Part shown: positions 1 through 64,000 of the stretch, piece by piece
How positions within the stretch are numbered: the stretch's first letter is position 1
Layout: each line of letters begins with the position of its first letter
IMG/VR virus record: IMGVR_UViG_3300032020_000845
Span: 42,980 to 106,979 of that record
Length of the DNA: 64,000 nt
Source of the DNA: a virus
Strand: one strand, 5' to 3'
The notes under the pieces: generated by a model
Databases searched by the model: none
The model's input: the letters and a program-made list of their open reading frames with translations, nothing else
What the model was told of the DNA's origin: nothing
Made by a program: the position numbers and the translations under genes

Positions 1-76
1 ATTTCTAGAAGTTAATTTAAGGAGTGTTGAAGTTTTTGAAGGGCCGAAATCAAGTGCTATATATGAAGAAGGATAA
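1..76 (+). CDS. queD: 3' end of probable 6-carboxy-5,6,7,8-tetrahydropterin synthase (QueD), truncated by the window edge
   Basis: Frame from nt 2 reads FLEVNLRSVEVFEGPKSSAIYEEG*, resembling the QueD/PTPS C-terminal V-x-E-x-P-x-S-x-A-x-Y strand; lies directly before folE2/queE/queC. Not in the ORF track. Confidence 0.6.
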   Translation, partial: FLEVNLRSVEVFEGPKSSAIYEEG

Positions 77-86
77 GGAGAAAATA

Positions 87-887
87 ATGATCGAAGAACA
101 ATTACCTGATATTCAAGCGTCAAAAGATATTCGTGAAGTGCATTTACATCGAGTTGGAGTTGAAAATGTTAGTTTTCCTATATTAGTAACAAAAAAAGAA
201 AAAAGACAGTATCAAACAACTCAAGCAACTATTTCAATGTATGGAGATCTTGAAAAAGAAATAAAGGGAATTGATATGAGTCGTTTTCTTGAGGTTCTAA
301 TGCAATATCGTTATAAAGTAATGAATTCAAAGAAATTAAAAAAGTTTTTAAAAGAATTAAAAAGCAGACTTAAAACAAGAGATGCTTATGTTGTTGTTAG
401 TTTTAAATATTTCATTCCCAAAGAATCTCCTATAAAAAAAGTGAAAGGAATTCAAGGGTATGATTGTTCTTTTGTTGCTCGTTTGACTTCCGACAAATAT
501 GATTTTTATCTTGAGGTAGCTGTTCCAATAACTACTTTATGCCCTTGTAGTAAAGAAATAAGTAAGTATGGGGCTCATAATCAAAGAGCGGTTGTAATAG
601 CTCGTATAACATTTTCAGAAAAGCCTTTGTGGATTGAAGATATTGTTTCTTTATTAGGATCAATGGGCAGTTGTGATATTTATCCTGTGTTAAAAAGACC
701 GGATGAAAAATTTGTTACAGAAAAAGCATTTAAAAATCCAAAGTTTGTGGAGGACGTTGCTCGAGATACTGCTCTTGCGTTGAATAAAATATCTAGTGTT
801 GAAGGATACAGCATTAAGGTAATGTCATTTGAAAGTATCCATACACACAATGCTGTTGCATATTTTAAAAAAAATTGGAGTTTTTAG
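87..887 (+). CDS. folE2: GTP cyclohydrolase IB (FolE2)
   Basis: LPDIQ, VGV, KGIDMSRF, TTLCPCSKEIS, GAHNQR, KRPDEK, NPKFVED, ESIHTHNA motifs; ATG at 87 has SD AAGGAG (ORF track starts at 24). Confidence 0.93.
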   Translation: MIEEQLPDIQASKDIREVHLHRVGVENVSFPILVTKKEKRQYQTTQATISMYGDLEKEIKGIDMSRFLEVLMQYRYKVMNSKKLKKFLKELKSRLKTRDAYVVVSFKYFIPKESPIKKVKGIQGYDCSFVARLTSDKYDFYLEVAVPITTLCPCSKEISKYGAHNQRAVVIARITFSEKPLWIEDIVSLLGSMGSCDIYPVLKRPDEKFVTEKAFKNPKFVEDVARDTALALNKISSVEGYSIKVMSFESIHTHNAVAYFKKNWSF

Positions 888-1513
888 TGGAAGTACCTTC
901 TATTTTTTTTGGAGTGGATGAAGTAGGTGTAGGTTGTTTAGCTGGTCCTGTTGTTGCGGGAGCTGTTGTATGGCAGAATTCTTATGCTTGGAATATAGTG
1001 GGTTTAAATGATTCTAAAAAATTAACTTTGAAACAGCGCGAAAAAGTTTTTCAGCAATGTAAGGAATTAAATATTGTATTTGCAACAGGATCTGCTGATG
1101 TTAATGAAATAGAAAAATTGAACATTTATCATGCAACTAGATTAGCAATGAAAAGGGCAATCGATTTAGTGATTCCTCGAAGGCCAACAATTCCAAGTAT
1201 TGGTTTGATTGATGGCAAGGGATATATAGAAGGTTTAGAGATAGAACAAAAATGGATAGTAAAAGGAGATGAAAAAGAGCCCGCGATTATGATGGCCTCT
1301 ATTGTTGCTAAAGTATTGAGAGATAGATATATAAAAAGTTTGGTTGATCAGTTTCCTGAATATGAAGTATATGGTTGGAGAACTAATATTGGTTATGGAA
1401 CAAAAAAACATCTTGAAGCAATTAAAAAATATGGTTTAACGCCTTTTCATAGGAAAACTTTTCAACCAATTAAGCAATGGTTGGAGGAGGGAATAATAAA
1501 TGCCGCAAACTAA
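875..1513 (+). CDS. rnhB: Ribonuclease HII
   Basis: GVDEVGVGCLAGPVVA, LNDSKKL, IDG, KGD, ASIVAKVLRD, GYGT, HRKTF motifs. Confidence 0.93.
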   Translation: MEFLVEVPSIFFGVDEVGVGCLAGPVVAGAVVWQNSYAWNIVGLNDSKKLTLKQREKVFQQCKELNIVFATGSADVNEIEKLNIYHATRLAMKRAIDLVIPRRPTIPSIGLIDGKGYIEGLEIEQKWIVKGDEKEPAIMMASIVAKVLRDRYIKSLVDQFPEYEVYGWRTNIGYGTKKHLEAIKKYGLTPFHRKTFQPIKQWLEEGIINAAN

Positions 1514-2231
1514 AACATTAGATATTAGTGAGATTTTTTGTTCGATACAAGGAGAAGGAATTTATACTGGAGTTCCCTCAATTTTTATAAGACTTCAGGG
1601 ATGTTCTAGTCATTGTATTTGGTGTGATACTAATTTTGGGCAAAATAAAAACTTAGGGAAAAGAATGACAAATGAAGAAATTTTGAACAAAATTTCTGAA
1701 TATAAATATATAAATCATATTGTAATCACAGGAGGAGAACCGACTGAACAAATGGAAGGTTTAAGAGCTTTTTTATCCTTCCTTTCGGCTCATTTTTTTG
1801 TAACCGTTGAAACAAATGGAACAATAAATCCTTTTGATTTTGACCCTTATGCTTACGTAGATAAATGGGTTAGTTTATGGTCTGTAAGTCCAAAACTTCA
1901 ATCAGCAAAAGCAAAACGTAAGTATAATTTTTGTGCTATAGAGGCTATGCTTTTGCATAAAGCTCAGTTGAAGTTTGTAATTAGTGATGAGAAAGATATT
2001 GAAGAAATGTTTGAGTTATTACAAAGGTTTATGAAGGTTCCCCCTGTAATTATTGTTCAACCAAACGGACAGGAAGAAGGAAAGACATGTTCTCCTGAGG
2101 AATATTCAAAACGAGCTGATTGGTTAGTTAATATTTTGTTGGATAAATATATTGATTATTTTGATAAATATGATATTAGGATAATGCTTCAAACACATAA
2201 AGTAATTTGGGGCAATAAAAGAGGAATGTAA
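1500..2231 (+). CDS. queE: 7-carboxy-7-deazaguanine synthase (radical SAM)
   Basis: EIFCSIQGEG, FIRLQGC-x3-C-x2-CDT, ITGGEP, ETNG, SPK, QTHK motifs. Confidence 0.92.
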   Translation: MPQTKTLDISEIFCSIQGEGIYTGVPSIFIRLQGCSSHCIWCDTNFGQNKNLGKRMTNEEILNKISEYKYINHIVITGGEPTEQMEGLRAFLSFLSAHFFVTVETNGTINPFDFDPYAYVDKWVSLWSVSPKLQSAKAKRKYNFCAIEAMLLHKAQLKFVISDEKDIEEMFELLQRFMKVPPVIIVQPNGQEEGKTCSPEEYSKRADWLVNILLDKYIDYFDKYDIRIMLQTHKVIWGNKRGM

Positions 2232-2710
2232 TGAAAACAGAAAAAATATCTTGGAACTATTATTTTCAATTAATTAATAAGCTTATAGAAATAATATCGG
2301 TTCATGTGGAAGAAAAGTTTGATCTTGTTGTGGGTATTTCGCGTGGAGGTCTTATTCCTGCTATGCTGATGTCTCAAGATTGGAATGTTCCTTTAGATGT
2401 AATAGTAACAAGATTTTATGACAAAAAGAACCAGCGCTCTATGTTGAAAGTTGGAAATCCTTCATACTTATGTTTTAAAGATATTAATTTTGATAGTAAA
2501 ATATTAATTGTTGATGACCTTGTTGATAGTGGAAAGACTATGAAGGCTGTTGTTGATTTATACAAAAAAAAGGGTTTCAAGAACATTAGGACAGCTGTAT
2601 TGATTTATAAACGAAGTTCTGAATTTGACCCAAGATATTTTGCCGCTGGTGCAGATGAAGATACTTGGATTGAGTTTCCATATGAACGATTTGAAGGAGA
2701 TATAAAATGA
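2231..2710 (+). CDS. Type I phosphoribosyltransferase (xanthine/guanine PRT-like)
   Basis: GISRGGLIPA, PRPP-binding loop LIVDDLVDSGKT, C-terminal WIEFPYE. Confidence 0.88.
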   Translation: MKTEKISWNYYFQLINKLIEIISVHVEEKFDLVVGISRGGLIPAMLMSQDWNVPLDVIVTRFYDKKNQRSMLKVGNPSYLCFKDINFDSKILIVDDLVDSGKTMKAVVDLYKKKGFKNIRTAVLIYKRSSEFDPRYFAAGADEDTWIEFPYERFEGDIK

Positions 2711-3393
2711 GTGAGGCAATTTTTCTTTTAAGTGGTGGTTTAGATTCTACTACATTGTTTGTTTTTATATTAGAAAAAGGTTGGGCGCTTTATCCTTTAA
2801 GTATTAATTATGGTCAAAAACATTCTGTTGCAGAAATAGCTTCAGCAACGCGCCTTTGGGCAAGATATCAACATAAATATGGAGAAAAGAAAGTAGGAGA
2901 CTTAAAAATTTTAAATTTTAATTTATCTCAAATAGGACATAGTGCATTAACTGATAAAAATTGGAAAGTTCCAAACAATATGAAAGATCAAATTAAAACT
3001 GTAGTTCCTTTTCGAAATACTATGTTAATGACATTAGCTGCTGCTTATGGAGAGTCTTTAGGTTTAAGTCCTATAAATATTTTTATGACTCCTGTAAAAG
3101 AAGATTTTGCGTCATATAGAGATTGTCGTAAACCTTTCTTTACTTGTTTAGAAAAAACATTAAGTTTAGGATCTACTTATGGCGTAGATGTTCACATTTA
3201 TACACCGTTTGTTGAAAACACAAAAGCAGAAATTATTGATATAGGTACTAAATTGGATGTTCCATATCATTTAACTTATTCTTGTTATGAAGGAACTCAA
3301 CCCTCTTGTGGTAAATGTCCTGCGTGTATTGAAAGATTAGAAGCATTTAAAGCAAATGGTTTATCTGATCCTTTAGAATATAGAAAGGAGTAA
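2707..3393 (+). CDS. queC: 7-cyano-7-deazaguanine synthase
   Basis: LLSGGLDSTT, YGQKH, VPFRN, YRDCR, TYSCY-x6-CGKCPACIER Zn motif. Confidence 0.93.
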   Translation: MSEAIFLLSGGLDSTTLFVFILEKGWALYPLSINYGQKHSVAEIASATRLWARYQHKYGEKKVGDLKILNFNLSQIGHSALTDKNWKVPNNMKDQIKTVVPFRNTMLMTLAAAYGESLGLSPINIFMTPVKEDFASYRDCRKPFFTCLEKTLSLGSTYGVDVHIYTPFVENTKAEIIDIGTKLDVPYHLTYSCYEGTQPSCGKCPACIERLEAFKANGLSDPLEYRKE

Positions 3394-3397
3394 AGTT

Positions 3398-3961
3398 ATG
3401 AAATTTAAATTTTTGGATAAAGAAATAAAATATGATGGATCTCAATTGCATTCTCATTTTAATTATGAGAATGGTCTTGAAGGGAATAGCATTTCTTGTT
3501 TTTTTGGGCCTGCGGAAGTTAAAGAACATTTGGTAGATTGCGAAGATAAATTAAAAAATGATTTTATTAATAGTGCATATATGATGCATTTTATAATTGA
3601 AATTTTTGAGGCTTCTTTGAGAGAAGCAGTTGTATGGCAAAGATTATTTATTGCTCAAATTGCCGCTTTTTTAAAGAAATGTTGTTTGGTGTCTCATGTT
3701 GCTTATCGAGGAGATGATATTTTTATTGATAATAAAAAATTGTCTGTTTCGATTGCAACAAAATCTCCAGTTTCATGTCTTATTCACGTTGGATTAAATA
3801 TTGAGGTAGGAGATGAATGTCCTGTTCTTGCTGTTGGATTTAATGATTTTGATGATTATGGGTATGCTTTAAGAGACGTTGCTCATATGTTGATGGCTGC
3901 CTTTGTGGAAGAATTTGAGGATATTCAGAAAGCTTGTTATAAGGTGAAAGGAGTACAATGA
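3398..3961 (+). CDS. DUF366 family protein (lipoate/biotin ligase-like fold)
   Basis: YDGSQL, HLVD-x-ED, HFIIE, QRLF, GDDIF, KKLSVSIAT, HVGLNI motifs. Confidence 0.75.
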   Translation: MKFKFLDKEIKYDGSQLHSHFNYENGLEGNSISCFFGPAEVKEHLVDCEDKLKNDFINSAYMMHFIIEIFEASLREAVVWQRLFIAQIAAFLKKCCLVSHVAYRGDDIFIDNKKLSVSIATKSPVSCLIHVGLNIEVGDECPVLAVGFNDFDDYGYALRDVAHMLMAAFVEEFEDIQKACYKVKGVQ

Positions 3962-4320
3962 AGCCTTTTATAGTTGCAATAGATTTTGATGGAACAATCG
4001 TTGAAGATAAATATCCTAATATTGGTCCTTTAAAGGAAAATGCTGTTTCTTGTATTAAATTATTGAAAGAATTGGGGTGTTATATTATAGTAACATCTTG
4101 TCGCACAAGTCCAAATAGAACTTCAAGTGTAACTGAGAGAAGTTTACAAAGACAAATTATGCAAAAATTTTTAAGAGAAAATGATATTCCTTATGATTGG
4201 GTTGATGATGGTACTCAAGGTAAAGTAGTTGCTGACATTTATGTTGACGATCGTGCTATTAGATTTGAAAATAATTGGGATGAAATTGTTAGAATAATAA
4301 ATTTAATGTTAGGAGAGTAA
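3958..4320 (+). CDS. HAD-superfamily phosphatase-like protein
   Basis: AIDFDGTIV motif I and K-x2-ADIYVDDRA motif III/IV. Confidence 0.8.
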   Translation: MKPFIVAIDFDGTIVEDKYPNIGPLKENAVSCIKLLKELGCYIIVTSCRTSPNRTSSVTERSLQRQIMQKFLRENDIPYDWVDDGTQGKVVADIYVDDRAIRFENNWDEIVRIINLMLGE

Positions 4321-4321
4321 A

Positions 4322-4801
4322 ATGTTAAATTGGTTTTTAAATTTTCTTTATAAATTTACATTTCCAAGAAATATAAAATGCTCATTGATTCGTTCAGACG
4401 CTAAAATTCCAACTCAAGCGTATGAATATGACGCTGGGTGGGATTTATATGCAGTTGAAGATATTATAATTCCTTTTGGTTGGTGTAAAGAAGTACATAC
4501 TGGGGTATGTTTTGAAATTCCTCCTGGGTGGGTAGGTATAGTTTCTACTCGTAGTAGTTATGGAAAAAAGGGCAGAGCTGCACACCATGGAATTATTGAC
4601 CCTGGATATAGGAATGAGGTGTCTATTTTTATTCGAAATAGTGTTCAGTATACACATAAAGTGGAATCTATTAACATTTTAAAAGGGGATAAGGTTGCCC
4701 AAATTCTTTTTTTTAAATTACCGAAAGTCAATTTAATTCAAGTTGGGCGGCTTTCGGAAAGTGAAAGAGGAAAGAAAGGACACGGCAGTAGTGGTAGATA
4801 A
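4322..4801 (+). CDS. dut: Trimeric dUTPase
   Basis: AGWDL, RSS, GIIDPGYRNE, GDKVAQ, RGKKGHGSSG motifs. Confidence 0.92.
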   Translation: MLNWFLNFLYKFTFPRNIKCSLIRSDAKIPTQAYEYDAGWDLYAVEDIIIPFGWCKEVHTGVCFEIPPGWVGIVSTRSSYGKKGRAAHHGIIDPGYRNEVSIFIRNSVQYTHKVESINILKGDKVAQILFFKLPKVNLIQVGRLSESERGKKGHGSSGR

Positions 4802-5071
4802 AACAACTACATTTATTTGTTTAAAGGAGGGAATATGGTTTTAGATGATCTTATTCCAGAATTAGAATTGGATATTATTCCAGCAGAAGATGGAGAGCTT
4901 CAAGTTGAGTTAATGCATAAAGAATTTTTTAAATATTTGAAGGAAAACGAAATTCTGGATTTAGATATAAATTTTATTACATCGCGAGAGTTGAAGGGGT
5001 TTGTTGAAAACCTTTATGAGAAATATAAACTTTATAAAGTCAATAATTAGATAAGACATTGAGGAGAAACA

Positions 5072-5158
5072 ATGTTAAAAGGTTTTATAGATTATTTGCT
5101 TATTGTATTGTGGATTAGTTTTATTCTTTATTTTTGGTATGAATGGCTTCGAGAGTAA
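5072..5158 (+). CDS. 28-aa membrane peptide
   Basis: SD GAGGAG; MLKGFIDYLLIVLWISFILYFWYEWLRE*. Confidence 0.4.
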   Translation: MLKGFIDYLLIVLWISFILYFWYEWLRE

Positions 5159-5162
5159 ATAT

Positions 5163-5179
5163 TTGTGTATAATATATTA
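5163..5179 (+). promoter_or_regulatory. Recurrent promoter motif TTGTGTATAATATATTA
   Basis: Contains TATAAT; identical or near-identical copies at about 12091, 62200 and 62709, and a variant at about 10944, each intergenic and upstream of an SD and start codon. Confidence 0.7.
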
Positions 5180-5205
5180 AAATGAATGGGAAAAGAGGTG
5201 AAGAA

Positions 5206-5502
5206 ATGAAGAAGTTAATTTTGTTATTCGTTGGTCTTTTGATTGTATTATTCAGTTTTAGTTGTTCCAAATGTTCCACCTGTCCTGGAGGAGATATGTG
5301 TGGAGATGTTAATGGTGATGGTCAAGTAAACCGGAAGGATTGGATTTCTTTGTCGAATTATCTATTTAATGGCGGTTCTATGGTTTGCCTAACCTGCGCA
5401 GATGTCAATTCTGATCATAAGATAGACATGGAGGACGCTACTATTTTGTCACATTATTTGCTTGATGGAGAACCCGTACTTAATTGCTCGTTAGAAGAAT
5501 AA
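5206..5502 (+). CDS. Lipoprotein with a dockerin-type double Ca-binding repeat
   Basis: Signal MKKLILLFVGLLIVLFSFS-C; GDVNGDGQVNRKD...YLF-x-GG and DVNSDHKIDMED...YL. Confidence 0.75.
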   Translation: MKKLILLFVGLLIVLFSFSCSKCSTCPGGDMCGDVNGDGQVNRKDWISLSNYLFNGGSMVCLTCADVNSDHKIDMEDATILSHYLLDGEPVLNCSLEE

Positions 5503-5573
5503 GAAGCTAAAAAAGAAAGTTATTAGGATTAGAACAAAGTAGTAATAGAAGAGATATAAAAGGAGGAAGTAAA

Positions 5574-6107
5574 ATGAAGTTCACAAAAATTTTGTTAGCA
5601 GTAGTTTTAGTTGGTTTTATGTGGTTATCAGCCTTTGGATTTGATCCTCCAAAGGGATTGAAATGGAATATGGCATTCGTTGAAGTTGATTCTGTTTTGC
5701 AATTAAAATTGAAACCTTTAGGTGAGTTCCGAGGGTATCATATTTTTTCTTGTGGAAATATGTTATTTGGGTTTTTAAATACAAACAAATTAGCAGTTGT
5801 CAGGGCAGATACTTTCTTTTACGAAAATTCACTTGAAAATGCAAACAAGTTTATTGATAGTTTAGAAAATGTGTATGGAGATACCGTCCTTGTTTTTGGT
5901 GAAATTGGAATAGAAGAAGATCTATATTTTAAATTTGATATTGTTAAAAGGTATTTTTTTGTGGATGCGGACACTTCACAACTTTTAGTAGTTAGGTCAG
6001 ATAAATCTTCAAATACTCTTTCTTGGATAAGAGTACAATATGAATCTCCTCTTTTTGTACAATTAAAAGAAAAGGATAGAAAAAAAGAAATTAATTTTGG
6101 GAGATAA
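5574..6107 (+). CDS. Secreted hypothetical protein
   Basis: N-terminal signal peptide; PKGLKWNM; SD AGGAGG. Confidence 0.6.
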   Translation: MKFTKILLAVVLVGFMWLSAFGFDPPKGLKWNMAFVEVDSVLQLKLKPLGEFRGYHIFSCGNMLFGFLNTNKLAVVRADTFFYENSLENANKFIDSLENVYGDTVLVFGEIGIEEDLYFKFDIVKRYFFVDADTSQLLVVRSDKSSNTLSWIRVQYESPLFVQLKEKDRKKEINFGR

Positions 6108-6136
6108 ATATTAAAATGAAAGAAAAGGAGGATAAA

Positions 6137-7198
6137 ATGTTAAAGTTTAGTTCTCTGGTATTAGTGTTGTTATTGATGTTTATTCCTAATTGTTCTAAAA
6201 ATCCGGTTATTTCTCAGGTTGAACCGAAAACAGATATAACAACTTACAGGTTGATTACTGATCCATACATGAGAATCGAAACTGATACTGTTTTTGTTAT
6301 CGATACTATTTTCACTACAGACACTGCTATCGTTGCTATTGATACAATTGCTACAATGAGAGGGGATCTAGATTTAGATGGAGATGTTGATTGGGACGAT
6401 TGGGGTAGCTTAAGTGAGCTTTTAACGTATCCCAAAGTACCCTATGGAAAAAACATAGATGTGAATGGAGATGGTAGAATAGATAATGGCGACTTAGTGT
6501 ATTTGGGAAATTACTTGCAAGGAACGGTCATGGTCTACATCTATGACACGACTATTATTTTCGACACGGCCTTTGTTCCAGATACTGTATTTCAGTCATA
6601 CGTTGTTGTTATTGTTGATACTATTTTTATAGCTGATACCGCTTTTGTTATTGATACTGTTATTAATACTACTTTGATTGCTACAATGCGTGGAGATTTA
6701 GATTTAGATGGAGATGTAGATTGGGATGATTACAGTGATTTAAGTGAACTCTTATCTTATCCTAACGTACCTTATATAAAAAGTGCGGATGTAAATGGTG
6801 ATAATAAAGTAAATAATAACGATCTGGTATATCTAGGGAAATATTTACAAGGAACAGGACCAGCACCAATATCGGATACGTCCTTTGTTTATGATACTAT
6901 TTTTATTCCAGATACGATATTTGTTTTTGATACTACTTTCATTTCAGATACGTCCTTTGTTTTAGACACTGTTTTTACGATTGACACTGTTATAGTTGTT
7001 GATACTGTTTTTAGTGTTATCGATACTATTATCGTAGAAGGGCAAGCCCCGATCTCTGATATGATTTTTATATACGATACTACCTTTACTCAGAACGTGA
7101 GGTTTGTTCTAGACACTCTTTTTGTCGCAGACACTATTTTTACATATGAGAAGAATGTTCATAGTATAAAGGATAAGAAAGAAAGACTCAGGAGATAA
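6137..7198 (+). CDS. Probable lipoprotein with two dockerin domains embedded in DT-rich beta repeats
   Basis: Signal ending PN-C; two copies of RGDLDLDGDVDWDD...DVNGD-x5-DLVYLG-x-YLQGT; many approximately 6-residue xDTxxx repeats. Confidence 0.75.
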   Translation: MLKFSSLVLVLLLMFIPNCSKNPVISQVEPKTDITTYRLITDPYMRIETDTVFVIDTIFTTDTAIVAIDTIATMRGDLDLDGDVDWDDWGSLSELLTYPKVPYGKNIDVNGDGRIDNGDLVYLGNYLQGTVMVYIYDTTIIFDTAFVPDTVFQSYVVVIVDTIFIADTAFVIDTVINTTLIATMRGDLDLDGDVDWDDYSDLSELLSYPNVPYIKSADVNGDNKVNNNDLVYLGKYLQGTGPAPISDTSFVYDTIFIPDTIFVFDTTFISDTSFVLDTVFTIDTVIVVDTVFSVIDTIIVEGQAPISDMIFIYDTTFTQNVRFVLDTLFVADTIFTYEKNVHSIKDKKERLRR

Positions 7199-7377
7199 AA
7201 AATAAATAGAAAAGACGTAATCGGATATATTATCCACATATTAAAAAAGATATTTTCGCGTAAATATCGTCGATATTTACAGTATGTTGACTTGCAAGCA
7301 AAGATTGCTAAAATGGAACATATGATAGAGTTGAAGTTAGATCCATTTAAAGCAGTTAAAAAAATTGATGAAAAGAA

Positions 7378-8112
7378 TTGGTGATGATAAAAGATAAGAA
7401 TTTTATAAATACCATTGAAACATACGAATCTATTAAGAAAATTATTAAGCCTGGTGATGTAATAAATCAATCAAATAGTCCAGAATGGTGGCAATTTTGG
7501 TTAGCATTTACTCATTTAGCAATTAAATGGTATCAAAGGGAATTATTTGGAAGCAATTCTATTTGGAAAGATACTCATAGTATGTTATATTTAGATGAGA
7601 ATAATACTTTTTCTGTTGAATTTCCAAAAGTTGTGATGAAACCTCTTCGAGATTATTATTTATCAGATTTTACTATTTATAGAATGGACCTGACCAATCT
7701 AAACGAAATATGTGTTGAGATCTTAAGGGATACTGCTTTGCAAATGATTGGGGAGGATTACGATGTTGGACAACTATTAGATATTGGAATAAACGAGATA
7801 TTAGGATATCATTTTCAACGGAAGTTAAGTCTTTTTGATTTTGGAAGAAAAAGAAAGGTCTGTAGTGTGGGGGTTAGAATTTGTTTTGAAAATCTCGGAA
7901 ATCAAGTTAGGACACCATTTGGGAAATCAACAAAACCTGGTAAATGGCTGTTCCACGATTTGAATCCAAGCATGTGGACTAAAAGAGAAATTGAGGAATA
8001 TAGAGGAACAGATGTGGAAGCAACATCTCCAGCACATTTTGCTAATTCTAATTATTTTTGTAATGAGTTTAGATTAATTGCTAAGTTTAGTAAAGGAAAA
8101 CAAATACTTTAA
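7378..8112 (+). CDS. Permuted papain-like amidase (YiiX/YebB-like NlpC/P60)
   Basis: KPGDVI...THSMLY (His first)...YD...VCS (Cys later), the order typical of permuted NlpC/P60. Confidence 0.65.
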   Translation: MVMIKDKNFINTIETYESIKKIIKPGDVINQSNSPEWWQFWLAFTHLAIKWYQRELFGSNSIWKDTHSMLYLDENNTFSVEFPKVVMKPLRDYYLSDFTIYRMDLTNLNEICVEILRDTALQMIGEDYDVGQLLDIGINEILGYHFQRKLSLFDFGRKRKVCSVGVRICFENLGNQVRTPFGKSTKPGKWLFHDLNPSMWTKREIEEYRGTDVEATSPAHFANSNYFCNEFRLIAKFSKGKQIL

Positions 8113-8117
8113 AAATT

Positions 8118-10634
8118 ATGAGTTGTAATAAGTGTTCTTTATTTAAAAATTGTAAACATCCTTGTGTTCAAGGCGTTGGTTCTATTCCTGCAAATATAAT
8201 GTTAATTGGAGAGGCCCCGGGCGAAGAAGAAGACAAGAGAGGCACTCCTTTTATCGGACTTGCAGGTAAACGCCTTGATATTATTTTGAAGGAGGCTGGA
8301 TTACATAGAAATGATTTATACATAAGTAATTTGGTAAAATGCAGACCTCCTAATAATAGAGACCCAGAACCTGAAGAAATAAAAGCTTGTTCTCCCTATC
8401 TCGAAAAAGAAATTAAAGAAGTAAAACCTAAAATTATTGTTCCTTTGGGAGACCCTGCTCTTCAATATATATTAGGTCTTGAATTAATTACAAAATATGC
8501 TGGAACAAGGTATTGGAGTGAAAAATATAATTGTTGGGTAATGCCTACTTTTCATCCCGCTTATATTTGTAGAATTTTGGGAATGCAGGGAGTAATGGTT
8601 GATCATTTAAAGAATGTTTTAGAATGGTTAAGAAATCCGGTAGAACCAGATCCTCCTAAATATGTTATTGTAAACACAATAGAAAAAGCTAAAACTCTTT
8701 TTGAGAGATTAAATAGTGTTGATGCTTTTTCTTTTGATTTAGAAACAAGTGGTTTAAATTCTCGAAAGTATAAAATTTTATGTTGCAGTTTTTCTTGGAA
8801 GGAAGGAACCGGAGTTGTCCTTCCTATATTACAACAACATTGTGGAGAGTTTTGGGGATTAGAAGAAAAAAAATGGATAATGGAACAATTAAAAAAAGTA
8901 TTAGAAAGCAACATTGGTAAAATTGGACAGAATTTATCCTTTGATATTCAATTTTTAAAAACTTATGGAATTGAATTAAATAATTTTATGTCTGATACAA
9001 TGCTCGCCCATCATCTTCTTGATGAGAATGTGGGAAGGAAAGGACATGGATTAGACACTATGGTTCTTCGTTATTTTCCCCATATGGGAAAATATGATGA
9101 GAGACTATTAAAATATTTACCTACTAAAAATACTTCTTATGCAGTAATTCCAAATGATGTTCTTTGGAAATATTCTGCAACTGATGCTGACGCTACTTTT
9201 CGTTGTTATAAAAAGTTTAACCCTGAACTTGAAAATCAAGGCCTTATGCCTTTGTTTACCAAAATTGTTATCCCTTTTCAAAAGGTTTTATTAGAAACTG
9301 AATATCATGGTGTAAAACTTGATGTTAAACGTCTTAAAGAATTGGAAAAAGAATATTTAAAACGATTGAAAGAAATTGAAAAAGAATTTCGAACAACAAA
9401 AGTAGTTGGAATGGTAGAAAAAATATTATATAGTAAAGCAATAAATAAAATTGAAAAGCGGTATGATCTTTTGAAAACAAAGCCTAAAATGATAACTAAA
9501 GAAAAATATATACAAAAATATACAAAGCCTATTACATTTAATTTAAGATCGTCTCCGCATTTACAAATATTGTTATTTGATGTTCTTAAATTTAAACCTG
9601 TAAAAAAGACTAAAAAGGGGGGTCTTTCTACTGATAAAACTGTTTTGGATGAATTGTCAGAGATGTCTCCGGAATTAACTAAATTAAAAGAACATAGAGA
9701 TTTAAGTAAACTTTATAGTACTTATGTAGTAGGAATGCTTGAGAGGGTAGATGAAAATGAAAGAATTCATACGGATTATCATGTGGATGGTACTGTAACG
9801 GGTAGACTTTCAAGTACAAATCCAAATCTTCAGAATATTCCGCGTGATAGTGATATTAAAGAATGTTTTATTGCTTCTCCTGGGTGTGTGTTAATAGAAA
9901 TTGATTCAAAACAAGCTGAATATAGATGTTGGGCTCATTATTCTAATGATCCAAAAATGATTGCAACAATTAAGTCTGGAGTAGATGTTCATAACCAGAT
10001 GGCTTCAGAGTGTTTTGGTAAGAAAATAGAAGAAGTTACAAAAGAAGAAAGACAAAAAGCGAAGGGGTCCGTTTTTGGGTTAATGTTTGGAAGAGGCTCT
10101 AAAAGTCTTGCAGCAGAACACGAAATGACTGAAGAAGAAGCAGAACATATTAGGAGTGTGTTTTTTGATCGTTATCCTAAGGCAAAAGATTGGATATATG
10201 GAATTAAAAAAGTGGCCCAAACCTATGGTAAAGTAACTAATGCTTTTGGACGAATTAGAAGACTTCCTGCAGCTCAAATTCCTTGGAGTGAGGATATGGA
10301 AAAACATGACAGAAAGGATAGAAGCGAAGCAATGCGCCAAGCTGTCAACTCTCCAATCCAATCGATGGCGTCTGATATTACTGCTTTAACTGCTTATCGT
10401 ATATATAAAAAATTAAAACAAATAAATAGTAAAACAAAATTAGTCCTTACTGTACATGATTCTTTAGTTTATGAAGTTCTGAAAGAAGAAAAAGATATTT
10501 TTATTCAAATAGTAAAGGAAGCCGTCTCTCGTAGTTATAATACATTAAGTGGCCCTATCAAAGTTCCAATAGAATTTGATATTACTATCGGAGAAAGATG
10601 GAGAAAATTGGTAGAATTAAGCAAATATGTATAA
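8118..10634 (+). CDS. polA: Family A DNA polymerase with N-terminal family-4 uracil-DNA glycosylase domain and 3'-5' exonuclease
   Basis: UDG: CNKC, GEAPG, KCRPPNNRDP, HPAY. Exo: FDLETSG, DADAT. Pol: TVTGRLSSTNPNLQNIP, DSKQAEYR, RQKAK, NSPIQS, TVHDS. Confidence 0.95.
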   Translation: MSCNKCSLFKNCKHPCVQGVGSIPANIMLIGEAPGEEEDKRGTPFIGLAGKRLDIILKEAGLHRNDLYISNLVKCRPPNNRDPEPEEIKACSPYLEKEIKEVKPKIIVPLGDPALQYILGLELITKYAGTRYWSEKYNCWVMPTFHPAYICRILGMQGVMVDHLKNVLEWLRNPVEPDPPKYVIVNTIEKAKTLFERLNSVDAFSFDLETSGLNSRKYKILCCSFSWKEGTGVVLPILQQHCGEFWGLEEKKWIMEQLKKVLESNIGKIGQNLSFDIQFLKTYGIELNNFMSDTMLAHHLLDENVGRKGHGLDTMVLRYFPHMGKYDERLLKYLPTKNTSYAVIPNDVLWKYSATDADATFRCYKKFNPELENQGLMPLFTKIVIPFQKVLLETEYHGVKLDVKRLKELEKEYLKRLKEIEKEFRTTKVVGMVEKILYSKAINKIEKRYDLLKTKPKMITKEKYIQKYTKPITFNLRSSPHLQILLFDVLKFKPVKKTKKGGLSTDKTVLDELSEMSPELTKLKEHRDLSKLYSTYVVGMLERVDENERIHTDYHVDGTVTGRLSSTNPNLQNIPRDSDIKECFIASPGCVLIEIDSKQAEYRCWAHYSNDPKMIATIKSGVDVHNQMASECFGKKIEEVTKEERQKAKGSVFGLMFGRGSKSLAAEHEMTEEEAEHIRSVFFDRYPKAKDWIYGIKKVAQTYGKVTNAFGRIRRLPAAQIPWSEDMEKHDRKDRSEAMRQAVNSPIQSMASDITALTAYRIYKKLKQINSKTKLVLTVHDSLVYEVLKEEKDIFIQIVKEAVSRSYNTLSGPIKVPIEFDITIGERWRKLVELSKYV

Positions 10635-10943
10635 CTGGAAAATTTTTGTTTGAATTAATGGAGGTAAAGTGAAATATATACAACATAATCCACAATTTAT
10701 TAATGGCTACCCAGCTCCTTGTGAGGTTAATGGCCAAGATGTTATCAGTTCTCCAGTTTCTGTTCCGGTATGGGAGACAGTTTACAGGGACGGGGGGATT
10801 ATAGATTTACCATCTGATGAGGTTTTTAAAAATTATCCTCGCACACGAAAGAGGATTAAGGTTTTTGATGGTTATAGATGTTTAGGTTGTGGAATAATTA
10901 TTAAATAATGTTGGGAAAAATTTATTAACATTTTTAAAATTTA

Positions 10944-10959
10944 AGTGTATATTATATTA
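10944..10959 (+). promoter_or_regulatory. Variant of the recurrent promoter motif (AGTGTATATTATATTA)
   Basis: Intergenic, upstream of SD AAGGAGGT for ORF 10985. Confidence 0.45.
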
Positions 10960-10984
10960 AACGTAAAGTTAAGGAGGTAAAGTT

Positions 10985-12073
10985 ATGTATAACGAGTTAA
11001 GTTTTGCCACAGAAAAGGAACATGTAGCTGTAAAAGACATGTCTGAGGCTTTTAAAGCAGTTGAAGAGTTCAAAGCATTCCCTCAAAAAACTTCCCTTTC
11101 CGATGTTCAAGTTTCATTAAATGGCGGAGCTAATTTAACCGTCGGTAGTGATTCCAGAAAAATGACACAATGGAGTCTTCAGTCTCTTTGTAGGATTTTA
11201 GGAATTCCCGATCCCTTTGCTCGTAAGATTCCAGTTGATTTATTACAGGAAAATATTTCTCGGTTGCTTCGAGAAAAATCGGAGGGAGTTGTCTCTCTTC
11301 TTGTTGGAAAAGAAAATGAAGTTGTTAATATTGTTTGTGCAGCTTATAAACCTTTTTATAATGAAACCTTTTTGAGTAAGATTAGTGAGCTTTTTAAAGA
11401 CAAGCCGGTTGAATGGGAATCGATGAGAATTGGTCCTCGTGGTTTTGACCTTAATGTAATTGATCCGTCAATGAAACCATTGGAACCGCAAGTTGGAGAT
11501 ATTACTAAAATTGGTTTTCAAATTATGAATTCTGATACTGGATTTCGTGATGCTGTTGCTAATCTTTATCTTTTCAGACTTACTTGTGTAAATGGAGCTA
11601 CTTTGACTGAGGATTGGGGAGTTGTGCGAAGGAGAGCAAATAGAAACATTTCTCTTGATAAAGATTTTGGTTATTTTATGGATGGTGTTAAGCATTTAAA
11701 AGCTAACTTTGGAAGATTAGGTAAAGTGTATAATAAGATGCCTGAAACTAATTTGACAGATTTTCAAGTAGAGAGTGTTTGGAAAGCAACCAATCGTATT
11801 GCGGGACCAGAACAAGCGGACGCAGTTATTGAGAAAGATGAAAATGGAAGGAAAGCTATTATACATTCGGTTACTGCAAAAAGAGCTCATAATAGACAAT
11901 TGTTTGTTGAAGAACTTAAAGAACCTTCTCCTACTGATGTAAATTCTTATGGCACTTATAACAGAATAACTGATGCTAGTAAACAATATAAGTGGCAGCA
12001 AGCTCTTCAATTACAAAGAATTGGTGGTAGAATAATATCGATGCTTACTGAACAATTTATGAGTAATAATTAG
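10985..12073 (+). CDS. DUF932-like phage protein
   Basis: NSDTG...LFRLTCVNG and late YNRIT motifs. Confidence 0.55.
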   Translation: MYNELSFATEKEHVAVKDMSEAFKAVEEFKAFPQKTSLSDVQVSLNGGANLTVGSDSRKMTQWSLQSLCRILGIPDPFARKIPVDLLQENISRLLREKSEGVVSLLVGKENEVVNIVCAAYKPFYNETFLSKISELFKDKPVEWESMRIGPRGFDLNVIDPSMKPLEPQVGDITKIGFQIMNSDTGFRDAVANLYLFRLTCVNGATLTEDWGVVRRRANRNISLDKDFGYFMDGVKHLKANFGRLGKVYNKMPETNLTDFQVESVWKATNRIAGPEQADAVIEKDENGRKAIIHSVTAKRAHNRQLFVEELKEPSPTDVNSYGTYNRITDASKQYKWQQALQLQRIGGRIISMLTEQFMSNN

Positions 12074-12090
12074 CACATACCTCCTAAATT

Positions 12091-12107
12091 TTGTGTATAA
12101 TATATTA
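12091..12107 (+). promoter_or_regulatory. Recurrent promoter motif TTGTGTATAATATATTA
   Basis: Exact copy, followed by SD GAGGAGGT and ATG at 12125. Confidence 0.7.
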
Positions 12108-12124
12108 TAAAGAGGAGGTATAGT

Positions 12125-12667
12125 ATGGCAGAAAAGGTTTTAGCTAAAGATGCTGAGATAAATAGTGTCTATTTGACACGCGGAGGTAAACAGGTAGATG
12201 CTAAAGGGAAAGAGAGTTTATGGGGATTTCATCCTGTGCGTGTCCTTCGCAAAGAATTTCAAAAGGATGAAATTATAAAAGTGGCAGTTCTTACTCCTTG
12301 GGATACTGAATTGCCATTAGACCCTAATTATCCGTTAGAGGTAACAGATTTGCAAACGTTACCAGCTGAAAGTACTTCTATATTGACAGATCGTAAAGTT
12401 TCTTTTGATGATGAAGCTCCTCCAGAATATATTGAGAAGTTAAAAACTACAAAGAAGGAAGAACAGGTTCGTGAAGATCCACACAAAGACAATAAAAGTA
12501 TAGTTGTTGAAGAATTGAAAAAGGGAACGCCTCTGAAACAGATTGTGGAAAAGGTAGAAGGAATGGATTATCACGCTGTTTATAGTTATGTTTCGCAATT
12601 GAAAAAGAACGGAGTATACAAAATTCAAAAAGTTGGAAAGGGAATATTTAAAATAGTGGAGGGATAA
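12125..12667 (+). CDS. Hypothetical protein with possible C-terminal winged HTH
   Basis: ORF with strong SD; C-terminal LKQIVEKV...YSYVSQLKKNG. Confidence 0.5.
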   Translation: MAEKVLAKDAEINSVYLTRGGKQVDAKGKESLWGFHPVRVLRKEFQKDEIIKVAVLTPWDTELPLDPNYPLEVTDLQTLPAESTSILTDRKVSFDDEAPPEYIEKLKTTKKEEQVREDPHKDNKSIVVEELKKGTPLKQIVEKVEGMDYHAVYSYVSQLKKNGVYKIQKVGKGIFKIVEG

Positions 12668-12669
12668 AG

Positions 12670-12786
12670 ATGACGTGTCCAAAGTGTGGATCTAAAATGA
12701 CTCAAGGTTCAAGTCACGCCGATTATGGACATTCTCAATGGGAATGTCATAATTGTGGATATTGCGAAGTAATTACGGAGGAATAA
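12670..12786 (+). CDS. 38-aa zinc-ribbon protein
   Basis: MTCPKCGSKM...WECHNCGY; fills the gap between flanking ORFs. Confidence 0.55.
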   Translation: MTCPKCGSKMTQGSSHADYGHSQWECHNCGYCEVITEE

Positions 12787-13115
12787 AATGAGCGTTCTTA
12801 TTATGAGATATAAAAATCAAAAGGAAAAGGAATGTATAAAGATTTCTGGAGTAGACTTTGGTAGTTATTTGGAAATAGTGGAAGAAAATCGAAAATTTAT
12901 TTTGTGTAAGAGATCTGGTTACTTGGGTTGGATAGGTATAGGAATGCAACATTATTATCCGCCAAAGTTTTTATTATTTGAGAAAGAGATGGTGCAGGAT
13001 ACTGTGAAAGATTGTTTAGGAAGAAGTTTCAAATATAATCGAAAAACAAAAAAGCAAGTTATGAAAAAAGCTATGAAAGCTTTGAAAGAAGGAGAATAAA
13101 TTTAGGAGGAAATAC

Positions 13116-13646
13116 ATGAAAATTCTATTAGTAGGATCTCACGGAACTGGAAAATCTACTTTAGCAAAAGAAATTCAAAGAGTTTTTCCACCTCCTTTTT
13201 ATATTATTGATAATATTCATCGTGATGCAAAAGCGAATGGATTTGAAATAAACAAAACTGATGATGTAATTAGCCAAATAGAAACGGTTCGAAGATATCT
13301 GCGAGAAATAGGAGTAAAGGATAATTTTGTTTCTGTAGATAGTATAATACGACAAACCGCATATGCAATATGTAATAATTTACCCGAACCTGTTATTGGT
13401 TTAATGAAAGAGTTATGCTATGTTGAAAGAGCTTATTTTGCAAATATTATTTTCTATTTTCCAATAGATTTTTCTTTAGTGAAAGATGGTATTAGAGATG
13501 AAGATATTGAGTTTCAAAAAAAGATTGATGTTGAGATTGTAAATTTGTTGAACATTTATTATTGGAATATGTGTCATACAGTAACAGGAACAGTTTCACA
13601 ACGAAGTGATAAAGTTGTTAAAATACTTGAACTTTGTAAGAGGTAG
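13116..13646 (+). CDS. P-loop nucleotide kinase-like protein (AAA_28-like)
   Basis: GSHGTGKSTL Walker A; DGIRDED-x-EFQKKID lid. Confidence 0.75.
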   Translation: MKILLVGSHGTGKSTLAKEIQRVFPPPFYIIDNIHRDAKANGFEINKTDDVISQIETVRRYLREIGVKDNFVSVDSIIRQTAYAICNNLPEPVIGLMKELCYVERAYFANIIFYFPIDFSLVKDGIRDEDIEFQKKIDVEIVNLLNIYYWNMCHTVTGTVSQRSDKVVKILELCKR

Positions 13647-14465
13647 ATGCAAGTGAAAGTTTGTCATATTGTTCCAACAAGTTATATTGAAGTTTGTAAT
13701 CGAAACTCCTTTATGCATCTTTTAATTGCTCAAGAAGTTTTGAACAACGAAAAATATAGAGAAGCATATTTGGATAGAAGTTTGAAAGGGGATTTTCTTA
13801 TAATGGATAATGGGGCATTTGAATATGGAGATGCTGCTTCTCTTGGAGATATTATTAAAGCTACAGAATTAGTTCAAGCACGTGAATTAGTTTTACCTGA
13901 TTGTTATCTTGATGGAGGAGTAACTACTGTAAGAGTTATCAACGCTTTGAAAGCATTAATGAAATATAAATTATTAGAAAAGTTTAAAGAACCAATTTAT
14001 TTAATGGCTGTTCCTCAGGGAAAAACAGAAAAGGAATATATGAAATGTTTTTCGGAAATATTGTCTATTGATGAAATTGCCACTATTGGATTTTCATATG
14101 GAGCAATAGGTAAATCATTTGAAGGATATAATCTCCCTCAATGTCTTTTAAGACCAATGGCGATTAGTTACTTAAATCAACATTTTGATTTAAAAAATTC
14201 AGGCAAAGATTTTCATTGTTTAGGTATTGGAGGACATCCTATTGAGATTAACTTTTTGAAACGTTTTGGATTTATTAGAAGTGTTGATTCTTCAAAAGCA
14301 TTTGTATGTGCTGTAAAAGGGATTGATATTACTAAAGTTTTACCAGCTCATTATATCTCTCCTGAAAGACCTGCAGATTACTTTGATATTCAGGTTTCAG
14401 AAAATATTGTAACACTTGCTTTGAAAAATATAAAAACGATGGAAAAGTATAATAATGAGGAGTAA
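13647..14465 (+). CDS. TGT/DpdA-like TIM-barrel protein
   Basis: IMDNGAFE, VLPD, AVPQG, FHCLG, RSVDSS occur in the order of tRNA-guanine transglycosylase motifs. Confidence 0.55.
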   Translation: MQVKVCHIVPTSYIEVCNRNSFMHLLIAQEVLNNEKYREAYLDRSLKGDFLIMDNGAFEYGDAASLGDIIKATELVQARELVLPDCYLDGGVTTVRVINALKALMKYKLLEKFKEPIYLMAVPQGKTEKEYMKCFSEILSIDEIATIGFSYGAIGKSFEGYNLPQCLLRPMAISYLNQHFDLKNSGKDFHCLGIGGHPIEINFLKRFGFIRSVDSSKAFVCAVKGIDITKVLPAHYISPERPADYFDIQVSENIVTLALKNIKTMEKYNNEE

Positions 14466-14692
14466 AAATGAGTAAAGTACAAATAGAAGCAAAACATAGA
14501 CCAGCTTGTATTTATTGTGGTAAAAGAACAGATTTATTAATGTCAGCACATCGGAATGAAGTTGGTAATATGGTTGGGTGGATATTTGTGTGTGAAGAAG
14601 ATTTCGAAAAGGTAGCTGGTCAAGATATAGTTATTGAATTTAATAAAGATAAGGGAACAAGAGTAGTGTAAAGTAAATATTAGGAGATAAAA

Positions 14693-15727
14693 ATGACAAA
14701 AAAAGGGAAAAGTGAAATTCCTACTGATCCAAATGAATTTAAGGAATATATCAGAAAAAAGTATAAAGATAAAATAAGAAACTTAGAATCTACTAGTAAA
14801 ACGGAAAAAGCTTATTCTACTGGAATTATTACTGTTGACATTGCTTCTGGTATTGGAGGATTTCCTCGGGGTAATATGATTGAAATTTTTGGTCCTGAAA
14901 GTAGTGGTAAAAGTCTTTTAGTTTTACAAGCAATGGGACACGCCCAAAAGAAATATAATAAACCTTCAGTTTATTTTGACCTTGAATATGGAACTCCGAA
15001 AGAGTGGATGAAAATTTATGGTATAAATACAGATATGATTGAAGCAGTTGGTCAAGTAAGCGCTGAAGAAGCTTTTGATATGGCGTTAGACTTCGTTTGT
15101 AGCGGCTTGTATGCCTATGTAGTCATTGATTCTGTTGTAGGATTAGTTCCCCAAGCAGAAATTGAAGGGACAATGGAAGATCAACAAATGGCTGCTCTTG
15201 CTCGTATAATGGGTAAAGGGTTACGGAAAATTGCTCCAGAATTGAATAAGACAGAAACTTGTTTAATTTTTGTGAATCAAGTAAGAGATGCTGTTGGAGT
15301 TATGTGGGGAGATCCAGAAAAAACTCCTGGTGGCAGAGCTTTAAAATTTTATGCTGCTCAACGATATAAAGTCAAAAAGATTTTGAAGTCGGATGTGAAA
15401 ACTGGAGATTTACTTATTGGACATAGTATTGATGTATGTGTTGTTAAAAATAAATTAGCTCCTCCAAAAAGACGTGGACAGTTTCCTATTCTTTATGAAA
15501 AAGGAGTTGACTTTGAATTATTGCTTTTCGAAGAGGGTATTGGTAAAGGAGTAATACGTAGAGCCGGAAATAAGTATTCTCTTGTTGCAGATGAAAAGGT
15601 TAATGCAAATAGTAAAGATGCTTTTATTGAATTATTAAAGGATCCGGTGATGTATGATTTGGTGTATAATAAGATCTGGGAAAAGAGAAACGATATATTA
15701 CAACAAAAGGATGTGGAGGATTTTTAA
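14693..15727 (+). CDS. recA: RecA recombinase
   Basis: GIGGFPRG, EIFGPESSGKS, VIDSV, IFVNQVR, TPGGRALKFYA, VKNKLAPP. Confidence 0.95.
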   Translation: MTKKGKSEIPTDPNEFKEYIRKKYKDKIRNLESTSKTEKAYSTGIITVDIASGIGGFPRGNMIEIFGPESSGKSLLVLQAMGHAQKKYNKPSVYFDLEYGTPKEWMKIYGINTDMIEAVGQVSAEEAFDMALDFVCSGLYAYVVIDSVVGLVPQAEIEGTMEDQQMAALARIMGKGLRKIAPELNKTETCLIFVNQVRDAVGVMWGDPEKTPGGRALKFYAAQRYKVKKILKSDVKTGDLLIGHSIDVCVVKNKLAPPKRRGQFPILYEKGVDFELLLFEEGIGKGVIRRAGNKYSLVADEKVNANSKDAFIELLKDPVMYDLVYNKIWEKRNDILQQKDVEDF

Positions 15728-16155
15728 ATATGAATAATTCAGTTCCTAATACTCAGGAATTAGAAAAAATTAGTTTTAGTGGATTTGTTTTTGTGGTGAG
15801 TGTTAATATGTGGGTTGTTAGATTTTCTTCTGAAGATGAATGGACAGCAATTCCTCGAGATGTTTTAGAACCTAACAAATACTTAGAACAAATTATATCT
15901 TTTGAGACATTGATTGGAAGACTTTTTATATCAGGATATAGAGGAACGGCGGAAATACTTTTGAAACAAATAGAAGATAGTAAAGAAAGAGATCATTACA
16001 AAGGTTAAAGGAGAAAGTAAAATGAATTGGCCAAAAGCTTGTGCAAATATGGTTCTCATTGGTGGAGTAGTACTTGTTACTTTATTATTACATAATCCAA
16101 AATGTTTGTGGGCTCTTCTATTTCTTATTATATGGAATTGATAAAGGAGGAACAA

Positions 16156-16545
16156 ATGTTTATTAAGAAGGATGTTACTCTTGAAAGATTAAAAGTAACT
16201 GTTCAAAAGGTGTTAACAGGACACGTTTTAATGACTACAGAATTGGAATCATGTAGAAACGAAGTTATTAATGATTTGGTTTTTCGGTTAAAAGCAGAAC
16301 TTATGGCAGAGAAATTAGAAGATAGAAAGCAAACGGTTACTTTTGAGTTTCCGAAATCGTGGTGGCAACATTTTAAACAAGAATACTTTCCAAAATGGTT
16401 ATTAAACAGATTTCCGGTTAAGCTCACATCTTGTGAGAAAACAGTTATATTTAAACGTTATGCAACTTATCCAGAACTTCCCGTAGTTTTTCCAGAGACT
16501 GGGAGAGTTGTTTTTAAAGAATATGTAATTAAGAAGGAACAATAA
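16156..16545 (+). CDS. Hypothetical phage protein
   Basis: SD AAGGAGG before ATG at 16156; PKSWWQHFK motif. Confidence 0.6.
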   Translation: MFIKKDVTLERLKVTVQKVLTGHVLMTTELESCRNEVINDLVFRLKAELMAEKLEDRKQTVTFEFPKSWWQHFKQEYFPKWLLNRFPVKLTSCEKTVIFKRYATYPELPVVFPETGRVVFKEYVIKKEQ

Positions 16546-16819
16546 ATGTCTTTAAAAATTGTTAAAATTACTAAAGGATATGGACGTAGAATTGGAAGTA
16601 CTTTTGCTTACCAATGTTTTTGGGATTTTCTCCCAACTATATTAGAGGCGGAAATTGAAATTGATTTGGATAAAGAAGAAGATAAAGAGAAACTAAAAAA
16701 AATTAGTGCTCAATTATTTCAGGCGGCAAGAGCTCTCACAAACGCTGATATAAAAGCAACTAAAGAGAAAGATATTGAGTTTGCTAAATCTTTGGAAAAA
16801 ATATTAGAAAAGGTGAATA

Positions 16820-17395
16820 ATGATCAAAGCACAAGTTGAAAATATTCCTTGGCTTGCAGAATTAGAAGAATTGCAAGAAAGATTTGAAAAGATATCTCCT
16901 TTAAACTATTCTGAAATAAAAGAAGAATTGGATGGTTATGTTGTTAAATTAGACCCTGATCCAAGTTCAAAAGGTTTAGACAGTTTAAATAAAAAAATAG
17001 CTGATGTTGATAGTTTTATAAGTAGGGTTGTTACTATTTTAACTAATGCAATAGCTAATGAAAATAAATTTGAATCTTTTTTTAGTGATGTAGTTGTATT
17101 TTATAATAAACATTTGAGAATTCAGTTAAGACAAAAAGAAGTTGCAGATCTTTCGAATCAAAAGTTGCAACAAGCGGCTGCTGAAGAAAGAATAGAAGAT
17201 ATTGGAAGACTTAAATATGCTGTTGAGAAAACTTTAAATGATGCAAAAACACACACGAAGATATGTAAAGAGAAATTGGATAATTTAGATAAAACAAATA
17301 AAAATATTTCACGTCAAATAACTGTGATACAAACGCAGTTAGAGGTGGGAGAAATTCAAAGAAAAGTAAGTGGAAGATTTAAAGATAGTTTTTAG
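16820..17395 (+). CDS. Coiled-coil protein, possible recombination mediator
   Basis: Heptad-rich helical sequence in the recA/ssb region; function is positional inference only. Confidence 0.35.
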   Translation: MIKAQVENIPWLAELEELQERFEKISPLNYSEIKEELDGYVVKLDPDPSSKGLDSLNKKIADVDSFISRVVTILTNAIANENKFESFFSDVVVFYNKHLRIQLRQKEVADLSNQKLQQAAAEERIEDIGRLKYAVEKTLNDAKTHTKICKEKLDNLDKTNKNISRQITVIQTQLEVGEIQRKVSGRFKDSF

Positions 17396-17988
17396 AAAGG
17401 AGAAAAAGATGGCAGTGAAGAGTAAGAAAGAAATTAAGGAATGTATTAAGAAGTTGAAATTACTCAGAACGGGTATTCCTCATCATGATATCTTTGGAGG
17501 TGATAATTGGAAGGACATCGATATTAAAATTGGTGTTCTTGAAAAATGTATAGAAGTCTGTTGTGATTACGATGGGATTGAAGATAAACTTCATGATAAA
17601 TTAGATGAAATCGATATGGAAGGCGGAGATTGTTTTGATAGTCCGTATGTAAAAGCTTACGATTGGATCCTCGGGAATACAGATGACGAGTTAGTTTCTG
17701 ATGATGATATAAAGATATTTTGTAAGAATAAGAAGAAAAAGAAATAAGGAGGTAATGAAGTGAGAAAACAAAATGGTATAGTTTATTTAATTACTTTTAT
17801 AATGGGAATATTGGGACAAGTAGTATTAAGATTTGTTTCAATTTGGGTATTTTGGAATTTAGTAGTAACTAAATTGTTTAAAGTTCCCTCTTTAAACATT
17901 CTTAATATTATATTAATACTCTTTGCTTGGTTTTTAGTTTCAATAAAATTAAATATTAACTTTAAGAAAAATTAAAGGAGGTGTAATA

Positions 17989-18459
17989 ATGGTTATTAAG
18001 GGTGAAGTAGAGAAAAATGTCTGGTTAGATACCGACGGATCATTCACTGCTAAACTGATTAATGTAGAAGAAAAACAGTTTGCATTTGACCCTGCTCTTC
18101 AATTTACTTTTGAAATACTTGTTGATTCTACTAATGAAGGGAAACAAGTTACAGGGCTCACCAGTAAAAGAGTAACGCCAGACAATAAAACAGCAAAATG
18201 GATTAAGGCTCTTGATCCGAACTTTGATCCTGAGATTGGAAGGACTTTTGATTTTGATTATCTTAAGGAAAAGGTTTGTCGCATTTTGGTTGAACAGAAC
18301 AAAGAGTATTTCAATGTGGTAAAGTGTAGAGCTCTAAAGCCGGAAGAGTTAGTCATTTTAGAAAAAGTAAAGAAACCAACTCCAGCGCCTGTAGAAAAGA
18401 AAGAAGAGAAAAAGGAAAAGCCTAAAACTACTCCAGCTGATGCTGACATTGATTTTTAA
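17989..18459 (+). CDS. Putative single-stranded DNA-binding protein
   Basis: Beta-rich core, flexible linker and acidic/aromatic tip ADADIDF; strong SD and its own terminator. Confidence 0.55.
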   Translation: MVIKGEVEKNVWLDTDGSFTAKLINVEEKQFAFDPALQFTFEILVDSTNEGKQVTGLTSKRVTPDNKTAKWIKALDPNFDPEIGRTFDFDYLKEKVCRILVEQNKEYFNVVKCRALKPEELVILEKVKKPTPAPVEKKEEKKEKPKTTPADADIDF

Positions 18460-18469
18460 TAATGAATTT

Positions 18470-18503
18470 GGAGAGAGTAGTAATCCTACTCTCTCCTTGT
18501 TTT
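18470..18503 (+). terminator. Intrinsic terminator
   Basis: GGAGAGAGTAG-TAATC-CTACTCTCTCC 11-bp stem followed by TTGTTTT. Confidence 0.85.
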
Positions 18504-19641
18504 GATTATGAAAATTAAAAAATTACAAATTAAGAATTTTCAATCTCATAAAGACACAACTTTAGCATTTGATGAGGGATTGAATGTTATAGTTGGATCT
18601 ACCAATACTGGAAAATCTGCTATTTTAAGGGCTTTGAAAAAGGTGATAAGAGACACTCCAAGTGGAAATAATTTTGTGAATGTAGATGAGAAAGAATGTG
18701 TTATTAATGTTACAACCGAAAATGATACTATAACACGTAGGATCGCCGTGTCTTCTAATGGAGATACTAAGACAAATGAGTATATTTTGAATGGTGTGCT
18801 GTTTGCTAAGTTTGGAAAAGAAGTTCCTATTGAGATTATAAATGCATTAAGAATGTCTGAAATTGATTTTGATACAATTAAATTGGATTTAAATTTTGCA
18901 GATCAACTCGAAGGTCCTTTTTTATTGACATCTCCTCCTTCTTTAAAAGCAAAAGTTTTAGGAAAGTTAACTGGCGTTGACGTTTTAGACCGTTCTATTA
19001 TTCAGACAAATAAATATTTGAGACAATTGTCTGGAGAAATTAAAAATTATACTGGAGAAATACAAAAATTAGAAAAAGAGTTGTCTGAGTTTATTGATAT
19101 ACAAAAATGTGATGAAGAGTTAAATAATTTAAAACAGTTACTAAATAAAGTTGAACAAGATATTTTGTTGTTAGAAAAATTGCAAATTCTAAAGCTTAAT
19201 TTAGATGCTGTAGTAACACAAGGTAAACGAGTTAAAAAAGATGTTGAAAAACTTGGAATAGTTGATACGATTACTTTTGATGATATTGAAAAGACTTTTG
19301 TTTTATTTCAAAAAACAAATGATTTAAATGTTCAGATAAAGGATATTGATATTAAAGAAAAACGATTACAAATTGAGTTAGAACGTTTTCAGAGTATTCA
19401 AGAAATTGATTTTAGTGTTGTTGAATCTGTTGTGGTTCAGTTAGAAAGAACTGTTAGTTTAGAAAATGAGTTAGTAATTTTTGATGAAATAAAAACTTGT
19501 GAGAAGGGCATTGAAAATTTAAATATGCTTATCGGAACAAAAGTTAAAGAATTAAAAATGTTTTTAGAAATACTAAAAGTTTGTCCAACTTGTGGGCAAG
19601 AGTTATCCAATAATGTTATAAATGAAATAGTAAAGGAGTAA
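18502..19641 (+). CDS. sbcC: SbcC/Rad50 ATPase, N-terminal half
   Basis: KNFQSH, Walker A GSTNTGKS, Q-loop DQLEGPFLL, coiled coil, Zn hook CPTCG near the end; no Walker B. Confidence 0.85.
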   Translation: MIMKIKKLQIKNFQSHKDTTLAFDEGLNVIVGSTNTGKSAILRALKKVIRDTPSGNNFVNVDEKECVINVTTENDTITRRIAVSSNGDTKTNEYILNGVLFAKFGKEVPIEIINALRMSEIDFDTIKLDLNFADQLEGPFLLTSPPSLKAKVLGKLTGVDVLDRSIIQTNKYLRQLSGEIKNYTGEIQKLEKELSEFIDIQKCDEELNNLKQLLNKVEQDILLLEKLQILKLNLDAVVTQGKRVKKDVEKLGIVDTITFDDIEKTFVLFQKTNDLNVQIKDIDIKEKRLQIELERFQSIQEIDFSVVESVVVQLERTVSLENELVIFDEIKTCEKGIENLNMLIGTKVKELKMFLEILKVCPTCGQELSNNVINEIVKE

Positions 19642-20000
19642 AATGAGATTCAAAAAATTATTAATTCATGAAGTTTATACTGTAGGTGCTTTGGAAAGTA
19701 GTAATTTTGAGGTGAGAACTATTATAGGAAGAAAAAGTTTTGCAAAAAATCATTATGTTAAATATGTAAATATTATTGGAGAGTCTAAAATAATAAAATG
19801 GAAAAGTTTTCAAAAATGGATTCATAGAAAATCAGTTAAGTGGCTAGGATTTTATAATTCTAAAAAGAAAATATTTATAACTTTAACAAAACTTGCTGAA
19901 CTTATGGTAAAACCTATAACTAGATCCTTTGATTATTATAGTATGTGTAAAAATTTAGTAATAGTAATTCCTATGGAAAATCAAGAAAATGAGGTAAAAA

Positions 20001-20225
20001 ATGAGAGAAGATAAGAAAAGAAAACCAAAAAAGACTTTTACAAAGAAACGAGGATTACTTTGCATGGTTTGTAGAAGTGTAATTTGTTCTTGGGAACGTC
20101 ATGATTTTCGTGCTTGTGTGTGCGGTGCAATTTTTGTTGATGGTGGCGATGACTATTTTCGGTGTGGAGGGACTGGAATAGAAAATCGTGAATATAAGGA
20201 CGTAATTGTTCAATTTTTAAAGTAA
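20001..20225 (+). CDS. Small Zn-binding phage protein
   Basis: C-x2-C...RHDF-x2-C-x-CG...VDGG. Confidence 0.55.
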   Translation: MREDKKRKPKKTFTKKRGLLCMVCRSVICSWERHDFRACVCGAIFVDGGDDYFRCGGTGIENREYKDVIVQFLK

Positions 20226-20544
20226 AATATAAAAGGAGTAAAAATGAGAATTGAATTAAAAGAATCTGAAAAATTATATCCTTTAGGAACTGAGGATTTA
20301 GATACTACTCTTCACTTAACTACTTGGATAGGAACCGGGACAATGAAATGGTTTTTTGCAGTTATGGTAGGAGATGCATTTTCTCGTCCTTATTGGGACG
20401 ATTCTAAACGTTCAAATACAACCCCTGTCCATAAGGTTTTAGCAATTTTTGATAATAAAGAAGAAGCAAGAAGTTTTATGTTGAATAATATACAACCAGA
20501 TATTTATTTGAGTTTTGGATGGATAATAACAGACGAAAAAGAAA

Positions 20545-21153
20545 ATGCAAATACTGTCGAAAAAAAGTAAAGAAAACGTTTTTGAAAAAGCTTTGTCTTT
20601 AATTCAAGATAAAGAAAAACGAAATTGGGTTAAAAAGGTATTAACTACTTTTCCTGAGTATTTTTGGACTCAAGCAGCTAGTACTACTGGAAAATATCAT
20701 CCCAATTGTGTTAATGTTAAAAGCGGTTTATTAATTCATACAAAAAGGGTAACGTGGTTTGCTCTTATATTTATTCGGGCATTTGGTCTTGAATCCTTAG
20801 ATCAAGATGATATTATTGCTGCTTGCATTTTACACGATGGATGGAAAGGAGGAAAAGGATGTGGAGAAAGAACTACAAGTTATCAAAATTATTTAGATCA
20901 TCCAATATTAGTTGAAAAATTTTATAGGCAATCTTTTCCGGAAGAAAAACTAGAAAATTGGCAACAAAGAATTTTTGATTTAATAAAATATCATATGGGA
21001 CCTTGGACGCCAGATTTAGTAAAGAAACCTTTAGAAAAATATTCGATTCTAGAACTTAGTATATATTTAGCTGACTATTTTGCTTCGCGAAAAGAATTGA
21101 GAACAAAAGTGGATAGTTTTGGGGATTTAAAATTAGAATATGAGGATGTTTAA
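20545..21153 (+). CDS. HD-domain phosphohydrolase
   Basis: ASTTGKYHP, GLLIH, LHDG, HMG, ADY motifs. Confidence 0.8.
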   Translation: MQILSKKSKENVFEKALSLIQDKEKRNWVKKVLTTFPEYFWTQAASTTGKYHPNCVNVKSGLLIHTKRVTWFALIFIRAFGLESLDQDDIIAACILHDGWKGGKGCGERTTSYQNYLDHPILVEKFYRQSFPEEKLENWQQRIFDLIKYHMGPWTPDLVKKPLEKYSILELSIYLADYFASRKELRTKVDSFGDLKLEYEDV

Positions 21154-21465
21154 ATGAATATAATTTGGTTATTGTTCGCACACTATATTGGAGACATAGC
21201 ATTACAAAGCGATTGGCAGGCGCAGAATAAGGGTAAGTATTGGTATGTAATGTTGTCCCACTGCATGATTTGGACTGCTTGTATTTCGGTTGCCCTCCAA
21301 TATTTTGGGATTTTTGCTTTTTGGAAAGTGATATTTCTTTTAGCGGGACATTGGATTTCTGATTCTTGGAAATCTAAAAAACCAAAAACACCAGATTGTT
21401 GGTGGTATATTTATCCAGATCAACTATTCCATATAATTCAATGCATTATAGTTTATTTATTTTGA
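21154..21465 (+). CDS. DUF3307-like membrane protein
   Basis: AHYIGDIALQ, H, H-x2-SD, DQ-x2-H motifs. Confidence 0.7.
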   Translation: MNIIWLLFAHYIGDIALQSDWQAQNKGKYWYVMLSHCMIWTACISVALQYFGIFAFWKVIFLLAGHWISDSWKSKKPKTPDCWWYIYPDQLFHIIQCIIVYLF

Positions 21466-21478
21466 AAGGTAATTTAAA

Positions 21479-22192
21479 ATGATAACAAGAGTATTTGCTA
21501 TTTCTGATTTGCATTTATCATTTGGATGTCATAATGCAAAACCTATGACTCGATTCGGACCTCTTTGGGAAGGGCATCCTGATATTATAAGAGAACATTG
21601 GGAAAGAACTGTTGGTAAAGATGATTTAGTATTATTGCCAGGAGATATATCTTGGGCAAATAAAATAAGGGATGCAATGCCAGATTTATTGTGGTTAGAT
21701 AGTTTACCTGGACAAAAACTTTTAATAAAAGGAAATCACGATTATTGGCTTAAAGATAATATTGAACATAATAATGAATTGCCTCCAAGTATTCATATTT
21801 TGAGAACTTCGTTTATGTATGGCGGTGTTTATGTATTTGGAACTAGAGGATGGAAATCTTTTGAAGAATTGGAATCTGATAAAGATAAAAAAGTTTGGGA
21901 AAGAGAGTTGTATAAACTTTTATTTTCCTTTACAGAAGTTAGTAAAATGGCAACTTCTGGTATCTTGATGTTACACTTTCCTCCTTTTACAAAAAATAAA
22001 ATGGGAACACTTTGGTGGGATTTAATAAAAGAAAGAATGATACCTTCTTTTAATATAACAGATTGTGTTTATGGGCACTTTCACCAAGAAGACCAATTAC
22101 AGGCTTTTGAAGGAGAAAGAGAAGGAATAAATTTTCACTTTGTTAGTTGTGATTTTCTTAAATTTTGCCCTAAGTTAATTTTGGAGAGATAA
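21479..22192 (+). CDS. Calcineurin-like metallophosphoesterase
   Basis: SDLH, GDISW, GNHDYW, HFPP, YGHFH. Confidence 0.85.
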   Translation: MITRVFAISDLHLSFGCHNAKPMTRFGPLWEGHPDIIREHWERTVGKDDLVLLPGDISWANKIRDAMPDLLWLDSLPGQKLLIKGNHDYWLKDNIEHNNELPPSIHILRTSFMYGGVYVFGTRGWKSFEELESDKDKKVWERELYKLLFSFTEVSKMATSGILMLHFPPFTKNKMGTLWWDLIKERMIPSFNITDCVYGHFHQEDQLQAFEGEREGINFHFVSCDFLKFCPKLILER

Positions 22193-23151
22193 TGACAAAA
22201 ATTCTTTATTTTGGAGATTCTCATATAAGAGGCAATAACCCTTGTAGCCGTAAAGACGATTATCCGAATGCTTTAAAGGCAAAATTTTGTGAAATAACTA
22301 ATTTAATTAAGGATAAAAAAATTGATTGTGTTTTGTGTGGTGGAGATTTATTTAATTCTCCAGATGTTTCAAAAGCAATTATTTCTGAGTATATAAAAAT
22401 ATTTAAACAATGGAAAGTTCCATTTTTAACTGTAATAGGATCGCATGATTATCTGGGTTACCAACTAAATACAATTTTGAGATCTGCATTAGGTGTTTTG
22501 GACGCGGCAGAGATTGTGTATATTCTTGATAAAGAAAGGGGATATAGATTGACTGACAAGGTTACTATAAAGGGAATACATCATTCATATAATCTTGACT
22601 TAAACCCTAAAAATTACTTTGTGAAAAAAGATACAAATGGTATTTTAATAGAAGTGGTACATGGAATGGTTGTTGACAAACCTTTTTTTGATGAATATAC
22701 TTTGATAAAGGATATTAAAACTGAAGCAGATGTGATGCTTTGTGCTCATTATCATCCAGGATGGGAATCACAAAAGGTAAATAATGCTTTGTTTATAAAT
22801 CCAGGATCTTTGGGGCGTGTTGAGAATATTGAAAGAGTTTTTCCTCCGTCTGTTGTTATTTTGGATGTAGGAGAACAAATAGATTATGAAATTATTCCTT
22901 TGAAGTGTGCCTCTCCTTCTGAAACTATTTTTAAAAATGTTACTAAATTAGGTTCAGAAATGTCAGAAAAGATTTTAGAATTTATGAAAACTCTTTCAAA
23001 CAGAACTGGAGATTTGGAAAGACAAGATGCTAAAAGTTTAGTATTAAAAATAGCAAAAGAAGAAAAAGTTGATGAAAAAGTTATAGAGGAAGCAATTAAT
23101 ATAATTGATGGAGTTATGTTTGATGAATCAGGAATTAGAACATTTAATTGA
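22192..23151 (+). CDS. sbcD: SbcD/Mre11 nuclease
   Basis: GDSH, GGDLF, GSHD, HG, AHYH, NPGSLGR. Confidence 0.85.
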   Translation: MTKILYFGDSHIRGNNPCSRKDDYPNALKAKFCEITNLIKDKKIDCVLCGGDLFNSPDVSKAIISEYIKIFKQWKVPFLTVIGSHDYLGYQLNTILRSALGVLDAAEIVYILDKERGYRLTDKVTIKGIHHSYNLDLNPKNYFVKKDTNGILIEVVHGMVVDKPFFDEYTLIKDIKTEADVMLCAHYHPGWESQKVNNALFINPGSLGRVENIERVFPPSVVILDVGEQIDYEIIPLKCASPSETIFKNVTKLGSEMSEKILEFMKTLSNRTGDLERQDAKSLVLKIAKEEKVDEKVIEEAINIIDGVMFDESGIRTFN

Positions 23152-23797
23152 AACTAATAAAATTGCTATGGATTACTTTCAACAACAGTTGAAGGACTCT
23201 ATGGAGGCATTAGAATATCTTCAAAAGCGAAATATTAATGAAGAAATGATTGATCTTTTTAAATTAGGATATGCTCCTTTAGAATCTCGATATGAATGGT
23301 TTTTGAGTAATCGTTTAGTTTTTCCATTTTTTGATATTTATGGTGATCCTGTAGGTTTTGTTGGAAGAACTTTTTCTGGAGAAGACCCAAAATATATAAA
23401 TTCAAAAGAATCGCCAATTTTTCAAAAAAGTAGAATGTTATATGGATTATTTCAAACTCAAGAGTCAATAGAAAGATTAGGATATGTTATTTTGGTTGAA
23501 GGACAATTTGATGTTTTGAGGCTATTTCAGGAAGGTATTATTAATGTTGCAGGTTTGGGAGGATCCTCTTTTACTATAGATCAAGCAAGATTAGTGTGTC
23601 GTTATATAAATAAGGTAGTTACTGTTTTTGATTCTGATACTGCTGGAAAAAAAGTAGCAAAAAAAGCAGTTATTAATTTACAAGGAATAGGTGTAAATGT
23701 TAAAAACGTTGAGTTGCCTGAAGGAGAAGATCCTGATAGTTTTGTATTGAAATATGGTAAAGAAAAGTTTTTAAGTTTAGTTAAGGAGGAAAAATAA
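23105..23797 (+). CDS. dnaG: DnaG-type primase catalytic core (Toprim) lacking the Zn-binding domain
   Basis: YLQKR, LGYAP, RLVFP, GR, PKYINS, VEGQFDV, FDSDTAG, DPD. Confidence 0.88.
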   Translation: MMELCLMNQELEHLIETNKIAMDYFQQQLKDSMEALEYLQKRNINEEMIDLFKLGYAPLESRYEWFLSNRLVFPFFDIYGDPVGFVGRTFSGEDPKYINSKESPIFQKSRMLYGLFQTQESIERLGYVILVEGQFDVLRLFQEGIINVAGLGGSSFTIDQARLVCRYINKVVTVFDSDTAGKKVAKKAVINLQGIGVNVKNVELPEGEDPDSFVLKYGKEKFLSLVKEEK

Positions 23798-24031
23798 AAT
23801 GACATATTTATTATTTCAGATTTACGATGATACTGGAAAAACCAAAGCTTGGAATGTTATTAATAATGAAAGTGGTGATTGTTTAGGTTTTATCAGATGG
23901 TATGGGGCTTGGAGAAAATATTGCTTTTTCCCGCATGAAGATACAGTTTTTTGTTCAAAATGTTTATCGGAAATAGTAAGTTTTATGCAAGACCAAATGA
24001 AATTAAGGAATAGAGAAAGGAGTAAAAAATA

Positions 24032-24280
24032 ATGAATAGTGAAGAAAAGTTAAAAAAATTAAAAACAGAAGTTGAGAAATTAAAAACTGATAAAATACGC
24101 AAAGAAGAGCAATTAAAGAATTTAAGACAGAAGCGTGATGAGATAGTTACAGAGATTACGACATTAGGTTATACCCCAGAAAATTTACCGGATGAAAGTG
24201 AAAAACTTAAAAATTCAATAAAGTCTCAACTATCTGAAATTGAATCTAAAATATTACAAGGACTTGTAAATGAAGAATAA
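24032..24280 (+). CDS. Short coiled-coil protein, probable middle piece of split SbcC
   Basis: Helical heptads, LGYTPENL hinge; overlaps the start of the SbcC C-terminal ORF. Confidence 0.5.
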   Translation: MNSEEKLKKLKTEVEKLKTDKIRKEEQLKNLRQKRDEIVTEITTLGYTPENLPDESEKLKNSIKSQLSEIESKILQGLVNEE

Positions 24281-24914
24281 ATTTGGACAATTAAAAAGTT
24301 CTTTTGATGTTGAAGTTTTAAAATTGGAACGTATCAAAGGACGTTACGAAGAAAAAAAGAAAACTCTTGAAAATATTACTTCTAAACTTAAAGAAGATGA
24401 AGAAAGAGTAGAGATTTATAAAAATGTTCTTCTTTTGTTTGAAAAAGCAAGTGTTGTCGCTCGTAGAAAAATTAAAGATGAAATAGAACTATTAATTACG
24501 CATGGCCTTCAGTCCGTGTTCGAAGATCCAGGTATTGCGTTTAAAGTTGAGTTTGTGAGTCGTCGAAACCAAATAGAAGCAGATTTTTATTTGGAGTGGA
24601 TTGAACAGGAAAAAAAGATTCGAGGTAATATTGTAGATTCATTCGGGGGAGGTATTGTAGATATAATTTCTTTAGTTTTAAGACTTGTAGTATTAGAACT
24701 CTCTGGAACTCTAGGCCCTTTGTTCTTAGATGAACCTGGTAAAATGCTGTCAGAACAGTATATTCCAAATTTTGGTAATTTCTTAGTTGAACTAAGTAAA
24801 ACATTTGGTAGACAAATAATTTTAATTACTCATGATGAATTGCTTTCTGCATATGCCTCGAAGACGTTTGTTGTTAGTTTAGATGAAAAAGGGGAGAGTG
24901 TTGTAAATGGCTAA
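24270..24914 (+). CDS. sbcC: SbcC/Rad50 ATPase, C-terminal half
   Basis: Signature-like SFGGG, Walker B LFLDEP, H-loop LITH. Confidence 0.85.
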   Translation: MKNKFGQLKSSFDVEVLKLERIKGRYEEKKKTLENITSKLKEDEERVEIYKNVLLLFEKASVVARRKIKDEIELLITHGLQSVFEDPGIAFKVEFVSRRNQIEADFYLEWIEQEKKIRGNIVDSFGGGIVDIISLVLRLVVLELSGTLGPLFLDEPGKMLSEQYIPNFGNFLVELSKTFGRQIILITHDELLSAYASKTFVVSLDEKGESVVNG

Positions 24915-25329
24915 AAGGAATACAATTTTTAAGCAGTTCGAAGAACAAGTGGGTCAGTGGTTTGGCGTTCACAGAAATCCATTGTCTGGGCAAAATAATA
25001 GAGACGATAGTGGTAAAAAACGTTTGGGAGATATCCTTTACAAGTTTGTAGCAGTAGAAGGAAAAACAAGACGTAAAAATTCTGTTATTAGTAGAGCATA
25101 TGAAACTAAAAAATTAGCAGAAAAACATAATAAACAATGGTTACATTTTGAACGTTTAGTTGGTGATACTAAGACTATTATTACTGTTTGTGATGAATCG
25201 TTAGTGATTAAGTTTGTAAAATTGCTAAATCTTCTATTTCAAGACGAAAAATTTGCAAGTGAAGTTATTGATTTAATAGAACAAAGATTGGAGGAGATAA
25301 AGAAAAATGAGGATTCCAATAATAAGTAA
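24907..25329 (+). CDS. PD-(D/E)xK nuclease, Holliday-junction resolvase-like
   Basis: FEEQV...R-x-PLSG...GDI...VEGK. Confidence 0.6.
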   Translation: MAKRNTIFKQFEEQVGQWFGVHRNPLSGQNNRDDSGKKRLGDILYKFVAVEGKTRRKNSVISRAYETKKLAEKHNKQWLHFERLVGDTKTIITVCDESLVIKFVKLLNLLFQDEKFASEVIDLIEQRLEEIKKNEDSNNK

Positions 25330-25700
25330 TTGGATTGACAAACAAATAGAACAAAAAATAAAAGAGCAAAAGGATTTGTTAACTAGCTTTTCTGAGCAGT
25401 CGCGTGATATTATTTTACAAGATGACGAATTATTGAGTGCAATGGCAAAACAAAGAGTTCTTTTATTAAGACAGAATAGGAAACCAATTGCAATTTTTAT
25501 TAGTGAAAAAACCTTTGATATGATTATATCGAAGATAGCTATTCCTATTATTTATGATAAAATTTATAGTTCAATAGAAAAGATAAAGGAAGGCAGGATT
25601 CCAGTGACCGATATTGCAAAAATACCTGTTTATGTTAATCCTTTATTGAAAGATGCTATGTTATTTGTTGTAGGCGCAATAGTTTGGAAAAGTTTTAATA

Positions 25701-27116
25701 ATGGAGAAGAAAATGGATAACAGTAGGAAAGACAGAAAGCTTGTAGATTCTTTTTTAATTGAGTATGAAGAAGTACTTAAAAGAGTAAAGAATGAAGATA
25801 ATATAGAAAGGGAAGTAGCTAAGTTTTTGGGTATTTCTGTTGAAAAACTTTTTCAAATAAGTCAGAACTATCCAAAATTTAAATTGCCTTTTATATGTTC
25901 TTCCCTTCCAAAAATATTACAAGAAAAAGGTTTTGAAATTGCCTCTGTAGTTTTTTGTACTTATCATGGTATTAGAAGTGCTACACGGCAATTGGTTGAA
26001 ATCGATCTTGATAAAACTGTTGAAGTCGTTACTTTGGGTCAATACTTCGTAACAAAAAAAGATGAAAAGTTTGTTGTTTCAGTAGATTTTGAAAGCAATA
26101 TGTTTGTGGGTTGGATTTATGTTTATTCAAATGAAAAAAATAAGGAAGGGGCTTCTCAAGTTATTACCGATTTGGATTTATGGCTCCAACAGAACAATTT
26201 TCTAAAAGGAAAAAAAATTACTTCTTTTGGGAAATTTTTGAAATTAAAAAAATATAGTTGGGAAGATATAATTTTTTCGGAACAATTAGAGACAGAAATA
26301 AAACGAAATATTGAGAAATATTTATTAAATTTTAAAATATATTGTGAGAATGGTCTCCCAACGAAACGGGGAATTTTATTAGCGGGTCCTCCAGGTATAG
26401 GTAAAACTCTTTTAGGAAAAGTTTTAGCATCTACAATTAAGAACACTACTTTTATTTGGGTTACTCCTAAAAGTTATAATCCTAATCACGATTATATTAA
26501 TATGTTATTTGACTTGGCAATAGAAACCGCTCCTACTATATTATTTATGGAAGATGTTGATTTTTATGGTACAAGCAGATCTAATGGAAATAATTCATTT
26601 GTTCTTGGGGAATTTTTAAATAAAGTTGATGGTCTTGTAGAAAATGAGGGTGTTTTAATTATAATGACTACAAATTATCCAGAACTGCTTGACAAAGCTA
26701 TAAAAGAGAGGCCAGGAAGATTTGATAGATTAATAACAATCCCTTTTCCTGAAAGTAAGGAACGTTTGAAAATGCTTAAACGTTTTTGTAAAGATTTAAG
26801 GGTCTTTCCTAATGTAGATTGGGAAAGTATTGTAGTTTCCACTGATAGATTTACTGGAGCCTTTTTGAAAGAGCTTGTTATAACGGCAGCGGGCCTTGCT
26901 ATCGATGAAGGTTCTTTAAATAAAGATGGAAAAGTTATTTTGAAACAAGAGTATTTTGATTCTGCTATTAAAATTTTGAAAGAATATAGTGAAATGCAAA
27001 CAAAAAAGACTGTAGGATTTGGGAATACTCAAGATTCTGAAGAACTTTGTGAAGAAGCCGTATACCCAACTGAAAAGGGTGATTTTTATAAAATGGATAC
27101 TGGAGAAATAGAATGA
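25701..27116 (+). CDS. AAA+ ATPase
   Basis: RGILLAGPPGIGKT, FMEDVD, TTNYPELLD-x-A, RPGRFD. Confidence 0.9.
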   Translation: MEKKMDNSRKDRKLVDSFLIEYEEVLKRVKNEDNIEREVAKFLGISVEKLFQISQNYPKFKLPFICSSLPKILQEKGFEIASVVFCTYHGIRSATRQLVEIDLDKTVEVVTLGQYFVTKKDEKFVVSVDFESNMFVGWIYVYSNEKNKEGASQVITDLDLWLQQNNFLKGKKITSFGKFLKLKKYSWEDIIFSEQLETEIKRNIEKYLLNFKIYCENGLPTKRGILLAGPPGIGKTLLGKVLASTIKNTTFIWVTPKSYNPNHDYINMLFDLAIETAPTILFMEDVDFYGTSRSNGNNSFVLGEFLNKVDGLVENEGVLIIMTTNYPELLDKAIKERPGRFDRLITIPFPESKERLKMLKRFCKDLRVFPNVDWESIVVSTDRFTGAFLKELVITAAGLAIDEGSLNKDGKVILKQEYFDSAIKILKEYSEMQTKKTVGFGNTQDSEELCEEAVYPTEKGDFYKMDTGEIE

Positions 27117-27382
27117 CAAAAAGAATAAAAGATAAATTTGATGGTTGGAAAGTGCTTGACAATGAAAAGCTTAAAGAACGTAGACAACAAATGAAACCTC
27201 CCTATAACATTAAGAGACGTATGGCAAAAGAGTTAGGGATAGACCCAAATCTTCTCAAAAAATACGAAGAGTTACAAATATTTCCTTCATTAGACACTTT
27301 TAAAAAATTGTGTCTATTTCTTCAATTATCCGCCGATGAACTGCTTGGGCTTGAAATAATAGATGACGACTCTGTAGACTAA
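27113..27382 (+). CDS. XRE-family HTH protein
   Basis: MAKELGI...YE...PSLDT...LC...SADELLG. Confidence 0.75.
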   Translation: MTKRIKDKFDGWKVLDNEKLKERRQQMKPPYNIKRRMAKELGIDPNLLKKYEELQIFPSLDTFKKLCLFLQLSADELLGLEIIDDDSVD

Positions 27383-27444
27383 AGTCTATTTTGCTTTCAA
27401 TTTTTTTGTCAATCTCTATAATAGTAATAGAAGTAATGATTTAG

Positions 27445-27470
27445 TAGGCTTGGAAACAGGTCTATTTTTG
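27445..27470 (+). terminator. Terminator-like hairpin between the replication and packaging regions
   Basis: TAGGCTTG-GAAA-CAGGTCTA (two G-U pairs) followed by TTTTT. Confidence 0.55.
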
Positions 27471-27486
27471 TATTTTTGGAGGAAAG

Positions 27487-27621
27487 ATGTTAAAAAAGAG
27501 AGCAAAAGGTACTCGAACTTTACTGAAATGTGAAAAGTGTGGGAAAAAAGTTTCTACTCTTTATGATGGTAACGATGGGAAAAAAGTTTGTGCCCAATGT
27601 CTTGAAAATAGTGGAAAATAA
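27487..27621 (+). CDS. 44-aa zinc-finger protein
   Basis: SD GGAGG; MLKKRAKG...CEKC...CAQC. Confidence 0.55.
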   Translation: MLKKRAKGTRTLLKCEKCGKKVSTLYDGNDGKKVCAQCLENSGK

Positions 27622-27647
27622 TTTTATTGAAATAACGGAGGTAAGAT

Positions 27648-30551
27648 ATGTCACTTAATAGTGTTCGAAAATTATGCGGTGGAGAGATTCCAAGTTTTAT
27701 GAAAAAAGCTTTAGTTACCTTAGCGTATAGAGAAAAAGTTACTTTTTTGAAAGAAAAAGGGGCTATGTTATTCACTGACAAGGGATTTACAAAAATCGGT
27801 TGGAATCTTTTTCGTAAAACGCAGGATCCTGACGCTGGGTCGATCTGGACTGTTACAGCTATTAAAAATGATAAAGGTGAAGAGGAAAAATGGCTCGTGG
27901 CTTATGTTGATGAAGATAATAATGTGTTGCGAAAAGTGAAAGCTTCTATAAAGAAAACTGCACAAGAAGAACCTTTGAGATTTAGGCCAAGCAAAACATA
28001 TTTTCTAACAAATGAAGATTTAGAAGAAATGGAAATAGAACCAAGAAAAGGAGTTAGATTTGAGACTGATAGACTTGAATTTATTTGGGGGACATATGAA
28101 TTAGTAAGACAGAGTATTTCTCAGGATGGGTGGTGGGTAAAAGAAGTAAAACTTGGTCCTCCTTATGGAGAAACAGAAAAAGGTGCTTCCACAAAAATCT
28201 CTCACACTCCAGGAACAATTGTTCAAATAACTGTTCCTCACGGAAACCTTTATGAAAAATATAATGGTAAAATAGGAGAAGTAGTTGCTGCAGTTCCAGA
28301 CCGTTCTAAAGTTAGTTTTAAAGATATGCCTCCTTTTTGGTTTGAAGATAATGTAATTAATCCAATTGTTCCTTGCCCTCTTTGTAATGCAAATGTTTCT
28401 TTACAAATGTTAAAAAAGGTTGGGAAAGTTAAGTGTAAATGTAATGCTTTTTATACTTGGAGACAATTAGAAAAGATTGCAAATAATGATAGAATAAATA
28501 AAGTTGCTGCTGAAAAAATAAAGAAAATTGCTGATACTACTACAATAGAGGAAATAGATTTAGGTGGAGGTAAAAAAATTACTGTCGATTATAATAATTT
28601 TGATAACATGTATAGAGCATTTCTTACAAATGAACAAGGAATAACTGAGTCTGCCGCTACTAGAAATACTAAAGATGAAATTTATGAATGGGTTGAAGAA
28701 AAGAAAACAGAACTTAAAAAAACCTCTACAAAAACCGCTCGAATTGAAGAAAGAAAAGGTGAATATTGTGTAATAGCAGAATCTGGTAGAAGTATGGGAT
28801 GTTACTCTACAAAACCAGAAGCTGAGAAAAGATTAGACCAAGTAGAAATGTTTAAACATATGAAAGGTAAGAAAGCTCAGTTAACTGAACAAGATCCTGA
28901 TTATATTCCTGGATGTCCAGCATGTGAAGAAGCTGTAAAATGTGGTCTCGATTTTGAAGAAACTCATTCAACAGGATTTCCTGGTTTTTTGCAATTAGAA
29001 GATCCAGATACAGGTAAAGAAAGACTTATTCCTAGTCCTCATTATACATATGAAGAAAGAAAAAGATTAAGAGGTAAGAAAGCATGGAAAGATTCTAAAG
29101 GGGAAGAGATCAGTGCTGGAGATTTTGTTCTTTACGCCAGAGATCAAGGATATGACATAGACGCAATAGTTAGGGCAATCAACCAGAGTGGGAATGCCAC
29201 ACTAGAGTTTGACGATGGGAGAGTTATCTATGATGTTCCTGTGACAGGACTGGTTAAATCAGGATCGAAGAAGAAAGCACAAGAGGAACATAAATTATCG
29301 ACGGAAGAAATTATGCAACTTTTAGAGAGTACTAATACAGGGGGTTATTTTTATGCAGATAATTGCCGAATAAATTATTCAAGTGTTTCTGGTTGGTATT
29401 GTAAAGATTTTATTGGTGGTGAAATGGATACTTATAATATTACGGAGGATGAAGCAAGAAGAAAAATAGAAGAAAGTCTAGGAGATGGGAAGTTTGCTTC
29501 TAAAACTGCTCAAAATGTTATTATGTGGTTTGATAGTCCAAATGTTTTAAAAAGTTTAAAGCATTTACAAGGACCTCCAACAAGTCCTGCTACAGAAAAG
29601 CCTTTTGAAAAACCTGAAGAAGAAGGTGATGAGGATGAATTAGAACCTGAAGAAGAGGTTGAAAAAGAAGCTTCGAGGAAAACTGTAGCGGATCCTTTTA
29701 CGAACAAAAGATTTAGAATAGTTAACTTAGATAAATTTAGTATGGGTGATTTTGATATAGAAGATGAAGAAGAATATGAAGAACTTTTAAGACATAATAA
29801 TAAATATGCTCTTGTTACAGGTATTGCTATTTTAGGGTGGACTTTAGAAGAATATTATGTTGATGTACGCTTTGATGACGATTATATAATAACAGGCTTA
29901 AGTGTGTATCATTTAGAAGGAATAAAAGAAGCATCAACAAAAACAGCTCAAACTAAATTTGAATTAGAAGAATTAGTAAAAAAATATCAAAAAGGTTTTC
30001 CAGATATTCCTGAAAGTGATATTAGGGTAGGTATAAAATATGTATTAAAACAACACCCAAACAAAAATCCTGAAGATTTAGATGCGGAAATTGATGGAGA
30101 ATTACAAGCTATCTATGAGGATTTTTATAAACCAAGATTAGCTTCAATAGAAATAGTTGGTAAAAAAATTGAAAGTATTGTAAAAGAAGCAGATGGAATG
30201 GAAAGTTTAAGGGGTGGAGGACAGGGAGGAGGTTCAAGTAAATTGGAACCAATGCAATGGAATGTGCAGGAATCAAAATATCCTCCTCTGCCTAAAGAAG
30301 AAGAAGAGGAAGGTAAAGAAGTTCCTGAAACGGAAGAAGTTGAAAAAATTATAGTAGAAATTGACCCGGAAAGTAAATCTGTTCACGTGAATTTTAAGGG
30401 AGAAAAAGAGGGAGAAAAAGAGGGAGAAGAAGAAGTAAAAACTAAAGAACCAACAGAAATTCCTAAAGGAGCTGAAGTTCCTCCTGAAACAAAAGAAAAA
30501 GAAACAGAAGAGGGAGAGGAAGTTACGCCGGAGTCGCCAGTCGTTTTTTGA
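27648..30551 (+). CDS. Modular polyprotein 1 (967 aa) with about 10 K-x-A linkers
   Basis: ASIKKTAQ, ASTKISH, IKKIAD, TSTKTAR, KGKKAQ, RGKKAW, SKKKAQ, ASKTAQ, KEASRKTVA, KEASTKTAQ separate short unrelated modules. Confidence 0.8.
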   Translation: MSLNSVRKLCGGEIPSFMKKALVTLAYREKVTFLKEKGAMLFTDKGFTKIGWNLFRKTQDPDAGSIWTVTAIKNDKGEEEKWLVAYVDEDNNVLRKVKASIKKTAQEEPLRFRPSKTYFLTNEDLEEMEIEPRKGVRFETDRLEFIWGTYELVRQSISQDGWWVKEVKLGPPYGETEKGASTKISHTPGTIVQITVPHGNLYEKYNGKIGEVVAAVPDRSKVSFKDMPPFWFEDNVINPIVPCPLCNANVSLQMLKKVGKVKCKCNAFYTWRQLEKIANNDRINKVAAEKIKKIADTTTIEEIDLGGGKKITVDYNNFDNMYRAFLTNEQGITESAATRNTKDEIYEWVEEKKTELKKTSTKTARIEERKGEYCVIAESGRSMGCYSTKPEAEKRLDQVEMFKHMKGKKAQLTEQDPDYIPGCPACEEAVKCGLDFEETHSTGFPGFLQLEDPDTGKERLIPSPHYTYEERKRLRGKKAWKDSKGEEISAGDFVLYARDQGYDIDAIVRAINQSGNATLEFDDGRVIYDVPVTGLVKSGSKKKAQEEHKLSTEEIMQLLESTNTGGYFYADNCRINYSSVSGWYCKDFIGGEMDTYNITEDEARRKIEESLGDGKFASKTAQNVIMWFDSPNVLKSLKHLQGPPTSPATEKPFEKPEEEGDEDELEPEEEVEKEASRKTVADPFTNKRFRIVNLDKFSMGDFDIEDEEEYEELLRHNNKYALVTGIAILGWTLEEYYVDVRFDDDYIITGLSVYHLEGIKEASTKTAQTKFELEELVKKYQKGFPDIPESDIRVGIKYVLKQHPNKNPEDLDAEIDGELQAIYEDFYKPRLASIEIVGKKIESIVKEADGMESLRGGGQGGGSSKLEPMQWNVQESKYPPLPKEEEEEGKEVPETEEVEKIIVEIDPESKSVHVNFKGEKEGEKEGEEEVKTKEPTEIPKGAEVPPETKEKETEEGEEVTPESPVVF

Positions 30552-30588
30552 AAATAATTAGAAAATAAAATTTAATTGGAGGTAAACA

Positions 30589-33500
30589 ATGTTAATTCCA
30601 AAAGAACCAGAAAAAAATAAAAAAACACACAAAAAGTGGTTTAAGGCAGAGAAGCTAAAAAAAGTTGCTAAGAAAGAATCGTTGCCTCAAGAAAAGGAAG
30701 ACTTAATAAGAAAACATGGACAATCAAATATGAAAGAAACTGTTCTTTCATACGCTTGCACAAATTGTAAACATTCCTTTAGTGCTAATAGTTTAAGAAA
30801 AGAAATTATTGAGTCTGCAAAAAAAGGAAGCACTCTTGTTTATTGCCCAAAATGTGGTCTATTTCTTGTTGCAGATCGTAAAACAAAGATTCCTTCTAAA
30901 CTTGGTTCAAAAATAAACAGGAACGCTGATCTAACTGCTATATATCCCAATCAAGGAATAGTTCCAGGCTATGTGCCTAATACTTGGGTTGATCGTGCTT
31001 TACTTGAAAAAATTTGTCACGAACTAGGAAAATATGCCGAATCAGTAGGTATGTTTAATCCTCAATTAAAATTTCAAAGAGGCATTCGAGGAAAAGTTCG
31101 TGAAGGTTCTCCTCAAAATGTGAAATACGCGGAGTATACAATAGAGTCTGTGGATAATTATGATGTTAGATTTCGTGTTATTGCTACTGCTGGAATTACT
31201 CCTATCGGAAAAGTAATAATTTCTAATGTGTTTAGAACCTTGGACGGTAGAGAAATATCGTTCACACAAGAAGGAGTTGAAGGTTTTGTATCAGGTAAAG
31301 TTTATGGTTCTCCAGACGTTAAACCTGTTGTTCCTCAAATTTATTACAAAGAGCGTGATCCTTCGAGGTTTAGAGAAATAGTTGCTTCAAAGAAAACCGC
31401 TTTTGTGAAAGGTATTGATGATATTCCTAATATGGAGTTTTCAGAAATGAAAAGAAAAGTTATGGAAAGGTTAAAACGAAAGTATCCAGAATTCAAAATT
31501 TCAGATCTTGATGCTTATTCAGATAATACTATTGACGGGATGAGAGATCATTGGACTGATTTTGGCAATCCTCGTATGACTGTTCAAGATTGGTTTGAAA
31601 ATGTTGTGGATACGATCGATGCTGATTTAGAGGAGGAGGCTAGTCAGTTTATTACTAGAAAAAAAACAGCAGCAGGTGTTCCTATTCCTGGTCAACAAAT
31701 TGAATATCAAGGAAAGATATATACAGTTGATACTGTTGTTGGAGATACTTCTATATTAAAAGATGAAACAGGATTACAAACAGCTCCGGTTCCTAATTTA
31801 GAGTTAAATATTCAACAAGGAGGTTCTGGTTTAGCAGCTCCTGCTGCTCCTATTACAGCTCCAGTTGCTAAAAAGATTGAAGAAATTGTTAAAAGAGGAT
31901 TAAGGGATGAAAAAACTTTAGTTCCATTTACTGAATCGGATCCTGATTATAGTGTTGCAAAACAAACTGATGTTGATCCAGATTTTAGTACTCCTTATGA
32001 GAAATCTGACCAAGGGATTCTTGAGGAAAAGGATAGAGCTGTTCAGCAAATGTTTAGAGGAGGAACTTCAGTAAGACCTACTAAATCTGCTGCAGAGATA
32101 AGATGGCAAAGAGTGAAGGATGAGTTTTATGATACAGTAGAACAAGATACTGGTCCTTGGGTTTTGAAAACCCTTTCTCTTGAATCATATGTGGATGTAC
32201 CAAAACATTGGCTAGATGCTTTGAGAAAAGATCCAGAAGGCCTTTCTCAAAATTTTGTTTCACATTGGGCTGAGAAACATAGTTATACGTTGCGAGACGA
32301 TGAAAAACGAGAACTTCAAAAATTATTTGTAGATTGGGTGTTTGAATTTGAGACTGAAAAAGAAGCTTCTCTAACCAAAACTGCTCCTGAAAAAGCTGAC
32401 CTTGAAAGTATGGTTCAAAAATGTATGAGAGACAAAGGATGGGAACATGCTAAGTGTATGAATTATGTTGCTGGAGGTGTTTGGCATAGAAAAGGGAAAG
32501 TAGATGGACTACATCCCGGAATGCATGGCCACACAAAAGATGGCTATAAATTTGTTATTCTTGATGTTCAGGGAAATGAAATTCAAGTTGACCAAGAAAA
32601 TATAAGTGGTTCTTTTTGGACTGACCGAAATGAATGGGAAGGAAAAGAAAGTCCTCAATATGTTGAAAAATCATTGGAACCAGGAATGTATGGAAATACA
32701 AAAGATGGTTATAAATTTGTTATTCTTGATGTTGAAGGAGATACAATTCAAGTTGACCAAGAAAATATAAGTGGTTCTTTTTGGATTGGTAGAAACGAGT
32801 GGGAGAAAAAAGAAGCTCCTCACTATCTCCAATATGTTGGAAAACCATTGGAGGAGGAAGAGGGAGAAAAGGAAGCTTCAATAAAGAAAATAGCTGAACC
32901 AACAGGTTATCACGAAACGGATGAAACAGGAAAACAAATTGAACTTTCTCGTTTAAGAACACTTGTTGAGGATTATTATAGAGCAGGACAATTTCCCCCA
33001 GATTTTGATTATACTAAAGTAATGTCAGAGGTTTCTCGAATGACAAGAAAACAACTATTAGATATTCTTGACAAAAAACTTAAAGATACTCATTATCCTG
33101 TTGTTCATGCGAAGAAGAAAACAGCTGTTAGAACAAATATGTTATGTGTTGATAGTGAAGGAGAAAAGATTCAGTTTAAAAAATTGGAAGATGTTTTTAA
33201 TGATTTAGATGATAGATTTTTATCAAATATATACGATGAATTGGAGTGGCTTCCTTTGGATTCGAGAAAACTTAAAGAGGTATTAAAACTACTTGGATAT
33301 TCTCGTATTACTAATAATGATATACAACAGTTATTACAATGGATAAAAGAAGAATCTCCAGAATGGTTTATGACTCTTGAAGAATATAAAAAAGTAGCGG
33401 AAGGATTTATTCAAGAAAGTCTGAAAAAAGTTGCTTCAACAAAAACAGCAGCTACAGTAGATGAGATTAATGAGATTCTTCAAAAAAACTATGGAATAAC

Positions 33501-34770
33501 TTTTTCTATATATAGTAGAAGGATGAAATCCCTTCTAGACAGAATCCTCAAAGATAAAGGTTTTCCAATAGAAGAGTCGATAGATTCTTGGATGAAAGAA
33601 ACTGATGGAGGAAAGCTAATTGTTGGATCAAAAGGTAAATCATCTAACCAAATAGTTCAAGAAATTCGAAAAGCAGATCTTACTGAAAAGGATATTAAAA
33701 AACAAATTAAAGATGAAGAAGAAGGCGAAGAAACTTATAATGAAATGGCAACGGAAGTTGTATGTCCAAAAGCAGAAAAAGCTTTAGAAGATATGGCTGA
33801 TGATGAAGCGGCTCACGCAGAAAAGTTAGAGGAAATTGTTTTACCTGCTGTTGAAGAAGAAGAAGAGGATACTGAGAAAGAAGCTTCAATAAAAACAGCA
33901 GTTGAGTATGATAGTTGGGATAGTGAGGAATTAGATAATGGATGGACAGTTATTGGTGATCAAAGAAGTGATGATTCTGACTATAAACTTGTACGAGTTA
34001 GGGATACGGAAACTGCAAGTCATTATAAAACTCTTGCTAAAGGGTATAATGTTCTAGATTTTGAAGAGTATGTAGAAGAAGTTAAAAAGTGGCCTCCACC
34101 TTCATTTACAAAAAAGAAAACAGCTCAAGAAGAAGTAGAAGAAGAAAAACCAAAAACAGAATATAAAGAATTAAAAACAAAACCACACAAACCAGAGTTG
34201 GAAGTAGAAGAAGAAGCTATTGTTGCAACTCCAGAAATGCAAAAAACTTTTCACGAAATACAGAACCATAAGCAAAGGTTGACAGAAATTAAAGCTCTTA
34301 TAGAGGAATCTCGACGTAAGGTGGAAGAGGAAATTCGTAAAATTCAGGAGGAACACGGAGCGATTAAGGAAGCGTCAGATGTGCAGGAGGGGATCGAAAA
34401 GTTAGCTGCTCTTGTTGAACAAGCTGAAACTCAAATAGTTGACCTTGGAGAATTTTTTGCACATTTAGATACATCTATAAAGGAGAAAAAATTTAAGCCT
34501 TCAGATGCGTGGAGAGTCCAAAAGTTATTGGAAAAATTTGGAAAGGAGGCGGAAACTTATTTAGATAAGGCTGAAAAGGGATCTAATTCTTTAAATACTG
34601 AAGTGAAACAACGTATTCTTACAGTATTTCCAAAACGTGAAGGATCTATTGAAAAGGAAGCTACTGTTTTTGATGCTATAAGAGAACTTGGAGAAAATCT
34701 TTGGTCATATGTTAAGTCTTTAAGTGAAATTTCAGCAGAAGGAGAACAATTGGAATTAGTTCTGGAATAA
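30589..34770 (+). CDS. Modular polyprotein 2 (1393 aa) with about 11 K-x-A linkers
   Basis: VASKKTA, RKKTAA, TKSAA, KEASLTKTA, KEASIKKIA, AKKKTA, VASTKTA, IRKAD, KEASIKTA, KKKTAQ, SIEKEA; N-terminal Zn ribbon, half-ferritin module, C-terminal coiled coil. Confidence 0.8.
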   Translation: MLIPKEPEKNKKTHKKWFKAEKLKKVAKKESLPQEKEDLIRKHGQSNMKETVLSYACTNCKHSFSANSLRKEIIESAKKGSTLVYCPKCGLFLVADRKTKIPSKLGSKINRNADLTAIYPNQGIVPGYVPNTWVDRALLEKICHELGKYAESVGMFNPQLKFQRGIRGKVREGSPQNVKYAEYTIESVDNYDVRFRVIATAGITPIGKVIISNVFRTLDGREISFTQEGVEGFVSGKVYGSPDVKPVVPQIYYKERDPSRFREIVASKKTAFVKGIDDIPNMEFSEMKRKVMERLKRKYPEFKISDLDAYSDNTIDGMRDHWTDFGNPRMTVQDWFENVVDTIDADLEEEASQFITRKKTAAGVPIPGQQIEYQGKIYTVDTVVGDTSILKDETGLQTAPVPNLELNIQQGGSGLAAPAAPITAPVAKKIEEIVKRGLRDEKTLVPFTESDPDYSVAKQTDVDPDFSTPYEKSDQGILEEKDRAVQQMFRGGTSVRPTKSAAEIRWQRVKDEFYDTVEQDTGPWVLKTLSLESYVDVPKHWLDALRKDPEGLSQNFVSHWAEKHSYTLRDDEKRELQKLFVDWVFEFETEKEASLTKTAPEKADLESMVQKCMRDKGWEHAKCMNYVAGGVWHRKGKVDGLHPGMHGHTKDGYKFVILDVQGNEIQVDQENISGSFWTDRNEWEGKESPQYVEKSLEPGMYGNTKDGYKFVILDVEGDTIQVDQENISGSFWIGRNEWEKKEAPHYLQYVGKPLEEEEGEKEASIKKIAEPTGYHETDETGKQIELSRLRTLVEDYYRAGQFPPDFDYTKVMSEVSRMTRKQLLDILDKKLKDTHYPVVHAKKKTAVRTNMLCVDSEGEKIQFKKLEDVFNDLDDRFLSNIYDELEWLPLDSRKLKEVLKLLGYSRITNNDIQQLLQWIKEESPEWFMTLEEYKKVAEGFIQESLKKVASTKTAATVDEINEILQKNYGITFSIYSRRMKSLLDRILKDKGFPIEESIDSWMKETDGGKLIVGSKGKSSNQIVQEIRKADLTEKDIKKQIKDEEEGEETYNEMATEVVCPKAEKALEDMADDEAAHAEKLEEIVLPAVEEEEEDTEKEASIKTAVEYDSWDSEELDNGWTVIGDQRSDDSDYKLVRVRDTETASHYKTLAKGYNVLDFEEYVEEVKKWPPPSFTKKKTAQEEVEEEKPKTEYKELKTKPHKPELEVEEEAIVATPEMQKTFHEIQNHKQRLTEIKALIEESRRKVEEEIRKIQEEHGAIKEASDVQEGIEKLAALVEQAETQIVDLGEFFAHLDTSIKEKKFKPSDAWRVQKLLEKFGKEAETYLDKAEKGSNSLNTEVKQRILTVFPKREGSIEKEATVFDAIRELGENLWSYVKSLSEISAEGEQLELVLE
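32509..32847 (+). repeat. Tandem duplication of a 55-aa (165-nt) module
   Basis: L-x-PGM-x-G-x-TKDGYKFVILDV-x-G-x2-IQVDQENISGSFW-x2-RNEWE-x-KE-x-P twice, with high DNA identity. Confidence 0.9.
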
Positions 34771-34785
34771 ATAAGAGGAAAAATT

Positions 34786-34932
34786 ATGAAATGTCCAAAG
34801 TGTAATGTAGAACTACAGCAATGTAAAAATGGAATTGTGGTAGGATCTTTAAAAGATGGTATAAAAATATCTCTTTGGGAATGCCTCAAGTGTGGTTATT
34901 TAAAGACCTTAAAAGAGAAGGTTAAGTTTTAA
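34786..34932 (+). CDS. 48-aa zinc-ribbon protein
   Basis: MKCPKC...WECLKCGY; SD GAGG. Confidence 0.55.
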   Translation: MKCPKCNVELQQCKNGIVVGSLKDGIKISLWECLKCGYLKTLKEKVKF

Positions 34933-34948
34933 TAACTTAGGAGACTAA

Positions 34949-35725
34949 ATGGAACAACATTCGAGTGGCAGTTCTATCCCCAAACCTAAAACACCCGGAT
35001 TACTCAGAGTGTCTAAGAGGTGTAAGATATGTCAAAATCTTCCTTACCTTAATGAAATTACTACGGTTCTTTTAGAAGGACAAATGACTTATAGGGAAAT
35101 CATTGAAAAGTGGGGAGATAAATTTACTCCTCCTTTGACTCCTACTAATATTAACAGTCACAAAAACCATTGTAATCCTAAAAAGGCGGCTGAGATTGAT
35201 GCTAAGAAGCGGGAACTTTCTTTAGTAGATCTTGATCCTGCTGTTGTTGAATTATACAAACAGAAATATGACGAAACTTTAAACAAAATAAAAACAGTTA
35301 GTTTATTATATGAAGCTCGGGTTAAAAATCTTTGGGAGCTATTAGCATACAAAAAGAGTATAGAAAATATAAATGCTTCAGAGAGATCTGTTGCTGACAG
35401 AAAGACTTTAAAAGATTTGACAATTTCGATTGACGAAATTATGAGAGGCCTTACGAAGGATTTGTTGACACACGTTAAAATAGAACAAGGTCCTGGAACT
35501 GTTAATGTTAATATTGCAATGGTCCAGAACTTTAAGGAAGGAGTAACAAAGTTTATTGAGGATTTTGTGGAAGTGTTGATTGAAGAAATTGACGATCCTC
35601 TTATTCAAAATAGAATAAAAGAACGTTTTGTAGAAAAGCTTGATGAAAGAATATTACCTTTGTTAGATCCAAAAAAAGCAATTATTGTTGATGCAAAAAT
35701 TGTATATGATGAAAATGAAGAATAA
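34949..35725 (+). CDS. Putative terminase small subunit
   Basis: N-terminal CKIC...H-x2-HC/HTH-like region then helical body; lies just upstream of TerL. Confidence 0.45.
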   Translation: MEQHSSGSSIPKPKTPGLLRVSKRCKICQNLPYLNEITTVLLEGQMTYREIIEKWGDKFTPPLTPTNINSHKNHCNPKKAAEIDAKKRELSLVDLDPAVVELYKQKYDETLNKIKTVSLLYEARVKNLWELLAYKKSIENINASERSVADRKTLKDLTISIDEIMRGLTKDLLTHVKIEQGPGTVNVNIAMVQNFKEGVTKFIEDFVEVLIEEIDDPLIQNRIKERFVEKLDERILPLLDPKKAIIVDAKIVYDENEE

Positions 35726-35736
35726 AAGAGGAAAAA

Positions 35737-35967
35737 ATGGCTTTAATTATACCTCAAGGTAGAAATAAAGGATTGAGAAAAGAAGCGGTTATTATTGTCA
35801 CTTCATTAGAAGATCCTTTTAATTATGTTAAAATGAACGGCAAAACACCTCATTATTTTATGGAAGATCCTAAGGATACAGAAGTTCTTTATGTGAGTAC
35901 AGAACCTTTTACATTATCTCAAGCGCGAAAAGCATATGAGGTAGAGTTTGGTGAAATTGGCGAATAA
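35737..35967 (+). CDS. Hypothetical protein
   Basis: SD GAGG; tightly packed before terL; contains GLRKEA near the N-terminus. Confidence 0.55.
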   Translation: MALIIPQGRNKGLRKEAVIIVTSLEDPFNYVKMNGKTPHYFMEDPKDTEVLYVSTEPFTLSQARKAYEVEFGEIGE

Positions 35968-35970
35968 AGT

Positions 35971-38900
35971 ATGTCCTTTAAAGAAATCGTAGACGAAAAA
36001 TATAAAGAAAAGTCAGAACTGATTGCTCCTATGGAATCAGTTGATGCTTTAACTTTTGTTACCTCTCACAAATGGTTAGGAGAAAAACCATTTCCGTCTC
36101 AAAGTCTTATTTTAAAATTGTTATATGGATTGTGGAAAAAATACCCTATTATTGAGGAAGAACAGAAATTAATTGATACTTTAAAGACTGCGTGGAATAT
36201 TAACATTGATTTAGAAAACAGAGATATAAATCAAGTTATTGAAGTTTTAATTCTTGTAATTGGCCGTAGAGGAAGTAAAAGTTCAGTTGTTTCTTGGATT
36301 GCATCATTTGAGGCTTATAAACTTTTATGTAAAGGAAATCCACAAAAGTATTACAAAATAAGAGAAAGACACCCTATACATATTCTTAATTGTGCTTCTG
36401 ATGGAGATCAAGCTAAAGAAACGTTTAATCTTATAAAAGACAATATTAAGAAAATTGATTTTTTCCAAAAATATATAGATTTTGACAAAGACAACGAAAC
36501 AGAAATGCGTTTATTCTCTCCATATGATTTATTTTTAAATTCTCAAATACGTAGATATAATGAAACTCGGGGAAAAGGATCAATGAAAAAGAACCTATTG
36601 CGGGGTTCTATTTGTATTGAGTCTGTTACTACATCTGCTGCAACTAAAAGAGGAAAAGCAATCATTGGGTTAATTTTTGACGAATTTGCTCATTTTGGAA
36701 GATCTAAATATAGAAAAAGAACTTTGGAAGTTATGGAAGCACCTCAAACTGATCATGCAATGTGGGTTGCTCTTACCCCTTCTGTAAAAGATTTTGGAAA
36801 AGACGGATTAATTATTGCAATTAGTAGCCCTGCAGAAAAAGCTGGAGAATTTTATACTTTGTATTGTTTAGCTGGGGGAATGGAACAAAATGAAAGTGAA
36901 AAACTTCCACCGAATCCAAAATATTTATTGTTACAGCTTTCGACTTGGCAAGCAAATCCAAGGTTTGTAAAAGAAGATTTTGTAGATGATTATAGTAAAG
37001 ATCCTGTAAATGCTTCAATGGAATATGGAGCACATTTTGCAGAACCAGCAGCTTCATTTTTAAATCCTCAAAGAATTGACGATATGGTAGTTGAAGGAGC
37101 CCCAATTTTGTTACGGGGTAGGTCAGGACAATTGTATATTATTGTAGTTGATCCAGCGAGTACTAGTGATACTTATGCAATTGCTTGGGGGCATAGAGAA
37201 GATAGACCAACTGAAAAGTATTGGATTGATGGTTTGAAGGGATTCGAACCTACAACGAAAAGATTAGGGGATGGAAGGATTATTATAGAACCAATTGACT
37301 CTGACATTGTAATGGATTTTCTTTTAACTTTAATTAGAAATTTAAATGTGATGGGAAAGCAGGTTATGGAAATTTGTTATGATCAATGGAATTGTAAGAT
37401 AGGATCAGCTAAACTTTTTACAAATGAAGGAATGAAAACAATTGAAGAATTGTGTAAAGAAAACAAGCCTATTTTAGTTGCAACAAAAGATGGTTTTGCA
37501 AAGGCTGAAAAATTTTATGATAATGGTGTAAGATCTGTTGTAAAAATTCGAACTAAATTTGGTTATGAAGATGTGGGCACTAAAAATCATCCTTTTTGGA
37601 CTAAAAAGGAATGGCAGTGTATTGGAGATTTAAAAGTAGGAGATGAAGTAGCAATACAACCTTCTGCACTTTTTAATAAGTGCTCAACAATTTCTGTAAA
37701 CAGAGCTATTATTTATGGGTATTTAACATCTGAGGGGCAATGTTCTGGAAATAACACTATAATTGGATTTTCTAATATTGAAAAAGATATTCTTGATGAT
37801 TATTGCTTTTTATTTGAACAAGAATTTGGAAAAGTTCCTCATAGAAGGCTTATTAATAAAAAATTTTATAAGACGAGGAAAGATTCAAGAGGGAACATTG
37901 TATTGGAGGATACTGCAGCCTTATGGTCAAAAGAGATTACTGAAGAATTACGAAAGCATGAAGTATTAGGGACGTCATTTACAAAACATGTGCCCAAACC
38001 TATTCGCGAAGGGTCAAAAGAAGTGTGTTGTGCTTATCTTTCTGCATTATTCGAAGGAGATGGAACAATTGGATTTTATCCACAAAAAAATACAAAATAT
38101 GGACAAACAGATACTTATATTTGTTATGATTCTCGTTCTGAAGACCTTGTTAAAGATGTGCATTTAATTCTATTAAATTTGGGAATAATATCTTCGAGAA
38201 TGACCGGCATACAAGTAGGAAAACCTGTACATAGAATAACAATTAGAGGAAAGAATATTGATAGATTTGCAGTTCTTATAGGTTTTCGTGGTAAACGAAA
38301 AAAAGCACGTTTAGAAAAAGTTTTAGATCATCGTAGGCCATTGAAGAAATTTAGAGTTAAATCTTATTTGGATAATGATAATATTTTTTGGGATAAGATT
38401 ATCTCAATTGAAGAAATGCCTCCAGAAAGAGTATATGATATTACTGTTCCAGGAAAGCATTCTTTTGTTGTTAATGGATTTATTACTCATAATAGTATTG
38501 ATAGTATTCGTACATTGAGAAAAATGAAATTACCCGCATTTGAAACAACTTTTACGAACCCATATAAAGGTGTTATATATGGGACCTTTTTAGAAAAATT
38601 AAATCAAGGACAAATGTGTTGCTATGAAATAGATCCTGATCCTGCTGAGAACTGGGTTGCTAAGTTAAAATTAGAATTAAAATATTTACAAAAGATAATA
38701 AGTGGGGGAACTACATATTATGCAGCTCCAACAAGTGGTCCAGTTACCACAGATGATTTTGCAGATTGTTGTGCTAATTTAGTATACCGATTATCATCTC
38801 GTAAAGAAATGTCAAGCAAAACTATTAGAGAATTACATAAGCAACTTGGATCTCCAATTCCATTAGGAAGAGTTATTAATCCTCAAAAAGGGGGCCCAAT

Positions 38901-38973
38901 ATGGGGGGGTAAGAAAAAAGAGGATATAAGAGACAGACTTCGAGGAATAGATTCAAAAAGAAGTTGGAGATAA
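35971..38973 (+). CDS. terL: Terminase large subunit (633 aa after splicing), intein-containing
   Basis: Walker A GRRGSKS, Walker B LIFDEFAHF, ISSP, TW-x2-NP, nuclease VDPAS, YDQWN/S, TDDFAD. Confidence 0.88.
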   Translation: MSFKEIVDEKYKEKSELIAPMESVDALTFVTSHKWLGEKPFPSQSLILKLLYGLWKKYPIIEEEQKLIDTLKTAWNINIDLENRDINQVIEVLILVIGRRGSKSSVVSWIASFEAYKLLCKGNPQKYYKIRERHPIHILNCASDGDQAKETFNLIKDNIKKIDFFQKYIDFDKDNETEMRLFSPYDLFLNSQIRRYNETRGKGSMKKNLLRGSICIESVTTSAATKRGKAIIGLIFDEFAHFGRSKYRKRTLEVMEAPQTDHAMWVALTPSVKDFGKDGLIIAISSPAEKAGEFYTLYCLAGGMEQNESEKLPPNPKYLLLQLSTWQANPRFVKEDFVDDYSKDPVNASMEYGAHFAEPAASFLNPQRIDDMVVEGAPILLRGRSGQLYIIVVDPASTSDTYAIAWGHREDRPTEKYWIDGLKGFEPTTKRLGDGRIIIEPIDSDIVMDFLLTLIRNLNVMGKQVMEICYDQWNCKIGSAKLFTNEGMKTIEELCKENKPILVATKDGFAKAEKFYDNGVRSVVKIRTKFGYEDVGTKNHPFWTKKEWQCIGDLKVGDEVAIQPSALFNKCSTISVNRAIIYGYLTSEGQCSGNNTIIGFSNIEKDILDDYCFLFEQEFGKVPHRRLINKKFYKTRKDSRGNIVLEDTAALWSKEITEELRKHEVLGTSFTKHVPKPIREGSKEVCCAYLSALFEGDGTIGFYPQKNTKYGQTDTYICYDSRSEDLVKDVHLILLNLGIISSRMTGIQVGKPVHRITIRGKNIDRFAVLIGFRGKRKKARLEKVLDHRRPLKKFRVKSYLDNDNIFWDKIISIEEMPPERVYDITVPGKHSFVVNGFITHNSIDSIRTLRKMKLPAFETTFTNPYKGVIYGTFLEKLNQGQMCCYEIDPDPAENWVAKLKLELKYLQKIISGGTTYYAAPTSGPVTTDDFADCCANLVYRLSSRKEMSSKTIRELHKQLGSPIPLGRVINPQKGGPIWGGKKKEDIRDRLRGIDSKRSWR
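37393..38493 (+). mobile_element. Intein (367 aa) with LAGLIDADG homing endonuclease
   Basis: Starts CKIGSAKLFT; block B GTKNHPF; GYLTSEG and ALFEGDG; ends VYDITV...FVVNGFITHN followed by Ser. Removal restores YDQWNS. Confidence 0.92.
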
Positions 38974-38991
38974 AAATTGGAGAAATTATAA

Positions 38992-39174
38992 ATGGCAACA
39001 AAAATTGATTATGATAAGGAAGCAGATGTTTTGTATATTACTTTGGGAACTAAAGAACCTTCTTATTGTGAAGAAGTTGATGATATATTGTTAATAGAAA
39101 AAGGTTTTACTACTAATAAAATTACTGGATTTCGTGTTTTAGATTTTAAACATCATTTAAAAAGGAAATTATAA
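38992..39174 (+). CDS. DUF2283-like protein
   Basis: IDYDKEADVLYI...ITGFRVLDF. Confidence 0.7.
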   Translation: MATKIDYDKEADVLYITLGTKEPSYCEEVDDILLIEKGFTTNKITGFRVLDFKHHLKRKL

Positions 39175-39405
39175 ATGCCAATGGAAGATATTCCGTTTGC
39201 AATACAAGAACATATAATGTTAGAAATTACTTATATGAATCAAAAGGGAGAAACATCTACAAGAACTGTGGAACCCTACGAAATAAAGGACGGATATTTT
39301 TTCGCTTGGGATATTGCCAAAGATGGTATCCGATGCTTCTTTCTATCTCCAAGCGTTCTTTTGGATGTCAAATTATTAGAGACGCGTTTTATTCCAAGAT
39401 TTTAA
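39175..39405 (+). CDS. Stand-alone WYL-domain protein
   Basis: ITY-x3-KGE-x3-RTVEPYEI...YFFAWD...IRCF. Confidence 0.75.
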   Translation: MPMEDIPFAIQEHIMLEITYMNQKGETSTRTVEPYEIKDGYFFAWDIAKDGIRCFFLSPSVLLDVKLLETRFIPRF

Positions 39406-39437
39406 AAAAAACCTTTTAACGAAGTAAGGAGGAAGTC

Positions 39438-40127
39438 ATGCCGAAAGATAAGAAGAAACAAACAGATCCAACAGCTTTAGTTGAGAAGCAGGAAAGTAAA
39501 GATTTAAAGGAAAATACTATTGTTATCATCAATGGTCAAAAACTTGATCCAAAAGAATTACAGTCGCTTACAATTCAGTATTTAGATGGCACGTTGGTAG
39601 TGGAACTTACTACTATTACTGAAATGCAAAAAACGTTTACTTCTGCTCCAGATTCCCATACCCAAAGCGTAGATTCACATACATTATTAAAGTCATTGGT
39701 TCCACTTAATTTAAAGGTTGAAAAGGCCCCTTCAACTAAAGGCATTAGTATTACAAAAACTAAAGGTCCAGAAGTATATCCATTAGATGAAGATGGTCTT
39801 TTGAAGCTTAGTGCTATGAGTACTCTTAGAACTAATAAGAAGGATGATAGCAACAATCCAGTTTCAAAACTTAAACTTGTGTTGACTAAAAAGGCATTAC
39901 AAAATTATGATATTGTGGAAAACCTACAACTAACTACAGACGATTTCAATATAACAGATGTTACTAGTATTTCTTCTGCTTTAAATGATTTGGCAGTGCT
40001 AGAACAAAAAGTCCAACGAGATCCGATGGTTGTAAAGGTTGTGGAAGTTTCAAGTCCAAAAATTGTTATTACAGAAAATATATTTCACTTAACTGAAAAA
40101 TTTAAATTATATAAGGTGAAAGAATAA
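39438..40127 (+). CDS. Hypothetical protein
   Basis: 229-aa ORF with strong SD AAGGAGG. Confidence 0.65.
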   Translation: MPKDKKKQTDPTALVEKQESKDLKENTIVIINGQKLDPKELQSLTIQYLDGTLVVELTTITEMQKTFTSAPDSHTQSVDSHTLLKSLVPLNLKVEKAPSTKGISITKTKGPEVYPLDEDGLLKLSAMSTLRTNKKDDSNNPVSKLKLVLTKKALQNYDIVENLQLTTDDFNITDVTSISSALNDLAVLEQKVQRDPMVVKVVEVSSPKIVITENIFHLTEKFKLYKVKE

Positions 40128-40334
40128 ATGACAAAAAATGATAAAATAGCCGAAATCAATGCTATTTTACAGCAGTTGGATGAAGAAGAGGTTTGCAACA
40201 TTAAAGATATTTTAAAAGATATGTATAGTTTTCCGTATGGACATATGTCTATTGATGTTCATAGTGGTCAAATAATAAATTGTAAATATACAAAGGAGAA
40301 GAGATTTTCTTTAAAGAAAAAGAAGGAGAACTAA
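40128..40334 (+). CDS. DUF2292/YezD-like small protein
   Basis: YGHMSIDVHSGQII...KEKRF. Confidence 0.5.
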   Translation: MTKNDKIAEINAILQQLDEEEVCNIKDILKDMYSFPYGHMSIDVHSGQIINCKYTKEKRFSLKKKKEN

Positions 40335-40338
40335 ATAA

Positions 40339-43300
40339 ATGATAAAATTAGGTAGTGAACCGAATTGGGTTTTTGCAGATCTTGATTTGATTTCTGAATT
40401 ACTGGTTGAAAATAATATTCCTATTGAACATCCAAATTACGAAAAATACAAAGATTATATATTAGGCAAGTTTGAAGGAACGTGGTTTGTTTCTCCAGAG
40501 GAAATGGAAAAGGCAGTTCTTCAATATATTCCAAAAACAGCTTCTTTAAATTTTCGAAAAACAGCTGAACCTGAAACCCTTCAAGAAAATTTCTACGAAC
40601 CAGGAAAGTCCGATGAATATCCAAAAGGACCTAAAAAACCTCGCTTACGCTTTCCATTTTATAATTATCCAGATGATCAAGGAAATATAATTAACATAAA
40701 ACCTGATATTTCTAATCCAATGGAATATGATACAACTCCAGGACCTCATCCTCAAGGACCTGGAATATGTGGAAGTTTAAGTATGAAAAAGAGAGCACAA
40801 TCTAAAGGTCTTCTTACCTATAAAAAGCTTACGGATATTATGATGGTAGTGAAAGATCTTCAGCAGGTTGACTCTTTAGACTCTGACGAGGTTGAAGACC
40901 TTGCTGAAAATCTATATAATATTTTTGGAAATGATATATTGTCGGGAGCAATCTTAGCGGCGCATGAAGATAAAGCTTCTAGGTTTATACAAATGATAGG
41001 AGAGTATTTAGCTTTATCAACGAAAATAGGGTTGAAACCTTTAACTAAAGAGCTTTTAGAGAGTTTGATTAAGGTTTGCCAAGATCCAAGTAACCCAAAA
41101 CATCAGATAAAGAAAGTTCCTTTGGAAGATGTTTTTGAACCTAAGAAAGAAGAAGATGAATTTGAGGAAACTGAAGAAGAGATAGGTGAAAGATGGAAAG
41201 AAAAAGAAAAACAGATTCTACCTGAAAAAAAAGAACTCTCTCCAGAAACAATGGAAGTTCCCTATACCTTTCTACGAGACAAATACACTGAAGATGAAAT
41301 ATGGGATATAGCTAGAGGTAGAAAAACTGATGTATCTCCAGAAGAAATAGAAATGGCTAAATTTGTAATTGAGAGAGGTATTGTAGCCGGTAGATTGGGA
41401 ATGAGAAAAACTTCAACAACTGTTTCTGAACCAACTCCTGATGAATCATTACATGAACAACAAGGAGAACATCCAGGGCATACTTATTTTCAAGGAAGAG
41501 ATGAATGGGAAGATAAAGAACCTGATCAGGGGTTTGATATATTATTTCCAGAGAAGGTAAGAATAAAAAGGGATCCTTGGCTTTTTGAAGATAATCCAGT
41601 ATCTGAAATGACTGCAAGTAGATTAAATATGAGAAAGAAAGCTTATATTAATTTAGATAATTTAAAAAGATTATATGAAGGACAATTAAAACATCTTGGA
41701 GTTTATGATAGAGAATTAATGGAAGAAGTTAGAACAGATTTATTAGTAAATTTAGAGAATTTGATAAAAAGTACATTTAAAAAGTATAAAGGTTGGGAAG
41801 AAGAAGATATTCCAGCGGATCTTGAAGTTATTCAAGAATATGTTGATGGTTTAAAACAATCGCTAAAAAAAGATTCAGATTTAATGGTAATGATTGATTC
41901 GACAGTGAATGTTATACATCATTTTTTTGAGGATCATGGAGAACATTATTTGCTTTCTGAGATAGTTAATCCTAGACAAATTGAAAGGGCAGAAGAATTA
42001 CTTGCTACTATTTTTTCGCAAGTTAGTGAAAAATTGGAAGAAAAAGAAGAAAAACCAAAACCTTCCATACCTAAAAAAGTTCCTTTTGTTGATAAACGAG
42101 GTAATCCTCTTAAAATAAATGATATTGTATTTGCAAAAGATGAAGGATATTTTGGTAAATATGGAAGAATTGTATCCGTTGATCCTGAACCAATATATCT
42201 TTCTGATTTAGAAAAGTGGACTTATTCTATGTATGTAGAAACTACAGTAACAGAAGAAATGTTGGCAACTGAAGTAGTGTTAAGTAATGATATTGATAAG
42301 GATTCTATTGCGGTTGAGGCTACTAATCATATTCTTCAATTGGTAAAGAAAAAAGCATTTGATGTGAACAGTGCTTTTGATGTAATATTAGATGAATTGT
42401 ATATTGTTCTTGATCAAGAAATGATTCAGAAAATTAAAAATAATTTATATGATGAAGGGATAGATATAGAAAAAGAAGCTAAAAAATTATTGAGTGTAAG
42501 AAAAAATAATTCAACTTTTCAATTAAGTATACGAAAGAAAGCAATTATTTCTCCATTGCAACTAAAAAAGTTGTATGAATTAGAATTGTTATATAGAAAA
42601 GGAAATTTTGGTATTGAAGAGCAACTCGACAAATTATCAGAATATATAGTAAAAGAATTAATAGAGTTTTTAAATGATTGGTTACAATTTTATATTGCTG
42701 AGGAAGGACTAAATGAAGAAGCAAAAGCAGCAACAAATAGATTAGAATCTTGTAAACAAGAACTCGAGAATGCTTTTGATATCGATTCAAAAATAGTTGC
42801 AATAGATACTACTATAAATACAATGCATGTTGATTATGATGTCTTTGAACATTTAATTATGACATTTGAAGAATATGCAGAAAGGGAATTTAGATCAAAT
42901 AGAAAAGAGATACAAAAACACTATCAAGTATGGGATTCTTTGAAGACTTTTCTTCAGGAACAGGGTAAACTTACTGAAAGAATTTTTGAAAATAGATTAA
43001 ATATGAGAAAAATAGCTCTTGATCCTTTAACTCAAAGAGAATTATTACAAACTGGAATATTATTTCCATCTCCGGAATTTATAGAAAAAATGAACCTAAA
43101 AAAGGAAAAAGATAAAGAAGAACAAAAAGATAAATATAGAAGTTTTCAAAAACCTTTTGAACTAAAACATGAAAAAGGTTTAAAAGAAACTATACGAAAG
43201 AATATTGAGGAACAATTTATTATACCTCAACAACTAAAACTTCGATTTGACAAATTTGCGCAGGAATCCCCTAGAACCTTGGGGCCTCAAATAACAAAAC

Positions 43301-44778
43301 AAAAAATAAGAAGATTATATGAACAAGAAGCTAAAGGTATTTATGATGAAGAATTACTGGATGAAATTATTTCAGGATTTTTAGTAACTTTAGAAAGTTG
43401 GGTTAATTTTGAAGAATACAAAATAAAGTATCTTTTGCAATATGTAACTGATGATAGTTATGATCTAATTAGAGAAGCAGAAGATTTAATTCAACCTTTA
43501 CACTCAGCAACAACTCCACAAGAGAAAATGATTGCAATAGATACTGTAATAAATATTGTTCATCAAACGGGAAAATATGGAGAGTATTTGATAAAAGGAA
43601 TAGACCCTGGAGATTTATCCTTTTTTGATGACCTAAGTAATTTGAAAGTTAGTAGTTTAAGTTTAAAAAGAATTGCTCAAATTACAGAAGTTAACATTGG
43701 AGATGAAGTAGAATTTGACACTACTCGTTATTTTCGAGTTGGTAGAAGTAAACAAGGAGGAGTTTTAAAAGGTAAAGGAATTGTTAGAACGAAGAATGAG
43801 GATGGTTCATATGATATTGAGATAACAGAAATAACTAATGCTCATATAGATATTGCTCATATATTTAAACCTGGGCGTACTACTCCCTTTTTGGTAGATG
43901 AAATAAAAGCATTTGTAAAACCAAAATTTGAGCCTAAAAAAGAAATTCCAACTCCTGTCGAGGAGCCTAAAATTGAAAAACCTAAAGAAGTAAAAGTTGA
44001 ACCAGAGAAAGTTCCTGTTGAAAAGCCTATTATTTTTGAGTTAGCAGAACCAGAAGAAGAAGAAATTCCAATACCTGTTGAAGAGTTTGGAGAACCTGAA
44101 CCAAAAAAACTAAAGAAAAAATTTCCAACTTGGAAAGAATTGGGGCAAATTGTTTGGGAGTCTTTTAAAAGACCTGTGACAAGACCTTTTGGTAGTATAT
44201 TAAATATGAGAAAAGCTAATAAAATATCAGGCCGAAAACTCCTGTCTGTAGGCTTATGGGCTATTTATAATGGAGAGATATATAGTAAATTAGAAGATGT
44301 GAATAAATACGAGGGACATGAAAATTGGTTTGTAGAATTAGGTTTACCTGTGAAAGGAACAGAATACGATTATATTACTCGTGGTATTTATAGACCAGAT
44401 AGAATAGTATGGTATGAAGGTACTGGAACTTTTGAAGAATTTTCTGATAATATTGAAGAGTTAAGAAAAAAGTTAGAATTACCGGAGAATGTTAAAATTG
44501 AATCTGCCCCGGGTTTCTCAGAAATAAAAAAAGCTGAATTAGATATGAGAAAATCAGATATACAAAAAGATGTTCCTATTGAAAGTGCTTCTCCTATATT
44601 TAAACCTGAAGATACAATTAAGAATAAATCAATGGAAGAAGCTACATACAAAGTAATGGAATATGATCCAAAGGTTGATGAATATTTAATTGTTGGTGGT
44701 GTTAAAGATAGAATAATAAGAGTAGATCGAAAAACATTGGAAAATATTTGTGACTTAGTTGAGGGGGAGGGGAAATGA
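40339..44778 (+). CDS. Modular polyprotein 3 (1479 aa) with about 11 L-x-M-R-K-x-A linkers
   Basis: SLNFRKTA, SLSMKKRA, RLGMRKTS, RLNMRKKA, LVKKKA, QLSIRKKA, RLNMRKIA, LRFDKFA, SLSLKRIA, ILNMRKA, ELDMRKS. Confidence 0.82.
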   Translation: MIKLGSEPNWVFADLDLISELLVENNIPIEHPNYEKYKDYILGKFEGTWFVSPEEMEKAVLQYIPKTASLNFRKTAEPETLQENFYEPGKSDEYPKGPKKPRLRFPFYNYPDDQGNIINIKPDISNPMEYDTTPGPHPQGPGICGSLSMKKRAQSKGLLTYKKLTDIMMVVKDLQQVDSLDSDEVEDLAENLYNIFGNDILSGAILAAHEDKASRFIQMIGEYLALSTKIGLKPLTKELLESLIKVCQDPSNPKHQIKKVPLEDVFEPKKEEDEFEETEEEIGERWKEKEKQILPEKKELSPETMEVPYTFLRDKYTEDEIWDIARGRKTDVSPEEIEMAKFVIERGIVAGRLGMRKTSTTVSEPTPDESLHEQQGEHPGHTYFQGRDEWEDKEPDQGFDILFPEKVRIKRDPWLFEDNPVSEMTASRLNMRKKAYINLDNLKRLYEGQLKHLGVYDRELMEEVRTDLLVNLENLIKSTFKKYKGWEEEDIPADLEVIQEYVDGLKQSLKKDSDLMVMIDSTVNVIHHFFEDHGEHYLLSEIVNPRQIERAEELLATIFSQVSEKLEEKEEKPKPSIPKKVPFVDKRGNPLKINDIVFAKDEGYFGKYGRIVSVDPEPIYLSDLEKWTYSMYVETTVTEEMLATEVVLSNDIDKDSIAVEATNHILQLVKKKAFDVNSAFDVILDELYIVLDQEMIQKIKNNLYDEGIDIEKEAKKLLSVRKNNSTFQLSIRKKAIISPLQLKKLYELELLYRKGNFGIEEQLDKLSEYIVKELIEFLNDWLQFYIAEEGLNEEAKAATNRLESCKQELENAFDIDSKIVAIDTTINTMHVDYDVFEHLIMTFEEYAEREFRSNRKEIQKHYQVWDSLKTFLQEQGKLTERIFENRLNMRKIALDPLTQRELLQTGILFPSPEFIEKMNLKKEKDKEEQKDKYRSFQKPFELKHEKGLKETIRKNIEEQFIIPQQLKLRFDKFAQESPRTLGPQITKQKIRRLYEQEAKGIYDEELLDEIISGFLVTLESWVNFEEYKIKYLLQYVTDDSYDLIREAEDLIQPLHSATTPQEKMIAIDTVINIVHQTGKYGEYLIKGIDPGDLSFFDDLSNLKVSSLSLKRIAQITEVNIGDEVEFDTTRYFRVGRSKQGGVLKGKGIVRTKNEDGSYDIEITEITNAHIDIAHIFKPGRTTPFLVDEIKAFVKPKFEPKKEIPTPVEEPKIEKPKEVKVEPEKVPVEKPIIFELAEPEEEEIPIPVEEFGEPEPKKLKKKFPTWKELGQIVWESFKRPVTRPFGSILNMRKANKISGRKLLSVGLWAIYNGEIYSKLEDVNKYEGHENWFVELGLPVKGTEYDYITRGIYRPDRIVWYEGTGTFEEFSDNIEELRKKLELPENVKIESAPGFSEIKKAELDMRKSDIQKDVPIESASPIFKPEDTIKNKSMEEATYKVMEYDPKVDEYLIVGGVKDRIIRVDRKTLENICDLVEGEGK

Positions 44779-47700
44779 CTTTATTTATGAGAAAGAAAGC
44801 AGGGATTGAAACTCATGAATATAGATTTAAACAATTTCACAACCATAAAATTCCAGCATATACTTTTATTGGATATCAAGAAATTCCTTCTGGTGGGAAA
44901 ATGTTGATGTTTAATTGTAATATTTGTGAGAGTACCTTAATGTTATTTCCAGAAGAAGTTAAAGCTAATATAGATAGAATTTCTGGTTTGCTAGATGATT
45001 GGGAACAAGTTGTTAGTAACATAAAAAAGGCTAATGAATTTACATCCATAGAAAAAGAATTTGTATTAAAATTTGTAAAAGAATTTGAAAGGATGAATGA
45101 CGCTAAAGAAATTTATGAGGAATTAGTTAGTGATACATTTATGTTTGAACTGACAAATCATTTGGAAGAGGATTTAGGCATTTCAAAAGAGGATAGCAAT
45201 GATTTTGCTCTTGCTATTTATAATCGATTATATTCGGATTATCGTGTATTTACAGAAGTTCCTTTTCAAAGTGTTGGAAGTTTAAGGTTTGAGAATATAA
45301 AGAAAAATATAGATAAAGTAAAAATTTCCACAAAATATAGAGGTCCTGTTGTATCAATTTTAGAAAGTATTGCTCCGGCAGTTTGGAGTGCTTCTGGTTT
45401 AAAAGAGGCAAAAGATATAATTATAAGTACAGTTTCAGGTTCTCATATTGATGAAGATGATAAACAAAAGATTTTAAATAATGTTGATAAAATTAACAAT
45501 TTATTAGAATTGCAAAAGTATATTGCAAACTCAATTTTGTTTTATGAAGGAATGGGGACAAAGTTAAGTATGCGAAAGAGATCTCAAATAGATAAACAAC
45601 TATTTTTTGACTTTTATGGAGTATCTTTACTGTCAGATAATTACTTAGAACAAAATCCTTACGCAAAACAATATAGAAATATGATTGTACAAAGTATAAA
45701 AGATGTTTATGTTCCTCTGATTACTAAAATGGTTTATAGTGAACTTAGAAAACATACTGATCGCATGTATAATTGGGAGGATTGGATAGAAGAATTTAAT
45801 CTTAAAAATGTCAATAGTCTTACTTTAGAACAACTAGCTCAAATATATAATGAAGGAGTCTGGGTAACAGAATATGGTGGTCCCTCTTGGGGGTCTATTG
45901 TTGAATCTCTAATTCAACTTAAAAATACTTCTGATACTAATCAACTCATAACTGTTATAGATCATATCAATGATATTGAACACAATACTGGTTTAATGTT
46001 TCACGATTTTCCGAAAGTCAAAAAGTGGTTTTCTGATGCTTTAGAAACTAAAGCTCAAGCAACTCCTGAACAACTTATACCTTATCTTTCTTCTGATTTA
46101 CAAAAATTAGTTATAGAAGATTTAAGATTAAAAGGAAAAGAAATTATATCTCCCGAAAAATATATTACAAGAGATGAAAAATTTGAACTTGCCCAAAATC
46201 CATCAACTCCTCCAGAAATCTTAGCTGAATTAGCAAAAGATAAAGATGAATTTGTTCGTATAAATGTTGCAGGAAATCCAGAAACACCTCCAGAAATCTT
46301 AGTAGAATTAGCGAAAGATATAGATAAGTATGTTCGTATACGGGTGGCTTATAATCCCAATACCCCTCCCGAATCATTAGTGGAATTAGCTAAAGATGAA
46401 GATGAAGAGGTTCGTTTGTATATTAAAAGAAATCCTTCTACTCCTCCTGAAACTTTAGCAGAATTATCAAAAAATACATTAGAGTGGGAGCGTCCTGAAA
46501 TAAAAGAAGAAGAAAGCTTTAACTTAAGTATGAGAAAAACATCAATTTCGGACCAAGAAATTATTAACAATACTATTTTCTATTTCACAAAAGAAAGAAT
46601 AGATTTACCGAAAACTGAAACATATATTTATGATTATCTTCTAAATCAACATCCAGAATTAAGTTCTTGGGAAATAGAAAGACTTACACAAAAAGTATTA
46701 AATATTTTACCCAAACCAGTTTTAACAAAAGTTCATAAAACAGCAAAAGTGTTTACTATGGGAACTCCAGATACTTTTGAATCTGGGTGGGCAATATATC
46801 AAGGAAACATTTATATAAATTATGGTAGGGAGGAACACCATTCTCAATGGTTTGAAAAATTTGGTCTTCCTACTTCAGGAAAGGCTTTTGACGAGTTAGT
46901 TCGAGGGTATTCTGAAGGCGGAAGAATTGTTTGGTATGGAACTGGAGATTATAATGAGTTTGCAGATTATTTACCAGAATTAGTAAATGCTTTAGGAATA
47001 TCAGATCCTACTATACAAATGATTGATTATACAACACAAGAATTTAAAACTTTAGCAATGAAAAAGGAAACATCTATCCTCGATTACCCACATAAATATT
47101 TAGATTCTGAAATATGGGATTTGTCAACTGATCCTCCAAAACTAAAAAAAGATATTAAAAGTTTTATTATGAATCGTTTTATTGATTACTTGGTAAAAGA
47201 AGGATTAAATAGTCCAGAATTGTGGTGTAAGGAATTTTACTATACAGGGTCAACTGCTACACATCAATATCAAAAATCTTCTGATATAGATATTCATATA
47301 AGAGTCGATTGGGAAGCATATAAAAAAACTAATCTAGATAAAGCAAAAGAAGATGCTGAAGAAATGCGTAAAGATTTGTTAAAAGTGTTTTGGAATACTT
47401 TAAACAAAGAATATCTACCTGGAACTTCACACCTTCTTACATATTATATATTGTCTGAATGGGAAGATGTAATGACACAAACGGAAGAAGCATATGATAT
47501 ACAAAAAGATGTTTGGATTGTTCCTCCTCAAAAAATACCTGAAACATATGACACAGAACAAAAAATAGATTTACTACAAGAACAAGCAAACTACATTATG
47601 GAAAAATTAGATGTGGAATTAGGTAAAACAAAAAGAGATTTTGTTGACTATAAGGTTTTAAAAGAGCTATTAGGTTCTTACGAAGGAAACAAAGCAGATA

Positions 47701-50396
47701 TTCAAAGATTAGTAGAAGAAAAGTTAAAGAAAGTTGAACAAGATTTAAAACAATTACAAGAAGAGAATATAAAAATTCATGAAGAAAGGAACAAGGCTTT
47801 TTATGACGGTCAAGAACCGATTGAAGAAGGATTAAGTAAAAACTGGACTCCGGGAAATATTATTTTTAAGTTAATTGAGAGATACAAATATATAGACATA
47901 TTGAGAAAAATTAAGCAAATAATTAAGGATGAAAAAATTACTGGGGAGGAAGAAAAAGAATTAGAAGATATTTTGGAACCGAAATTAAGTGCTGAATTAT
48001 CAACACTTTGGGCAATTTATAATGGTACTATTTATATTGGGAAACAACTTGGGCTTCTAACACATTCAACTTGGTTTGAAGAAATAGGTCTTCCAAGTAG
48101 TGGTTATGAATTTGATAAAGCTGCTCGCGGTTATTATCTTCCTGATCCAAATATTATTTATTGTTATGAAAATATTGAATCTTGGAATGAATTAATTGAT
48201 AATTTACCTAAATTAGTAGAAAAATTGCAAGCAGATTTAAATACTTTAAAAATTTATTTTGCTAAAGAAAATGATATTCCAAGAGTACTTAAATACAAAG
48301 ACCTTTTTGTAAATGCTTCAAAATTAAGTATGAAGAAAGCTAAAATTTTTCCAGGAGGTTTATGGGCTATTTATAATGGAAAGATATATACTACTGACGA
48401 AGAAGATGAGCATGATAAATGGTTCGAAGATATAGGGTTGCCTTCATATGGTGAAGAATATGATAGTATTACTCGGGGTGATTATGATTCAACAGGGATA
48501 TTATGGAATTTTGATACTGGTACTTTTGAAGAATTTTCAGATAATCTTCCGAAATTATTAAAAATATTGGGGTTACCTAGTACCACTAATGTTATGGTTC
48601 CAAAATTAAGTATGAGAAAAGAGACTTCAGTTCCAAATCTAATTCTTGAACAATTAGATTATCCTCATTCTTGGCCTCAAAAAAAGAGAGACGATAAAAA
48701 GGAGAAAGATGAATCTATTGGTTTTGGTATATTTCAAGGGGACTATGATGAACTTTATGATGTTCTTGATTCTATTAGGGAAGAAATTGCAAACAACTTA
48801 TGTATGAGAAAGACAGCACAAGATATTTCTGATCCTAATAAATTATCAATACAAGAACTTAAACAATTCTATGAATTAGAATTACAAGGATTACTTACTA
48901 ATGAATTTGTGGATAATGTTCTTACTAAACTAATTTATGGACTGCAAATAGAAAAAGAAAGAGTATCAAAAGATCCTGAAATTACGGGATATGTAAAAAA
49001 AGATTTTATAGCAATAGCGGATTTTTATATTAATGAGTTAGAAAAGGTTGCTACAAAAAGTTTAAACAAAAAAATTATTGAAATTGATCAAACAATACAA
49101 GCATTACACTTATCTTATGGGTTTGGAGTATTTCAAGGCGATCCAGATGAAATTTGGGAAACCCTTGATTTTATTGGAGAAACAGTTTGGACTAAATCTA
49201 AACCTTTAGAGTCAAATATTAGTTTGAATATGAAAAAGACAGCTGATCTTTCTGCTGCTCCTGCAATTTCTGATATGGAAGTTCCTGAAAATTGGGGAGT
49301 GCAAGATAAAACAAATATAAAATTAAGACGAAAGAATCCTCCGAGACATGACAAGAATGATTCAATTGTGGAACAGAATATAGTTGATCCTCATATTGAT
49401 ATGGCTTCATTAAATATGAGAAAGAAAATAGGTCAGGAAAAGGAAGAAGGAATTCTGCCAAAACCTCAAGTTACAAAACAAGACTTAATAAAATTATATA
49501 CTCAAGAAGCAAAAGGTATTTACGACGAAGAACTAATGAATGAAGTTATTTCAAAATTTATACAAACTTTAGAAGAATGTGAAGAATTTTGGGGTGCTTG
49601 GATGCAAAAATTCGGAAAGACTTTAATTTTAACATTACTACAAGCAAGAACTCCTCAAGAAAAAATGATTGCAATAGATAGAGTAATAAGTACCGTTCAT
49701 GTCGATGGTGTATTTGGAGAATATTTAATAATAGATGTAATTGGTGATAATTCCTTTTTTGATGAATTGCATAATTTAAAAATTAGTTCTTTGAATTTTA
49801 GAAAAAAAGCAAAAGAAACTAATCTTGACAAAATTGACGAATATCTTTTTGAATTACTTGATGAAGTAAGTGATGGAACAGGTAAAGAAGAAATTACAAT
49901 TGACGGAGAAACTTACTTAATTCATTATGAAGGATGGAGTTCAGGATGTTTTCCTGAAAATTTGCCAGAAAAAGAATGGGAAGATTATGCTGCTGAACAA
50001 TCAAACAAAGTTATTGACGAGTGGAAAGAAGAAGAAAAAAATAGATGGGACATAATTCCAGAATTGTCTGGGTACATTAGTGGAGGATTATATGGAAGGA
50101 CATATACAGTTTTTCATTTGAAAAATAAAAAAGCAAATGTATTTTATAATAGAGAGAAAAAGGGATTTGAAGGACAACCAACAGACAAAAATTATTACAG
50201 CCCTTCTTTACTTTTACGAGAAGATTATGGAACTCCTGGACTTCCTTCAGAACCGGCAAAAGCAGAAGTAGCTGATTTAGGAGAAGACCAATGGGGAGAA
50301 AGTAATAAACTAAAGAAGAAAAAACTTAAAGAGTTAGAATTTCCAGATTTTAATATTCCTTACGGAGTGGAAGGTGGCGACATAAAACAAATTTAG
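44775..50396 (+). CDS. Modular polyprotein 4 (1873 aa) with about 13 linkers; includes LRV repeats and a Pol-beta-like nucleotidyltransferase module
   Basis: LFMRKKA, IKKA, LSMRKRS, LSMRKTS, VHKTA, LAMKKETS, LSMKKA, LSMRKETS, LCMRKTA, LNMKKTA, LNMRKKIG, LNFRKKA, KNKKA; GSTAT...SDIDIH. Confidence 0.82.
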   Translation: MTLFMRKKAGIETHEYRFKQFHNHKIPAYTFIGYQEIPSGGKMLMFNCNICESTLMLFPEEVKANIDRISGLLDDWEQVVSNIKKANEFTSIEKEFVLKFVKEFERMNDAKEIYEELVSDTFMFELTNHLEEDLGISKEDSNDFALAIYNRLYSDYRVFTEVPFQSVGSLRFENIKKNIDKVKISTKYRGPVVSILESIAPAVWSASGLKEAKDIIISTVSGSHIDEDDKQKILNNVDKINNLLELQKYIANSILFYEGMGTKLSMRKRSQIDKQLFFDFYGVSLLSDNYLEQNPYAKQYRNMIVQSIKDVYVPLITKMVYSELRKHTDRMYNWEDWIEEFNLKNVNSLTLEQLAQIYNEGVWVTEYGGPSWGSIVESLIQLKNTSDTNQLITVIDHINDIEHNTGLMFHDFPKVKKWFSDALETKAQATPEQLIPYLSSDLQKLVIEDLRLKGKEIISPEKYITRDEKFELAQNPSTPPEILAELAKDKDEFVRINVAGNPETPPEILVELAKDIDKYVRIRVAYNPNTPPESLVELAKDEDEEVRLYIKRNPSTPPETLAELSKNTLEWERPEIKEEESFNLSMRKTSISDQEIINNTIFYFTKERIDLPKTETYIYDYLLNQHPELSSWEIERLTQKVLNILPKPVLTKVHKTAKVFTMGTPDTFESGWAIYQGNIYINYGREEHHSQWFEKFGLPTSGKAFDELVRGYSEGGRIVWYGTGDYNEFADYLPELVNALGISDPTIQMIDYTTQEFKTLAMKKETSILDYPHKYLDSEIWDLSTDPPKLKKDIKSFIMNRFIDYLVKEGLNSPELWCKEFYYTGSTATHQYQKSSDIDIHIRVDWEAYKKTNLDKAKEDAEEMRKDLLKVFWNTLNKEYLPGTSHLLTYYILSEWEDVMTQTEEAYDIQKDVWIVPPQKIPETYDTEQKIDLLQEQANYIMEKLDVELGKTKRDFVDYKVLKELLGSYEGNKADIQRLVEEKLKKVEQDLKQLQEENIKIHEERNKAFYDGQEPIEEGLSKNWTPGNIIFKLIERYKYIDILRKIKQIIKDEKITGEEEKELEDILEPKLSAELSTLWAIYNGTIYIGKQLGLLTHSTWFEEIGLPSSGYEFDKAARGYYLPDPNIIYCYENIESWNELIDNLPKLVEKLQADLNTLKIYFAKENDIPRVLKYKDLFVNASKLSMKKAKIFPGGLWAIYNGKIYTTDEEDEHDKWFEDIGLPSYGEEYDSITRGDYDSTGILWNFDTGTFEEFSDNLPKLLKILGLPSTTNVMVPKLSMRKETSVPNLILEQLDYPHSWPQKKRDDKKEKDESIGFGIFQGDYDELYDVLDSIREEIANNLCMRKTAQDISDPNKLSIQELKQFYELELQGLLTNEFVDNVLTKLIYGLQIEKERVSKDPEITGYVKKDFIAIADFYINELEKVATKSLNKKIIEIDQTIQALHLSYGFGVFQGDPDEIWETLDFIGETVWTKSKPLESNISLNMKKTADLSAAPAISDMEVPENWGVQDKTNIKLRRKNPPRHDKNDSIVEQNIVDPHIDMASLNMRKKIGQEKEEGILPKPQVTKQDLIKLYTQEAKGIYDEELMNEVISKFIQTLEECEEFWGAWMQKFGKTLILTLLQARTPQEKMIAIDRVISTVHVDGVFGEYLIIDVIGDNSFFDELHNLKISSLNFRKKAKETNLDKIDEYLFELLDEVSDGTGKEEITIDGETYLIHYEGWSSGCFPENLPEKEWEDYAAEQSNKVIDEWKEEEKNRWDIIPELSGYISGGLYGRTYTVFHLKNKKANVFYNREKKGFEGQPTDKNYYSPSLLLREDYGTPGLPSEPAKAEVADLGEDQWGESNKLKKKKLKELEFPDFNIPYGVEGGDIKQI
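46186..46475 (+). repeat. Four 24-aa leucine-rich-variant (LRV/HEAT-like) repeats
   Basis: NP-x-TPPE-x-L-x-EL-[AS]-K at a 24-aa period. Confidence 0.88.
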
Positions 50397-50442
50397 TTTT
50401 TATTGTAATTAGTGTATTTTAAAATAGATAGGAGGGATTAAA

Positions 50443-50703
50443 GTGATTACTTTTGTAGGGTTGAGTGGTATTATTTCTTCGTTATTGTTTTTAATTTATG
50501 GAATTCCGCAAATTGTAAAGTTATATAAGGTAAAGGATGCGAAGCAGTTTTCTGTATTGGCGTGGTTGTTGTTATCTGTGGCGATGTTTTTGGTGTGGAT
50601 AAATATGTTATTTACGAAGGCAAATTTAGGTGTTATTTTACCATATACTGTTAATGCGATAGAAGTATTTTGGATCACTATATTGGTAATAAAATTTAGG
50701 TAA
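50443..50703 (+). CDS. PQ-loop/SemiSWEET-like 3-TM protein
   Basis: GIPQIVKLYKVKDAKQFS; three hydrophobic helices. Confidence 0.75.
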   Translation: MITFVGLSGIISSLLFLIYGIPQIVKLYKVKDAKQFSVLAWLLLSVAMFLVWINMLFTKANLGVILPYTVNAIEVFWITILVIKFR

Positions 50704-50729
50704 GTATTTTAAAATAGGAAGGAGGATTA

Positions 50730-52094
50730 ATGATCAAATCTATTGAATGGACTGAAAAAGAAATTGTATTTGTAAAACAAAAAATTAAAGAAGAAGTCCA
50801 CCCCATAGATTTTGTTGATGATTTAAATAAGGAATTTAAAAATAATCGAACGGTAATTTCAATCACCATAAAGTTAGGTCGATTAGGTCTTTCCTATTCT
50901 CATTGTGAATCAAAGAAATCAAAATTATCTCGTGAAGAATTACAAAGTATAATTGAAAACGAAACTTCTGATATCCCCCCACAAAAAGTTGATCAGCTTG
51001 TTGAAAAGGATAGAGAAATACAAAGATTAACAACACAATTAGCAATTGTTAATAGGAAATATCGCGTCGCTAACATAGCTTCAAATCTTCAAGAAAGTAT
51101 CCTTAAAGTTCTTAGAGAAACAGTTCCTGCATTGCCTATTGTTAGAGTTCCTCCGATTAAAAAATCCTTTAAAGTTGAAAGAACAAAAGAAACGGCTTTA
51201 TTGCTTTTATCAGATTTACACGGATGGGAAGTTGTTCGAGGTGTAGAAACCGGAGGAATAAATTCTTACAATTTTGAAGAAATGAAAAATAGATTAAAAT
51301 ATCTTGCAAACTCTATTATTGATATAGCTCATAATAAGCTTCGTGGATATGTTTTTCCAAAGTTAGTTGTTGGTGGTTTGGGAGATTTTGTGTGTGGTAC
51401 TATACATGAAGAATTGGTTGAATCTGCTGAAAATACTCCAATTGAGTGGGCTGAAGGAACTGCTTTGATTGTTGCTCAATTTTTATTAGAATTAGCTCAA
51501 GTATTTCCAGAAATTGAATTTACTGGGATTGTTGGTAATCATGGAAGAATGTCTAAAGAGATACGTTTTAAAAGAAGATATGTTAATTGGGATTATATAA
51601 CTTACACTTTATTGGCTTTATTATTAAGAAACCAAAAAAATATTAAGTTTAATTTACCCCGAAGTTTTTGGGCAATTCAGGAAATTGAAGGAAAGAATTT
51701 TTTGTTTTTACATGGTGACAACATTAATAGTTGGGCAGGAATACCGTGGTATGGAATTCAAAGAATGGTATATAGACTCAGATCTTTACTTGCCTCGAAA
51801 GGAACTAAAATTGATTATGTATGTTTGGGACATTTCCATAATGCGGGAACGTTAGACGATATTGATGGTGAAATTATTATAAATGGAAGTGTTATTGGAG
51901 CTAGCGAATATTCAATTGGTAAATTATTTCTTGGTACAAAAGCTAGACAATTTTTTGCTGGTGTTCATGAACATCATGGCTTGAGTTTTCGTTATAATCT
52001 TAAGTTGCAAGATATCCCAAAATTAGAAAATTTGTATGTATATAATGATAATATATCCATAGTGGATCAGGCTGACGAAATTTTAGAGAAATAA
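50730..52094 (+). CDS. Metallophosphoesterase with N-terminal helical/coiled-coil region
   Basis: LSDLH, LGDFV-x-G-x-IH, GNHGR, HGD, GHFH. Confidence 0.8.
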   Translation: MIKSIEWTEKEIVFVKQKIKEEVHPIDFVDDLNKEFKNNRTVISITIKLGRLGLSYSHCESKKSKLSREELQSIIENETSDIPPQKVDQLVEKDREIQRLTTQLAIVNRKYRVANIASNLQESILKVLRETVPALPIVRVPPIKKSFKVERTKETALLLLSDLHGWEVVRGVETGGINSYNFEEMKNRLKYLANSIIDIAHNKLRGYVFPKLVVGGLGDFVCGTIHEELVESAENTPIEWAEGTALIVAQFLLELAQVFPEIEFTGIVGNHGRMSKEIRFKRRYVNWDYITYTLLALLLRNQKNIKFNLPRSFWAIQEIEGKNFLFLHGDNINSWAGIPWYGIQRMVYRLRSLLASKGTKIDYVCLGHFHNAGTLDDIDGEIIINGSVIGASEYSIGKLFLGTKARQFFAGVHEHHGLSFRYNLKLQDIPKLENLYVYNDNISIVDQADEILEK

Positions 52095-52109
52095 GTTTAG
52101 GAGGATACT

Positions 52110-53018
52110 ATGGCAAATAAACATATTGAAATAAAACACAAAGAAATTTTATATCCTTCTGTGCTTGTTAAAACTTCAAAGGCGGGAGGAAGCGGAACTG
52201 TAGTTTATTCCAAACCTATTAGTAAAGGTTCAGAAGAGTATGAAACTTATGTTTTAACAAATTGGCATGTGGTGGAGGCTGCTATTGCTGTAAAACGAGA
52301 ATGGGATCCATTACTTTCGAAAGATGTTAAAAAGGAAACGAGAGCAACTGTTACCGTAGAGTTTTATAGGTATAAAAATCTTAGCTGTAACATTGGAAGA
52401 ACTGCAGTAGAAGCGGATATTGTTGCCTATGATAAAGATCAAGACATTGCTTTAGTTAAACTAAGATCCGCGGAACCTGTAAAATATGTAGCACGATTAC
52501 ATCCAAAAGATGTTAAAAATATTCACATTTTTGATACTGTATATATTTGTGGGTGCAGTTTAGGGCATTCTCCTATTCCTACTAATGGAGAAATTACTTC
52601 AATGGATGATGAAATTGATAATTACAAATATTGGATGAGTAATGGACAAATTATATACGGTAATTCAGGTGGAGGAGTTTACCTTGTTAAAACTATTATA
52701 GTTGACGCCCAAAAAGAAAAAGAAGAAGAGTTTTTCGAATTCATAGGGATTCCAAGTAGAATTGAAGTTATTGGTTGGGGAGATAGTATAACGCACATGG
52801 GGTATTTTATTCCAATTGGTAGAATTTATGATTGGCTGGAGGAGGAGATGTTTCAGTTCATTTTTGACTCTAAATTTACTTCAACGCAATGCGAAAAAAT
52901 GAGAGATAAAAGAAAAGAGGAGGCCCGTAAAGCATTTGAAAGGCGTGAAAGAAAAGCTGAAGAAGATTCTGGTTTAGATGAAATAGAAAATAAAGAAGAA
53001 GATGAAAATGAAGAATAA
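52110..53018 (+). CDS. Trypsin-like serine protease without signal peptide
   Basis: Triad motifs VLTNWHVV, DQDIALVKL, YGNSGGG; acidic tail. Confidence 0.88.
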   Translation: MANKHIEIKHKEILYPSVLVKTSKAGGSGTVVYSKPISKGSEEYETYVLTNWHVVEAAIAVKREWDPLLSKDVKKETRATVTVEFYRYKNLSCNIGRTAVEADIVAYDKDQDIALVKLRSAEPVKYVARLHPKDVKNIHIFDTVYICGCSLGHSPIPTNGEITSMDDEIDNYKYWMSNGQIIYGNSGGGVYLVKTIIVDAQKEKEEEFFEFIGIPSRIEVIGWGDSITHMGYFIPIGRIYDWLEEEMFQFIFDSKFTSTQCEKMRDKRKEEARKAFERRERKAEEDSGLDEIENKEEDENEE

Positions 53019-53037
53019 TTTAAAAATATAGTAAAGT

Positions 53038-53469
53038 ATGTTTAATATTTTAGAATTTGATTTTATTTTAAAGATTATAATAGCAATAGGTTTAGGAGCA
53101 TTGATTGGATTTGAAAGAGAGCTATATCATAAACCTGCCGGATTAAGGACTAATATTTTAGTAATATTGGGGTCAATGCTTGCTGCTTATGTTTCATTTT
53201 GTGTATGCGGGCCAAATGTAGATCCGACACGTATTGCTTCAAATATATTAACAGGTTTAGGATTTATTGGAGGGGGAGTAATTCTTCACAGTAAAGAATC
53301 AGTGCACGGAATTACTACAGCTGCTTGTATATGGGTGTGTGGTATTCTTGGGTTAGCAATTGGATTTAATTATTATACTGAGGCATTAGTAATTGGTTTT
53401 GTAACTTTTTGTATATTATTGGGGTTAGGAAGATTGGAACTTTACCTAAAGAAAAGAAAAAAGTTGTAA
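53038..53469 (+). CDS. MgtC/SapB family membrane protein
   Basis: GALIGFERE, AGLRT, DPTRIAS, G-x-GFIGGGVI, GITTAA. Confidence 0.88.
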   Translation: MFNILEFDFILKIIIAIGLGALIGFERELYHKPAGLRTNILVILGSMLAAYVSFCVCGPNVDPTRIASNILTGLGFIGGGVILHSKESVHGITTAACIWVCGILGLAIGFNYYTEALVIGFVTFCILLGLGRLELYLKKRKKL

Positions 53470-53541
53470 AAACTTGTTTGATTTTAGAAAAATTTGGGGT
53501 AATTTAAATAAGAATGTAAAACTTCGAATTATATAATTTAG

Positions 53542-53570
53542 AAACCACGACGTAGTTCGTGGGTTTTTAT
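53542..53570 (+). terminator. Intrinsic terminator
   Basis: CCACGA-CGTAGT-TCGTGG stem followed by GTTTTTAT. Confidence 0.65.
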
Positions 53571-53586
53571 TATGTAGGAGTAAAGT

Positions 53587-54186
53587 ATGAGTGAAGTAAT
53601 ATTTCTTGCAGTGACTCCCGACTCAGAAGAGTTGATTGAGGAAGCGGGAAGAACTGCTTATATGTCTTTTAATCAAAGAAAAGAGGGTAGTGAGAAGAAA
53701 TTTATTCGGATGATAATAAGGAGTGGGCATGAGTCTGTGTTAGAACATGCTTACGCTACTTTTAGATTTAAAGGAGTGTCTAGAGCATTTACCCATCAAT
53801 TGGTTAGACATAGACTTTGTGCTTTTACTCAAAAGTCCCAAAGACATGTGGATGAGTCTAATTTTGATTTTGTAATTCCTCCAAGTATCTCAGAAGACTC
53901 GGAAGGTAAAGAGAAATTTGAGGATACTATAAGAATGATTAGAGATGCTTATAATTTTCTTAGATATCAGGAAGGTATAAAGAAAGAAGATGCTAGGTTT
54001 ATCTTACCCAATGCAACAGAAACGGAGATTGTAGTTTCTGCTAATTTCAGACAATGGAGACACATGTTGAAGTTAAGAACTGACCCCAATGCTCAGTGGG
54101 AAATTAGAAAAGTGTTCAATAAGGTTTTGTTTATTCTAAAGGGGATAGCTCCGACGGTTTTTGAAGATTTTGAATGTGTAGAGTGA
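53587..54186 (+). CDS. thyX: Flavin-dependent thymidylate synthase
   Basis: GHESVLEH, SRAFTHQLVRHR-x7-SQR, EDARFILP, AQWEIR. Confidence 0.95.
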   Translation: MSEVIFLAVTPDSEELIEEAGRTAYMSFNQRKEGSEKKFIRMIIRSGHESVLEHAYATFRFKGVSRAFTHQLVRHRLCAFTQKSQRHVDESNFDFVIPPSISEDSEGKEKFEDTIRMIRDAYNFLRYQEGIKKEDARFILPNATETEIVVSANFRQWRHMLKLRTDPNAQWEIRKVFNKVLFILKGIAPTVFEDFECVE

Positions 54187-54208
54187 TTTTGAGAATAAGG
54201 AGAAATAA

Positions 54209-54385
54209 ATGAGTTGGAAGGTTGACTGTACTTCTTGTAAAAAGAGTTATGTAGTTGAGGAAATTTCAGATCCTCATAAAGGAATACTAATAAAAATAAA
54301 ACCATGCGAGGAATGCGGATCAGTTTGGGGGCTTGTTATAAAACATTTAAGGGGAAAAAGTGGGAGTAAACGGAAGAATAGTTGA
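54209..54385 (+). CDS. 58-aa zinc-ribbon protein
   Basis: SD AAGGAG; CTSC...CEECG. Confidence 0.5.
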   Translation: MSWKVDCTSCKKSYVVEEISDPHKGILIKIKPCEECGSVWGLVIKHLRGKSGSKRKNS

Positions 54386-54621
54386 AGGGGCTAGCGTTGA
54401 ATTGTTTAATTGTTCTGGATTAAAAGTAGAAGTAGAAATATTAAATAGGAATTGGAAAGAAGTTTGTGAAAAAGTGTCTCAAGCAAAAGTTTATGAAGGA
54501 ACTCACGGAATAGTTATTGAAGTTTTTGCAGGAGATAAACAAGCTTTAGTAAAATGGGTAACGGGATTAAAATGTAGAGTTCCGTTAGAGCACTTAAAAT
54601 TTGTACAGTAAAGGAGAAATC

Positions 54622-55077
54622 ATGAAAATATATTGTGCTCATCCTATAAGTGGATTGACATTTGACGAGGTAGAGTTGTATTACACAAATATTAAAACAT
54701 CATTAGAATCTGTTGGATTTGAAGTTTTCCATCCAATGACAGGAAAGTCTTATTTAAGAACATATACATTGGAAAGATTTAAGCCTGCAGATTATAAACA
54801 GCCAATAGCTTCTAATCATGCAATTTTTGAAAGAGATTGTTGGATGGTAAAACGATGCGATGTTTTTTATCTTGATTTAAGCGGGTCAGAATCTATTTCG
54901 ATAGGTTGTATTATGGAACTTTGTATAGCTTCTTATTTAGGAAAACATACAATAGTTGTTATGGACGAAAAAAATGTTCACAGACACGCTTTTGTAATGG
55001 AAGCAGCAGATATTGTATTTGATGAAATAGAAGCAGCATTAGAATATCTTGGAAAATTAATACTACAAAGGATTTAA
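54622..55077 (+). CDS. Nucleoside 2-deoxyribosyltransferase-like protein
   Basis: KIYCAHPISG, IFERD-x6-CD, SIGCIMEL; ATG at 54622 follows AAGGAG. Confidence 0.7.
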   Translation: MKIYCAHPISGLTFDEVELYYTNIKTSLESVGFEVFHPMTGKSYLRTYTLERFKPADYKQPIASNHAIFERDCWMVKRCDVFYLDLSGSESISIGCIMELCIASYLGKHTIVVMDEKNVHRHAFVMEAADIVFDEIEAALEYLGKLILQRI

Positions 55078-55924
55078 AAAAATGTGGTTAAGAATTTGTA
55101 ATAAAATATTGTATTTTTTTGTGAAATCTTTTTTGGAAAAGCCAATAAAAGAAAACGAATATGTTTATCCAAGTTATTATTTAAATTTTTGGTTAAGGAG
55201 AAAATGATGATAAAAATAAGGATTAGTGAGCATTTAAGAGAAGGGCAGAAATTACCAAAGGGTTATGGAGTTTCATATATAGATCATCTAACTTGTACTA
55301 TTGTTGCTTATCCATTTCCGTTAAACTATTTGGTTGCACTATTGCGGAATATATGGAATAAGGTAAGGAATTATTCATTGAAAAGAGAAGCTTTAGATGC
55401 TTTGTATAAAATCCAGCAAGAAAAAGATGAGCTTATTTCTTTAATTGATAAAGAAAAGGTAAGAGGACGTATAATATATTTGGTTAATAAATATTTAGAT
55501 GCGATTATGATTAGTTATTTAAAAAATAAAAACTATATCGAAAACTTAGTTGTAATAAAAAAAGAACTTGTAGATTCTGTTGTTGCTTTGATTTTTGAAG
55601 AGCAAAAAAGTAATGTTAGAAGTGAAAAGGAGGGAAAATAAAAATGACTCAAACAAAAGAGTTAAAAGAATTAGAAAAAATTAAAATGTCATTAGAAAAA
55701 TTTGAAAATACTTATTTTCTTAAAATTTATAAAGAACAAAAAGTAAGCTCAGAATTATTTGAATTAATGTGGATAGGAGAAGTTCCTAAAAAAATAATTA
55801 AAGGTCTTAATGAACCATTTAAAAAACCTTGTGAAGTTCAAATAGAGTTGGGATATTGTGCTAGGCATACTAAAGTGAAAGATTAATAAAGAACAACAAT
55901 CATTTTAAAATAAGGAGAAACAAA

Positions 55925-56188
55925 ATGAAGATCACCGACGTTAGAATTACATTAAGAGACGAACCAAAGCTAAAAGCTTTTGTAGATGTTACCTTTGACG
56001 ATGCTTTTGTAATTCATGGAATGAAAGTTATCGAAGGAACCCCAGATTATTTTGTTGCAATGCCTAATAGGAAAGGCAAAGACGGAAAATTTCGCGATAT
56101 CGCTCATCCTATAAACAATGATATGAGGAGTGAATTGGAAGAGGCCGTGTTAGAAGCTTATGAGAGAGTTTTGAAGGAGAAGAAATGA
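55925..56188 (+). CDS. spoVG: SpoVG family nucleic-acid-binding regulator
   Basis: MKITDVRI, LKAFVDVTFDDAFVIHG-x-KVIEG, FVAMP, FRDIAHPI. Confidence 0.92.
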   Translation: MKITDVRITLRDEPKLKAFVDVTFDDAFVIHGMKVIEGTPDYFVAMPNRKGKDGKFRDIAHPINNDMRSELEEAVLEAYERVLKEKK

Positions 56189-56415
56189 GATATAGAGAGG
56201 TTCAAGTGGGGATGAAAGTAGAGGTTGTTGGATGTAACCTTTCAAGACTTCCTTATGAAGCTCTTCCTTGGATAGGAACAAAAGGAAAGGTTGTTCAGAA
56301 AATCTCGAATAGGAGAACTCTCTACTATTATCCAATCTTTGTGAAGTTTAAAGGGGTGGGTTTTTCACTGCCTTTTAACCAACGAGAATTACGACAAGTA
56401 AAAAAGGAGTAAAAA

Positions 56416-56580
56416 ATGAATAGTTTATTTGTTTTAGCTACAAACATCTATCATTGTCCTGAGTGTGGACATGATCTGATTGTGTTTGGAGATCAATATA
56501 AATGTAGTAAGTGGAATTGTGGGAAAGTATACACCAAAGAGTTATATCGGAGAATAGTAGAATCAAGGAAAGATAAATGA
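56416..56580 (+). CDS. 54-aa zinc-ribbon protein
   Basis: SD AAGGAG; CPECG...C-x4-CG. Confidence 0.5.
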   Translation: MNSLFVLATNIYHCPECGHDLIVFGDQYKCSKWNCGKVYTKELYRRIVESRKDK

Positions 56581-57462
56581 AAAAGTGTAGATGTTGTGGT
56601 AATCCTCTTGAAATGTATGGAATAGCCGATGAATGGAGTAAGCCTTTATCTTTAGCAGAACAGATGGAATTGCGAGAAAAATATAAAAATTTTGACCTTG
56701 TTATGATCTCTGCTTATAGGTTTAGTGCAACTAATTTAGTATGCGTAAGATGTCTTGAAAGAGGTTGTAAATGTTATGGAAAAGATTTAGTTAATGTATT
56801 ATGAAATTAAATGCGTCAAGTATTATTGTTTTACATACTGAATCTAATAAGATAGGTTTTATTCTTGGTTTTATTATAACAACTCATGATCCATTACAAA
56901 ACCGTGTCGTAATTAGGTGGGAAACCGGAGACATAGTAGAATATTATTTTAAATCTGAACTAGGAAGTGCTTATTTTAAAAAAACCATTAAAATTATGAG
57001 TACTTCTGATCTTATAGATTACGATCTTAAAAAATATGAAAAAGTATGGAAAAGATTAGCGAAGTTATAAATTGGAGACAAGAAAATGTTTAGGAAATAT
57101 ATAACAAATGCAAAACTTATGGATTATAATGTTAAAGGGCAGCTTGTTATATTGACCTTTTTGTTACCTGATAATACTACAGGAATGACAATAAGAGTAG
57201 GCCCTAGATATGAAAAATTACAGAAAATGGTAGGGCGGTGGATGCAGGTGGAAGTTTGTTGTAATGTAGGAACAGAAATATCATTTGAATATTTTAAAAA
57301 GGCTTTTAAGGATGTGATGGGTAGAGACCCCTCTATAACGGTAAATGATCATAAAAATACTATTCTTGTTTCTCCTACTTTTTTTGATTTAAAAGAGTGT
57401 TGTAAAAAATGTGGTAGATTTTACAAAGTTTATTGTAAAAATTGTTATCCAGGAATAAAAAA

Positions 57463-58071
57463 ATGATTTTTAATTTTTTTAAATCAGCATTTAATTCAGA
57501 AAGAAAATTATCAAAAGAAGGACCTGCACCAAATCTTAATTTTACAGATGTTAGGGATACTTTATTTAGAGAAATTCATTCTACTCGAAAATGGAATCAA
57601 CGAAATCTAAATACTATAAAGAAAATAATAGTTCACCATTCCGCAGAACTTTGTGCAGAAGGCGAAGGATTACAAAAAATAAAAGAAATAACTAAATATG
57701 ATATTAGTCCTGGAAATCATATTTCACCAAATGGATGTCCCGGAATTGTGTATCATTGGATGATAGATAGAGACGGATATATATACAAAACAAGTGACCA
57801 AGCAAATATAACTTGGCATTGTAAAGGCCAAAATAGAGTTGGGGTTGGTATATGCTTATTAGGAAATTTTGTTAAAGAAAAGTCGCATTTTATCCTCGGA
57901 CAACAGGTTCCTGCTCAAATTCAACTAACATCATTAGATATGTTGCTTTATTATTTAGCAGATAGACTAAATTTACGAAAACAAGATATTTTCGCACATA
58001 GAGAATATTGTAATACTATTTGCCCTGGATTAGATGTGTATAATTATATAAAAAGAAGGAGAACAGTATGA
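57463..58071 (+). CDS. N-acetylmuramoyl-L-alanine amidase (Amidase_2), probable endolysin
   Basis: IIVHHSA, YHWMI-x3-G, WHCKGQN, GICLLGNF, AHRE-x4-ICPG. Confidence 0.88.
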   Translation: MIFNFFKSAFNSERKLSKEGPAPNLNFTDVRDTLFREIHSTRKWNQRNLNTIKKIIVHHSAELCAEGEGLQKIKEITKYDISPGNHISPNGCPGIVYHWMIDRDGYIYKTSDQANITWHCKGQNRVGVGICLLGNFVKEKSHFILGQQVPAQIQLTSLDMLLYYLADRLNLRKQDIFAHREYCNTICPGLDVYNYIKRRRTV

Positions 58072-58409
58072 ATGGCAAATTAATATTGGACATTCTTTTT
58101 TATATTTCTGGTGGACTAATAACGTGTGCATTCTTTTTATGGTGTTTTGGTTGTTTAGATTATTTTCGAACTTTAATAGAGGAGCAAAAAGGGAAACTTT
58201 CTTTAGGAAGGATTTCTTTTTGGGCTGCCTTTATTTGTGCAGTAAGAAGTTTTTGGATTTCGGGAGATGTTTCCTACCCTGCAGTTTCTTTGGTATTAGG
58301 ATTAGCAGCATATGGAATGGGCAAGAAATATATACGAAGTAAGTATTATAAAAATGAGTTAGACATTACTAATGGGGCTCCTTCTGAGGATGAACAGTAT
58401 GGTGATTAA
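58068..58409 (+). CDS. Holin-like membrane protein
   Basis: Two to three TM segments and a charged tail; overlaps the amidase stop. Confidence 0.5.
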   Translation: MNGKLILDILFYISGGLITCAFFLWCFGCLDYFRTLIEEQKGKLSLGRISFWAAFICAVRSFWISGDVSYPAVSLVLGLAAYGMGKKYIRSKYYKNELDITNGAPSEDEQYGD

Positions 58410-59023
58410 AGGAGAAAAAAATGAAAAATCAAAATCCATTTTATTTTAATTACGTTTTCAAGAAAGAAGATTGTTTACGAATTCCTCCTAGAATCAGGTG
58501 GATTGATAAGTTATGGTTTTGGCTTTTCTCAACAAAAGTACAGATAAATGACGGTTATGTGTTCTTTTTTAAAGTTGTAGGTAGTAAATATTATCTTTTG
58601 AAGATTGAAAAAGGAAAAGAAAAATGAACCAAGGAATGTGTTGTAAAAATAAGCGTAGTAGATGGACCAAGTTTTGGAATAATTTATGGAATAAATTGTT
58701 TGGAGAAATTCCTAATTGGCATGAGTTTGTTGTACTTAAGAAAATTAAGAATTTAAAAGGGGAAACAGAAAATCTATACGTTGCAGAATTTTTAAATGAC
58801 TCTTATGAAATAGGAATTGGCTTTCCAGATAAATGGCTTGTTATTTTGAGAAGAGAATATTTTCACAAACTAATTCTTTGGTATATATGGAGATGGATTT
58901 GGGGAGAATGGTTTGGATTAAGACGCTGGTTATTCTATAAATTTTTAAGTTTACGTGTAAAAAAATATAGTAAATTTGGCAAATTGTAGTAAAAAAAGAA
59001 ATTAAAAAAGGGAGGTGATTTTT

Positions 59024-59167
59024 GTGGCTTTCGGGACCAAGAAGATTTCTTTTAAAGGATGTTCGGAGAGTGTGGAACAGGTGTTTGGGAAGGAACCTAT
59101 CCCAACATCTCAGTTAATGAAGAAGATCTGGGACTTTATCAAGGCTAAAGATTTATACGTCAAGTAG
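59024..59167 (+). CDS. 47-aa SWIB/MDM2-like mini-protein
   Basis: SD GGAGGTG, GTG start; MAFGTKKISFKGCSESVEQVFGKEPIPTSQLMKKIWDFIKAKDLYVK. Not in the ORF track. Confidence 0.65.
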   Translation: MAFGTKKISFKGCSESVEQVFGKEPIPTSQLMKKIWDFIKAKDLYVK

Positions 59168-59230
59168 TTTTGTAAGGAGTATGAAAGAATGTTGGAGATT
59201 TATTAAAATGGTAAGAAAGGGGAAAATTAA

Positions 59231-59692
59231 ATGAAAAACGTAAAAGATTTAAAAGGAGGTGAAAAAAGAATGAATAAAATGAGTGAATATATCCGCAAAT
59301 TAGTTGCTCAGGGGTTTTCTTTAGAAGGAGCTTCGGTTTTGGCTCGGAGAGGTTTTAAAATGTTAGTGCTAGGTAGCCTATTAGCAATTTTGACTATGGT
59401 AGTGGTTTGTGGAAAAAATTCTGTAACTCAACCTGTTGTAACCGCTCCGGATTCTATAATTCAGAAACTAACTCTAAATACTGCTCCTGCTCCAAATGCA
59501 GAAACTCAAATATGGACACACAAAGGAGACACACAATTTAGAATGTATGTGGTAAGTTCTACAGAGGAATATGTTATTACTGGAATTAGAATTGATGGTA
59601 GCGATTATTGGTATGCTATGCAGATGACTATGGTTACTTACAAAATGTTAGTAGCTGAGTGTACAGATCAGTTGTTAATTGCTGGTCAATGA
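59231..59692 (+). CDS. Membrane-anchored or lipoprotein-like hypothetical protein
   Basis: Hydrophobic segment ending VVV-C-GKNS. Confidence 0.5.
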   Translation: MKNVKDLKGGEKRMNKMSEYIRKLVAQGFSLEGASVLARRGFKMLVLGSLLAILTMVVVCGKNSVTQPVVTAPDSIIQKLTLNTAPAPNAETQIWTHKGDTQFRMYVVSSTEEYVITGIRIDGSDYWYAMQMTMVTYKMLVAECTDQLLIAGQ

Positions 59693-59712
59693 TGTAAAAG
59701 AAAGGAGTTTTA

Positions 59713-60168
59713 GTGGAGTGGAAGAAAGTTGGAATCATAGTTTGGATTTTATTAATAATTGTTGTTGTATTTTTACTACAATTACAGCAAATGAAAACAA
59801 ATGAGACTGTAAATCAACTTAAAAAAGACTCTACTCAAAGTGAATGTTTCTGTAAAGAATTTAGCTTTTCTACTAAACAAGTGTTTTTGATAACGGCGTA
59901 TGTTTCTATTGACACTGTAGAAAACAGATTGTCAGGATTAAATGTTTTAGGAAATAAAGCAGTTCCCTGGAAAACATGCGCCGTTGATCCAAACGTAATT
60001 CTTTTAGGTAGTTGGGTATGGGTAGAAGGATATGGATGGTTTTTAGCAGAAGACACCGGAAATTTAGTAAAAGGACAAATGATAGACTTGTGCGTTGAAA
60101 CAAAAGAACAAGCAAAAGAAATAGGAATACGTTTTGCAAAAGTAGTAGTAATGTATAAGGAGAAGTAA
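59713..60168 (+). CDS. 3D-domain (MltA-like) cell-wall protein with N-terminal TM anchor
   Basis: ITAY, AVDPNVILLGS, AEDTG-x2-VKG-x2-IDL. Confidence 0.85.
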   Translation: MEWKKVGIIVWILLIIVVVFLLQLQQMKTNETVNQLKKDSTQSECFCKEFSFSTKQVFLITAYVSIDTVENRLSGLNVLGNKAVPWKTCAVDPNVILLGSWVWVEGYGWFLAEDTGNLVKGQMIDLCVETKEQAKEIGIRFAKVVVMYKEK

Positions 60169-60439
60169 AATGAAAAGGCAACATAAACGGTTTACAATTG
60201 AATCTTTTATCCAGCAGGCTAAAGAAATTGGTAAGGAACAACAAAAACATAAAGATCGAATAAAACAAAAGAAAATTTTTGATAATACAGCAAAGCAGGC
60301 CGAAAAAGTTAAAAAATTGATGGTAAAAGAGATTGATAATCCAAAAGAAATAGAAAGTTACTTAAAAGGTACAAAAAAGTATAAAAAGGAACAATTGGGA
60401 AATATATACCAAGAAGAGTTATCGAAAAGGAAATAAAAA

Positions 60440-60838
60440 ATGACTGAAGGTGAGATAAAGCCACAAGATAGGCCCACCACTTTAACTGGGATCACCGATA
60501 AGATTAAAACCGGTTACGGAAATCTTTATGTTACCATAAATGTCTTAAATGGAAAGCCTTTTGAGGTCTTTGCCCAGATAGGTAAATCGGGCTATTCCAC
60601 TATGGCCGATACAGAGGCAATCTGTCGGCTGATCTCTTTAGCGTTGAGGTCTGGAATCGGGGTGGATAAAATTATCGAACAACTAGTTGGAATAGGAGGT
60701 TCTTCCCCTGTAAATTTTCCGGAGGGCGGTCTGATAATGTCAATACCAGATGCTATTGCCAAGGTTTTAAACAAGCATTTCGGGGATGGGAAGAACTTTA
60801 AGAATTTATTGAAAAAGGATACAGAAAATTTAAAGTAA
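60440..60838 (+). CDS. Stand-alone TSCPD domain (class II RNR C-terminal region)
   Basis: RP-x2-L-x-G-x-T-x-KIKTG-x-GNLYVTIN, PFEVF, GKSG, EAICRLISLALRSG, SIPDAIA. Confidence 0.85.
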   Translation: MTEGEIKPQDRPTTLTGITDKIKTGYGNLYVTINVLNGKPFEVFAQIGKSGYSTMADTEAICRLISLALRSGIGVDKIIEQLVGIGGSSPVNFPEGGLIMSIPDAIAKVLNKHFGDGKNFKNLLKKDTENLK

Positions 60839-60853
60839 AGGAAGAGTAATAGA

Positions 60854-61123
60854 ATGAAAAAAGTAAATAAGTTTGGCCTTGTTTTTACAAAAGAATCATT
60901 TCCAGAATTTATACCTTTTGGTAAAAAAACTATTACTAAGGATATTTATTCTATCACTATAAAAGATAACTTGGACAAATTAAATACATTTGGGCAAGGA
61001 GCAACTCCAGAAGAAGCATTAGGAAAGCTCAAAAGATCCTTTGATAGTTTTATTGACTACATATTTTATAAATACAAAATTATAAACGATAACTCGGAAA
61101 AGAAGGAGAAAAGAAGGAAGTAA
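60854..61123 (+). CDS. HicB-like small protein
   Basis: FGQGATPEEALGKL motif. Confidence 0.35.
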   Translation: MKKVNKFGLVFTKESFPEFIPFGKKTITKDIYSITIKDNLDKLNTFGQGATPEEALGKLKRSFDSFIDYIFYKYKIINDNSEKKEKRRK

Positions 61124-61817
61124 AGAATAGAAAGAAGTTTTACAAAAGAATAGTAAAGTATAGTTATAAAGGAGGGTTAAATGCCCAAAAAAAGTCAGGT
61201 AAAAATTCAAAAACTAAAGACAGTATTGTTACTTGGGGGAATAACTACAAATGAATTAAGACCAGACAAAGAGTATTTGGTAGTATTATATTGTAGTTAT
61301 AAAATTTAAGTGAGAAATAGAAAAGGAAGGTAAGAAAATGGGAATAGAATGTCAAATTTGTGGTAGTGTTTTATTAGTAAAAGCAGAAGAACATTGGGAA
61401 TGTTCTATTGAGTCTAATTCGGGAATTTTAATTCTTGCTGGAGCAACGTCAATACTAGAAAGTCATTTCGAGGTTGTTTGTTCTAAAGACCCAGAACACG
61501 ACACTGGGTATTATTATAATCCTACAGTTCAACGAGTAATAGGAAGCAAAAGCGGAAGTGCTGATAGGTAAAAATCTAGTTTCCTAATTTCGAGTTAGTT
61601 CGATGAAAAAGGAAAATCATAAAAATAGGAAAGTAAGAAAGAAAAAGTAAAGTAAAGAGGAAAGGAGTAAAATGGATTGGTTAAATGTAGTTTCTATTTG
61701 CTGTTTATTAACCTTGTATGGTTTGGTTTGGTACTATTGTATAAGGAAAGAATAAAAGGAATTACAAAAATCTTGACCAATAGACATATAAACAAGACAA
61801 AAGGTATTAAATAAATT

Positions 61818-61850
61818 GAATCACCCTACAAAAGGGGTGATTCTTTTATT
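61818..61850 (+). terminator. Intrinsic terminator
   Basis: GAATCACCC...GGGTGATTC stem followed by TTTTATT. Confidence 0.8.
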
Positions 61851-62199
61851 TTAAGACAAGGTTATTATTTAATGTTAGACAAGGGGAGGAAAGTAAGTAT
61901 AATTGGGTTATACTAAACCCTTTATTGACAATATTGGGAATAAATTTTATAGATAAGAAGGGTAAATGGGGGGATTGAATAAGGGTTGAAAAAAGACAGT
62001 AGACAGTTTACAAGTGATAAGGGTAGCGAGAAATAGGGGTAGTGGAAAGAGTAATAAGGAGTTTAGGGGGGTGGGATTACGGTGAAAAGGCAAATGTGCA
62101 CATCTTAAATTTTTTTGTGCAATTTCAAGAAAAGTTTTCAAGATAGAAAACAAAGGGTTTTTGGGAAAAAAGTTTTTTTATGCTCCTAACTTGTTTAAA

Positions 62200-62216
62200 T
62201 TGTGTATAATATATTA
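62200..62216 (+). promoter_or_regulatory. Recurrent promoter motif TTGTGTATAATATATTA
   Basis: Exact copy upstream of ORF 62241. Confidence 0.7.
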
Positions 62217-62240
62217 GAAGGTAAAAGAAGAAGGTGTTAA

Positions 62241-62684
62241 ATGAAGATTACTAATAAACAATTTAGAGAATATTTAAACAAAGCTTTTCCTATTAAGGAA
62301 AATGTAAAGGTAGGAGGTGAAAGACCAGGAGGATTTGGAAACATTAAAAGAAAGTATGGAGACTACCTTTGGTTTCAGGATCGTGATATTTTCAATGATA
62401 TGCTTAGAAGAGTAGAGGAAGGAGAAATTTTAGAAATAGCTGAATTCCAATTTATTAATAAAGAAAAAGAATTATTAAGCCTTTTTAAACAACTTGGAGA
62501 TACTCTGAACACAAAAGAGATAGGAAAAAAGCTTGGAATATCGACAAAAGAAGCATATAAGCTTTGTTGTTGTTGTAACCAATTAGTAAGGTATGGATAT
62601 AAGGTAAAGGATGGTTGGGAAGATCCAGAATACTCGAAGAGAAAACCTTGTTCATTATATTGGCAACGGGTGCTAGAAGAATAA
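62241..62684 (+). CDS. Hypothetical protein with C-terminal HTH
   Basis: TKEIGKKLGISTKEAYK. Confidence 0.55.
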   Translation: MKITNKQFREYLNKAFPIKENVKVGGERPGGFGNIKRKYGDYLWFQDRDIFNDMLRRVEEGEILEIAEFQFINKEKELLSLFKQLGDTLNTKEIGKKLGISTKEAYKLCCCCNQLVRYGYKVKDGWEDPEYSKRKPCSLYWQRVLEE

Positions 62685-62708
62685 AAAATCCTATAATCTG
62701 TCAAACAT

Positions 62709-62725
62709 TTGTGTATAATAGATTA
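62709..62725 (+). promoter_or_regulatory. Recurrent promoter motif TTGTGTATAATAGATTA
   Basis: One mismatch to the consensus; followed by SD AAGGAGG and ATG at 62742. Confidence 0.65.
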
Positions 62726-62982
62726 AGGAAAGGAGGATTAAATGTATTTAGTAATTACCCAGAAGTCTGACTCTAGTGGTTCTTTAGTAACCTTTGTCCT
62801 TTATAATACTAGAGAAGAGACAGAGAAATTTTGTAAAGAGCATAATGCTCTGTGTTGCAGAGTGTATGAATTAACAAAAGGATGTATAGCTAAAGGTGAT
62901 GGAACGTTTGAATTAAAAGAATTAATAGCTCCCCACAATTAACTAACGCAAGGCGAAATGTAAGGTAGAAAGGAGAAATAAA

Positions 62983-63141
62983 ATGTCTAATATGAGTTAT
63001 TGTAGATTCCAAAATACTCTTCCAGATTTAGAGGATTGTGCGGATCATATGGAGGATACTGATTTGAGTCCAGAAGAGGAAGCAGCGAAAGCGCGATTGA
63101 TTGATGTGTGTATATCGATTGCCGCAGCTTTCGAAGGCTAA
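62983..63141 (+). CDS. 52-aa small phage protein (MSNMSYCRF type)
   Basis: SD AAGGAG; MSNMSYCRFQNTLPDLEDC. Confidence 0.6.
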   Translation: MSNMSYCRFQNTLPDLEDCADHMEDTDLSPEEEAAKARLIDVCISIAAAFEG

Positions 63142-63453
63142 AAGGAAATAAAGGTGGCAAAGAAAACTTATCGTATAACAGTTAAACGCAGTTTGCACAA
63201 GTCTTTTCTTTTAAATGAATTGAAAGCTTGGGGTGTGCTACCCTCTTCTTATCAGGTTGAAGGGGACATTATAACTACTCAGGATAAAAACGTAGTCGAT
63301 GTGACTACGGAGACCTTTTGGAAACATCCTGAGTTGATTGAAATAAAAGTAGAGAAGGAAAAGGATAGTGTTCCTGGAATGATTAAAAGGGAAGTGAAGA
63401 GAATAAAAAGAGCAATTAGGAGAAAAGCTTTTAGAAAGGAAAAGGAACAATAA

Positions 63454-63888
63454 ATGACTTGCGCAGAAGTTTTTGAGGATCTGAAAAAGAAGTGTCAAGA
63501 AAGAGGCATTTTATTTGTTGAAGTAAATAATGGGTTTAATAAAGTGTGTGGGGAAATTCATACAAAATTTTATAATAAGTTTCAAAGAATGAAAACTTTA
63601 AGAATTGAGTTAAGAGGAAACGGAGGAGTTGTTGAAAAATTAATTTCTACTCTTCACGAGTTGGGACATGAAAAGGTTAATTTGTTGTTATCTCCATGTG
63701 ACAGAATGGTAAGACATTTAGCACCAACCCAAGAGGCGATAATAAAAGAAGAAAAAGCTGCTTGGGATTGTGCTTGGGAATTAGCAGTTCAGTATGAATT
63801 AGATAAGAGTAATAATTTTAGAAAAAGATTTCGAAGTATAAAAGAAGATTGTTTAGCAACTTATGAAAGGAGAATATTATGGAGTTAG
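63454..63888 (+). CDS. HExxH metallopeptidase-like protein (ImmA/IrrE-like)
   Basis: LHELGH...EEKAAW. Confidence 0.55.
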   Translation: MTCAEVFEDLKKKCQERGILFVEVNNGFNKVCGEIHTKFYNKFQRMKTLRIELRGNGGVVEKLISTLHELGHEKVNLLLSPCDRMVRHLAPTQEAIIKEEKAAWDCAWELAVQYELDKSNNFRKRFRSIKEDCLATYERRILWS

Positions 63889-64000
63889 AAGAGATTAAAA
63901 AGGGAATGCAAGTCAAAGTTAGGGGAAAAAGTGTAAGGCAGCAAGGGGAAGTAATTGCAATTTTTCCTCCAAACTGGATACAAGTAGACTTTGGATATAT
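63879..64000 (+). CDS. Partial KOW/SH3-like ORF running off the window
   Basis: SD AAGGAG; MELEEIKKGMQVKVRG...GEVIAIF. Confidence 0.45.
   Translation, partial: MELEEIKKGMQVKVRGKSVRQQGEVIAIFPPNWIQVDFGY

Follow-up and report, generated by a model that had tools for sequence, protein, structure and literature searches.

Linker-punctuated giant polyproteins of an uncultured phage with a phage G-related head, putative substrates of the prohead protease

Introduction

The herpesvirus assemblins, which have a gp21-like fold, cut after Ala. In the phage prohead-processing systems (T4 gp21 with IPI-III, Alt, gp67 and gp68; phiKZ gp175; SPN3US gp245), a protease of the gp21/assemblin fold cuts one short motif in the scaffold, the MCP, the portal and the internal/ejection proteins (PMC10052503). 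The substrate genes adjoin the head and packaging genes, and the propeptides can take several cuts (PMC10052503). Each known substrate is an ordinary single protein from which a propeptide is removed (14 sites in nine proteins in SPN3US), and the known motifs are L/I-x-E or A-x-E.

The polyvalent proteins described by Iyer, Burroughs, Anand, de Souza and Aravind in 2017 (PMC5512222) are very large proteins of mobile elements, each a mosaic of many domains. They are believed to accompany the DNA, to be strongly shuffled from one relative to the next and to undergo proteolytic processing, for which an embedded zincin-like MPTase is made responsible. The class is defined by MPTase, ArdC-N, DdrB-ParB and lysozyme domains. 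The word 'linker' has 0 occurrences in that paper, which thus describes no recurrent linker motif. A third comparison is offered by the polyproteins of viruses with a chymotrypsin-fold protease (picorna-like 3C, flavivirus NS3), in which a repeated short site divides a long ORF into functional units.

Here, four giant proteins (A to D) are described, to which an uncultured phage of ~145 kb with a phage G-related head devotes ~17 kb. The window, i.e. the whole stretch of DNA that was analysed, comprises 64,000 nucleotides (positions 42,980 to 106,979 of the IMG/VR record IMGVR_UViG_3300032020_000845). The locus has in common with the prohead-processing systems a gp21/assemblin-fold phage protease and one short motif that recurs in scaffold, MCP, portal and the candidate internal proteins. 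It differs in that four proteins with 38 predicted sites would yield ~40 unrelated modules, and in that the motif is basic, spans 8-9 residues and ends in Ala/Ser (K-[KT]-A). The mosaic is of the polyvalent type, with 41 modules, unrelated Pfam domains and an order that is scrambled in relatives, whereas the polyvalent hallmark domains have no Pfam or PHROG match in A-D at E <= 0.01. As for the RNA-virus polyproteins, a trypsin-fold protease gene also lies nearby here; on the other hand, the present phage is of the tailed dsDNA type, its protease is encoded apart from the polyprotein, the modules are shuffled accessories rather than a fixed replication set, and a coupling between the S1 protease and the linkers gains no clear support from co-occurrence.

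The closest cultured relative of the capsid protein belongs to Bacillus phage G (40% identity over 82% of the query), whose head module consists of gp14 (portal), gp19 (protease), gp20/gp21 and gp27 (MCP). Protease motifs in common with gp19 were recognised by eye, and gp19, gp20 and gp21 each contain K-T-A or K-K-A (5 in 948 aa vs 0.9 expected). In contrast to the present phage, phage G has its protease as a stand-alone protein of 300 aa instead of as part of a fusion with a scaffold of >1000 aa, and the annotated MCP does not have the N-terminal extension. The 29 kb surrounding the head genes of phage G showed no linker polyprotein, and a tblastn search with polyprotein D gave no homologue in phage G and, over the entire phage collection, only three weak local matches.

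Results

Polyprotein genes and their linkers

The coordinates and lengths of the four ORFs, as well as their placement on both sides of the large terminase gene, were exactly as an earlier note on this DNA had given them (Table 1). Around TerL, the polyprotein genes sit among DNA-metabolism genes and not in the head operon. The stop codon of C and the start codon of D overlap (ATGA), and D starts inside a linker (M-T-LFMRKKA); in relatives, C and D are fused in one ORF (2431 and 3263 aa).

Table 1. Features of the window, numbered from its first nucleotide; residue ranges refer to the named polyprotein.
Feature	Position	Strand	Remarks
Polyprotein A, 967 aa	27648..30551	+	A/B-dialect linkers; 10 modules; net charge -47
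Linkers of A (9 in total)	27942..29948	+	ASIKKTA 27942-27962; ASTKIS 28185-28202; TKTA 28728-28739; GKKA 28866-28877; GKKA 29073-29084; KKKA 29268-29279; ASKTA 29496-29510; ASRKTV 29670-29687; ASTKTA 29931-29948
Polyprotein B, 1393 aa	30589..34770	+	A/B-dialect linkers; 9 modules
Linkers of B (8 in total)	31384..34125	+	ASKKTA 31384-31401; KKTA 31660-31671; ASLTKTA 32365-32385; ASIKKIA 32875-32895; KKTA 33115-33126; ASTKTA 33433-33450; ASIKTA 33883-33900; KKTA 34114-34125
Rubrerythrin-like half, B 1038-1102	33700-33894	+	Pfam
TerL (large terminase) with LAGLIDADG intein	35971..38973	+	polyprotein genes on both sides
Polyprotein C, 1479 aa	40339..44778	+	C/D-dialect linkers; 11 modules
Linkers of C (10 in total)	40543..44559	+	SLNFRKTA 40543-40566; SLSMKKRA 40774-40797; RLGMRKTS 41392-41415; RLNMRKKA 41620-41643; KKKA 42346-42357; QLSIRKKA.. 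42520-42576; RLNMRKIA 42994-43017; SLSLKRIA 43654-43677; ILNMRKAN 44197-44220; ELDMRKSD 44536-44559
WAIY paralogue, C 1295-1400	44221-44538	+	
Polyprotein D, 1873 aa	44775..50396	+	
Linkers of D (11 in total)	44778..49811	+	TLFMRKKA 44778-44801; KLSMRKRS 45561-45584; NLSMRKTS 46521-46544; HKTA 46734-46745; TLAMKKET 47049-47072; KLSMKKAK 48321-48344; KLSMRKET 48603-48626; NLCMRKTA 48795-48818; SLNMKKTA 49221-49244; SLNMRKKI 49407-49430; SLNFRKKA 49788-49811
LRV/HEAT-like repeats in D	46182..46409	+	Pfam
WAIY paralogue, D 658-758	46746-47048	+	
NTP_transf_2 nucleotidyltransferase core in D	47226..47375	+	Pfam; within a 416-aa module
WAIY paralogue, D ~1070-1162			
WAIY module, D 1191-1276	48345..48602	+	
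IAID helical module core, D ~1565-1660	49467..49754	+	AlphaFold2 model
Trypsin-like S1 protease (Trypsin_2)	52110..53018	+	triad H53/D112/S186; E 7e-13

The linkers are real, although a strict definition gives 38 copies in A-D, bounding 41 modules, instead of the ~45 counted earlier. The single motif first proposed merges two dialects: upstream of TerL (A/B) the linker reads (K-E)-A-S-x-K-(K)-T-A, whereas downstream (C/D) it reads [S/K/R]-L-[S/N]-M-R-K-[K/T]-[A/S]-Q. The conserved unit is therefore 8-9 residues long and not K-x-A alone. The 9-residue logo of the C/D dialect is kept across 74 sites in eight proteins on other contigs. P0021 and P0024 have dialects of the form L-S-[LF]-K-K-[FQ]-S-Q.

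The loose pattern K-[TKIRE]-[AS] occurs 57 times in A-D against 22.9 +/- 4.5 in within-protein shuffles, i.e. with a density of 10.0 per kaa, compared with 3.4 per kaa over the remainder of the contig. The 5-mer [MF][RK]K[TKRI][AS] is found 15 times in A-D (0.2 times in shuffles) and 0 times in the remaining 29,261 aa of the contig, in agreement with the claim that the extended motif is not evident in the other large proteins. The synonymous variation of the linker codons (AGA/CGA, AAA/AAG, GCT/GCA, TTA/TTG, AGT/TCT/TCA) was likewise borne out, and the linker peptide is kept in relatives despite the scrambled module order. Many ORFs of the relatives open with a linker (M-K-K-LNMRK) and finish just past one.

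Internal translation starts at the linker Met were rejected, as this residue is replaced by F, L or I at many sites and the A/B dialect has no Met. In a search for a shared promoter, GGGAAAAAAGTTT turned up before A and before the 182-aa head gene; it was dropped because a small Zn-ribbon ORF contains both of the copies that precede A, and they encode G-K-K-V there. The promoter-like motif TTTGTGTATAATATAT precedes none of the polyprotein genes.

Modules and their borders

The linkers mark module borders. The modules range from 42 to 416 aa (median 101, n=41); 27 of them measure 40-150 aa and 37 are net acidic, as expected from their earlier description as small and often acidic. Most match no known family. 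Three of the folds named from the sequence (NTP_transf_2, the Rubrerythrin half and LRV) were recovered by Pfam; the SH3/KOW and Zn-ribbon assignments had no Pfam match. A sigma-factor-like module is present in a relative, and a ParB-like stretch was noticed, by eye only, in the relative CD1.

The recurrence of modules between ORFs was also confirmed: the 'WAIY' and 'IAID' modules are found in both C and D, and one module is common to A and B. Free-standing homologues of WAIY (P0026 and P0032, 98-100 aa, without linkers) and of IAID (122-164 aa) start and stop at the points where the linkers would be. The WAIY module found nothing in the protein atlas search, and the IAID module had no significant fold match with Foldseek against the PDB. 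When a 526-aa multi-module chunk was aligned with its paralogues, MAFFT misaligned the module families; because of this mixing, a single module with its flanks was folded. The AlphaFold2 model of one IAID module, obtained from an 18-row alignment, has a core pLDDT of 88-97 and values of ~50-65 in both linkers, so that both flanking linkers of this module fall outside the confident core, in the kind of comparison that the earlier note had proposed.

The order of the modules in relatives is internally scrambled, whereas the terminal modules are fixed. The N-terminal 68-aa module of C is kept at the N-terminus of all C/D-type relatives, and the C-terminal ~80-aa module of D is conserved; no targeting role could be read from the sequence of the former. 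BLAST blocks end <=12 aa from a linker in 46% of cases vs 16% for random positions. Genes are split at linkers between C and D here and in L052. The scrambled order, the presence or absence of modules and these splits agree with the expandable cassette library suggested earlier.

Head genes and the prohead protease

Polyprotein C alone, used as query for related loci, retrieved no relative; the relatives were obtained with TerL, protease, MCP and IAID-alignment queries. One relative, G002, is 168 kb long and ~90% complete; an additional linker polyprotein is encoded there, with the portal gene on one side and the protease/scaffold genes on the other. A 38-kb contig (G004) ends in 126 nt that match nt 6-131 of the window's contig exactly, and a 470-aa baseplate ORF is restored when the two contigs are joined. 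G004 is thus probably the upstream continuation of the window's contig, as judged from these sequences.

A linker PSSM trained on relatives only was scanned over the joined 145 kb. It gave 19 matches in the polyproteins and one strong match elsewhere (1.35 weak matches on shuffles). The latter is KLSMRKKAL (21.1 bits), in a 182-aa protein encoded on G004 directly upstream of a 1418-aa prohead protease/scaffold gene, the phage's own orthologue of the G002 enzyme, which lies outside the window and has its protease domain at residues ~50-305.

In G002, a 1444-aa protease-scaffold fusion is encoded upstream of the MCP, with the protease domain at the N-terminus (phrog_18299, E 1e-10). The AF2 model of this domain (pLDDT 81.5) matches best to T4 gp21 (5jbl_A; Z 9.2, rmsd 2.7 A, 127 residues aligned), followed by the herpesvirus proteases of VZV, HCMV and KSHV (Z 5.3-6.9). 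These matches come from a VIA-align wide search; with Foldseek against the PDB, herpes proteases and gp21 appeared only as weak matches. All 41 homologues keep His106 and Ser186. A sequence search of solved structures gave no match for either the prohead or the S1 protease.

The scaffold part of the G002 fusion contains 11 K[KT]A vs 2.0 expected (z 6.5) and is the only large non-polyprotein enriched in this motif; several of these sites are positionally conserved among four orthologues at 38-71% identity. In the phage's own scaffold (G004), the strict K[KT]A count is 4 vs 1.7 expected. The MCP N-termini read PPGF-RKEA-P, PPGF-SKKA-P and PPGF-QKTA-P, with K-[KTE]-A at a conserved spot, and the portal carries F-IRKKA-Q. 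The core of the motif thus recurs at predicted maturation sites of scaffold, MCP and portal, as the earlier note had proposed to check for capsid and scaffold junctions; this holds for relatives as well as for the contig that probably continues this genome upstream.

Discussion

The reading favoured here, with moderate confidence, is that A-D are head-incorporated polyproteins diced at their linkers by the prohead protease. We infer the cleavage, the scissile bond, the packaging and the roles of the modules. Each polyprotein would be a chain of some ten modules that are small, for the most part acidic and able to fold independently, connected by basic linkers. The linker, ending in K-[K/T]-A/S, would be the recognition and cut site of a Ser-His protease with the T4-gp21/herpesvirus-assemblin fold, fused to the scaffold. 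The polyproteins would be made late and taken into the procapsid, where cutting of the linkers would leave ~40 small proteins in the head as cargo, to be injected together with the DNA or to make up an internal body. With one and the same junction on both sides of every module, relatives could insert, delete, duplicate and move modules, and even split genes at a linker.

Maturation sites are classically recognised by such a recurrence of one core, here K-[KT]-A, at conserved positions of the scaffold and of the MCP N-terminus. On the other hand, the head module is taken from relatives and from a contig joined by a 126-nt overlap and ORF continuity, and the full 9-residue linker is found in one head-module protein only. 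Since scaffold, MCP and portal have only the core, the upstream half S-L-N-M-R needs another explanation. Cut sites at the extreme ends of ORFs are not obviously useful. The low strict K[KT]A count in the phage's own scaffold and the placement of the polyprotein genes outside the head operon also speak against this reading. A complex prediction of the G002 protease domain with a 38-aa C linker peptide gave a median ipSAE of 0.10 (mark 0.32), a value that weighs on neither side. From the original interpretation, the linkers stand as module borders and plausible protease sites.

A further point against the prohead protease is a second candidate enzyme, overlooked in the earlier note: the trypsin-like protease encoded 1.7 kb downstream of D. 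It might cut the linkers after Lys/Arg of M-R-K-K rather than after Ala, in the cytoplasm or after co-injection, like the proteases of RNA-virus polyproteins; this is considered unlikely. The core of the linker is dibasic, the Trypsin_2 domain has an intact catalytic triad, and the gene is kept at 59-71% identity in G001, G002 and L050, just past a C/D-type polyprotein and an exonuclease gene. The S1 protease and a polyprotein occur together in G000, G001, G002 and L050. In the contig of a distant homologue (L022), the S1 gene follows tail and internal-virion-protein genes, and one S1 homologue has an intein in its catalytic motif, which points to a conserved and important enzyme. However, 15 other viral contigs with S1 homologues (34-50% identity) have no linker-type polyprotein within <=10 kb on either side, the flanks being searched where the contig allowed and several of these contigs being only 4-8 kb long. 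In the relative L049, the polyprotein and exonuclease genes are followed by 3.5 kb that contain no S1 gene. Six residues before the catalytic Ser, at the position of chymotrypsin Asp189, the residue is Gln here and Pro in a relative, not Asp, an argument that is read from an alignment and is weak for this S1 subfamily. The S1 protease also leaves unexplained the enrichment and conservation of K-[KT]-A in scaffold, MCP and portal. A search of 50,697 phage records gave no homologue of the S1 protease.

Somewhat more doubtful is the view that the proteins are not cut at all, being polyvalent proteins arranged as beads on a string. The basic peptide would be a functional spacer, for instance a docking or translocation element by which small domains pass singly through the tail channel, or a DNA- or capsid-binding patch. 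Giant unprocessed virion proteins exist, as the N4 vRNAP is packaged without processing (PMC5512222). The linkers at the extreme ORF termini suit a peptide that acts on each module better than a mere cut site, and AlphaFold gives the linkers a weak helical propensity. This view does not account for the core motif at conserved positions in a protease-scaffold of the self-processing type and at the MCP N-terminus. Genes are moreover split at linkers without loss and modules are free-standing elsewhere, which indicates that covalent linkage is not required.

That the linker is mainly a recombination junction at the DNA level, with no selection on the peptide, is very improbable: the scrambled modules with breakpoints at linkers would fit, but the codons vary synonymously at nearly all linker positions while the peptide is conserved, dialects and distant relatives retain the peptide pattern and not the nucleotides, and long identical nucleotide tracts at the junctions are absent.

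If the linkers are cut, as the prohead-protease reading holds, this phage lineage would have a strategy of gene expression and packaging that is not known from tailed dsDNA phages, in which dozens of accessory proteins are made, brought to the capsid and freed by a single protease code. It would explain many of the 'giant hypothetical proteins' of large uncultured phages. The module boundaries could be read from the sequence, which provides a rule for defining testable units, and the modules would form a reservoir of proteins, each of ~100 aa and with an unknown fold, that might come into play at the onset of infection. It is conceivable, as a tentative generalisation, that phages with phage G-type heads have a 'cassette polyprotein' system whose modules are bounded by the cut site of the head protease. 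One maturation enzyme would then free dozens of cargo proteins inside the capsid for injection, among them regulators such as the sigma-factor-like module of a relative and the nucleotidyltransferase found here, and the universal junction would permit free module swapping and hence a fast-evolving injected arsenal. The polyproteins occupy 17 kb of the 107-kb contig here and 21 kb of 168 kb in G002, i.e. ~12-16%.

Polyprotein genes and their surroundings

All genes of the 106,979-bp viral contig, of which the window is the final 64 kb, lie on the plus strand. The four giant ORFs that the earlier note had described around the large terminase gene (TerL), here polyproteins A to D, match the claimed coordinates and lengths exactly. 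Among the folds claimed for their modules, nucleotidyltransferase, half-ferritin and LRV are recovered by Pfam, as a Rubrerythrin-like half in B and an NTP_transf_2 core with LRV repeats in D, but no other fold is recognised by it. A PHROGs search of A to D returned nothing useful. The TerL intein is variable, being absent in the 637-aa TerL of the relative G001; the form in a second relative, G002, has 1078 aa. An extended -10-like motif, TTTGTGTATAATATAT, has about nine intergenic copies (including window positions 5163, 12091, 62200 and 62709, and others upstream of the window), none of which precedes a polyprotein gene.

Features of the window, of the relatives' contigs G001 and G002, and of the upstream contig G004
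Feature	Position	Strand	Size	Remarks
Small unlisted ORF	27440-27647			just 5' of A; double C-x2-C zinc ribbon (..CEKCGKKVSTLYDGNDGKKVCAQC..)
Polyprotein A	27648-30551	+	967 aa	upstream of TerL
Polyprotein B	30589-34770	+	1393 aa	upstream of TerL
TerL with intein	35971-38973	+	1000 aa	Pfam Intein_splicing 483-841, LAGLIDADG_3 685-771
Polyprotein C	40339-44778	+	1479 aa	downstream of TerL
Polyprotein D	44775-50396	+	1873 aa	downstream of TerL
Trypsin_2 S1 protease	52110-53018	+		H/D/S triad intact
MgtC-family gene	53038-53469			after S1 gene; E 2e-34
Thymidylate-synthase-like gene	53587-54186			after MgtC-family gene
G001 PrkA-like AAA kinase, YeaH/DUF444-like and SpoVR-like proteins	L001 3720-8280			between polyprotein B and terminase genes
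G002 linker polyprotein	reverse-complement 149389-152946; L032 15322-18879	-	1185 aa	directly after portal gene, before head-protease genes
G002 linker protein			518 aa	among tail genes
G004 small protein			182 aa	directly upstream of protease/scaffold gene
G004 protease/scaffold			1418 aa	
G004 capsid gene	L045 8302-10137			interrupted by ORF-bearing insert

The linker peptide

The recurrent basic peptide reported as K-x-A is real, but the true unit is longer and occurs in two dialects: (K-E)-A-S-x-K-(K)-T-A in A and B, and [S/K/R]-L-[S/N]-M-R-K-[K/T]-[A/S]-Q in C and D (logo of 74 sites from the window and relatives). The loose expression of the earlier note finds 57 matches against 22.9 +/- 4.5 in shuffles, and the C/D expression 19 against 0.5. 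The four ORFs hold 15 copies of the 5-mer [MF][RK]K[TKRI][AS] (0.2 in shuffles), and the contig's remaining 29,261 aa have none. Under a strict definition there are 38 linkers, fewer than the roughly 45 counted by eye, separating 41 modules that range from 42 to 416 aa (median 101); 37 of them are net acidic, where the earlier note had called the modules often acidic.

Linkers as module borders

Four kinds of evidence show the linkers to be module borders. Of the BLAST block ends between window proteins and relatives, 46% fall no more than 12 aa from a linker, versus 16% of random positions. Genes are also split at linkers: D begins M-T-LFMRKKA where relatives read through, and in the related locus L052 an ORF ending ...SLNLRQKA is followed by one that begins M-K-LNMK. 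Two module families recurring in C and D have free-standing homologues without linkers, the termini of which fall at the linker positions ('WAIY', P0026 and P0032, 98-100 aa; 'IAID', P0033 and P0034, 122-164 aa). When a single IAID module is modelled together with its two flanks (AlphaFold2, 18-row alignment), the helical core reaches pLDDT 88-97 and both linkers, at about 50-65, lie outside it; this fold has no match in the PDB.

Relatives of the polyproteins

The same linkers are present in all relatives recovered: G001 (73 kb, TerL 77% identical), G002 (168 kb, about 90% complete), further metagenome contigs and four giant database proteins, one of which NCBI labels as coming from a Candidatus Cloacimonetes MAG. 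C and D form a single ORF in relatives (2431 and 3263 aa). Module content and order are scrambled, and only the N-terminal module of about 70 aa and the C-terminal one of about 80 aa keep fixed places. The family is rare: in a search of 1.84 billion representative proteins, a 526-aa piece of D retrieved just 30.

Two additional linker proteins are found in G002. The larger has LRV repeats, and two linkers enclose its sigma-70-like module; a separate sigma-factor gene comes after it. The kinase-containing gene group of G001, assigned by eye from translations, is not found at the corresponding place in the window.

Head module and prohead protease

The IMG/VR contig G004 (38,082 bp) ends in 126 nt (G004:C1:1-126) that match nt 6-131 of the window's contig base for base. 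Once the two are joined, a 470-aa baseplate ORF runs unbroken across the junction and the gene order is that of G002; they are probably pieces of one phage, which would then measure at least 145 kb. Scanned with a PSSM trained exclusively on the relatives' linkers, the joined genome has 19 sites within A, C and D (1.35 weak matches in shuffles). The sole strong site outside the polyproteins is KLSMRKKAL (21.1 bits), in the 182-aa protein 5' of the protease gene. The G004 capsid gene consists of exon 1 (MAFKAKASSYPPGFRKEAP...GAQI), an insert with a 218-aa ORF and the rest of the gene; the insert resembles an intron that carries an ORF of homing-endonuclease type.

Just upstream of its capsid gene, G002 encodes a 1444-aa protein with an N-terminal protease domain, in which His106 and Ser186 are invariant across 41 homologues and a Zn ribbon is present. 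Its AlphaFold2 model (pLDDT 81.5) has T4 gp21 as its top match (5jbl_A, Z 9.2; 127 residues aligned at rmsd 2.7 A). The next matches are herpesvirus assemblins (Z 5.3-6.9); Ala at P1 is the rule in the herpes members of this fold. The scaffold-like remainder holds 11 K[KT]A against 2.0 expected (z 6.5), an enrichment that no other large non-polyprotein shares, and across four orthologues (38-71% identity) the positions of several such sites are conserved while neighbouring residues differ.

The motif sought in capsid and scaffold proteins thus appears in the relatives as its K-[KT]-A core, in the scaffold, in the conserved N-terminus of the major capsid protein (PPGF-x-K-[K/T/E]-A-P) and in the portal (F-IRKKA-Q); a full linker occurs in the small protein adjoining the protease gene. 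Four of the ten non-polyprotein matches to the 5-mer lie in head-module proteins, which make up about 7% of non-polyprotein residues. Among cultured phages, Bacillus phage G comes closest in its capsid protein (40% identity), and its gp19, gp20 and gp21 likewise carry K-T-A or K-K-A.

Processing of the polyproteins

The most economical reading, towards which we lean, is that the linkers serve the prohead protease as maturation sites; gp21-type proteases are known to use a single motif for cutting scaffold, capsid, portal and internal or ejection proteins (PMC10052503). The polyproteins would enter the procapsid and be cut at the linkers into about 40 small acidic proteins. Of the proposal of protease-processed virion cargo, the borders and the core in head proteins stand, but cleavage into cargo we only infer: linkers share just K-[KT]-A with scaffold, capsid and portal, and cleavage alone explains neither the conserved upstream half (S-L-N-M-R or E-A-S-x-K), which may add an affinity or targeting role, nor the placement of linkers at the very termini of many ORFs.

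As proposed, the system would work like the processing of head proteins in T4 and phiKZ/SPN3US, except that one propeptide is removed there and dozens of unrelated modules are predicted to be released here. The polyproteins also resemble polyvalent proteins (Iyer et al. 2017, PMC5512222), which differ in their hallmark MPTase and other defining domains, absent here, whereas the universal linker is particular to the present proteins. The literature searched contained no description of linker-punctuated polyproteins of this type in phages.

Cutting by the S1 protease instead is unlikely. Its triad is intact, and G001, G002 and the locus L050 all retain its gene 3' of the C/D-type gene. On the other hand, its coupling to the linkers appears weak by gene distribution, because homologues occur on fifteen other viral contigs without a linker polyprotein in the available flanks (some contigs are short), the relative L049 lacks the gene at the syntenic place, and cultured phages (50,697 phage records) have no homologue. 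A 50%-identical homologue (L015 9854-11896) carries an intein exactly inside the catalytic GNSGG motif, between GN and SGG.

That the polyproteins stay uncut, as beads on a string, is rather improbable. A role of the linker as a DNA-level junction only is very improbable, since its codons differ synonymously from site to site and selection, as the earlier note held, thus acts on the peptide. The Lys following the Arg/Lys of the M-R-K core in C/D linkers (40543-49811) has the codon AAG at 10 of 20 sites, versus 19% of all Lys codons in the four ORFs, which may avoid long A-runs promoting ribosome or polymerase slippage.

Follow-up and report, generated by a model that had tools for sequence, protein, structure and literature searches.

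The prohead proteases of phages T4 (gp21), phiKZ (gp175) and SPN3US (gp245) act on one short motif, which is found on the capsid protein, the scaffold and many internal head proteins. These enzymes cut after Glu, at L/I-x-E in T4 and at A-x-E in SPN3US (L/I/A/S-x-E for the S77 class of T4 gp21 and phiKZ gp175), and the logo and substrates of the SPN3US protease have been described (PMC10052503; PMC5694885). Cargo proteins of these phages (IPI-III and Alt with the capsid-targeting sequence in T4, ejection and inner-body proteins in phiKZ and SPN3US) have N-terminal leaders that end in the motif, some carry several sites, and the cargo is thought to be injected.

The maturation and release sites of herpesvirus assemblin read (V/L)-x-A↓S (an arrow marks a cut or, in the proteins described here, the border after a tag), and this protease is fused to the scaffold. 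Assemblin-like proteases of the herpesvirus/HK97 fold cut after Ala and take a hydrophobic residue at P3. Leader removal of the Prp/L27 type, by the cysteine protease Prp, acts on the capsid and scaffold proteins of Staphylococcus phage 80alpha at the site LNLQFF↓A.

Polyvalent proteins (Iyer, Burroughs, Anand, de Souza and Aravind 2017, PMC5512222) are huge, extensively mosaic proteins of many modules, whose genes stand among the late and structural genes of phages. In the parts of that paper drawn on here, packaging and delivery together with the DNA are predicted for them, their proteolytic processing is proposed and attributed to zincin-like peptidase domains within the proteins themselves, and no common junction peptide is described.

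Here we describe ORF1 and ORF2, two modular proteins encoded in a window of 64,000 nucleotides of DNA of an uncultured large phage. Polyvalent proteins are expected to join many unrelated domains in one polypeptide and to be encoded in the late/structural region of a phage with a portal-terminase system; ORF1 and ORF2 agree with this in their many modules and in their place beside TerL. A short tag with a K-x-A core marks the borders between their modules. On balance we think it probable that the tags serve both to target cargo polyproteins into the head and to have them cut, after the Ala, by the head-maturation protease.

Tags at the module borders of ORF1 and ORF2

The following genes of the window bear on the analysis.

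27648..30551, + strand: ORF1, modular protein of 967 aa, with its own GGAGGT ribosome-binding site
30589..34770, + strand: ORF2, modular protein of 1393 aa, with its own ribosome-binding site
35971..38973, + strand: large terminase with an intein interruption
40339..50396, + strand: two more giant ORFs, of 1479 and 1873 aa, which carry dialect B of the tag, L-[SN]-M-R-K-x-[AS]
52110..53018, + strand: trypsin-like serine peptidase (PF13365), His, Asp and Ser intact, an alternative candidate processing enzyme

ORF1 and ORF2 lie in the terminase block, downstream of a terminator-like hairpin, and the ribosome-binding site of each is strong. Since they stand beside the intein-split large terminase, we assign them to the late, packaging gene block. 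Comparison of the two proteins with Pfam and PHROGs returned no embedded peptidase and no recognised conflict domain; Pfam gave only one marginal rubrerythrin-like match (23.1 bits), and PHROGs gave none.

The first-pass annotation had listed 17 linker peptides in these proteins, and all of them were recovered in frame with an offset of zero from its nucleotide positions. Four further tags, two in each protein, were added to the nine listed in ORF1 and the eight listed in ORF2. The tags of ORF1 are as follows.

27690..27710, + strand: PSFMKKA (aa 15-21), N-terminal tag, added here; kept in 6-8 of 12 homologues
27942..27965, + strand: ASIKKTAQ (aa 99-106), conserved-to-variable border; pattern KAS..K.A in 12 of 12 homologues
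28185..28205, + strand: ASTKISH (aa 180-186), variable-to-conserved border; S-K-[TI]-S↓HTPG in 11 of 12 homologues, the last position being Ser
28722..28739, + strand: TSTKTA (aa 359-364), directly before the confident fold island aa 365-403; 8 of 12 homologues
28863..28880, + strand: KGKKAQ (aa 406-411), directly after the island aa 365-403; 5-6 of 12 homologues
29070..29087, + strand: RGKKAW (aa 475-480), inside a cassette found in this phage only
29265..29282, + strand: SKKKAQ (aa 540-545), preceding the fold island aa 550-612
29496..29513, + strand: ASKTAQ (aa 617-622), variable-to-conserved border; K-[KT]-A↓QNV in 10-11 of 12 homologues
29664..29690, + strand: KEASRKTVA (aa 673-681), following an acidic run; VEKEASKKTAQ in homologues
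29925..29951, + strand: KEASTKTAQ (aa 760-768), directly before the helical island aa 770-845
30171..30191, + strand: ESIVKEA (aa 842-848), added here, bordering the conserved C-terminal tail; ESIVKEA↓DG aligns with SIKK[KTE]A↓[DQ]G in 12 of 12 homologues

The tags of ORF2 are given with the conservation before and after the border where this changes sharply.

30652..30669, + strand: KLKKVA (aa 22-27), N-terminal K-K-x-A, added here; K24, K25 and A27 invariant in the 3-sequence alignment A1, K24 and K25 90% conserved in the 10-sequence alignment A2
31381..31401, + strand: VASKKTA (aa 265-271), conserved-to-variable border (0.62 to 0.09), 10 of 10 homologues; reads REIVASKKTA↓variable in the alignment
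31657..31674, + strand: RKKTAA (aa 357-362), variable-to-conserved border (0.04 to 0.74); K-[KT]-A↓AG (...K[KT]A↓AGVP) in 10 of 10 homologues
32083..32091, + strand: K-S-A (aa 499-501), added here, conserved-to-variable border (0.77 to 0.11); K499 and A501 invariant
32359..32385, + strand: KEASLTKTA (aa 591-599), in a cassette common to one homologue; Pro after Ala
32869..32895, + strand: KEASIKKIA (aa 761-769), variable-to-conserved border (0.08 to 0.84); K-K-x-A↓EPTGYHETD (x = T, K or I) in 10 of 10 homologues
33109..33126, + strand: AKKKTA (aa 841-846), conserved-to-variable border (0.85 to 0.07); kept at position 846 in 5-6 of 10 homologues, four lacking the tag and reading AKKEGLEK
33430..33450, + strand: VASTKTA (aa 948-954), within a variable region
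33877..33900, + strand: KEASIKTA (aa 1097-1104), following an acidic run, at the end of a ferritin/rubrerythrin-like helical module
34111..34128, + strand: KKKTAQ (aa 1175-1180), bordering the conserved C-terminal helical block; S-S-K-K-[TIK]-A↓QEE or S-L-R-F-A↓QEE in homologues

The tag consensus is [K/E]-[A/S]-S-[I/K/L]-K-[K/T]-A, and the next residue is mostly Q, E, D or A, with Gln the commonest. Its invariant core is K-x-A, where x is T, K, E, I or V. Expected counts were obtained by shuffling the residues of the ORF1 and ORF2 proteins themselves. The two proteins contain 15 copies of K[KT]A (2.29 +/- 1.47 expected), 10 of [AST]S.{0,2}K..[AV] (0.22 expected) and 6 of KEAS (0.10 expected); for each, none of 5000 shuffles reached the observed count, which rules out compositional bias as the origin of the tags. 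Motif density is 6.4 per 1000 aa in ORF1 and ORF2, about tenfold that of the remaining ORFs on the 107-kb contig (0.68), and 11 of the 18 KTA tripeptides among all window ORFs fall in these two proteins. Synonymous codons differ from site to site (ACT/ACC/ACA, GCT/GCA/GCG, AAA/AAG), so the tag is a feature of the peptide and not a DNA repeat; an origin as DNA repeat or recombination signal is ruled out on the same ground.

Ten homologues of ORF2 and 12 of ORF1 were aligned, with overall identities of only about 40-54%. The alignments clearly show positional conservation, one of the checks that the first-pass annotation had named: tag columns are kept in 7-11 of the 10-12 homologues. Lys at position -2 and Ala at position 0 are nearly invariant, while the flanks of the tags diverge completely. 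Per-column conservation flips directly after the Ala of the tag, with a mean jump of 0.52 and 0.44 at tags compared with 0.15 and 0.13 at random columns (P<0.0002). The tags are genuine inter-module linkers, as had been proposed, and sit at the borders of conserved blocks and non-homologous cassettes. In ORF2 the conserved blocks are aa 1-271, 362-501, 770-846 and 1180-1393, with the cassettes between them. Each protein has at least nine tag-bounded modules, and the cassettes vary between relatives. Searches with ORF2 by tblastn against GenBank phages, phage G included, gave no match, a search for shorter stand-alone ORF2 homologues found none, and an Atlas search with the C-terminal block came back blank.

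AF2 modelled ORF1 poorly overall (mean pLDDT 45), with three confident islands, aa 365-403, 550-612 and 772-832, each flanked by tags in low-confidence stretches. The K-K-A at aa 19-21 falls within a predicted helix. A fold search with this model returned common helical matches only, with Z below 7.

The suggestion that some linkers carry two K-x-A sites in tandem (KEA-S...KTA), often after a poly-Glu run, is borne out at five sites, four of which follow acidic runs. An upstream K-x-[AS] lies 4-7 residues ahead of the core at 25% of sites, against a background of 7.8%, and other junctions accept K-E-A as a variant of the core; a double cut that excises the spacer is plausible for these reasons. 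At any one junction, however, the upstream half of the tandem lacks conservation, and it might just as well belong to an extended recognition site.

The linkers of ORF1 and ORF2 had been set apart as a dialect (A) of their own. As a separate code dialect A did not survive, since the core [RK]-K-x-[AS]-[QE] is common to dialects A and B. The two are strictly partitioned between proteins. In the relative G001 (90% complete, 159 ORFs), 11 of 13 dialect-A matches fall in its ORF1 and ORF2 homologues, and 22 of 25 dialect-B matches fall in three other large proteins. PSFMKKA at the N-terminus of ORF1 is dialect B-like.

Gene borders coincide with tags, and the tag then stays as an N-terminal leader. 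ORF4 of the window starts MTLFMRKKA↓GIETHEY and matches an internal junction of a fused G001 protein. A module internal to ORF4 is in turn a separate gene in G001, starting MLYSLSFRKTS↓QLDKQLF. Leaders that end in a tag are seen in ORF1 (aa 21), ORF2 (aa 27), ORF4 and this G001 gene.

The tag on head proteins of relatives

The contig (107 kb, about 55% complete) is without capsid, portal and head-protease genes of its own; the evidence on head proteins is for this reason drawn entirely from relatives. The N-terminus of their capsid protein reads ..ASSYPPGF[RSQ]K[EKT]A↓P.., and the capsid gene of one relative starts just past the ..F[RSQ]K[EKT]A site. Three K-x-A positions are conserved in the relatives' protease-scaffold fusion of 1300-1440 aa. 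The motif is thus common to capsid protein, protease-scaffold and giant proteins in the relatives, the pattern expected of head-protease substrates.

Bacillus phage G is the closest cultured relative of the head genes of this clade. The putative protease domain of the fusion in G001 is homologous to phage G gp19 (E 3e-27), which is annotated as a head maturation protease, and it matches phrog_18299. Pfam gave no match to the relatives' protease even at E up to 10, a sequence search of the PDB found nothing, and an hhalign comparison with HK97 gp4, for which the profile held only 4 sequences, was negative. The AF2 model of this protease (pLDDT 41) was unusable.

The capsid protein of the relatives is 40% identical to phage G gp27. 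Mature gp27 comprises 255 of 282 residues (28.2 kDa), as established by N-terminal sequencing (Hua et al. 2017, PMC5646251, Table 1), which fits only a cut at VALA27↓Q28. This V-A-L-A↓Q site has Ala and not Lys at P3, and its homologue lies about 45 residues beyond the N-terminal tag of the capsid protein. The capsid-protein tag is followed by Pro, and many serine proteases do not cut ahead of Pro. Taken together, the Pro and the gp27-homologous site further in suggest that the N-terminal tag of the capsid protein could be a signal and not scissile. Phage G gp20 starts MSKKISRLKKTA↓L, and gp19 and gp21 contain V-K-T-A and K-K-T-A. In the literature we found no published cleavage motif for a phage G-type head protease and no measured cuts in Bxz1-type phages, and the 2025 phage G paper is silent on cleavage motifs.

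Possible roles of the tags

The junction peptide [A/S]-S-x-K-K-T-A of ORF1 and ORF2 is most likely a cut site, as predicted from sequence, for a phage protease inside the virus head. ORF1 and ORF2 would be late-expressed cargo polyproteins of a large myovirus, each a string of small independent modules bounded by short tags. Most likely the head-maturation protease would recognise the tag and cut directly after its Ala inside the procapsid. A tag near an N-terminus probably doubles as a loading (targeting) signal, comparable to the capsid-targeting sequence of T4. Because every module brings or keeps its border tag, phages could gain modules, lose them or swap them with one another and leave processing unaffected. 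The K-x-A core on the head proteins of relatives fits such a protease site, as does the cut after Ala in the phage G capsid protein.

If the tags are cut sites, processing would turn the products of the four genes that surround the terminase, about 5700 aa in all, into some 50 separate small proteins. The capsid would carry them and they would probably be injected, as a payload far larger and more modular than the internal proteins of T4. K-x-A at module borders would then be a sequence rule by which cargo could be predicted in uncultured phages, and it would define the specificity of the phage G-type head protease. It would also explain how modules are gained without new regulatory or loading signals.

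Another enzyme could cut the tags: the trypsin-like peptidase of the window, perhaps dialect-specific enzymes, or a host protease. The peptidase has an intact His/Asp/Ser triad, is 71% identical to its counterpart in G001, where a paralogue is also present, and keeps synteny with the giant genes of dialect B. Lys and Arg abound in the motif, and the strict partition of dialects by protein could reflect two enzymes. However, the relatives' capsid protein and protease-scaffold fusion, which share the K-x-A core, are the usual substrates of a head protease, the module border falls after Ala and not after Lys, and the capsid protein of the related phage G is cut after Ala. The peptidase has Gln and not Asp six residues before the catalytic Ser and hence no sign of a classical trypsin pocket, though this is weak evidence, and G000-G002 contain no Prp-type protease. 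We consider processing by another enzyme rather unlikely. It is quite unlikely, in our judgement, that the tags serve for docking or loading alone, binding scaffold, portal or the capsid interior while the chain stays uncut like beads on a string. In favour of this, a tag kept as a leader on a separately encoded module would be needless for a pure separator, Pro follows the tag of the capsid protein, and packaging without processing is described for some polyvalent proteins, such as the virion RNA polymerase of N4 (discussed in PMC5512222). Against it, nearly every module has a tag on either side, with as many as 11 tags in one protein, which exceeds what loading would need, and the conservation border lies directly behind a small residue, the next one being in most cases Q, E, D or A. 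Targeting and cleavage are in any case not exclusive roles, as the T4 targeting sequence doubles as a cleavage site.

The tags could also lack any specific recognition, being basic linkers that bind DNA or balance charge, relics of recombination, or a product of compositional bias. Both proteins are indeed rich in Lys and Glu, and modules have clearly been swapped at tag points. Yet residue shuffles never reach the observed motif counts, Lys -2 and Ala 0 persist amid fully diverged flanks, and tags often follow acidic runs, a poor fit to DNA binding. Since the motif covers just 9-27 nt and its codons vary from site to site, DNA homology cannot account for its maintenance. Non-specific linkers are very improbable as an explanation.

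A broader form of the cargo reading is speculative, and we give it little probability. K-x-A would be a clade-wide plug-in code in phage G-like, Bxz1-like and many uncultured large phages, by which tag-flanked modules are loaded into the head and released after Ala. In this phage the two dialects would be handled differently, whether by two proteases or at separate times or places, so that release is ordered or compartment-specific. If this were true, the whole injected arsenal of such phages would be readable from sequence.

Comparison with described systems

The phage G system is the nearest cultured one in its head genes, and gp27 is cut after Ala (Ala27) and before Gln; it differs in that the mapped site is V-A-L-A and not K-x-A. 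Herpesvirus assemblin cuts after Ala with a P3-x-Ala geometry, as the putative protease here would, and it is fused to scaffold, as is the relatives' protease. It differs at P3, which is Lys here and not Val or Leu.

Processing of the Prp/L27 type is similar in its short N-terminal leaders, of about 10-14 residues, that end before Ala, and the L-N-x-x-x-x-A spacing of dialect B resembles LNLQFF↓A. The sites described here are instead mostly internal, and there are dozens of them. Prp-type leader processing was rejected: PF04327 is absent from G000-G002, and K-K or K-T, not F-F, precedes the Ala. A T4-type S77 protease was rejected as well, since PF03420 is absent from the same genomes and no Glu stands at the border of the K-x-A core.

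ORF1 and ORF2 share with polyvalent proteins their size, modular build, mosaicism and genomic setting. They differ from the published description of that class in the junction peptide that their modules have in common. The T4, phiKZ and SPN3US systems offer a parallel in logic, with one short motif on capsid, scaffold and cargo and with leaders that end in it. In contrast to the cut after Glu in those systems, the core here is K-x-A and the predicted cut would follow Ala. Unlike the substrates of all three systems, the putative substrates here are chains of 1000-3000 aa with about ten or more cassettes and a tag at almost every joint.

Gene setting of ORF1 and ORF2

The source is a single virus contig of 106,979 bp (completeness ~55% by CheckV, GC ~31%), and the window is its terminal 64 kb. 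Nearly all genes lie on the + strand. A baseplate-wedge gene is cut by the contig start, and the contig encodes PolA fused to UDG, RecA, a DnaG-type primase, Mre11/Rad50-like proteins and ThyX. On this 106,979-bp contig, no gene for a capsid protein, portal or head protease was found. Two giant modular genes, ORF1 and ORF2, lie just upstream of the terminase block, each with a GGAGGT ribosome-binding site before it.

Features of the window (positions in the window)
6116-7198, protein with dockerin type I repeats
8118-10634, DNA polymerase A with a UDG-superfamily domain at its N-terminus
25701-27382, classic AAA+ ATPase of 471 aa (PF00004 with AAA_lid_3) and small HTH protein, directly 5' of ORF1
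27443-27466, terminator-like hairpin preceding ORF1 and ORF2
27648-30551, ORF1, 967 aa
30589-34770, ORF2, 1393 aa
35971-38973, large terminase with a LAGLIDADG intein (intein/homing-endonuclease domain at aa ~483-841)
53038-53469, MgtC-family protein

An AAA+ unfoldase with polyprotein genes as neighbours could have a functional connection with them. ORF1 and ORF2 homologues occur in the same order on two IMG/VR contigs, G001 (168 kb, ~90% complete) and G002 (73 kb), and the synteny of the ATPase and HTH pair is kept in both. The large-terminase homologue of G001 is likewise long (1078 aa), and its portal (1066 aa) also appears interrupted. Many HNH/homing-endonuclease genes are spread across the structural region of the relative (G001, locus L029, 2784-3575, 11164-12147 and 13684-14505; locus L037, 9565-10551 and 11382-12362; L032 region, 69170-70207). 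One of them sits between the ORF1 and ORF2 homologues.

Junction tags at the borders of modules

ORF1 and ORF2 carry a short junction peptide, or tag, with the core K-x-A. All 17 peptides listed in the first-pass annotation are in frame and exactly where it placed them. Tags absent from its list are PSFMKKA (ORF1 aa 15-21, dialect-B-like; see below), ESIVKEA (ORF1 aa 842-848), KLKKVA (ORF2 aa 22-27) and K-S-A (ORF2 aa 499-501). Relative to residue shuffles of ORF1 and ORF2, K[KT]A is found 15 times against 2.3 expected (0/5000 shuffles reach 15), [AST]S.{0,2}K..[AV] 10 times against 0.22, and KEAS 6 times against 0.10. Motif density is 6.4 per 1000 aa in the two proteins, versus 0.68 in the contig's remaining ORFs. 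Synonymous codons vary among tag sites, so the constraint is on the peptide and not the DNA. In the site logo, Lys is fixed at -2, Thr or Lys stands at -1 and Ala at 0; Lys is found at -3 (40%), Ser at -4/-5, and Q, E, A or D at +1. Looser alignment columns also admit E, I and V at -1, and occasionally Ser or Gly at 0.

Both proteins are rare: among 5.8 billion clustered proteins searched, 9 were related to ORF2 and 10 to ORF1, one of the latter with a Cloacimonetes MAG label. The first-pass annotation had singled out positional conservation in homologues as a test of its proposal that a protease cuts the tags, and the tags do hold their columns despite an overall alignment identity of only 40-54%. 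In the ORF2 alignment, 9-10 of 10 sequences have a tag at columns 271, 361 and 769, 5-6 have one at column 846, and 5-7 at column 1179, where the others read S-L-R-F-A/QEE (a slash marks the border after the tag). In that of ORF1, 10-11 of 12 sequences have a tag at columns 105, 185 and 621, and 8 of 12 at column 364.

The strongest result is the coincidence of the tags with block borders: the conserved tag columns are where conserved blocks meet stretches that are non-homologous between phages. Mean conservation jumps by 0.52 across a tag in the ORF2 family and by 0.44 in the ORF1 family, compared with 0.15 and 0.13 at random columns (0/5000 resampled sets reach the observed means). These jumps divide ORF2 into conserved blocks (aa 1-271, 362-501, 770-846 and 1180-1393) that alternate with exchangeable cassettes. 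The switch in per-column scores falls exactly after the Ala of the tag, as in KK[TKI]A/EPTGYHETD, K[KT]A/AGVPxPGQ, K[KT]A/QNV and REIVASKKTA/variable. AF2 modelled ORF1 poorly (mean pLDDT 45), and the only confident islands (aa 365-403, 550-612 and 772-832) each have tags on both sides in low-confidence stretches, a weak but consistent agreement of the model with this placement of module borders.

One cassette peculiar to the source phage contains a ~55-aa unit, ..DGYKFVILDV[QE]G..IQVDQENISGSFW.., tandemly duplicated at ORF2 aa ~640-760 (~32509-32869). ORF1 aa 365-410 (28740-28880) is a promiscuous ~45-aa domain, ..G.Y.TK.EAEKRL.QVEMFKHMK, which stands alone as a 45-aa gene or forms part of other large phage proteins on >20 IMG/VR contigs (loci L007-L028), one of them 427 kb. 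In several of these large proteins, ..AS.QKA.. or ..KTA.. peptides adjoin the domain.

Dialect B and gene fission and fusion

Dialect B, a second form of the tag with the pattern [AS]-S-L-[SN]-M-R-K-[KTE]-[AS]-[QE], is found in two giant ORFs downstream of the terminase. Aligned on the last residue, dialect B and dialect A of ORF1 and ORF2 have [RK]-K-x-[AS]-[QE] in common, and only the residues upstream of this core set them apart. G001 keeps the dialects strictly separate, protein by protein. Comparison of the window with G001 reveals gene fission and fusion exactly at junction tags. The leader of ORF4, one of the downstream ORFs, is MTLFMRKKA (44775-44801), and the ORF's start, MTLFMRKKA/GIETHEY, matches an internal junction, VSLNLRKKA/GIESHEY, of a fused 3263-aa G001 protein. 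ORF4 aa 260-577 (45552-46505) corresponds to a separate 518-aa gene of G001 (150473-152029), located among tail genes and starting MLYSLSFRKTS/QLDKQLF. Even as a stand-alone gene, the module thus retains a leader tag, so the tag may also act as a loading signal, by analogy with the T4 capsid-targeting sequence.

Putative processing and known systems

The head genes of relatives bear on what the tags might do. G001 encodes, in order, the portal, a 1185-aa tag-bearing protein, a 1444-aa protein, a 168-aa protein and a 329-aa capsid protein. Over its first ~300 residues (protease domain at 10268-11167 of locus L029 in G001, - strand), the 1444-aa protein matches phrog_18299 (head maturation protease) and is homologous to gp19 of Bacillus phage G (E 3e-27); a long Glu/Lys-rich, helical, scaffold-like region follows. 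Three K-x-A positions are kept in the relatives' protease-scaffold fusions at 38% identity. The G001 capsid protein shares 40% identity with phage G gp27, with cluster C mycobacteriophage capsid proteins as more distant kin. Capsid-protein N-termini of four relatives read ..[KQ]AS[AS]YPPGF[RSQ]K[EKT]A/P.., and the capsid gene of a fifth begins just past this tag point. Mature phage G capsid protein comprises 255 of 282 residues (28.2 kDa, N-terminal sequencing; Hua et al. 2017, PMC5646251, Table 1). On the gp27 sequence, this size fits only a cut at VALA27/Q28, so a homologous head system cuts between Ala and Gln, in agreement with the tag's border position and commonest following residue. Phage G gp20 starts MSKKISRLKKTA/L, and gp19 and gp21 contain V-K-T-A and K-K-T-A.

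Cleavage of the tags by some protease appears fairly probable, and we lean slightly toward the head protease as the enzyme, cutting after the Ala. Against the head protease, Pro follows the capsid tag, P3 of the mapped phage G site is Ala and not Lys, and the head-gene support comes entirely from relatives and not from the source contig. The relatives' candidate head protease also had no Pfam match, an unsupported fold that counts against this reading. The tags might instead be cut by a conserved trypsin-like serine peptidase (52110-53018), whose triad is intact and whose G001 orthologue is 71% identical. This peptidase has a charged C-terminal tail, and G001 has a paralogue as well (33%). Other explanations see the tags as a pure docking signal with no cutting, or as non-specific linkers.

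If the tags are cut, the double cutting suggested earlier for tandem K-x-A sites has some basis, as tandem sites are a real tendency. Of 164 family sites, 25% have a further K-x-[AS] whose end lies 4-7 residues upstream of the core, versus 7.8% at random positions; K-E-A is accepted as a core elsewhere (SIKKEA/DG; capsid FRKEA/P), and some homologues read KKTS-IKKTS-IKKTA. Such sites could release a hexapeptide. At any one junction, the upstream half-site shows no conservation, and so may only extend the recognition site.

By analogy, the tags follow the pattern of a maturation-protease code such as those of T4 gp21, phiKZ gp175 and SPN3US gp245. The motif of T4 gp21 is L/I-x-E. That of phiKZ gp175 and SPN3US gp245 is A-x-E (PMC10052503). 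All of these end in Glu, whereas the tag core is K-x-Ala, and the candidate protease is of another family; no S77 protease was found in the source contig, G001 or G002. A literature search found no publication describing a K-x-A junction motif. ORF1 and ORF2 resemble polyvalent proteins, whose processing is ascribed, in the part of that study considered here, to embedded peptidases rather than to a junction peptide common to the modules (Iyer et al. 2017, PMC5512222). Unlike the T4, phiKZ and SPN3US systems, the architecture here comes unusually close to that of a polyprotein, almost every joint bearing a tag.

Follow-up and report, generated by a model that had tools for sequence, protein, structure and literature searches.

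In positive-strand RNA viruses, a chymotrypsin-fold protease of the virus cuts the polyprotein at a consensus site that recurs along it. In T4, the capsid-targeting sequence of IPI-III and Alt is removed by the gp21 prohead protease. The last residue of such cleavage motifs is Glu (L/I-x-E in T4, S/A/G-x-E in the phiKZ group), and it is mostly the N-terminal propeptides of single proteins that are removed. Proteases of the HtrA/DegP family (MEROPS S1C), which have one or two C-terminal PDZ domains, prefer aliphatic P1 residues. In SPN3US (gp245), long propeptides are cut at several copies of a motif, with 14 sites in 9 substrates (PMC10052503). Polyvalent proteins are huge proteins of phages and conjugative elements that combine 2-15 or more unrelated domains with extensive mosaicism (Iyer, Burroughs, Anand, de Souza, Aravind 2017, PMC5512222). 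They contain conflict domains such as NTase, ParB, zincin peptidase, nucleases and ART, and their delivery together with the DNA, perhaps followed by release through peptidases, is predicted (PMC5512222). This release is ascribed to embedded peptidase domains, of which the zincin-like MPTase is the commonest but not an obligatory hub, and the word 'linker' does not occur in that paper (PMC5512222). No description of phage polyproteins with linkers of the kind reported below was found in the literature searched.

We found 19 in-frame copies (9 + 10) of a short, locally basic peptide, [S/A]-[S/K]-L-[S/N]-[M/L/F]-[R/K]-K-[K/T]-[A/S], in two adjacent ORFs (B1 and B2) of a viral contig of 107 kb (G000; estimated completeness 55%). 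The window analysed is a stretch of 64,000 nucleotides of this contig (Table 1). An earlier note on this DNA had listed 18 such peptides downstream of the terminase; all of them are indeed in frame in B1 and B2 where it had placed them, and the copy at the N-terminus of B2 is new. We consider that B1 and B2 are probably modular, polyvalent-type polyproteins that would be cut at these linkers. Like polyvalent proteins, they are very large phage proteins with many unrelated small domains (20 modules in B1 and B2 together) and mosaicism. Conflict-type domains may be a further point of resemblance: B2 itself has a nucleotidyltransferase match just above the Pfam cut-off, and ParB, SprT-like zincin, LigD and Acb1 2H phosphoesterase domains are found in relatives. 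Unlike polyvalent proteins, B1 and B2 lack an embedded peptidase (no peptidase family matches inside either at E <= 0.01), the candidate protease is encoded by a separate gene, and what separates the modules is a single conserved peptide, present in about 20 copies and differing in dialect between lineages.

Table 1. Positions in the window of the B polyproteins, their linkers and neighbouring genes.
Feature	Position	Strand	Description
ORF A1	27648..30551	+	967 aa; dialect-A polyprotein, comparator; without B linker
ORF A2	30589..34770	+	1393 aa; dialect-A polyprotein, comparator; without B linker
Terminase, intein-bearing	35971-38973		upstream of B1/B2
229-aa ORF, function unknown	39438..40127	+	between terminase and B1; conserved in relatives
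ORF B1	40339..44778	+	1479 aa; polyprotein, 10 modules / 9 linkers
Linker 1	40546..40566	+	LNFRKTA
Linker 2	40777..40797	+	LSMKKRA
Linker 3	41395..41415	+	LGMRKTS
Linker 4	41623..41643	+	LNMRKKA
Linker 5	42523..42543	+	LSIRKKA; half-copy LLSVRKNN ahead at 42487-42510
Linker 6	42997..43017	+	LNMRKIA
Linker 7	43657..43677	+	LSLKRIA
Linker 8	44200..44220	+	LNMRKAN
Linker 9	44539..44559	+	LDMRKSD
ORF B2	44775..50396	+	1873 aa; polyprotein, 10 modules / 10 linkers
Linker 10	44781..44801	+	LFMRKKA; residues 3-9 of B2 (N-terminus MT-LFMRKKAG); absent from the earlier list
Linker 11	45564..45584	+	LSMRKRS
Linker 12	46524..46544	+	LSMRKTS
Decayed linker	46725..46745	+	TKVHKTA; P0005, L071, G001 and L069 have a normal B linker here, before the same W domain
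Linker 13	47052..47072	+	LAMKKET
Linker 14	48324..48344	+	LSMKKAK; N-terminal to modelled W domain, pLDDT <50
Linker 15	48606..48626	+	LSMRKET; C-terminal to modelled W domain, pLDDT <50
Linker 16	48798..48818	+	LCMRKTA
Linker 17	49224..49244	+	LNMKKTA
Linker 18	49410..49430	+	LNMRKKI
Linker 19	49791..49811	+	LNFRKKA
Exonuclease (metallophosphoesterase, phrog_284)	50730..52094	+	between B2 and protease; neighbour in every related locus
HtrA-like (Trypsin_2) serine protease	52110..53018	+	302 aa; triad H53/D112/S186, GNSGGG

The linker also resembles the head-processing sites of T4, the phiKZ group and SPN3US in being a short repeated consensus, which is read there by a phage protease in head-internal or ejected proteins. 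It differs from the sites of T4 and the phiKZ group in being basic and in separating about 20 cargo-like modules within one chain; no conserved Glu appears at or beside the core in the position tables of 60 B and 26 A linkers. Compared with T4 gp21, an S77-type protease was undetected here, though the control genomes were also empty, and a head location is only putative here. RNA-virus polyproteins share with B1 and B2 the many units per translation product, the short consensus sites and a virus-encoded chymotrypsin-fold protease (a candidate here). However, this analogy is operational only: here we have the dsDNA of a tailed phage, whose modules and protease have no relationship to those of RNA viruses, whose protease is encoded apart from the polyprotein and whose set of modules changes quickly from one relative to the next.

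We then investigated the genetic locus. B1 begins with a module (m0) that is the conserved opening of all related B polyproteins, and a Shine-Dalgarno (SD) sequence precedes its own start. The B1 and B2 reading frames differ and overlap at ATGA, with a strong GGAGG ahead of the B2 ATG, and the C-terminal module of B2 is the conserved end of related B polyproteins. In relatives, B1 and B2 are fused into a single ORF. An AAA+ ATPase gene (25701-27116) lies upstream of A1 and is conserved beside the A polyproteins. The contig carries the phage genes terminase, PolA and ThyX. B1 and B2 are surrounded by replication and nucleotide-metabolism genes with the terminase adjoining, and the lack of a recognisable head module there counts against our preferred reading. 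No gene for a capsid, portal, scaffold or classical head protease was recognisable within the roughly 55% complete 107-kb contig. The Pfam models S78, S77, ClpP and HK97 capsid gave no match in this contig or in the relatives G001 and G002, although divergent head proteases can escape Pfam models. No PHROGs family matched A1, A2, B1 or B2, and IMG/VR searches for related loci with whole B1, P0020, P0054 and the P0017/P0020 alignment gave no match.

The linker is strongly over-represented. The pattern L[SNGADCF][MF][RK]K occurs 7 times in B1 and 10 times in B2, that is, 17 times against an expected 0.08 (5000 shuffles per protein; means of 0.037 for B1 and 0.043 for B2, maximum 2). The same pattern is found only twice in all the remaining six-frame ORFs of the 107-kb contig, and a PWM built from the 19 copies gave a single weak match among the other plus-strand ORFs. 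For de novo detection of repeats we used a calibrated 3-mer test, the reduced-alphabet 5-mer version being insensitive (B2 itself scored no higher than controls). Among 84 linkers from 8 gene sequences, synonymous variation at the L, R, K and A codons is close to the background rate, indicating selection at the protein level. Two other readings of the motif were dropped: recoding of stop or sense codons, since the linker codons are non-uniform, and a signal-peptide n-region, since no hydrophobic stretch follows the motif on reading the B1 and B2 sequences.

The modules between the linkers are largely unrelated. Only two families (W and H) are repeated among the 20 modules, indicating that the motif is not simply carried along with duplicated domains. 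Pfam searches identified LRV repeats and, just above the cut-off, NTP_transf_2 in B2, and no Pfam match in B1; phmmer searches of the PDB found nothing beyond the LRV repeat. Homologous polyproteins contain Acb1, LigD, ParB_N, NUDIX and SprT-like domains, the SprT-like zincin being found only in the distant P0019. Modules resembling sigma-70 by eye in P0012, P0023, P0027 and P0032 are not claimed here, and Pfam did not confirm the one in P0023. In an AF2 model of one W module, the core has pLDDT values above 90 and both flanking linkers have values below 50. Foldseek and VIA comparisons of this model point to a gelsolin/ADF-like fold at a level too weak to trust (E = 5e-3, Z = 5.3), and a protein-atlas search with the W module gave no match.

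The same linker is found in G001, G002, P0005, L066 and L069-L071. One relative had been binned with Cloacimonetes. The order of modules in B polyproteins is scrambled among these relatives; modules have been gained and lost while the linker is kept. Ends of homology blocks fall within 5 residues of a linker in 30% of cases, against 6% for random positions. Shared modules are only 40-70% identical between phages, and single modules occur as separate small proteins (P0030, P0018, P0024, P0025 and P0028). Unrelated modules, many copies of one short peptide and swapping at that peptide in relatives are thus all present, and the linker is almost certainly a selected, lineage-specific signal that marks module borders. 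At the start or end of several polyproteins (B2 itself, P0009, P0012, P0015, P0023, P0027 and P0054), a linker has only a few residues beyond it. Such terminal copies are odd for a pure cleavage site and fit a tag that each module must carry.

A and B linkers share a basic-basic-small core and differ in the conserved arm. The earlier note had described dialect B as the basic-x-small end of dialect A with an added L-x-hydrophobic arm, and the position tables agree: position -3 is L in 59/60 B linkers and A in 19/26 A linkers, while -1 holds M, L, F or I in the B linkers and K, I or T in the A linkers. When the linkers of relatives were anchored on the core only, Leu was found at -3 in 35/44 cases in B proteins vs 1/38 in A proteins (p = 1.5e-13). 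The split and the arm are thus retained in the homologous ORFs of related phages, and neither indistinguishable dialects nor loss of the L-x-M arm, the two outcomes that the note had named against its claim, was seen. This split predates the divergence of these phages. Independent concerted evolution within each gene pair, which the note had offered as an explanation, therefore cannot be the whole story in the form of a recent event in one genome. In distant polyproteins, homologous Acb1 and nucleotidyltransferase modules are preceded at the same distance by NVNLKK, SLSLKT or KKSFKI, each the dialect of its own lineage. The distant P0035 appears, by reading its sequence, to mix A-like and B-like linkers, which speaks against two strictly separate systems.

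We then investigated the HtrA-like gene two genes downstream of B2, whose product is the best candidate for the processing protease, though with somewhat less than an even chance. H53, D112 and S186 are invariant across 4 homologues, with the GNSGGG motif around the Ser. Trypsin_2 matches the protein at 6.9e-13, and a profile search of the PDB gave DegP/HtrA as the best match (E = 1.2e-7 to 4e-6). The His-Asp-Ser triad, the GNSGG motif and this PDB similarity (E = 1e-7) are shared with HtrA/DegP; unlike these enzymes, the protein is phage-encoded, has no Pfam match to a PDZ domain and ends in a long Lys/Glu-rich tail. In the alignment, the Asp at the position of trypsin residue 189 is missing, making a cut after a hydrophobic residue (L-S/N-M, ahead of R-K) or a small residue likelier than a trypsin-type cut after Lys/Arg. 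A cut C-terminal to M, L, F or I would be in keeping with the HtrA preference for aliphatic P1 residues. The AF2 model of the protease (4-sequence alignment) had a pLDDT of 47 and was unused, and the specificity argument comes from the sequence alignment alone.

The protease gene lies downstream of B, past the exonuclease gene, in this genome, in G001 and in G002/L068, with one additional ORF before the exonuclease in G002; in L069 the 5 kb that follow the polyprotein gene do not contain it. Homologues with 38-50% identity are also found in three complete phages that have neither homologues of the B2 C-terminal modules (residues 1184-1873) nor A/B motifs. In one phage without such polyproteins, an HtrA-like gene adjoins the portal and MuF genes. 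Only one protease gene was found in the 107-kb contig. In G001, a second protease paralogue of 221 aa lies in a variable block without a counterpart in our contig. S78, S77 and ClpP proteases were undetected in G001, which is 90% complete. PF03420 (S77) had no match in G000, G001 or G002, with none in the control genomes either, and with only about 55% of the G000 genome present in the contig, a further protease may have escaped notice.

In the explanation that we prefer, the B1/B2 chain would consist of about 20 small, independently folding modules on short unstructured linkers, and a phage protease would cut it at each linker to give separate proteins. The architecture described above suggests that the linker is a cleavage site that releases the modules, and we think this probable. 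The dialect arm (L at -3 and M/L/F at -1) would then represent protease subsite residues beside the cut rather than the pair-specific docking signal proposed in the earlier note, and these residues would determine the choice of polyprotein to be cut, the rate of cutting or the enzyme responsible. The linkers also double as joints for the exchange of modules between phages. The modules are probably host-takeover or counter-defence cargo, and packaging of this cargo in the virion has, in our estimate, slightly less than an even chance. More speculatively, and with a rather low probability, A (A-S-x-K-K-T-A) and B (L-S/N-M-R-K-K-A) may form an orthogonal, heritable cleavage code that sets the timing, place or enzyme for two cargo sets. 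This code would coevolve with a protease of the HtrA type, so far not connected with the processing of phage cargo, and its joints would serve the plug-in exchange of cassettes (counter-defence, e.g. Acb1). Such a code could, for example, have one cargo set processed at assembly and reserve the other for processing after injection.

Alternatively, and still within cleavage, the linkers might be cut by another enzyme: a head-maturation protease encoded in the missing 45% or so of the genome, a G001-type HtrA-like paralogue (with a separate enzyme for each dialect) or a host protease. We consider this less probable. In its favour, the contig is incomplete, G001 does carry a second paralogue, and members of the HtrA-like family are also encoded by phages that lack such polyproteins, once beside portal/MuF. 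Two enzymes would also account neatly for two stable dialects, but the mixture of A-like and B-like linkers read in the single chain of P0035 does not fit this. The single protease gene in 107 kb, the location of the G001 paralogue in a variable block absent from our contig and the lack of S78, S77 and ClpP matches in G001 also argue against another enzyme, though divergent head proteases can escape Pfam. A different possibility is that the linker stays uncut and that it flanks each module as a short linear motif for docking or tethering. Its partner could be, for example, the inside of the capsid, the portal, packaged DNA or the AAA+ ATPase encoded upstream of A1, and the polyproteins would act or travel as intact beads-on-a-string. 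Cutting at the linkers at the extreme termini would free only a few residues; the chains are strongly acidic (B1 has a net charge of -70, B2 of -96), and the linkers stand out in them as basic islands; the conserved L-x-M arm resembles a groove-inserting peptide; and the AAA+ ATPase is conserved beside the A polyproteins. Nevertheless, we regard docking as unlikely, given that unrelated, freely reordered modules with stand-alone genes fit release as separate proteins and that the binding partner is still hypothetical. The motif has also changed throughout the polyproteins of each lineage, as expected for enzyme-substrate co-evolution, although a co-evolving receptor would fit too.

Cleavage is also to be weighed against a linker that has no biochemical role, being a recombination joint or a remnant copied with duplicated or swapped cassettes. 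Module shuffling does occur at the linkers, and the codon usage (AGT for Ser at +1 in 34/36 and TTR for Leu in 80/84 linkers) suggests shared descent of the copies or a constraint at the DNA level. However, the AGT bias is accounted for by the single-step interchange of Ser and Asn (AGT to AAT), the peptide is fixed while its L, R, K and A codons vary synonymously and the modules are only 40-70% identical, and each dialect is kept in its own gene pair in several genomes. A mere by-product is thus very improbable. We also reject, as having a negligible chance, the idea that translation starts internally at the motif Met, so that many separate small proteins are made. Met is the commonest residue at its position (39/60 B linkers) and the database protein P0032 begins with MRKKA, but F, I or L replaces Met in 5/19 copies here and 20/60 across relatives. 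Moreover, in-frame stops between modules are absent, and an SD-like sequence lies upstream of just 2/19 linkers, one of them the real start of B2, whereas strong SD sequences precede the genuine starts of both ORFs.

Should cleavage occur at the linkers, four genes would supply this phage lineage with dozens of small proteins. The polyprotein strategy is textbook knowledge for RNA viruses, and no account of it for tailed phages was found in the literature searched. If true, it would explain how cargo and counter-defence modules (Acb1, LigD, ParB and nucleotidyltransferase) are easily gained, lost and reordered. It would also allow unknown phage proteins in metagenomes to be delimited by a simple rule on sequence, and a short portable peptide with its cognate protease might become a tool. 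With its two stable dialects, this phage lineage lends itself to direct tests of substrate selection.

All 18 dialect-B peptides that the earlier note had listed in the giant polyproteins B1 and B2 are present, in frame, at their coordinates. We also found a 19th linker, LFMRKKAG, at B2 residues 3–10, absent from that list, and a degenerate one, TKVHKTA, at 46725; four relatives carry a normal linker before the equivalent domain. The core regular expression, L[SNGADCF][MF][RK]K, has 17 matches where 5000 shuffles predict about 0.08, and two more among the remaining six-frame ORFs of the contig. A position weight matrix (PWM) from the 19 own copies gives one weak match across all other + strand ORFs. 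Cut at the linkers, B1 and B2 yield 20 modules of 62–424 residues, and all-against-all BLASTP of these shows only two repeated families, a helical ‘H’ module (about five copies) and a ‘W’ module (four copies, signature WAIYxGxIY...WF..GLP). Since most modules are unique, the linker motif is not merely hitchhiking on duplicated domains. The W module is found in polyproteins of every dialect, frequently at the first module position. One W module was modelled in AlphaFold2 together with its two flanking linkers (14-sequence alignment); the core has pLDDT >90 and the linker segments (model residues 1–9 and 101–112) <50, which places the linkers outside the W fold. Among known folds, the model has only a weak gelsolin/ADF-H match (Z = 5.3, TM about 0.4).

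Dialect B had been proposed to have a basic-x-small end in common with dialect A, that of the upstream pair A1 and A2, and to add an L-x-hydrophobic arm. Aligned on the first basic residue, the consensus is [S/A]-[S/K]-L-[N/S]-[M/L/F]-[R/K]-K-[K/T]-A-Q for B (n = 60) and K-E-A-S-[K/I/T]-K-[T/K]-[A/T]-A for A (n = 26). The own-genome PWM detects 17 linkers in the B polyprotein of G001 and 10 in that of G002 (two related phage genomes), 14 in the database protein P0005 and none in six A proteins; a dialect-A regular expression gives the reverse pattern. In a non-circular test, restricted to relatives and anchored solely on the common core [RK]K.?[AS], Leu occupies −3 in 35 of the 44 B-protein anchors versus 1 of the 38 A-protein anchors (p = 1.5e-13), and M/L/F at −1 also separates the two (p = 4e-9). 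The dialects are thus statistically distinct and the arm is kept in relatives, which excludes both outcomes that the earlier note had set against its proposal. The A/B split is older than the divergence of these phages.

In a codon survey of 84 linkers from eight gene sequences, synonymous variation at Leu (TTA/TTG), Arg (AGA/CGA/AGG/CGT), Lys (AAA/AAG) and Ala (GCA/GCT) is at about gene-wide levels. The exception is Ser at +1 (34 AGT versus 2 TCT), because Ser and Asn alternate there by one step (AGT to AAT). It is the peptide that is constrained. The linkers are unlikely to be internal start sites: Met is missing from 5 of the 19 own copies, and a Shine-Dalgarno-like sequence, strong at the true B1 and B2 starts, precedes only two.

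A word-indexed search found the homologous giants P0005 (2830 aa, binned with Cloacimonetes), P0006 (3263 aa) and P0007 (2405 aa), and scans of IMG/VR and JGI found related loci in G001 (168 kb), G002 (73 kb), L066 and L068–L071. Relatives keep the gene order A1, A2, terminase, 229-aa ORF, B, exonuclease and protease. G001 and G002 have a single B protein, one continuous ORF with a B1-like start and a B2-like end, indicating that B1 and B2 are one polyprotein split two residues ahead of a linker. Relatives match the last B1 module (aa 1406–1479) over no more than its first ~15 residues. From genome to genome the modules stand in scrambled order, and some are confined to a single genome. When the uncut proteins are compared by BLASTP, 30% of alignment ends lie within five residues of a linker or terminus, versus 6% for random positions. 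Short C-terminal tails are conserved per class and may be anchoring or targeting ends; the N-terminal module of B1 (m0) is also conserved across the B class. Net charges of −47 to −96 make all four polyproteins strongly acidic.

Querying 1.84 billion representatives exhaustively with B2 residues 1184–1873 (phmmer) returned only 49 proteins, among them further B-dialect polyproteins, stand-alone W (P0030) and H (P0018) modules, and three stand-alone proteins matching part of the C-terminal module (P0024, P0025 and P0028). Other dialects are N-L-S-L-K-K/T (P0017, P0020), K-K-S-F-K-I (P0042, P0054) and N/S-K-Q-A-N/D (P0036); P0035 is mixed. Pfam modules in these polyproteins include Acb1 (anti-CBASS), LigD phosphoesterase, LigD primase-polymerase, DNA ligase, ParB_N, NUDIX and SprT-like. 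In Acb1 homologues, the lineage's own dialect sits 10–13 residues ahead of a conserved [VL]QTS, and the nucleotidyltransferase module is likewise preceded by its own lineage's dialect. The module border is conserved, and the code drifts lineage by lineage.

Features of the window and their positions
Feature	Position	Strand	Remarks
Dockerin protein	6116-7198	+	360 aa, two dockerin type I repeats
Family A DNA polymerase	8118-10634	+	
AAA+ ATPase	25701-27116	+	first in region of interest
A1	27648-30551	+	after AAA+ ATPase
A1 tail	30480-30551	+	...P-V/E-V-F
A2	30589-34770	+	after A1
A2 tail	34740-34770	+	...Q-L-E-L-x-L
258-aa ORF		+	between A2 and terminase
Terminase large subunit	35971-38973	+	LAGLIDADG intein
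229-aa ORF		+	between terminase and B1
B1	40339-44778	+	
B1/B2 junction	44760-44801	+	ATGA overlap; strong GGAGG before B2 start; B2 opens MT + linker
B2	44775-50396	+	
W modules	44215-44553, 46752-47066, 47997-48338, 48339-48620	+	WAIYxGxIY...HxxWFxxxGLPxxGxxFDxxxRG
B tail	50370-50396	+	...G-G-x-I-K-Q-I
Exonuclease		+	between B2 and protease
Trypsin_2 protease	52110-53018	+	after exonuclease
ThyX		+	after Trypsin_2 protease

The phage contig is a single sequence of 106,979 bp (GC ~31%, completeness estimated by CheckV at 55%), of which the window is the final 64 kb, and all genes are on the + strand. No PHROGs family matches A1, A2, B1 or B2, and Pfam matches among the four giants are limited to B2, with LRV repeats and a borderline nucleotidyltransferase, and A2, with a rubrerythrin-like stretch. 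The classic-clade AAA+ ATPase (AAA and AAA_lid_3, 471 aa) lies immediately upstream of A1, a position kept in G001 and G002 (open frames of 467–468 aa, identical C-terminus), and could be an unfoldase partner of the polyproteins or protease. The intein splits the terminase at residues ~483–841; the homologues of L066 and L068 lack the insert, as their BLAST pieces join across its site. The DNA polymerase fuses an N-terminal uracil-DNA-glycosylase-superfamily domain to 3'-5' exonuclease and polymerase domains. The dockerin repeats are unusual in phage.

The candidate protease (302 aa), which matches Trypsin_2, combines an invariant His53-Asp112-Ser186 triad with a GNSGGG motif. Its closest solved relatives are HtrA/DegP protease domains (E = 1e-7), and no PDZ domain was found. 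HtrA enzymes favour aliphatic P1 residues. At the trypsin-189 position, six before the serine, Q, L or P is found and no Asp, so that judging by sequence a trypsin-type cut after Lys/Arg would not be favoured. Pfam models of S78, S77 and ClpP proteases gave no match in this contig, G001 or G002, the S77 model drawing a blank in the control genomes too. The distribution of homologues counts against this protease as the processing enzyme: at 30 more IMG/VR loci they occur (32–50% identical) with no linker polyprotein inside 10 kb, and three complete phages from this set lack B2 1184–1873 homologues and A or B motifs. One homologue adjoins portal and MuF genes. G001 has a second, shorter HtrA-like paralogue (L014, G001:38502-39092; 197 aa from the first Met, 221-aa open frame) in a variable block of small ORFs absent from our contig; this paralogue might bear on the existence of two dialects.

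The status of the linker as a module border, selected and specific to each lineage, is very secure. We consider a cleavage site the best explanation, and a reasonably probable one, given the exposed unstructured segments, unrelated autonomous modules, lineage-drifting code and dedicated protease nearby. The linkers at chain ends of several polyproteins sustain the alternative of an uncleaved docking tag, which we regard as rather improbable. If the linkers are cleaved, the head-protease systems of T4 and phiKZ/SPN3US (PMC10052503) might be functional analogues; unlike in those, the motif here is basic and Glu-free and the candidate protease has a different fold.

Our literature search found no report of such linkers. 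The concept of polyvalent proteins (Iyer et al. 2017, PMC5512222) accommodates the giant proteins; its authors describe embedded peptidases and no conserved linkers. Distant linker polyproteins (P0009, P0017, P0020 and P0054) carry Acb1 anti-CBASS phosphodiesterase, LigD phosphoesterase, LigD primase-polymerase and ATP-dependent ligase modules, which suggests that such polyproteins deliver counter-defence and DNA-end-repair enzymes as cargo.
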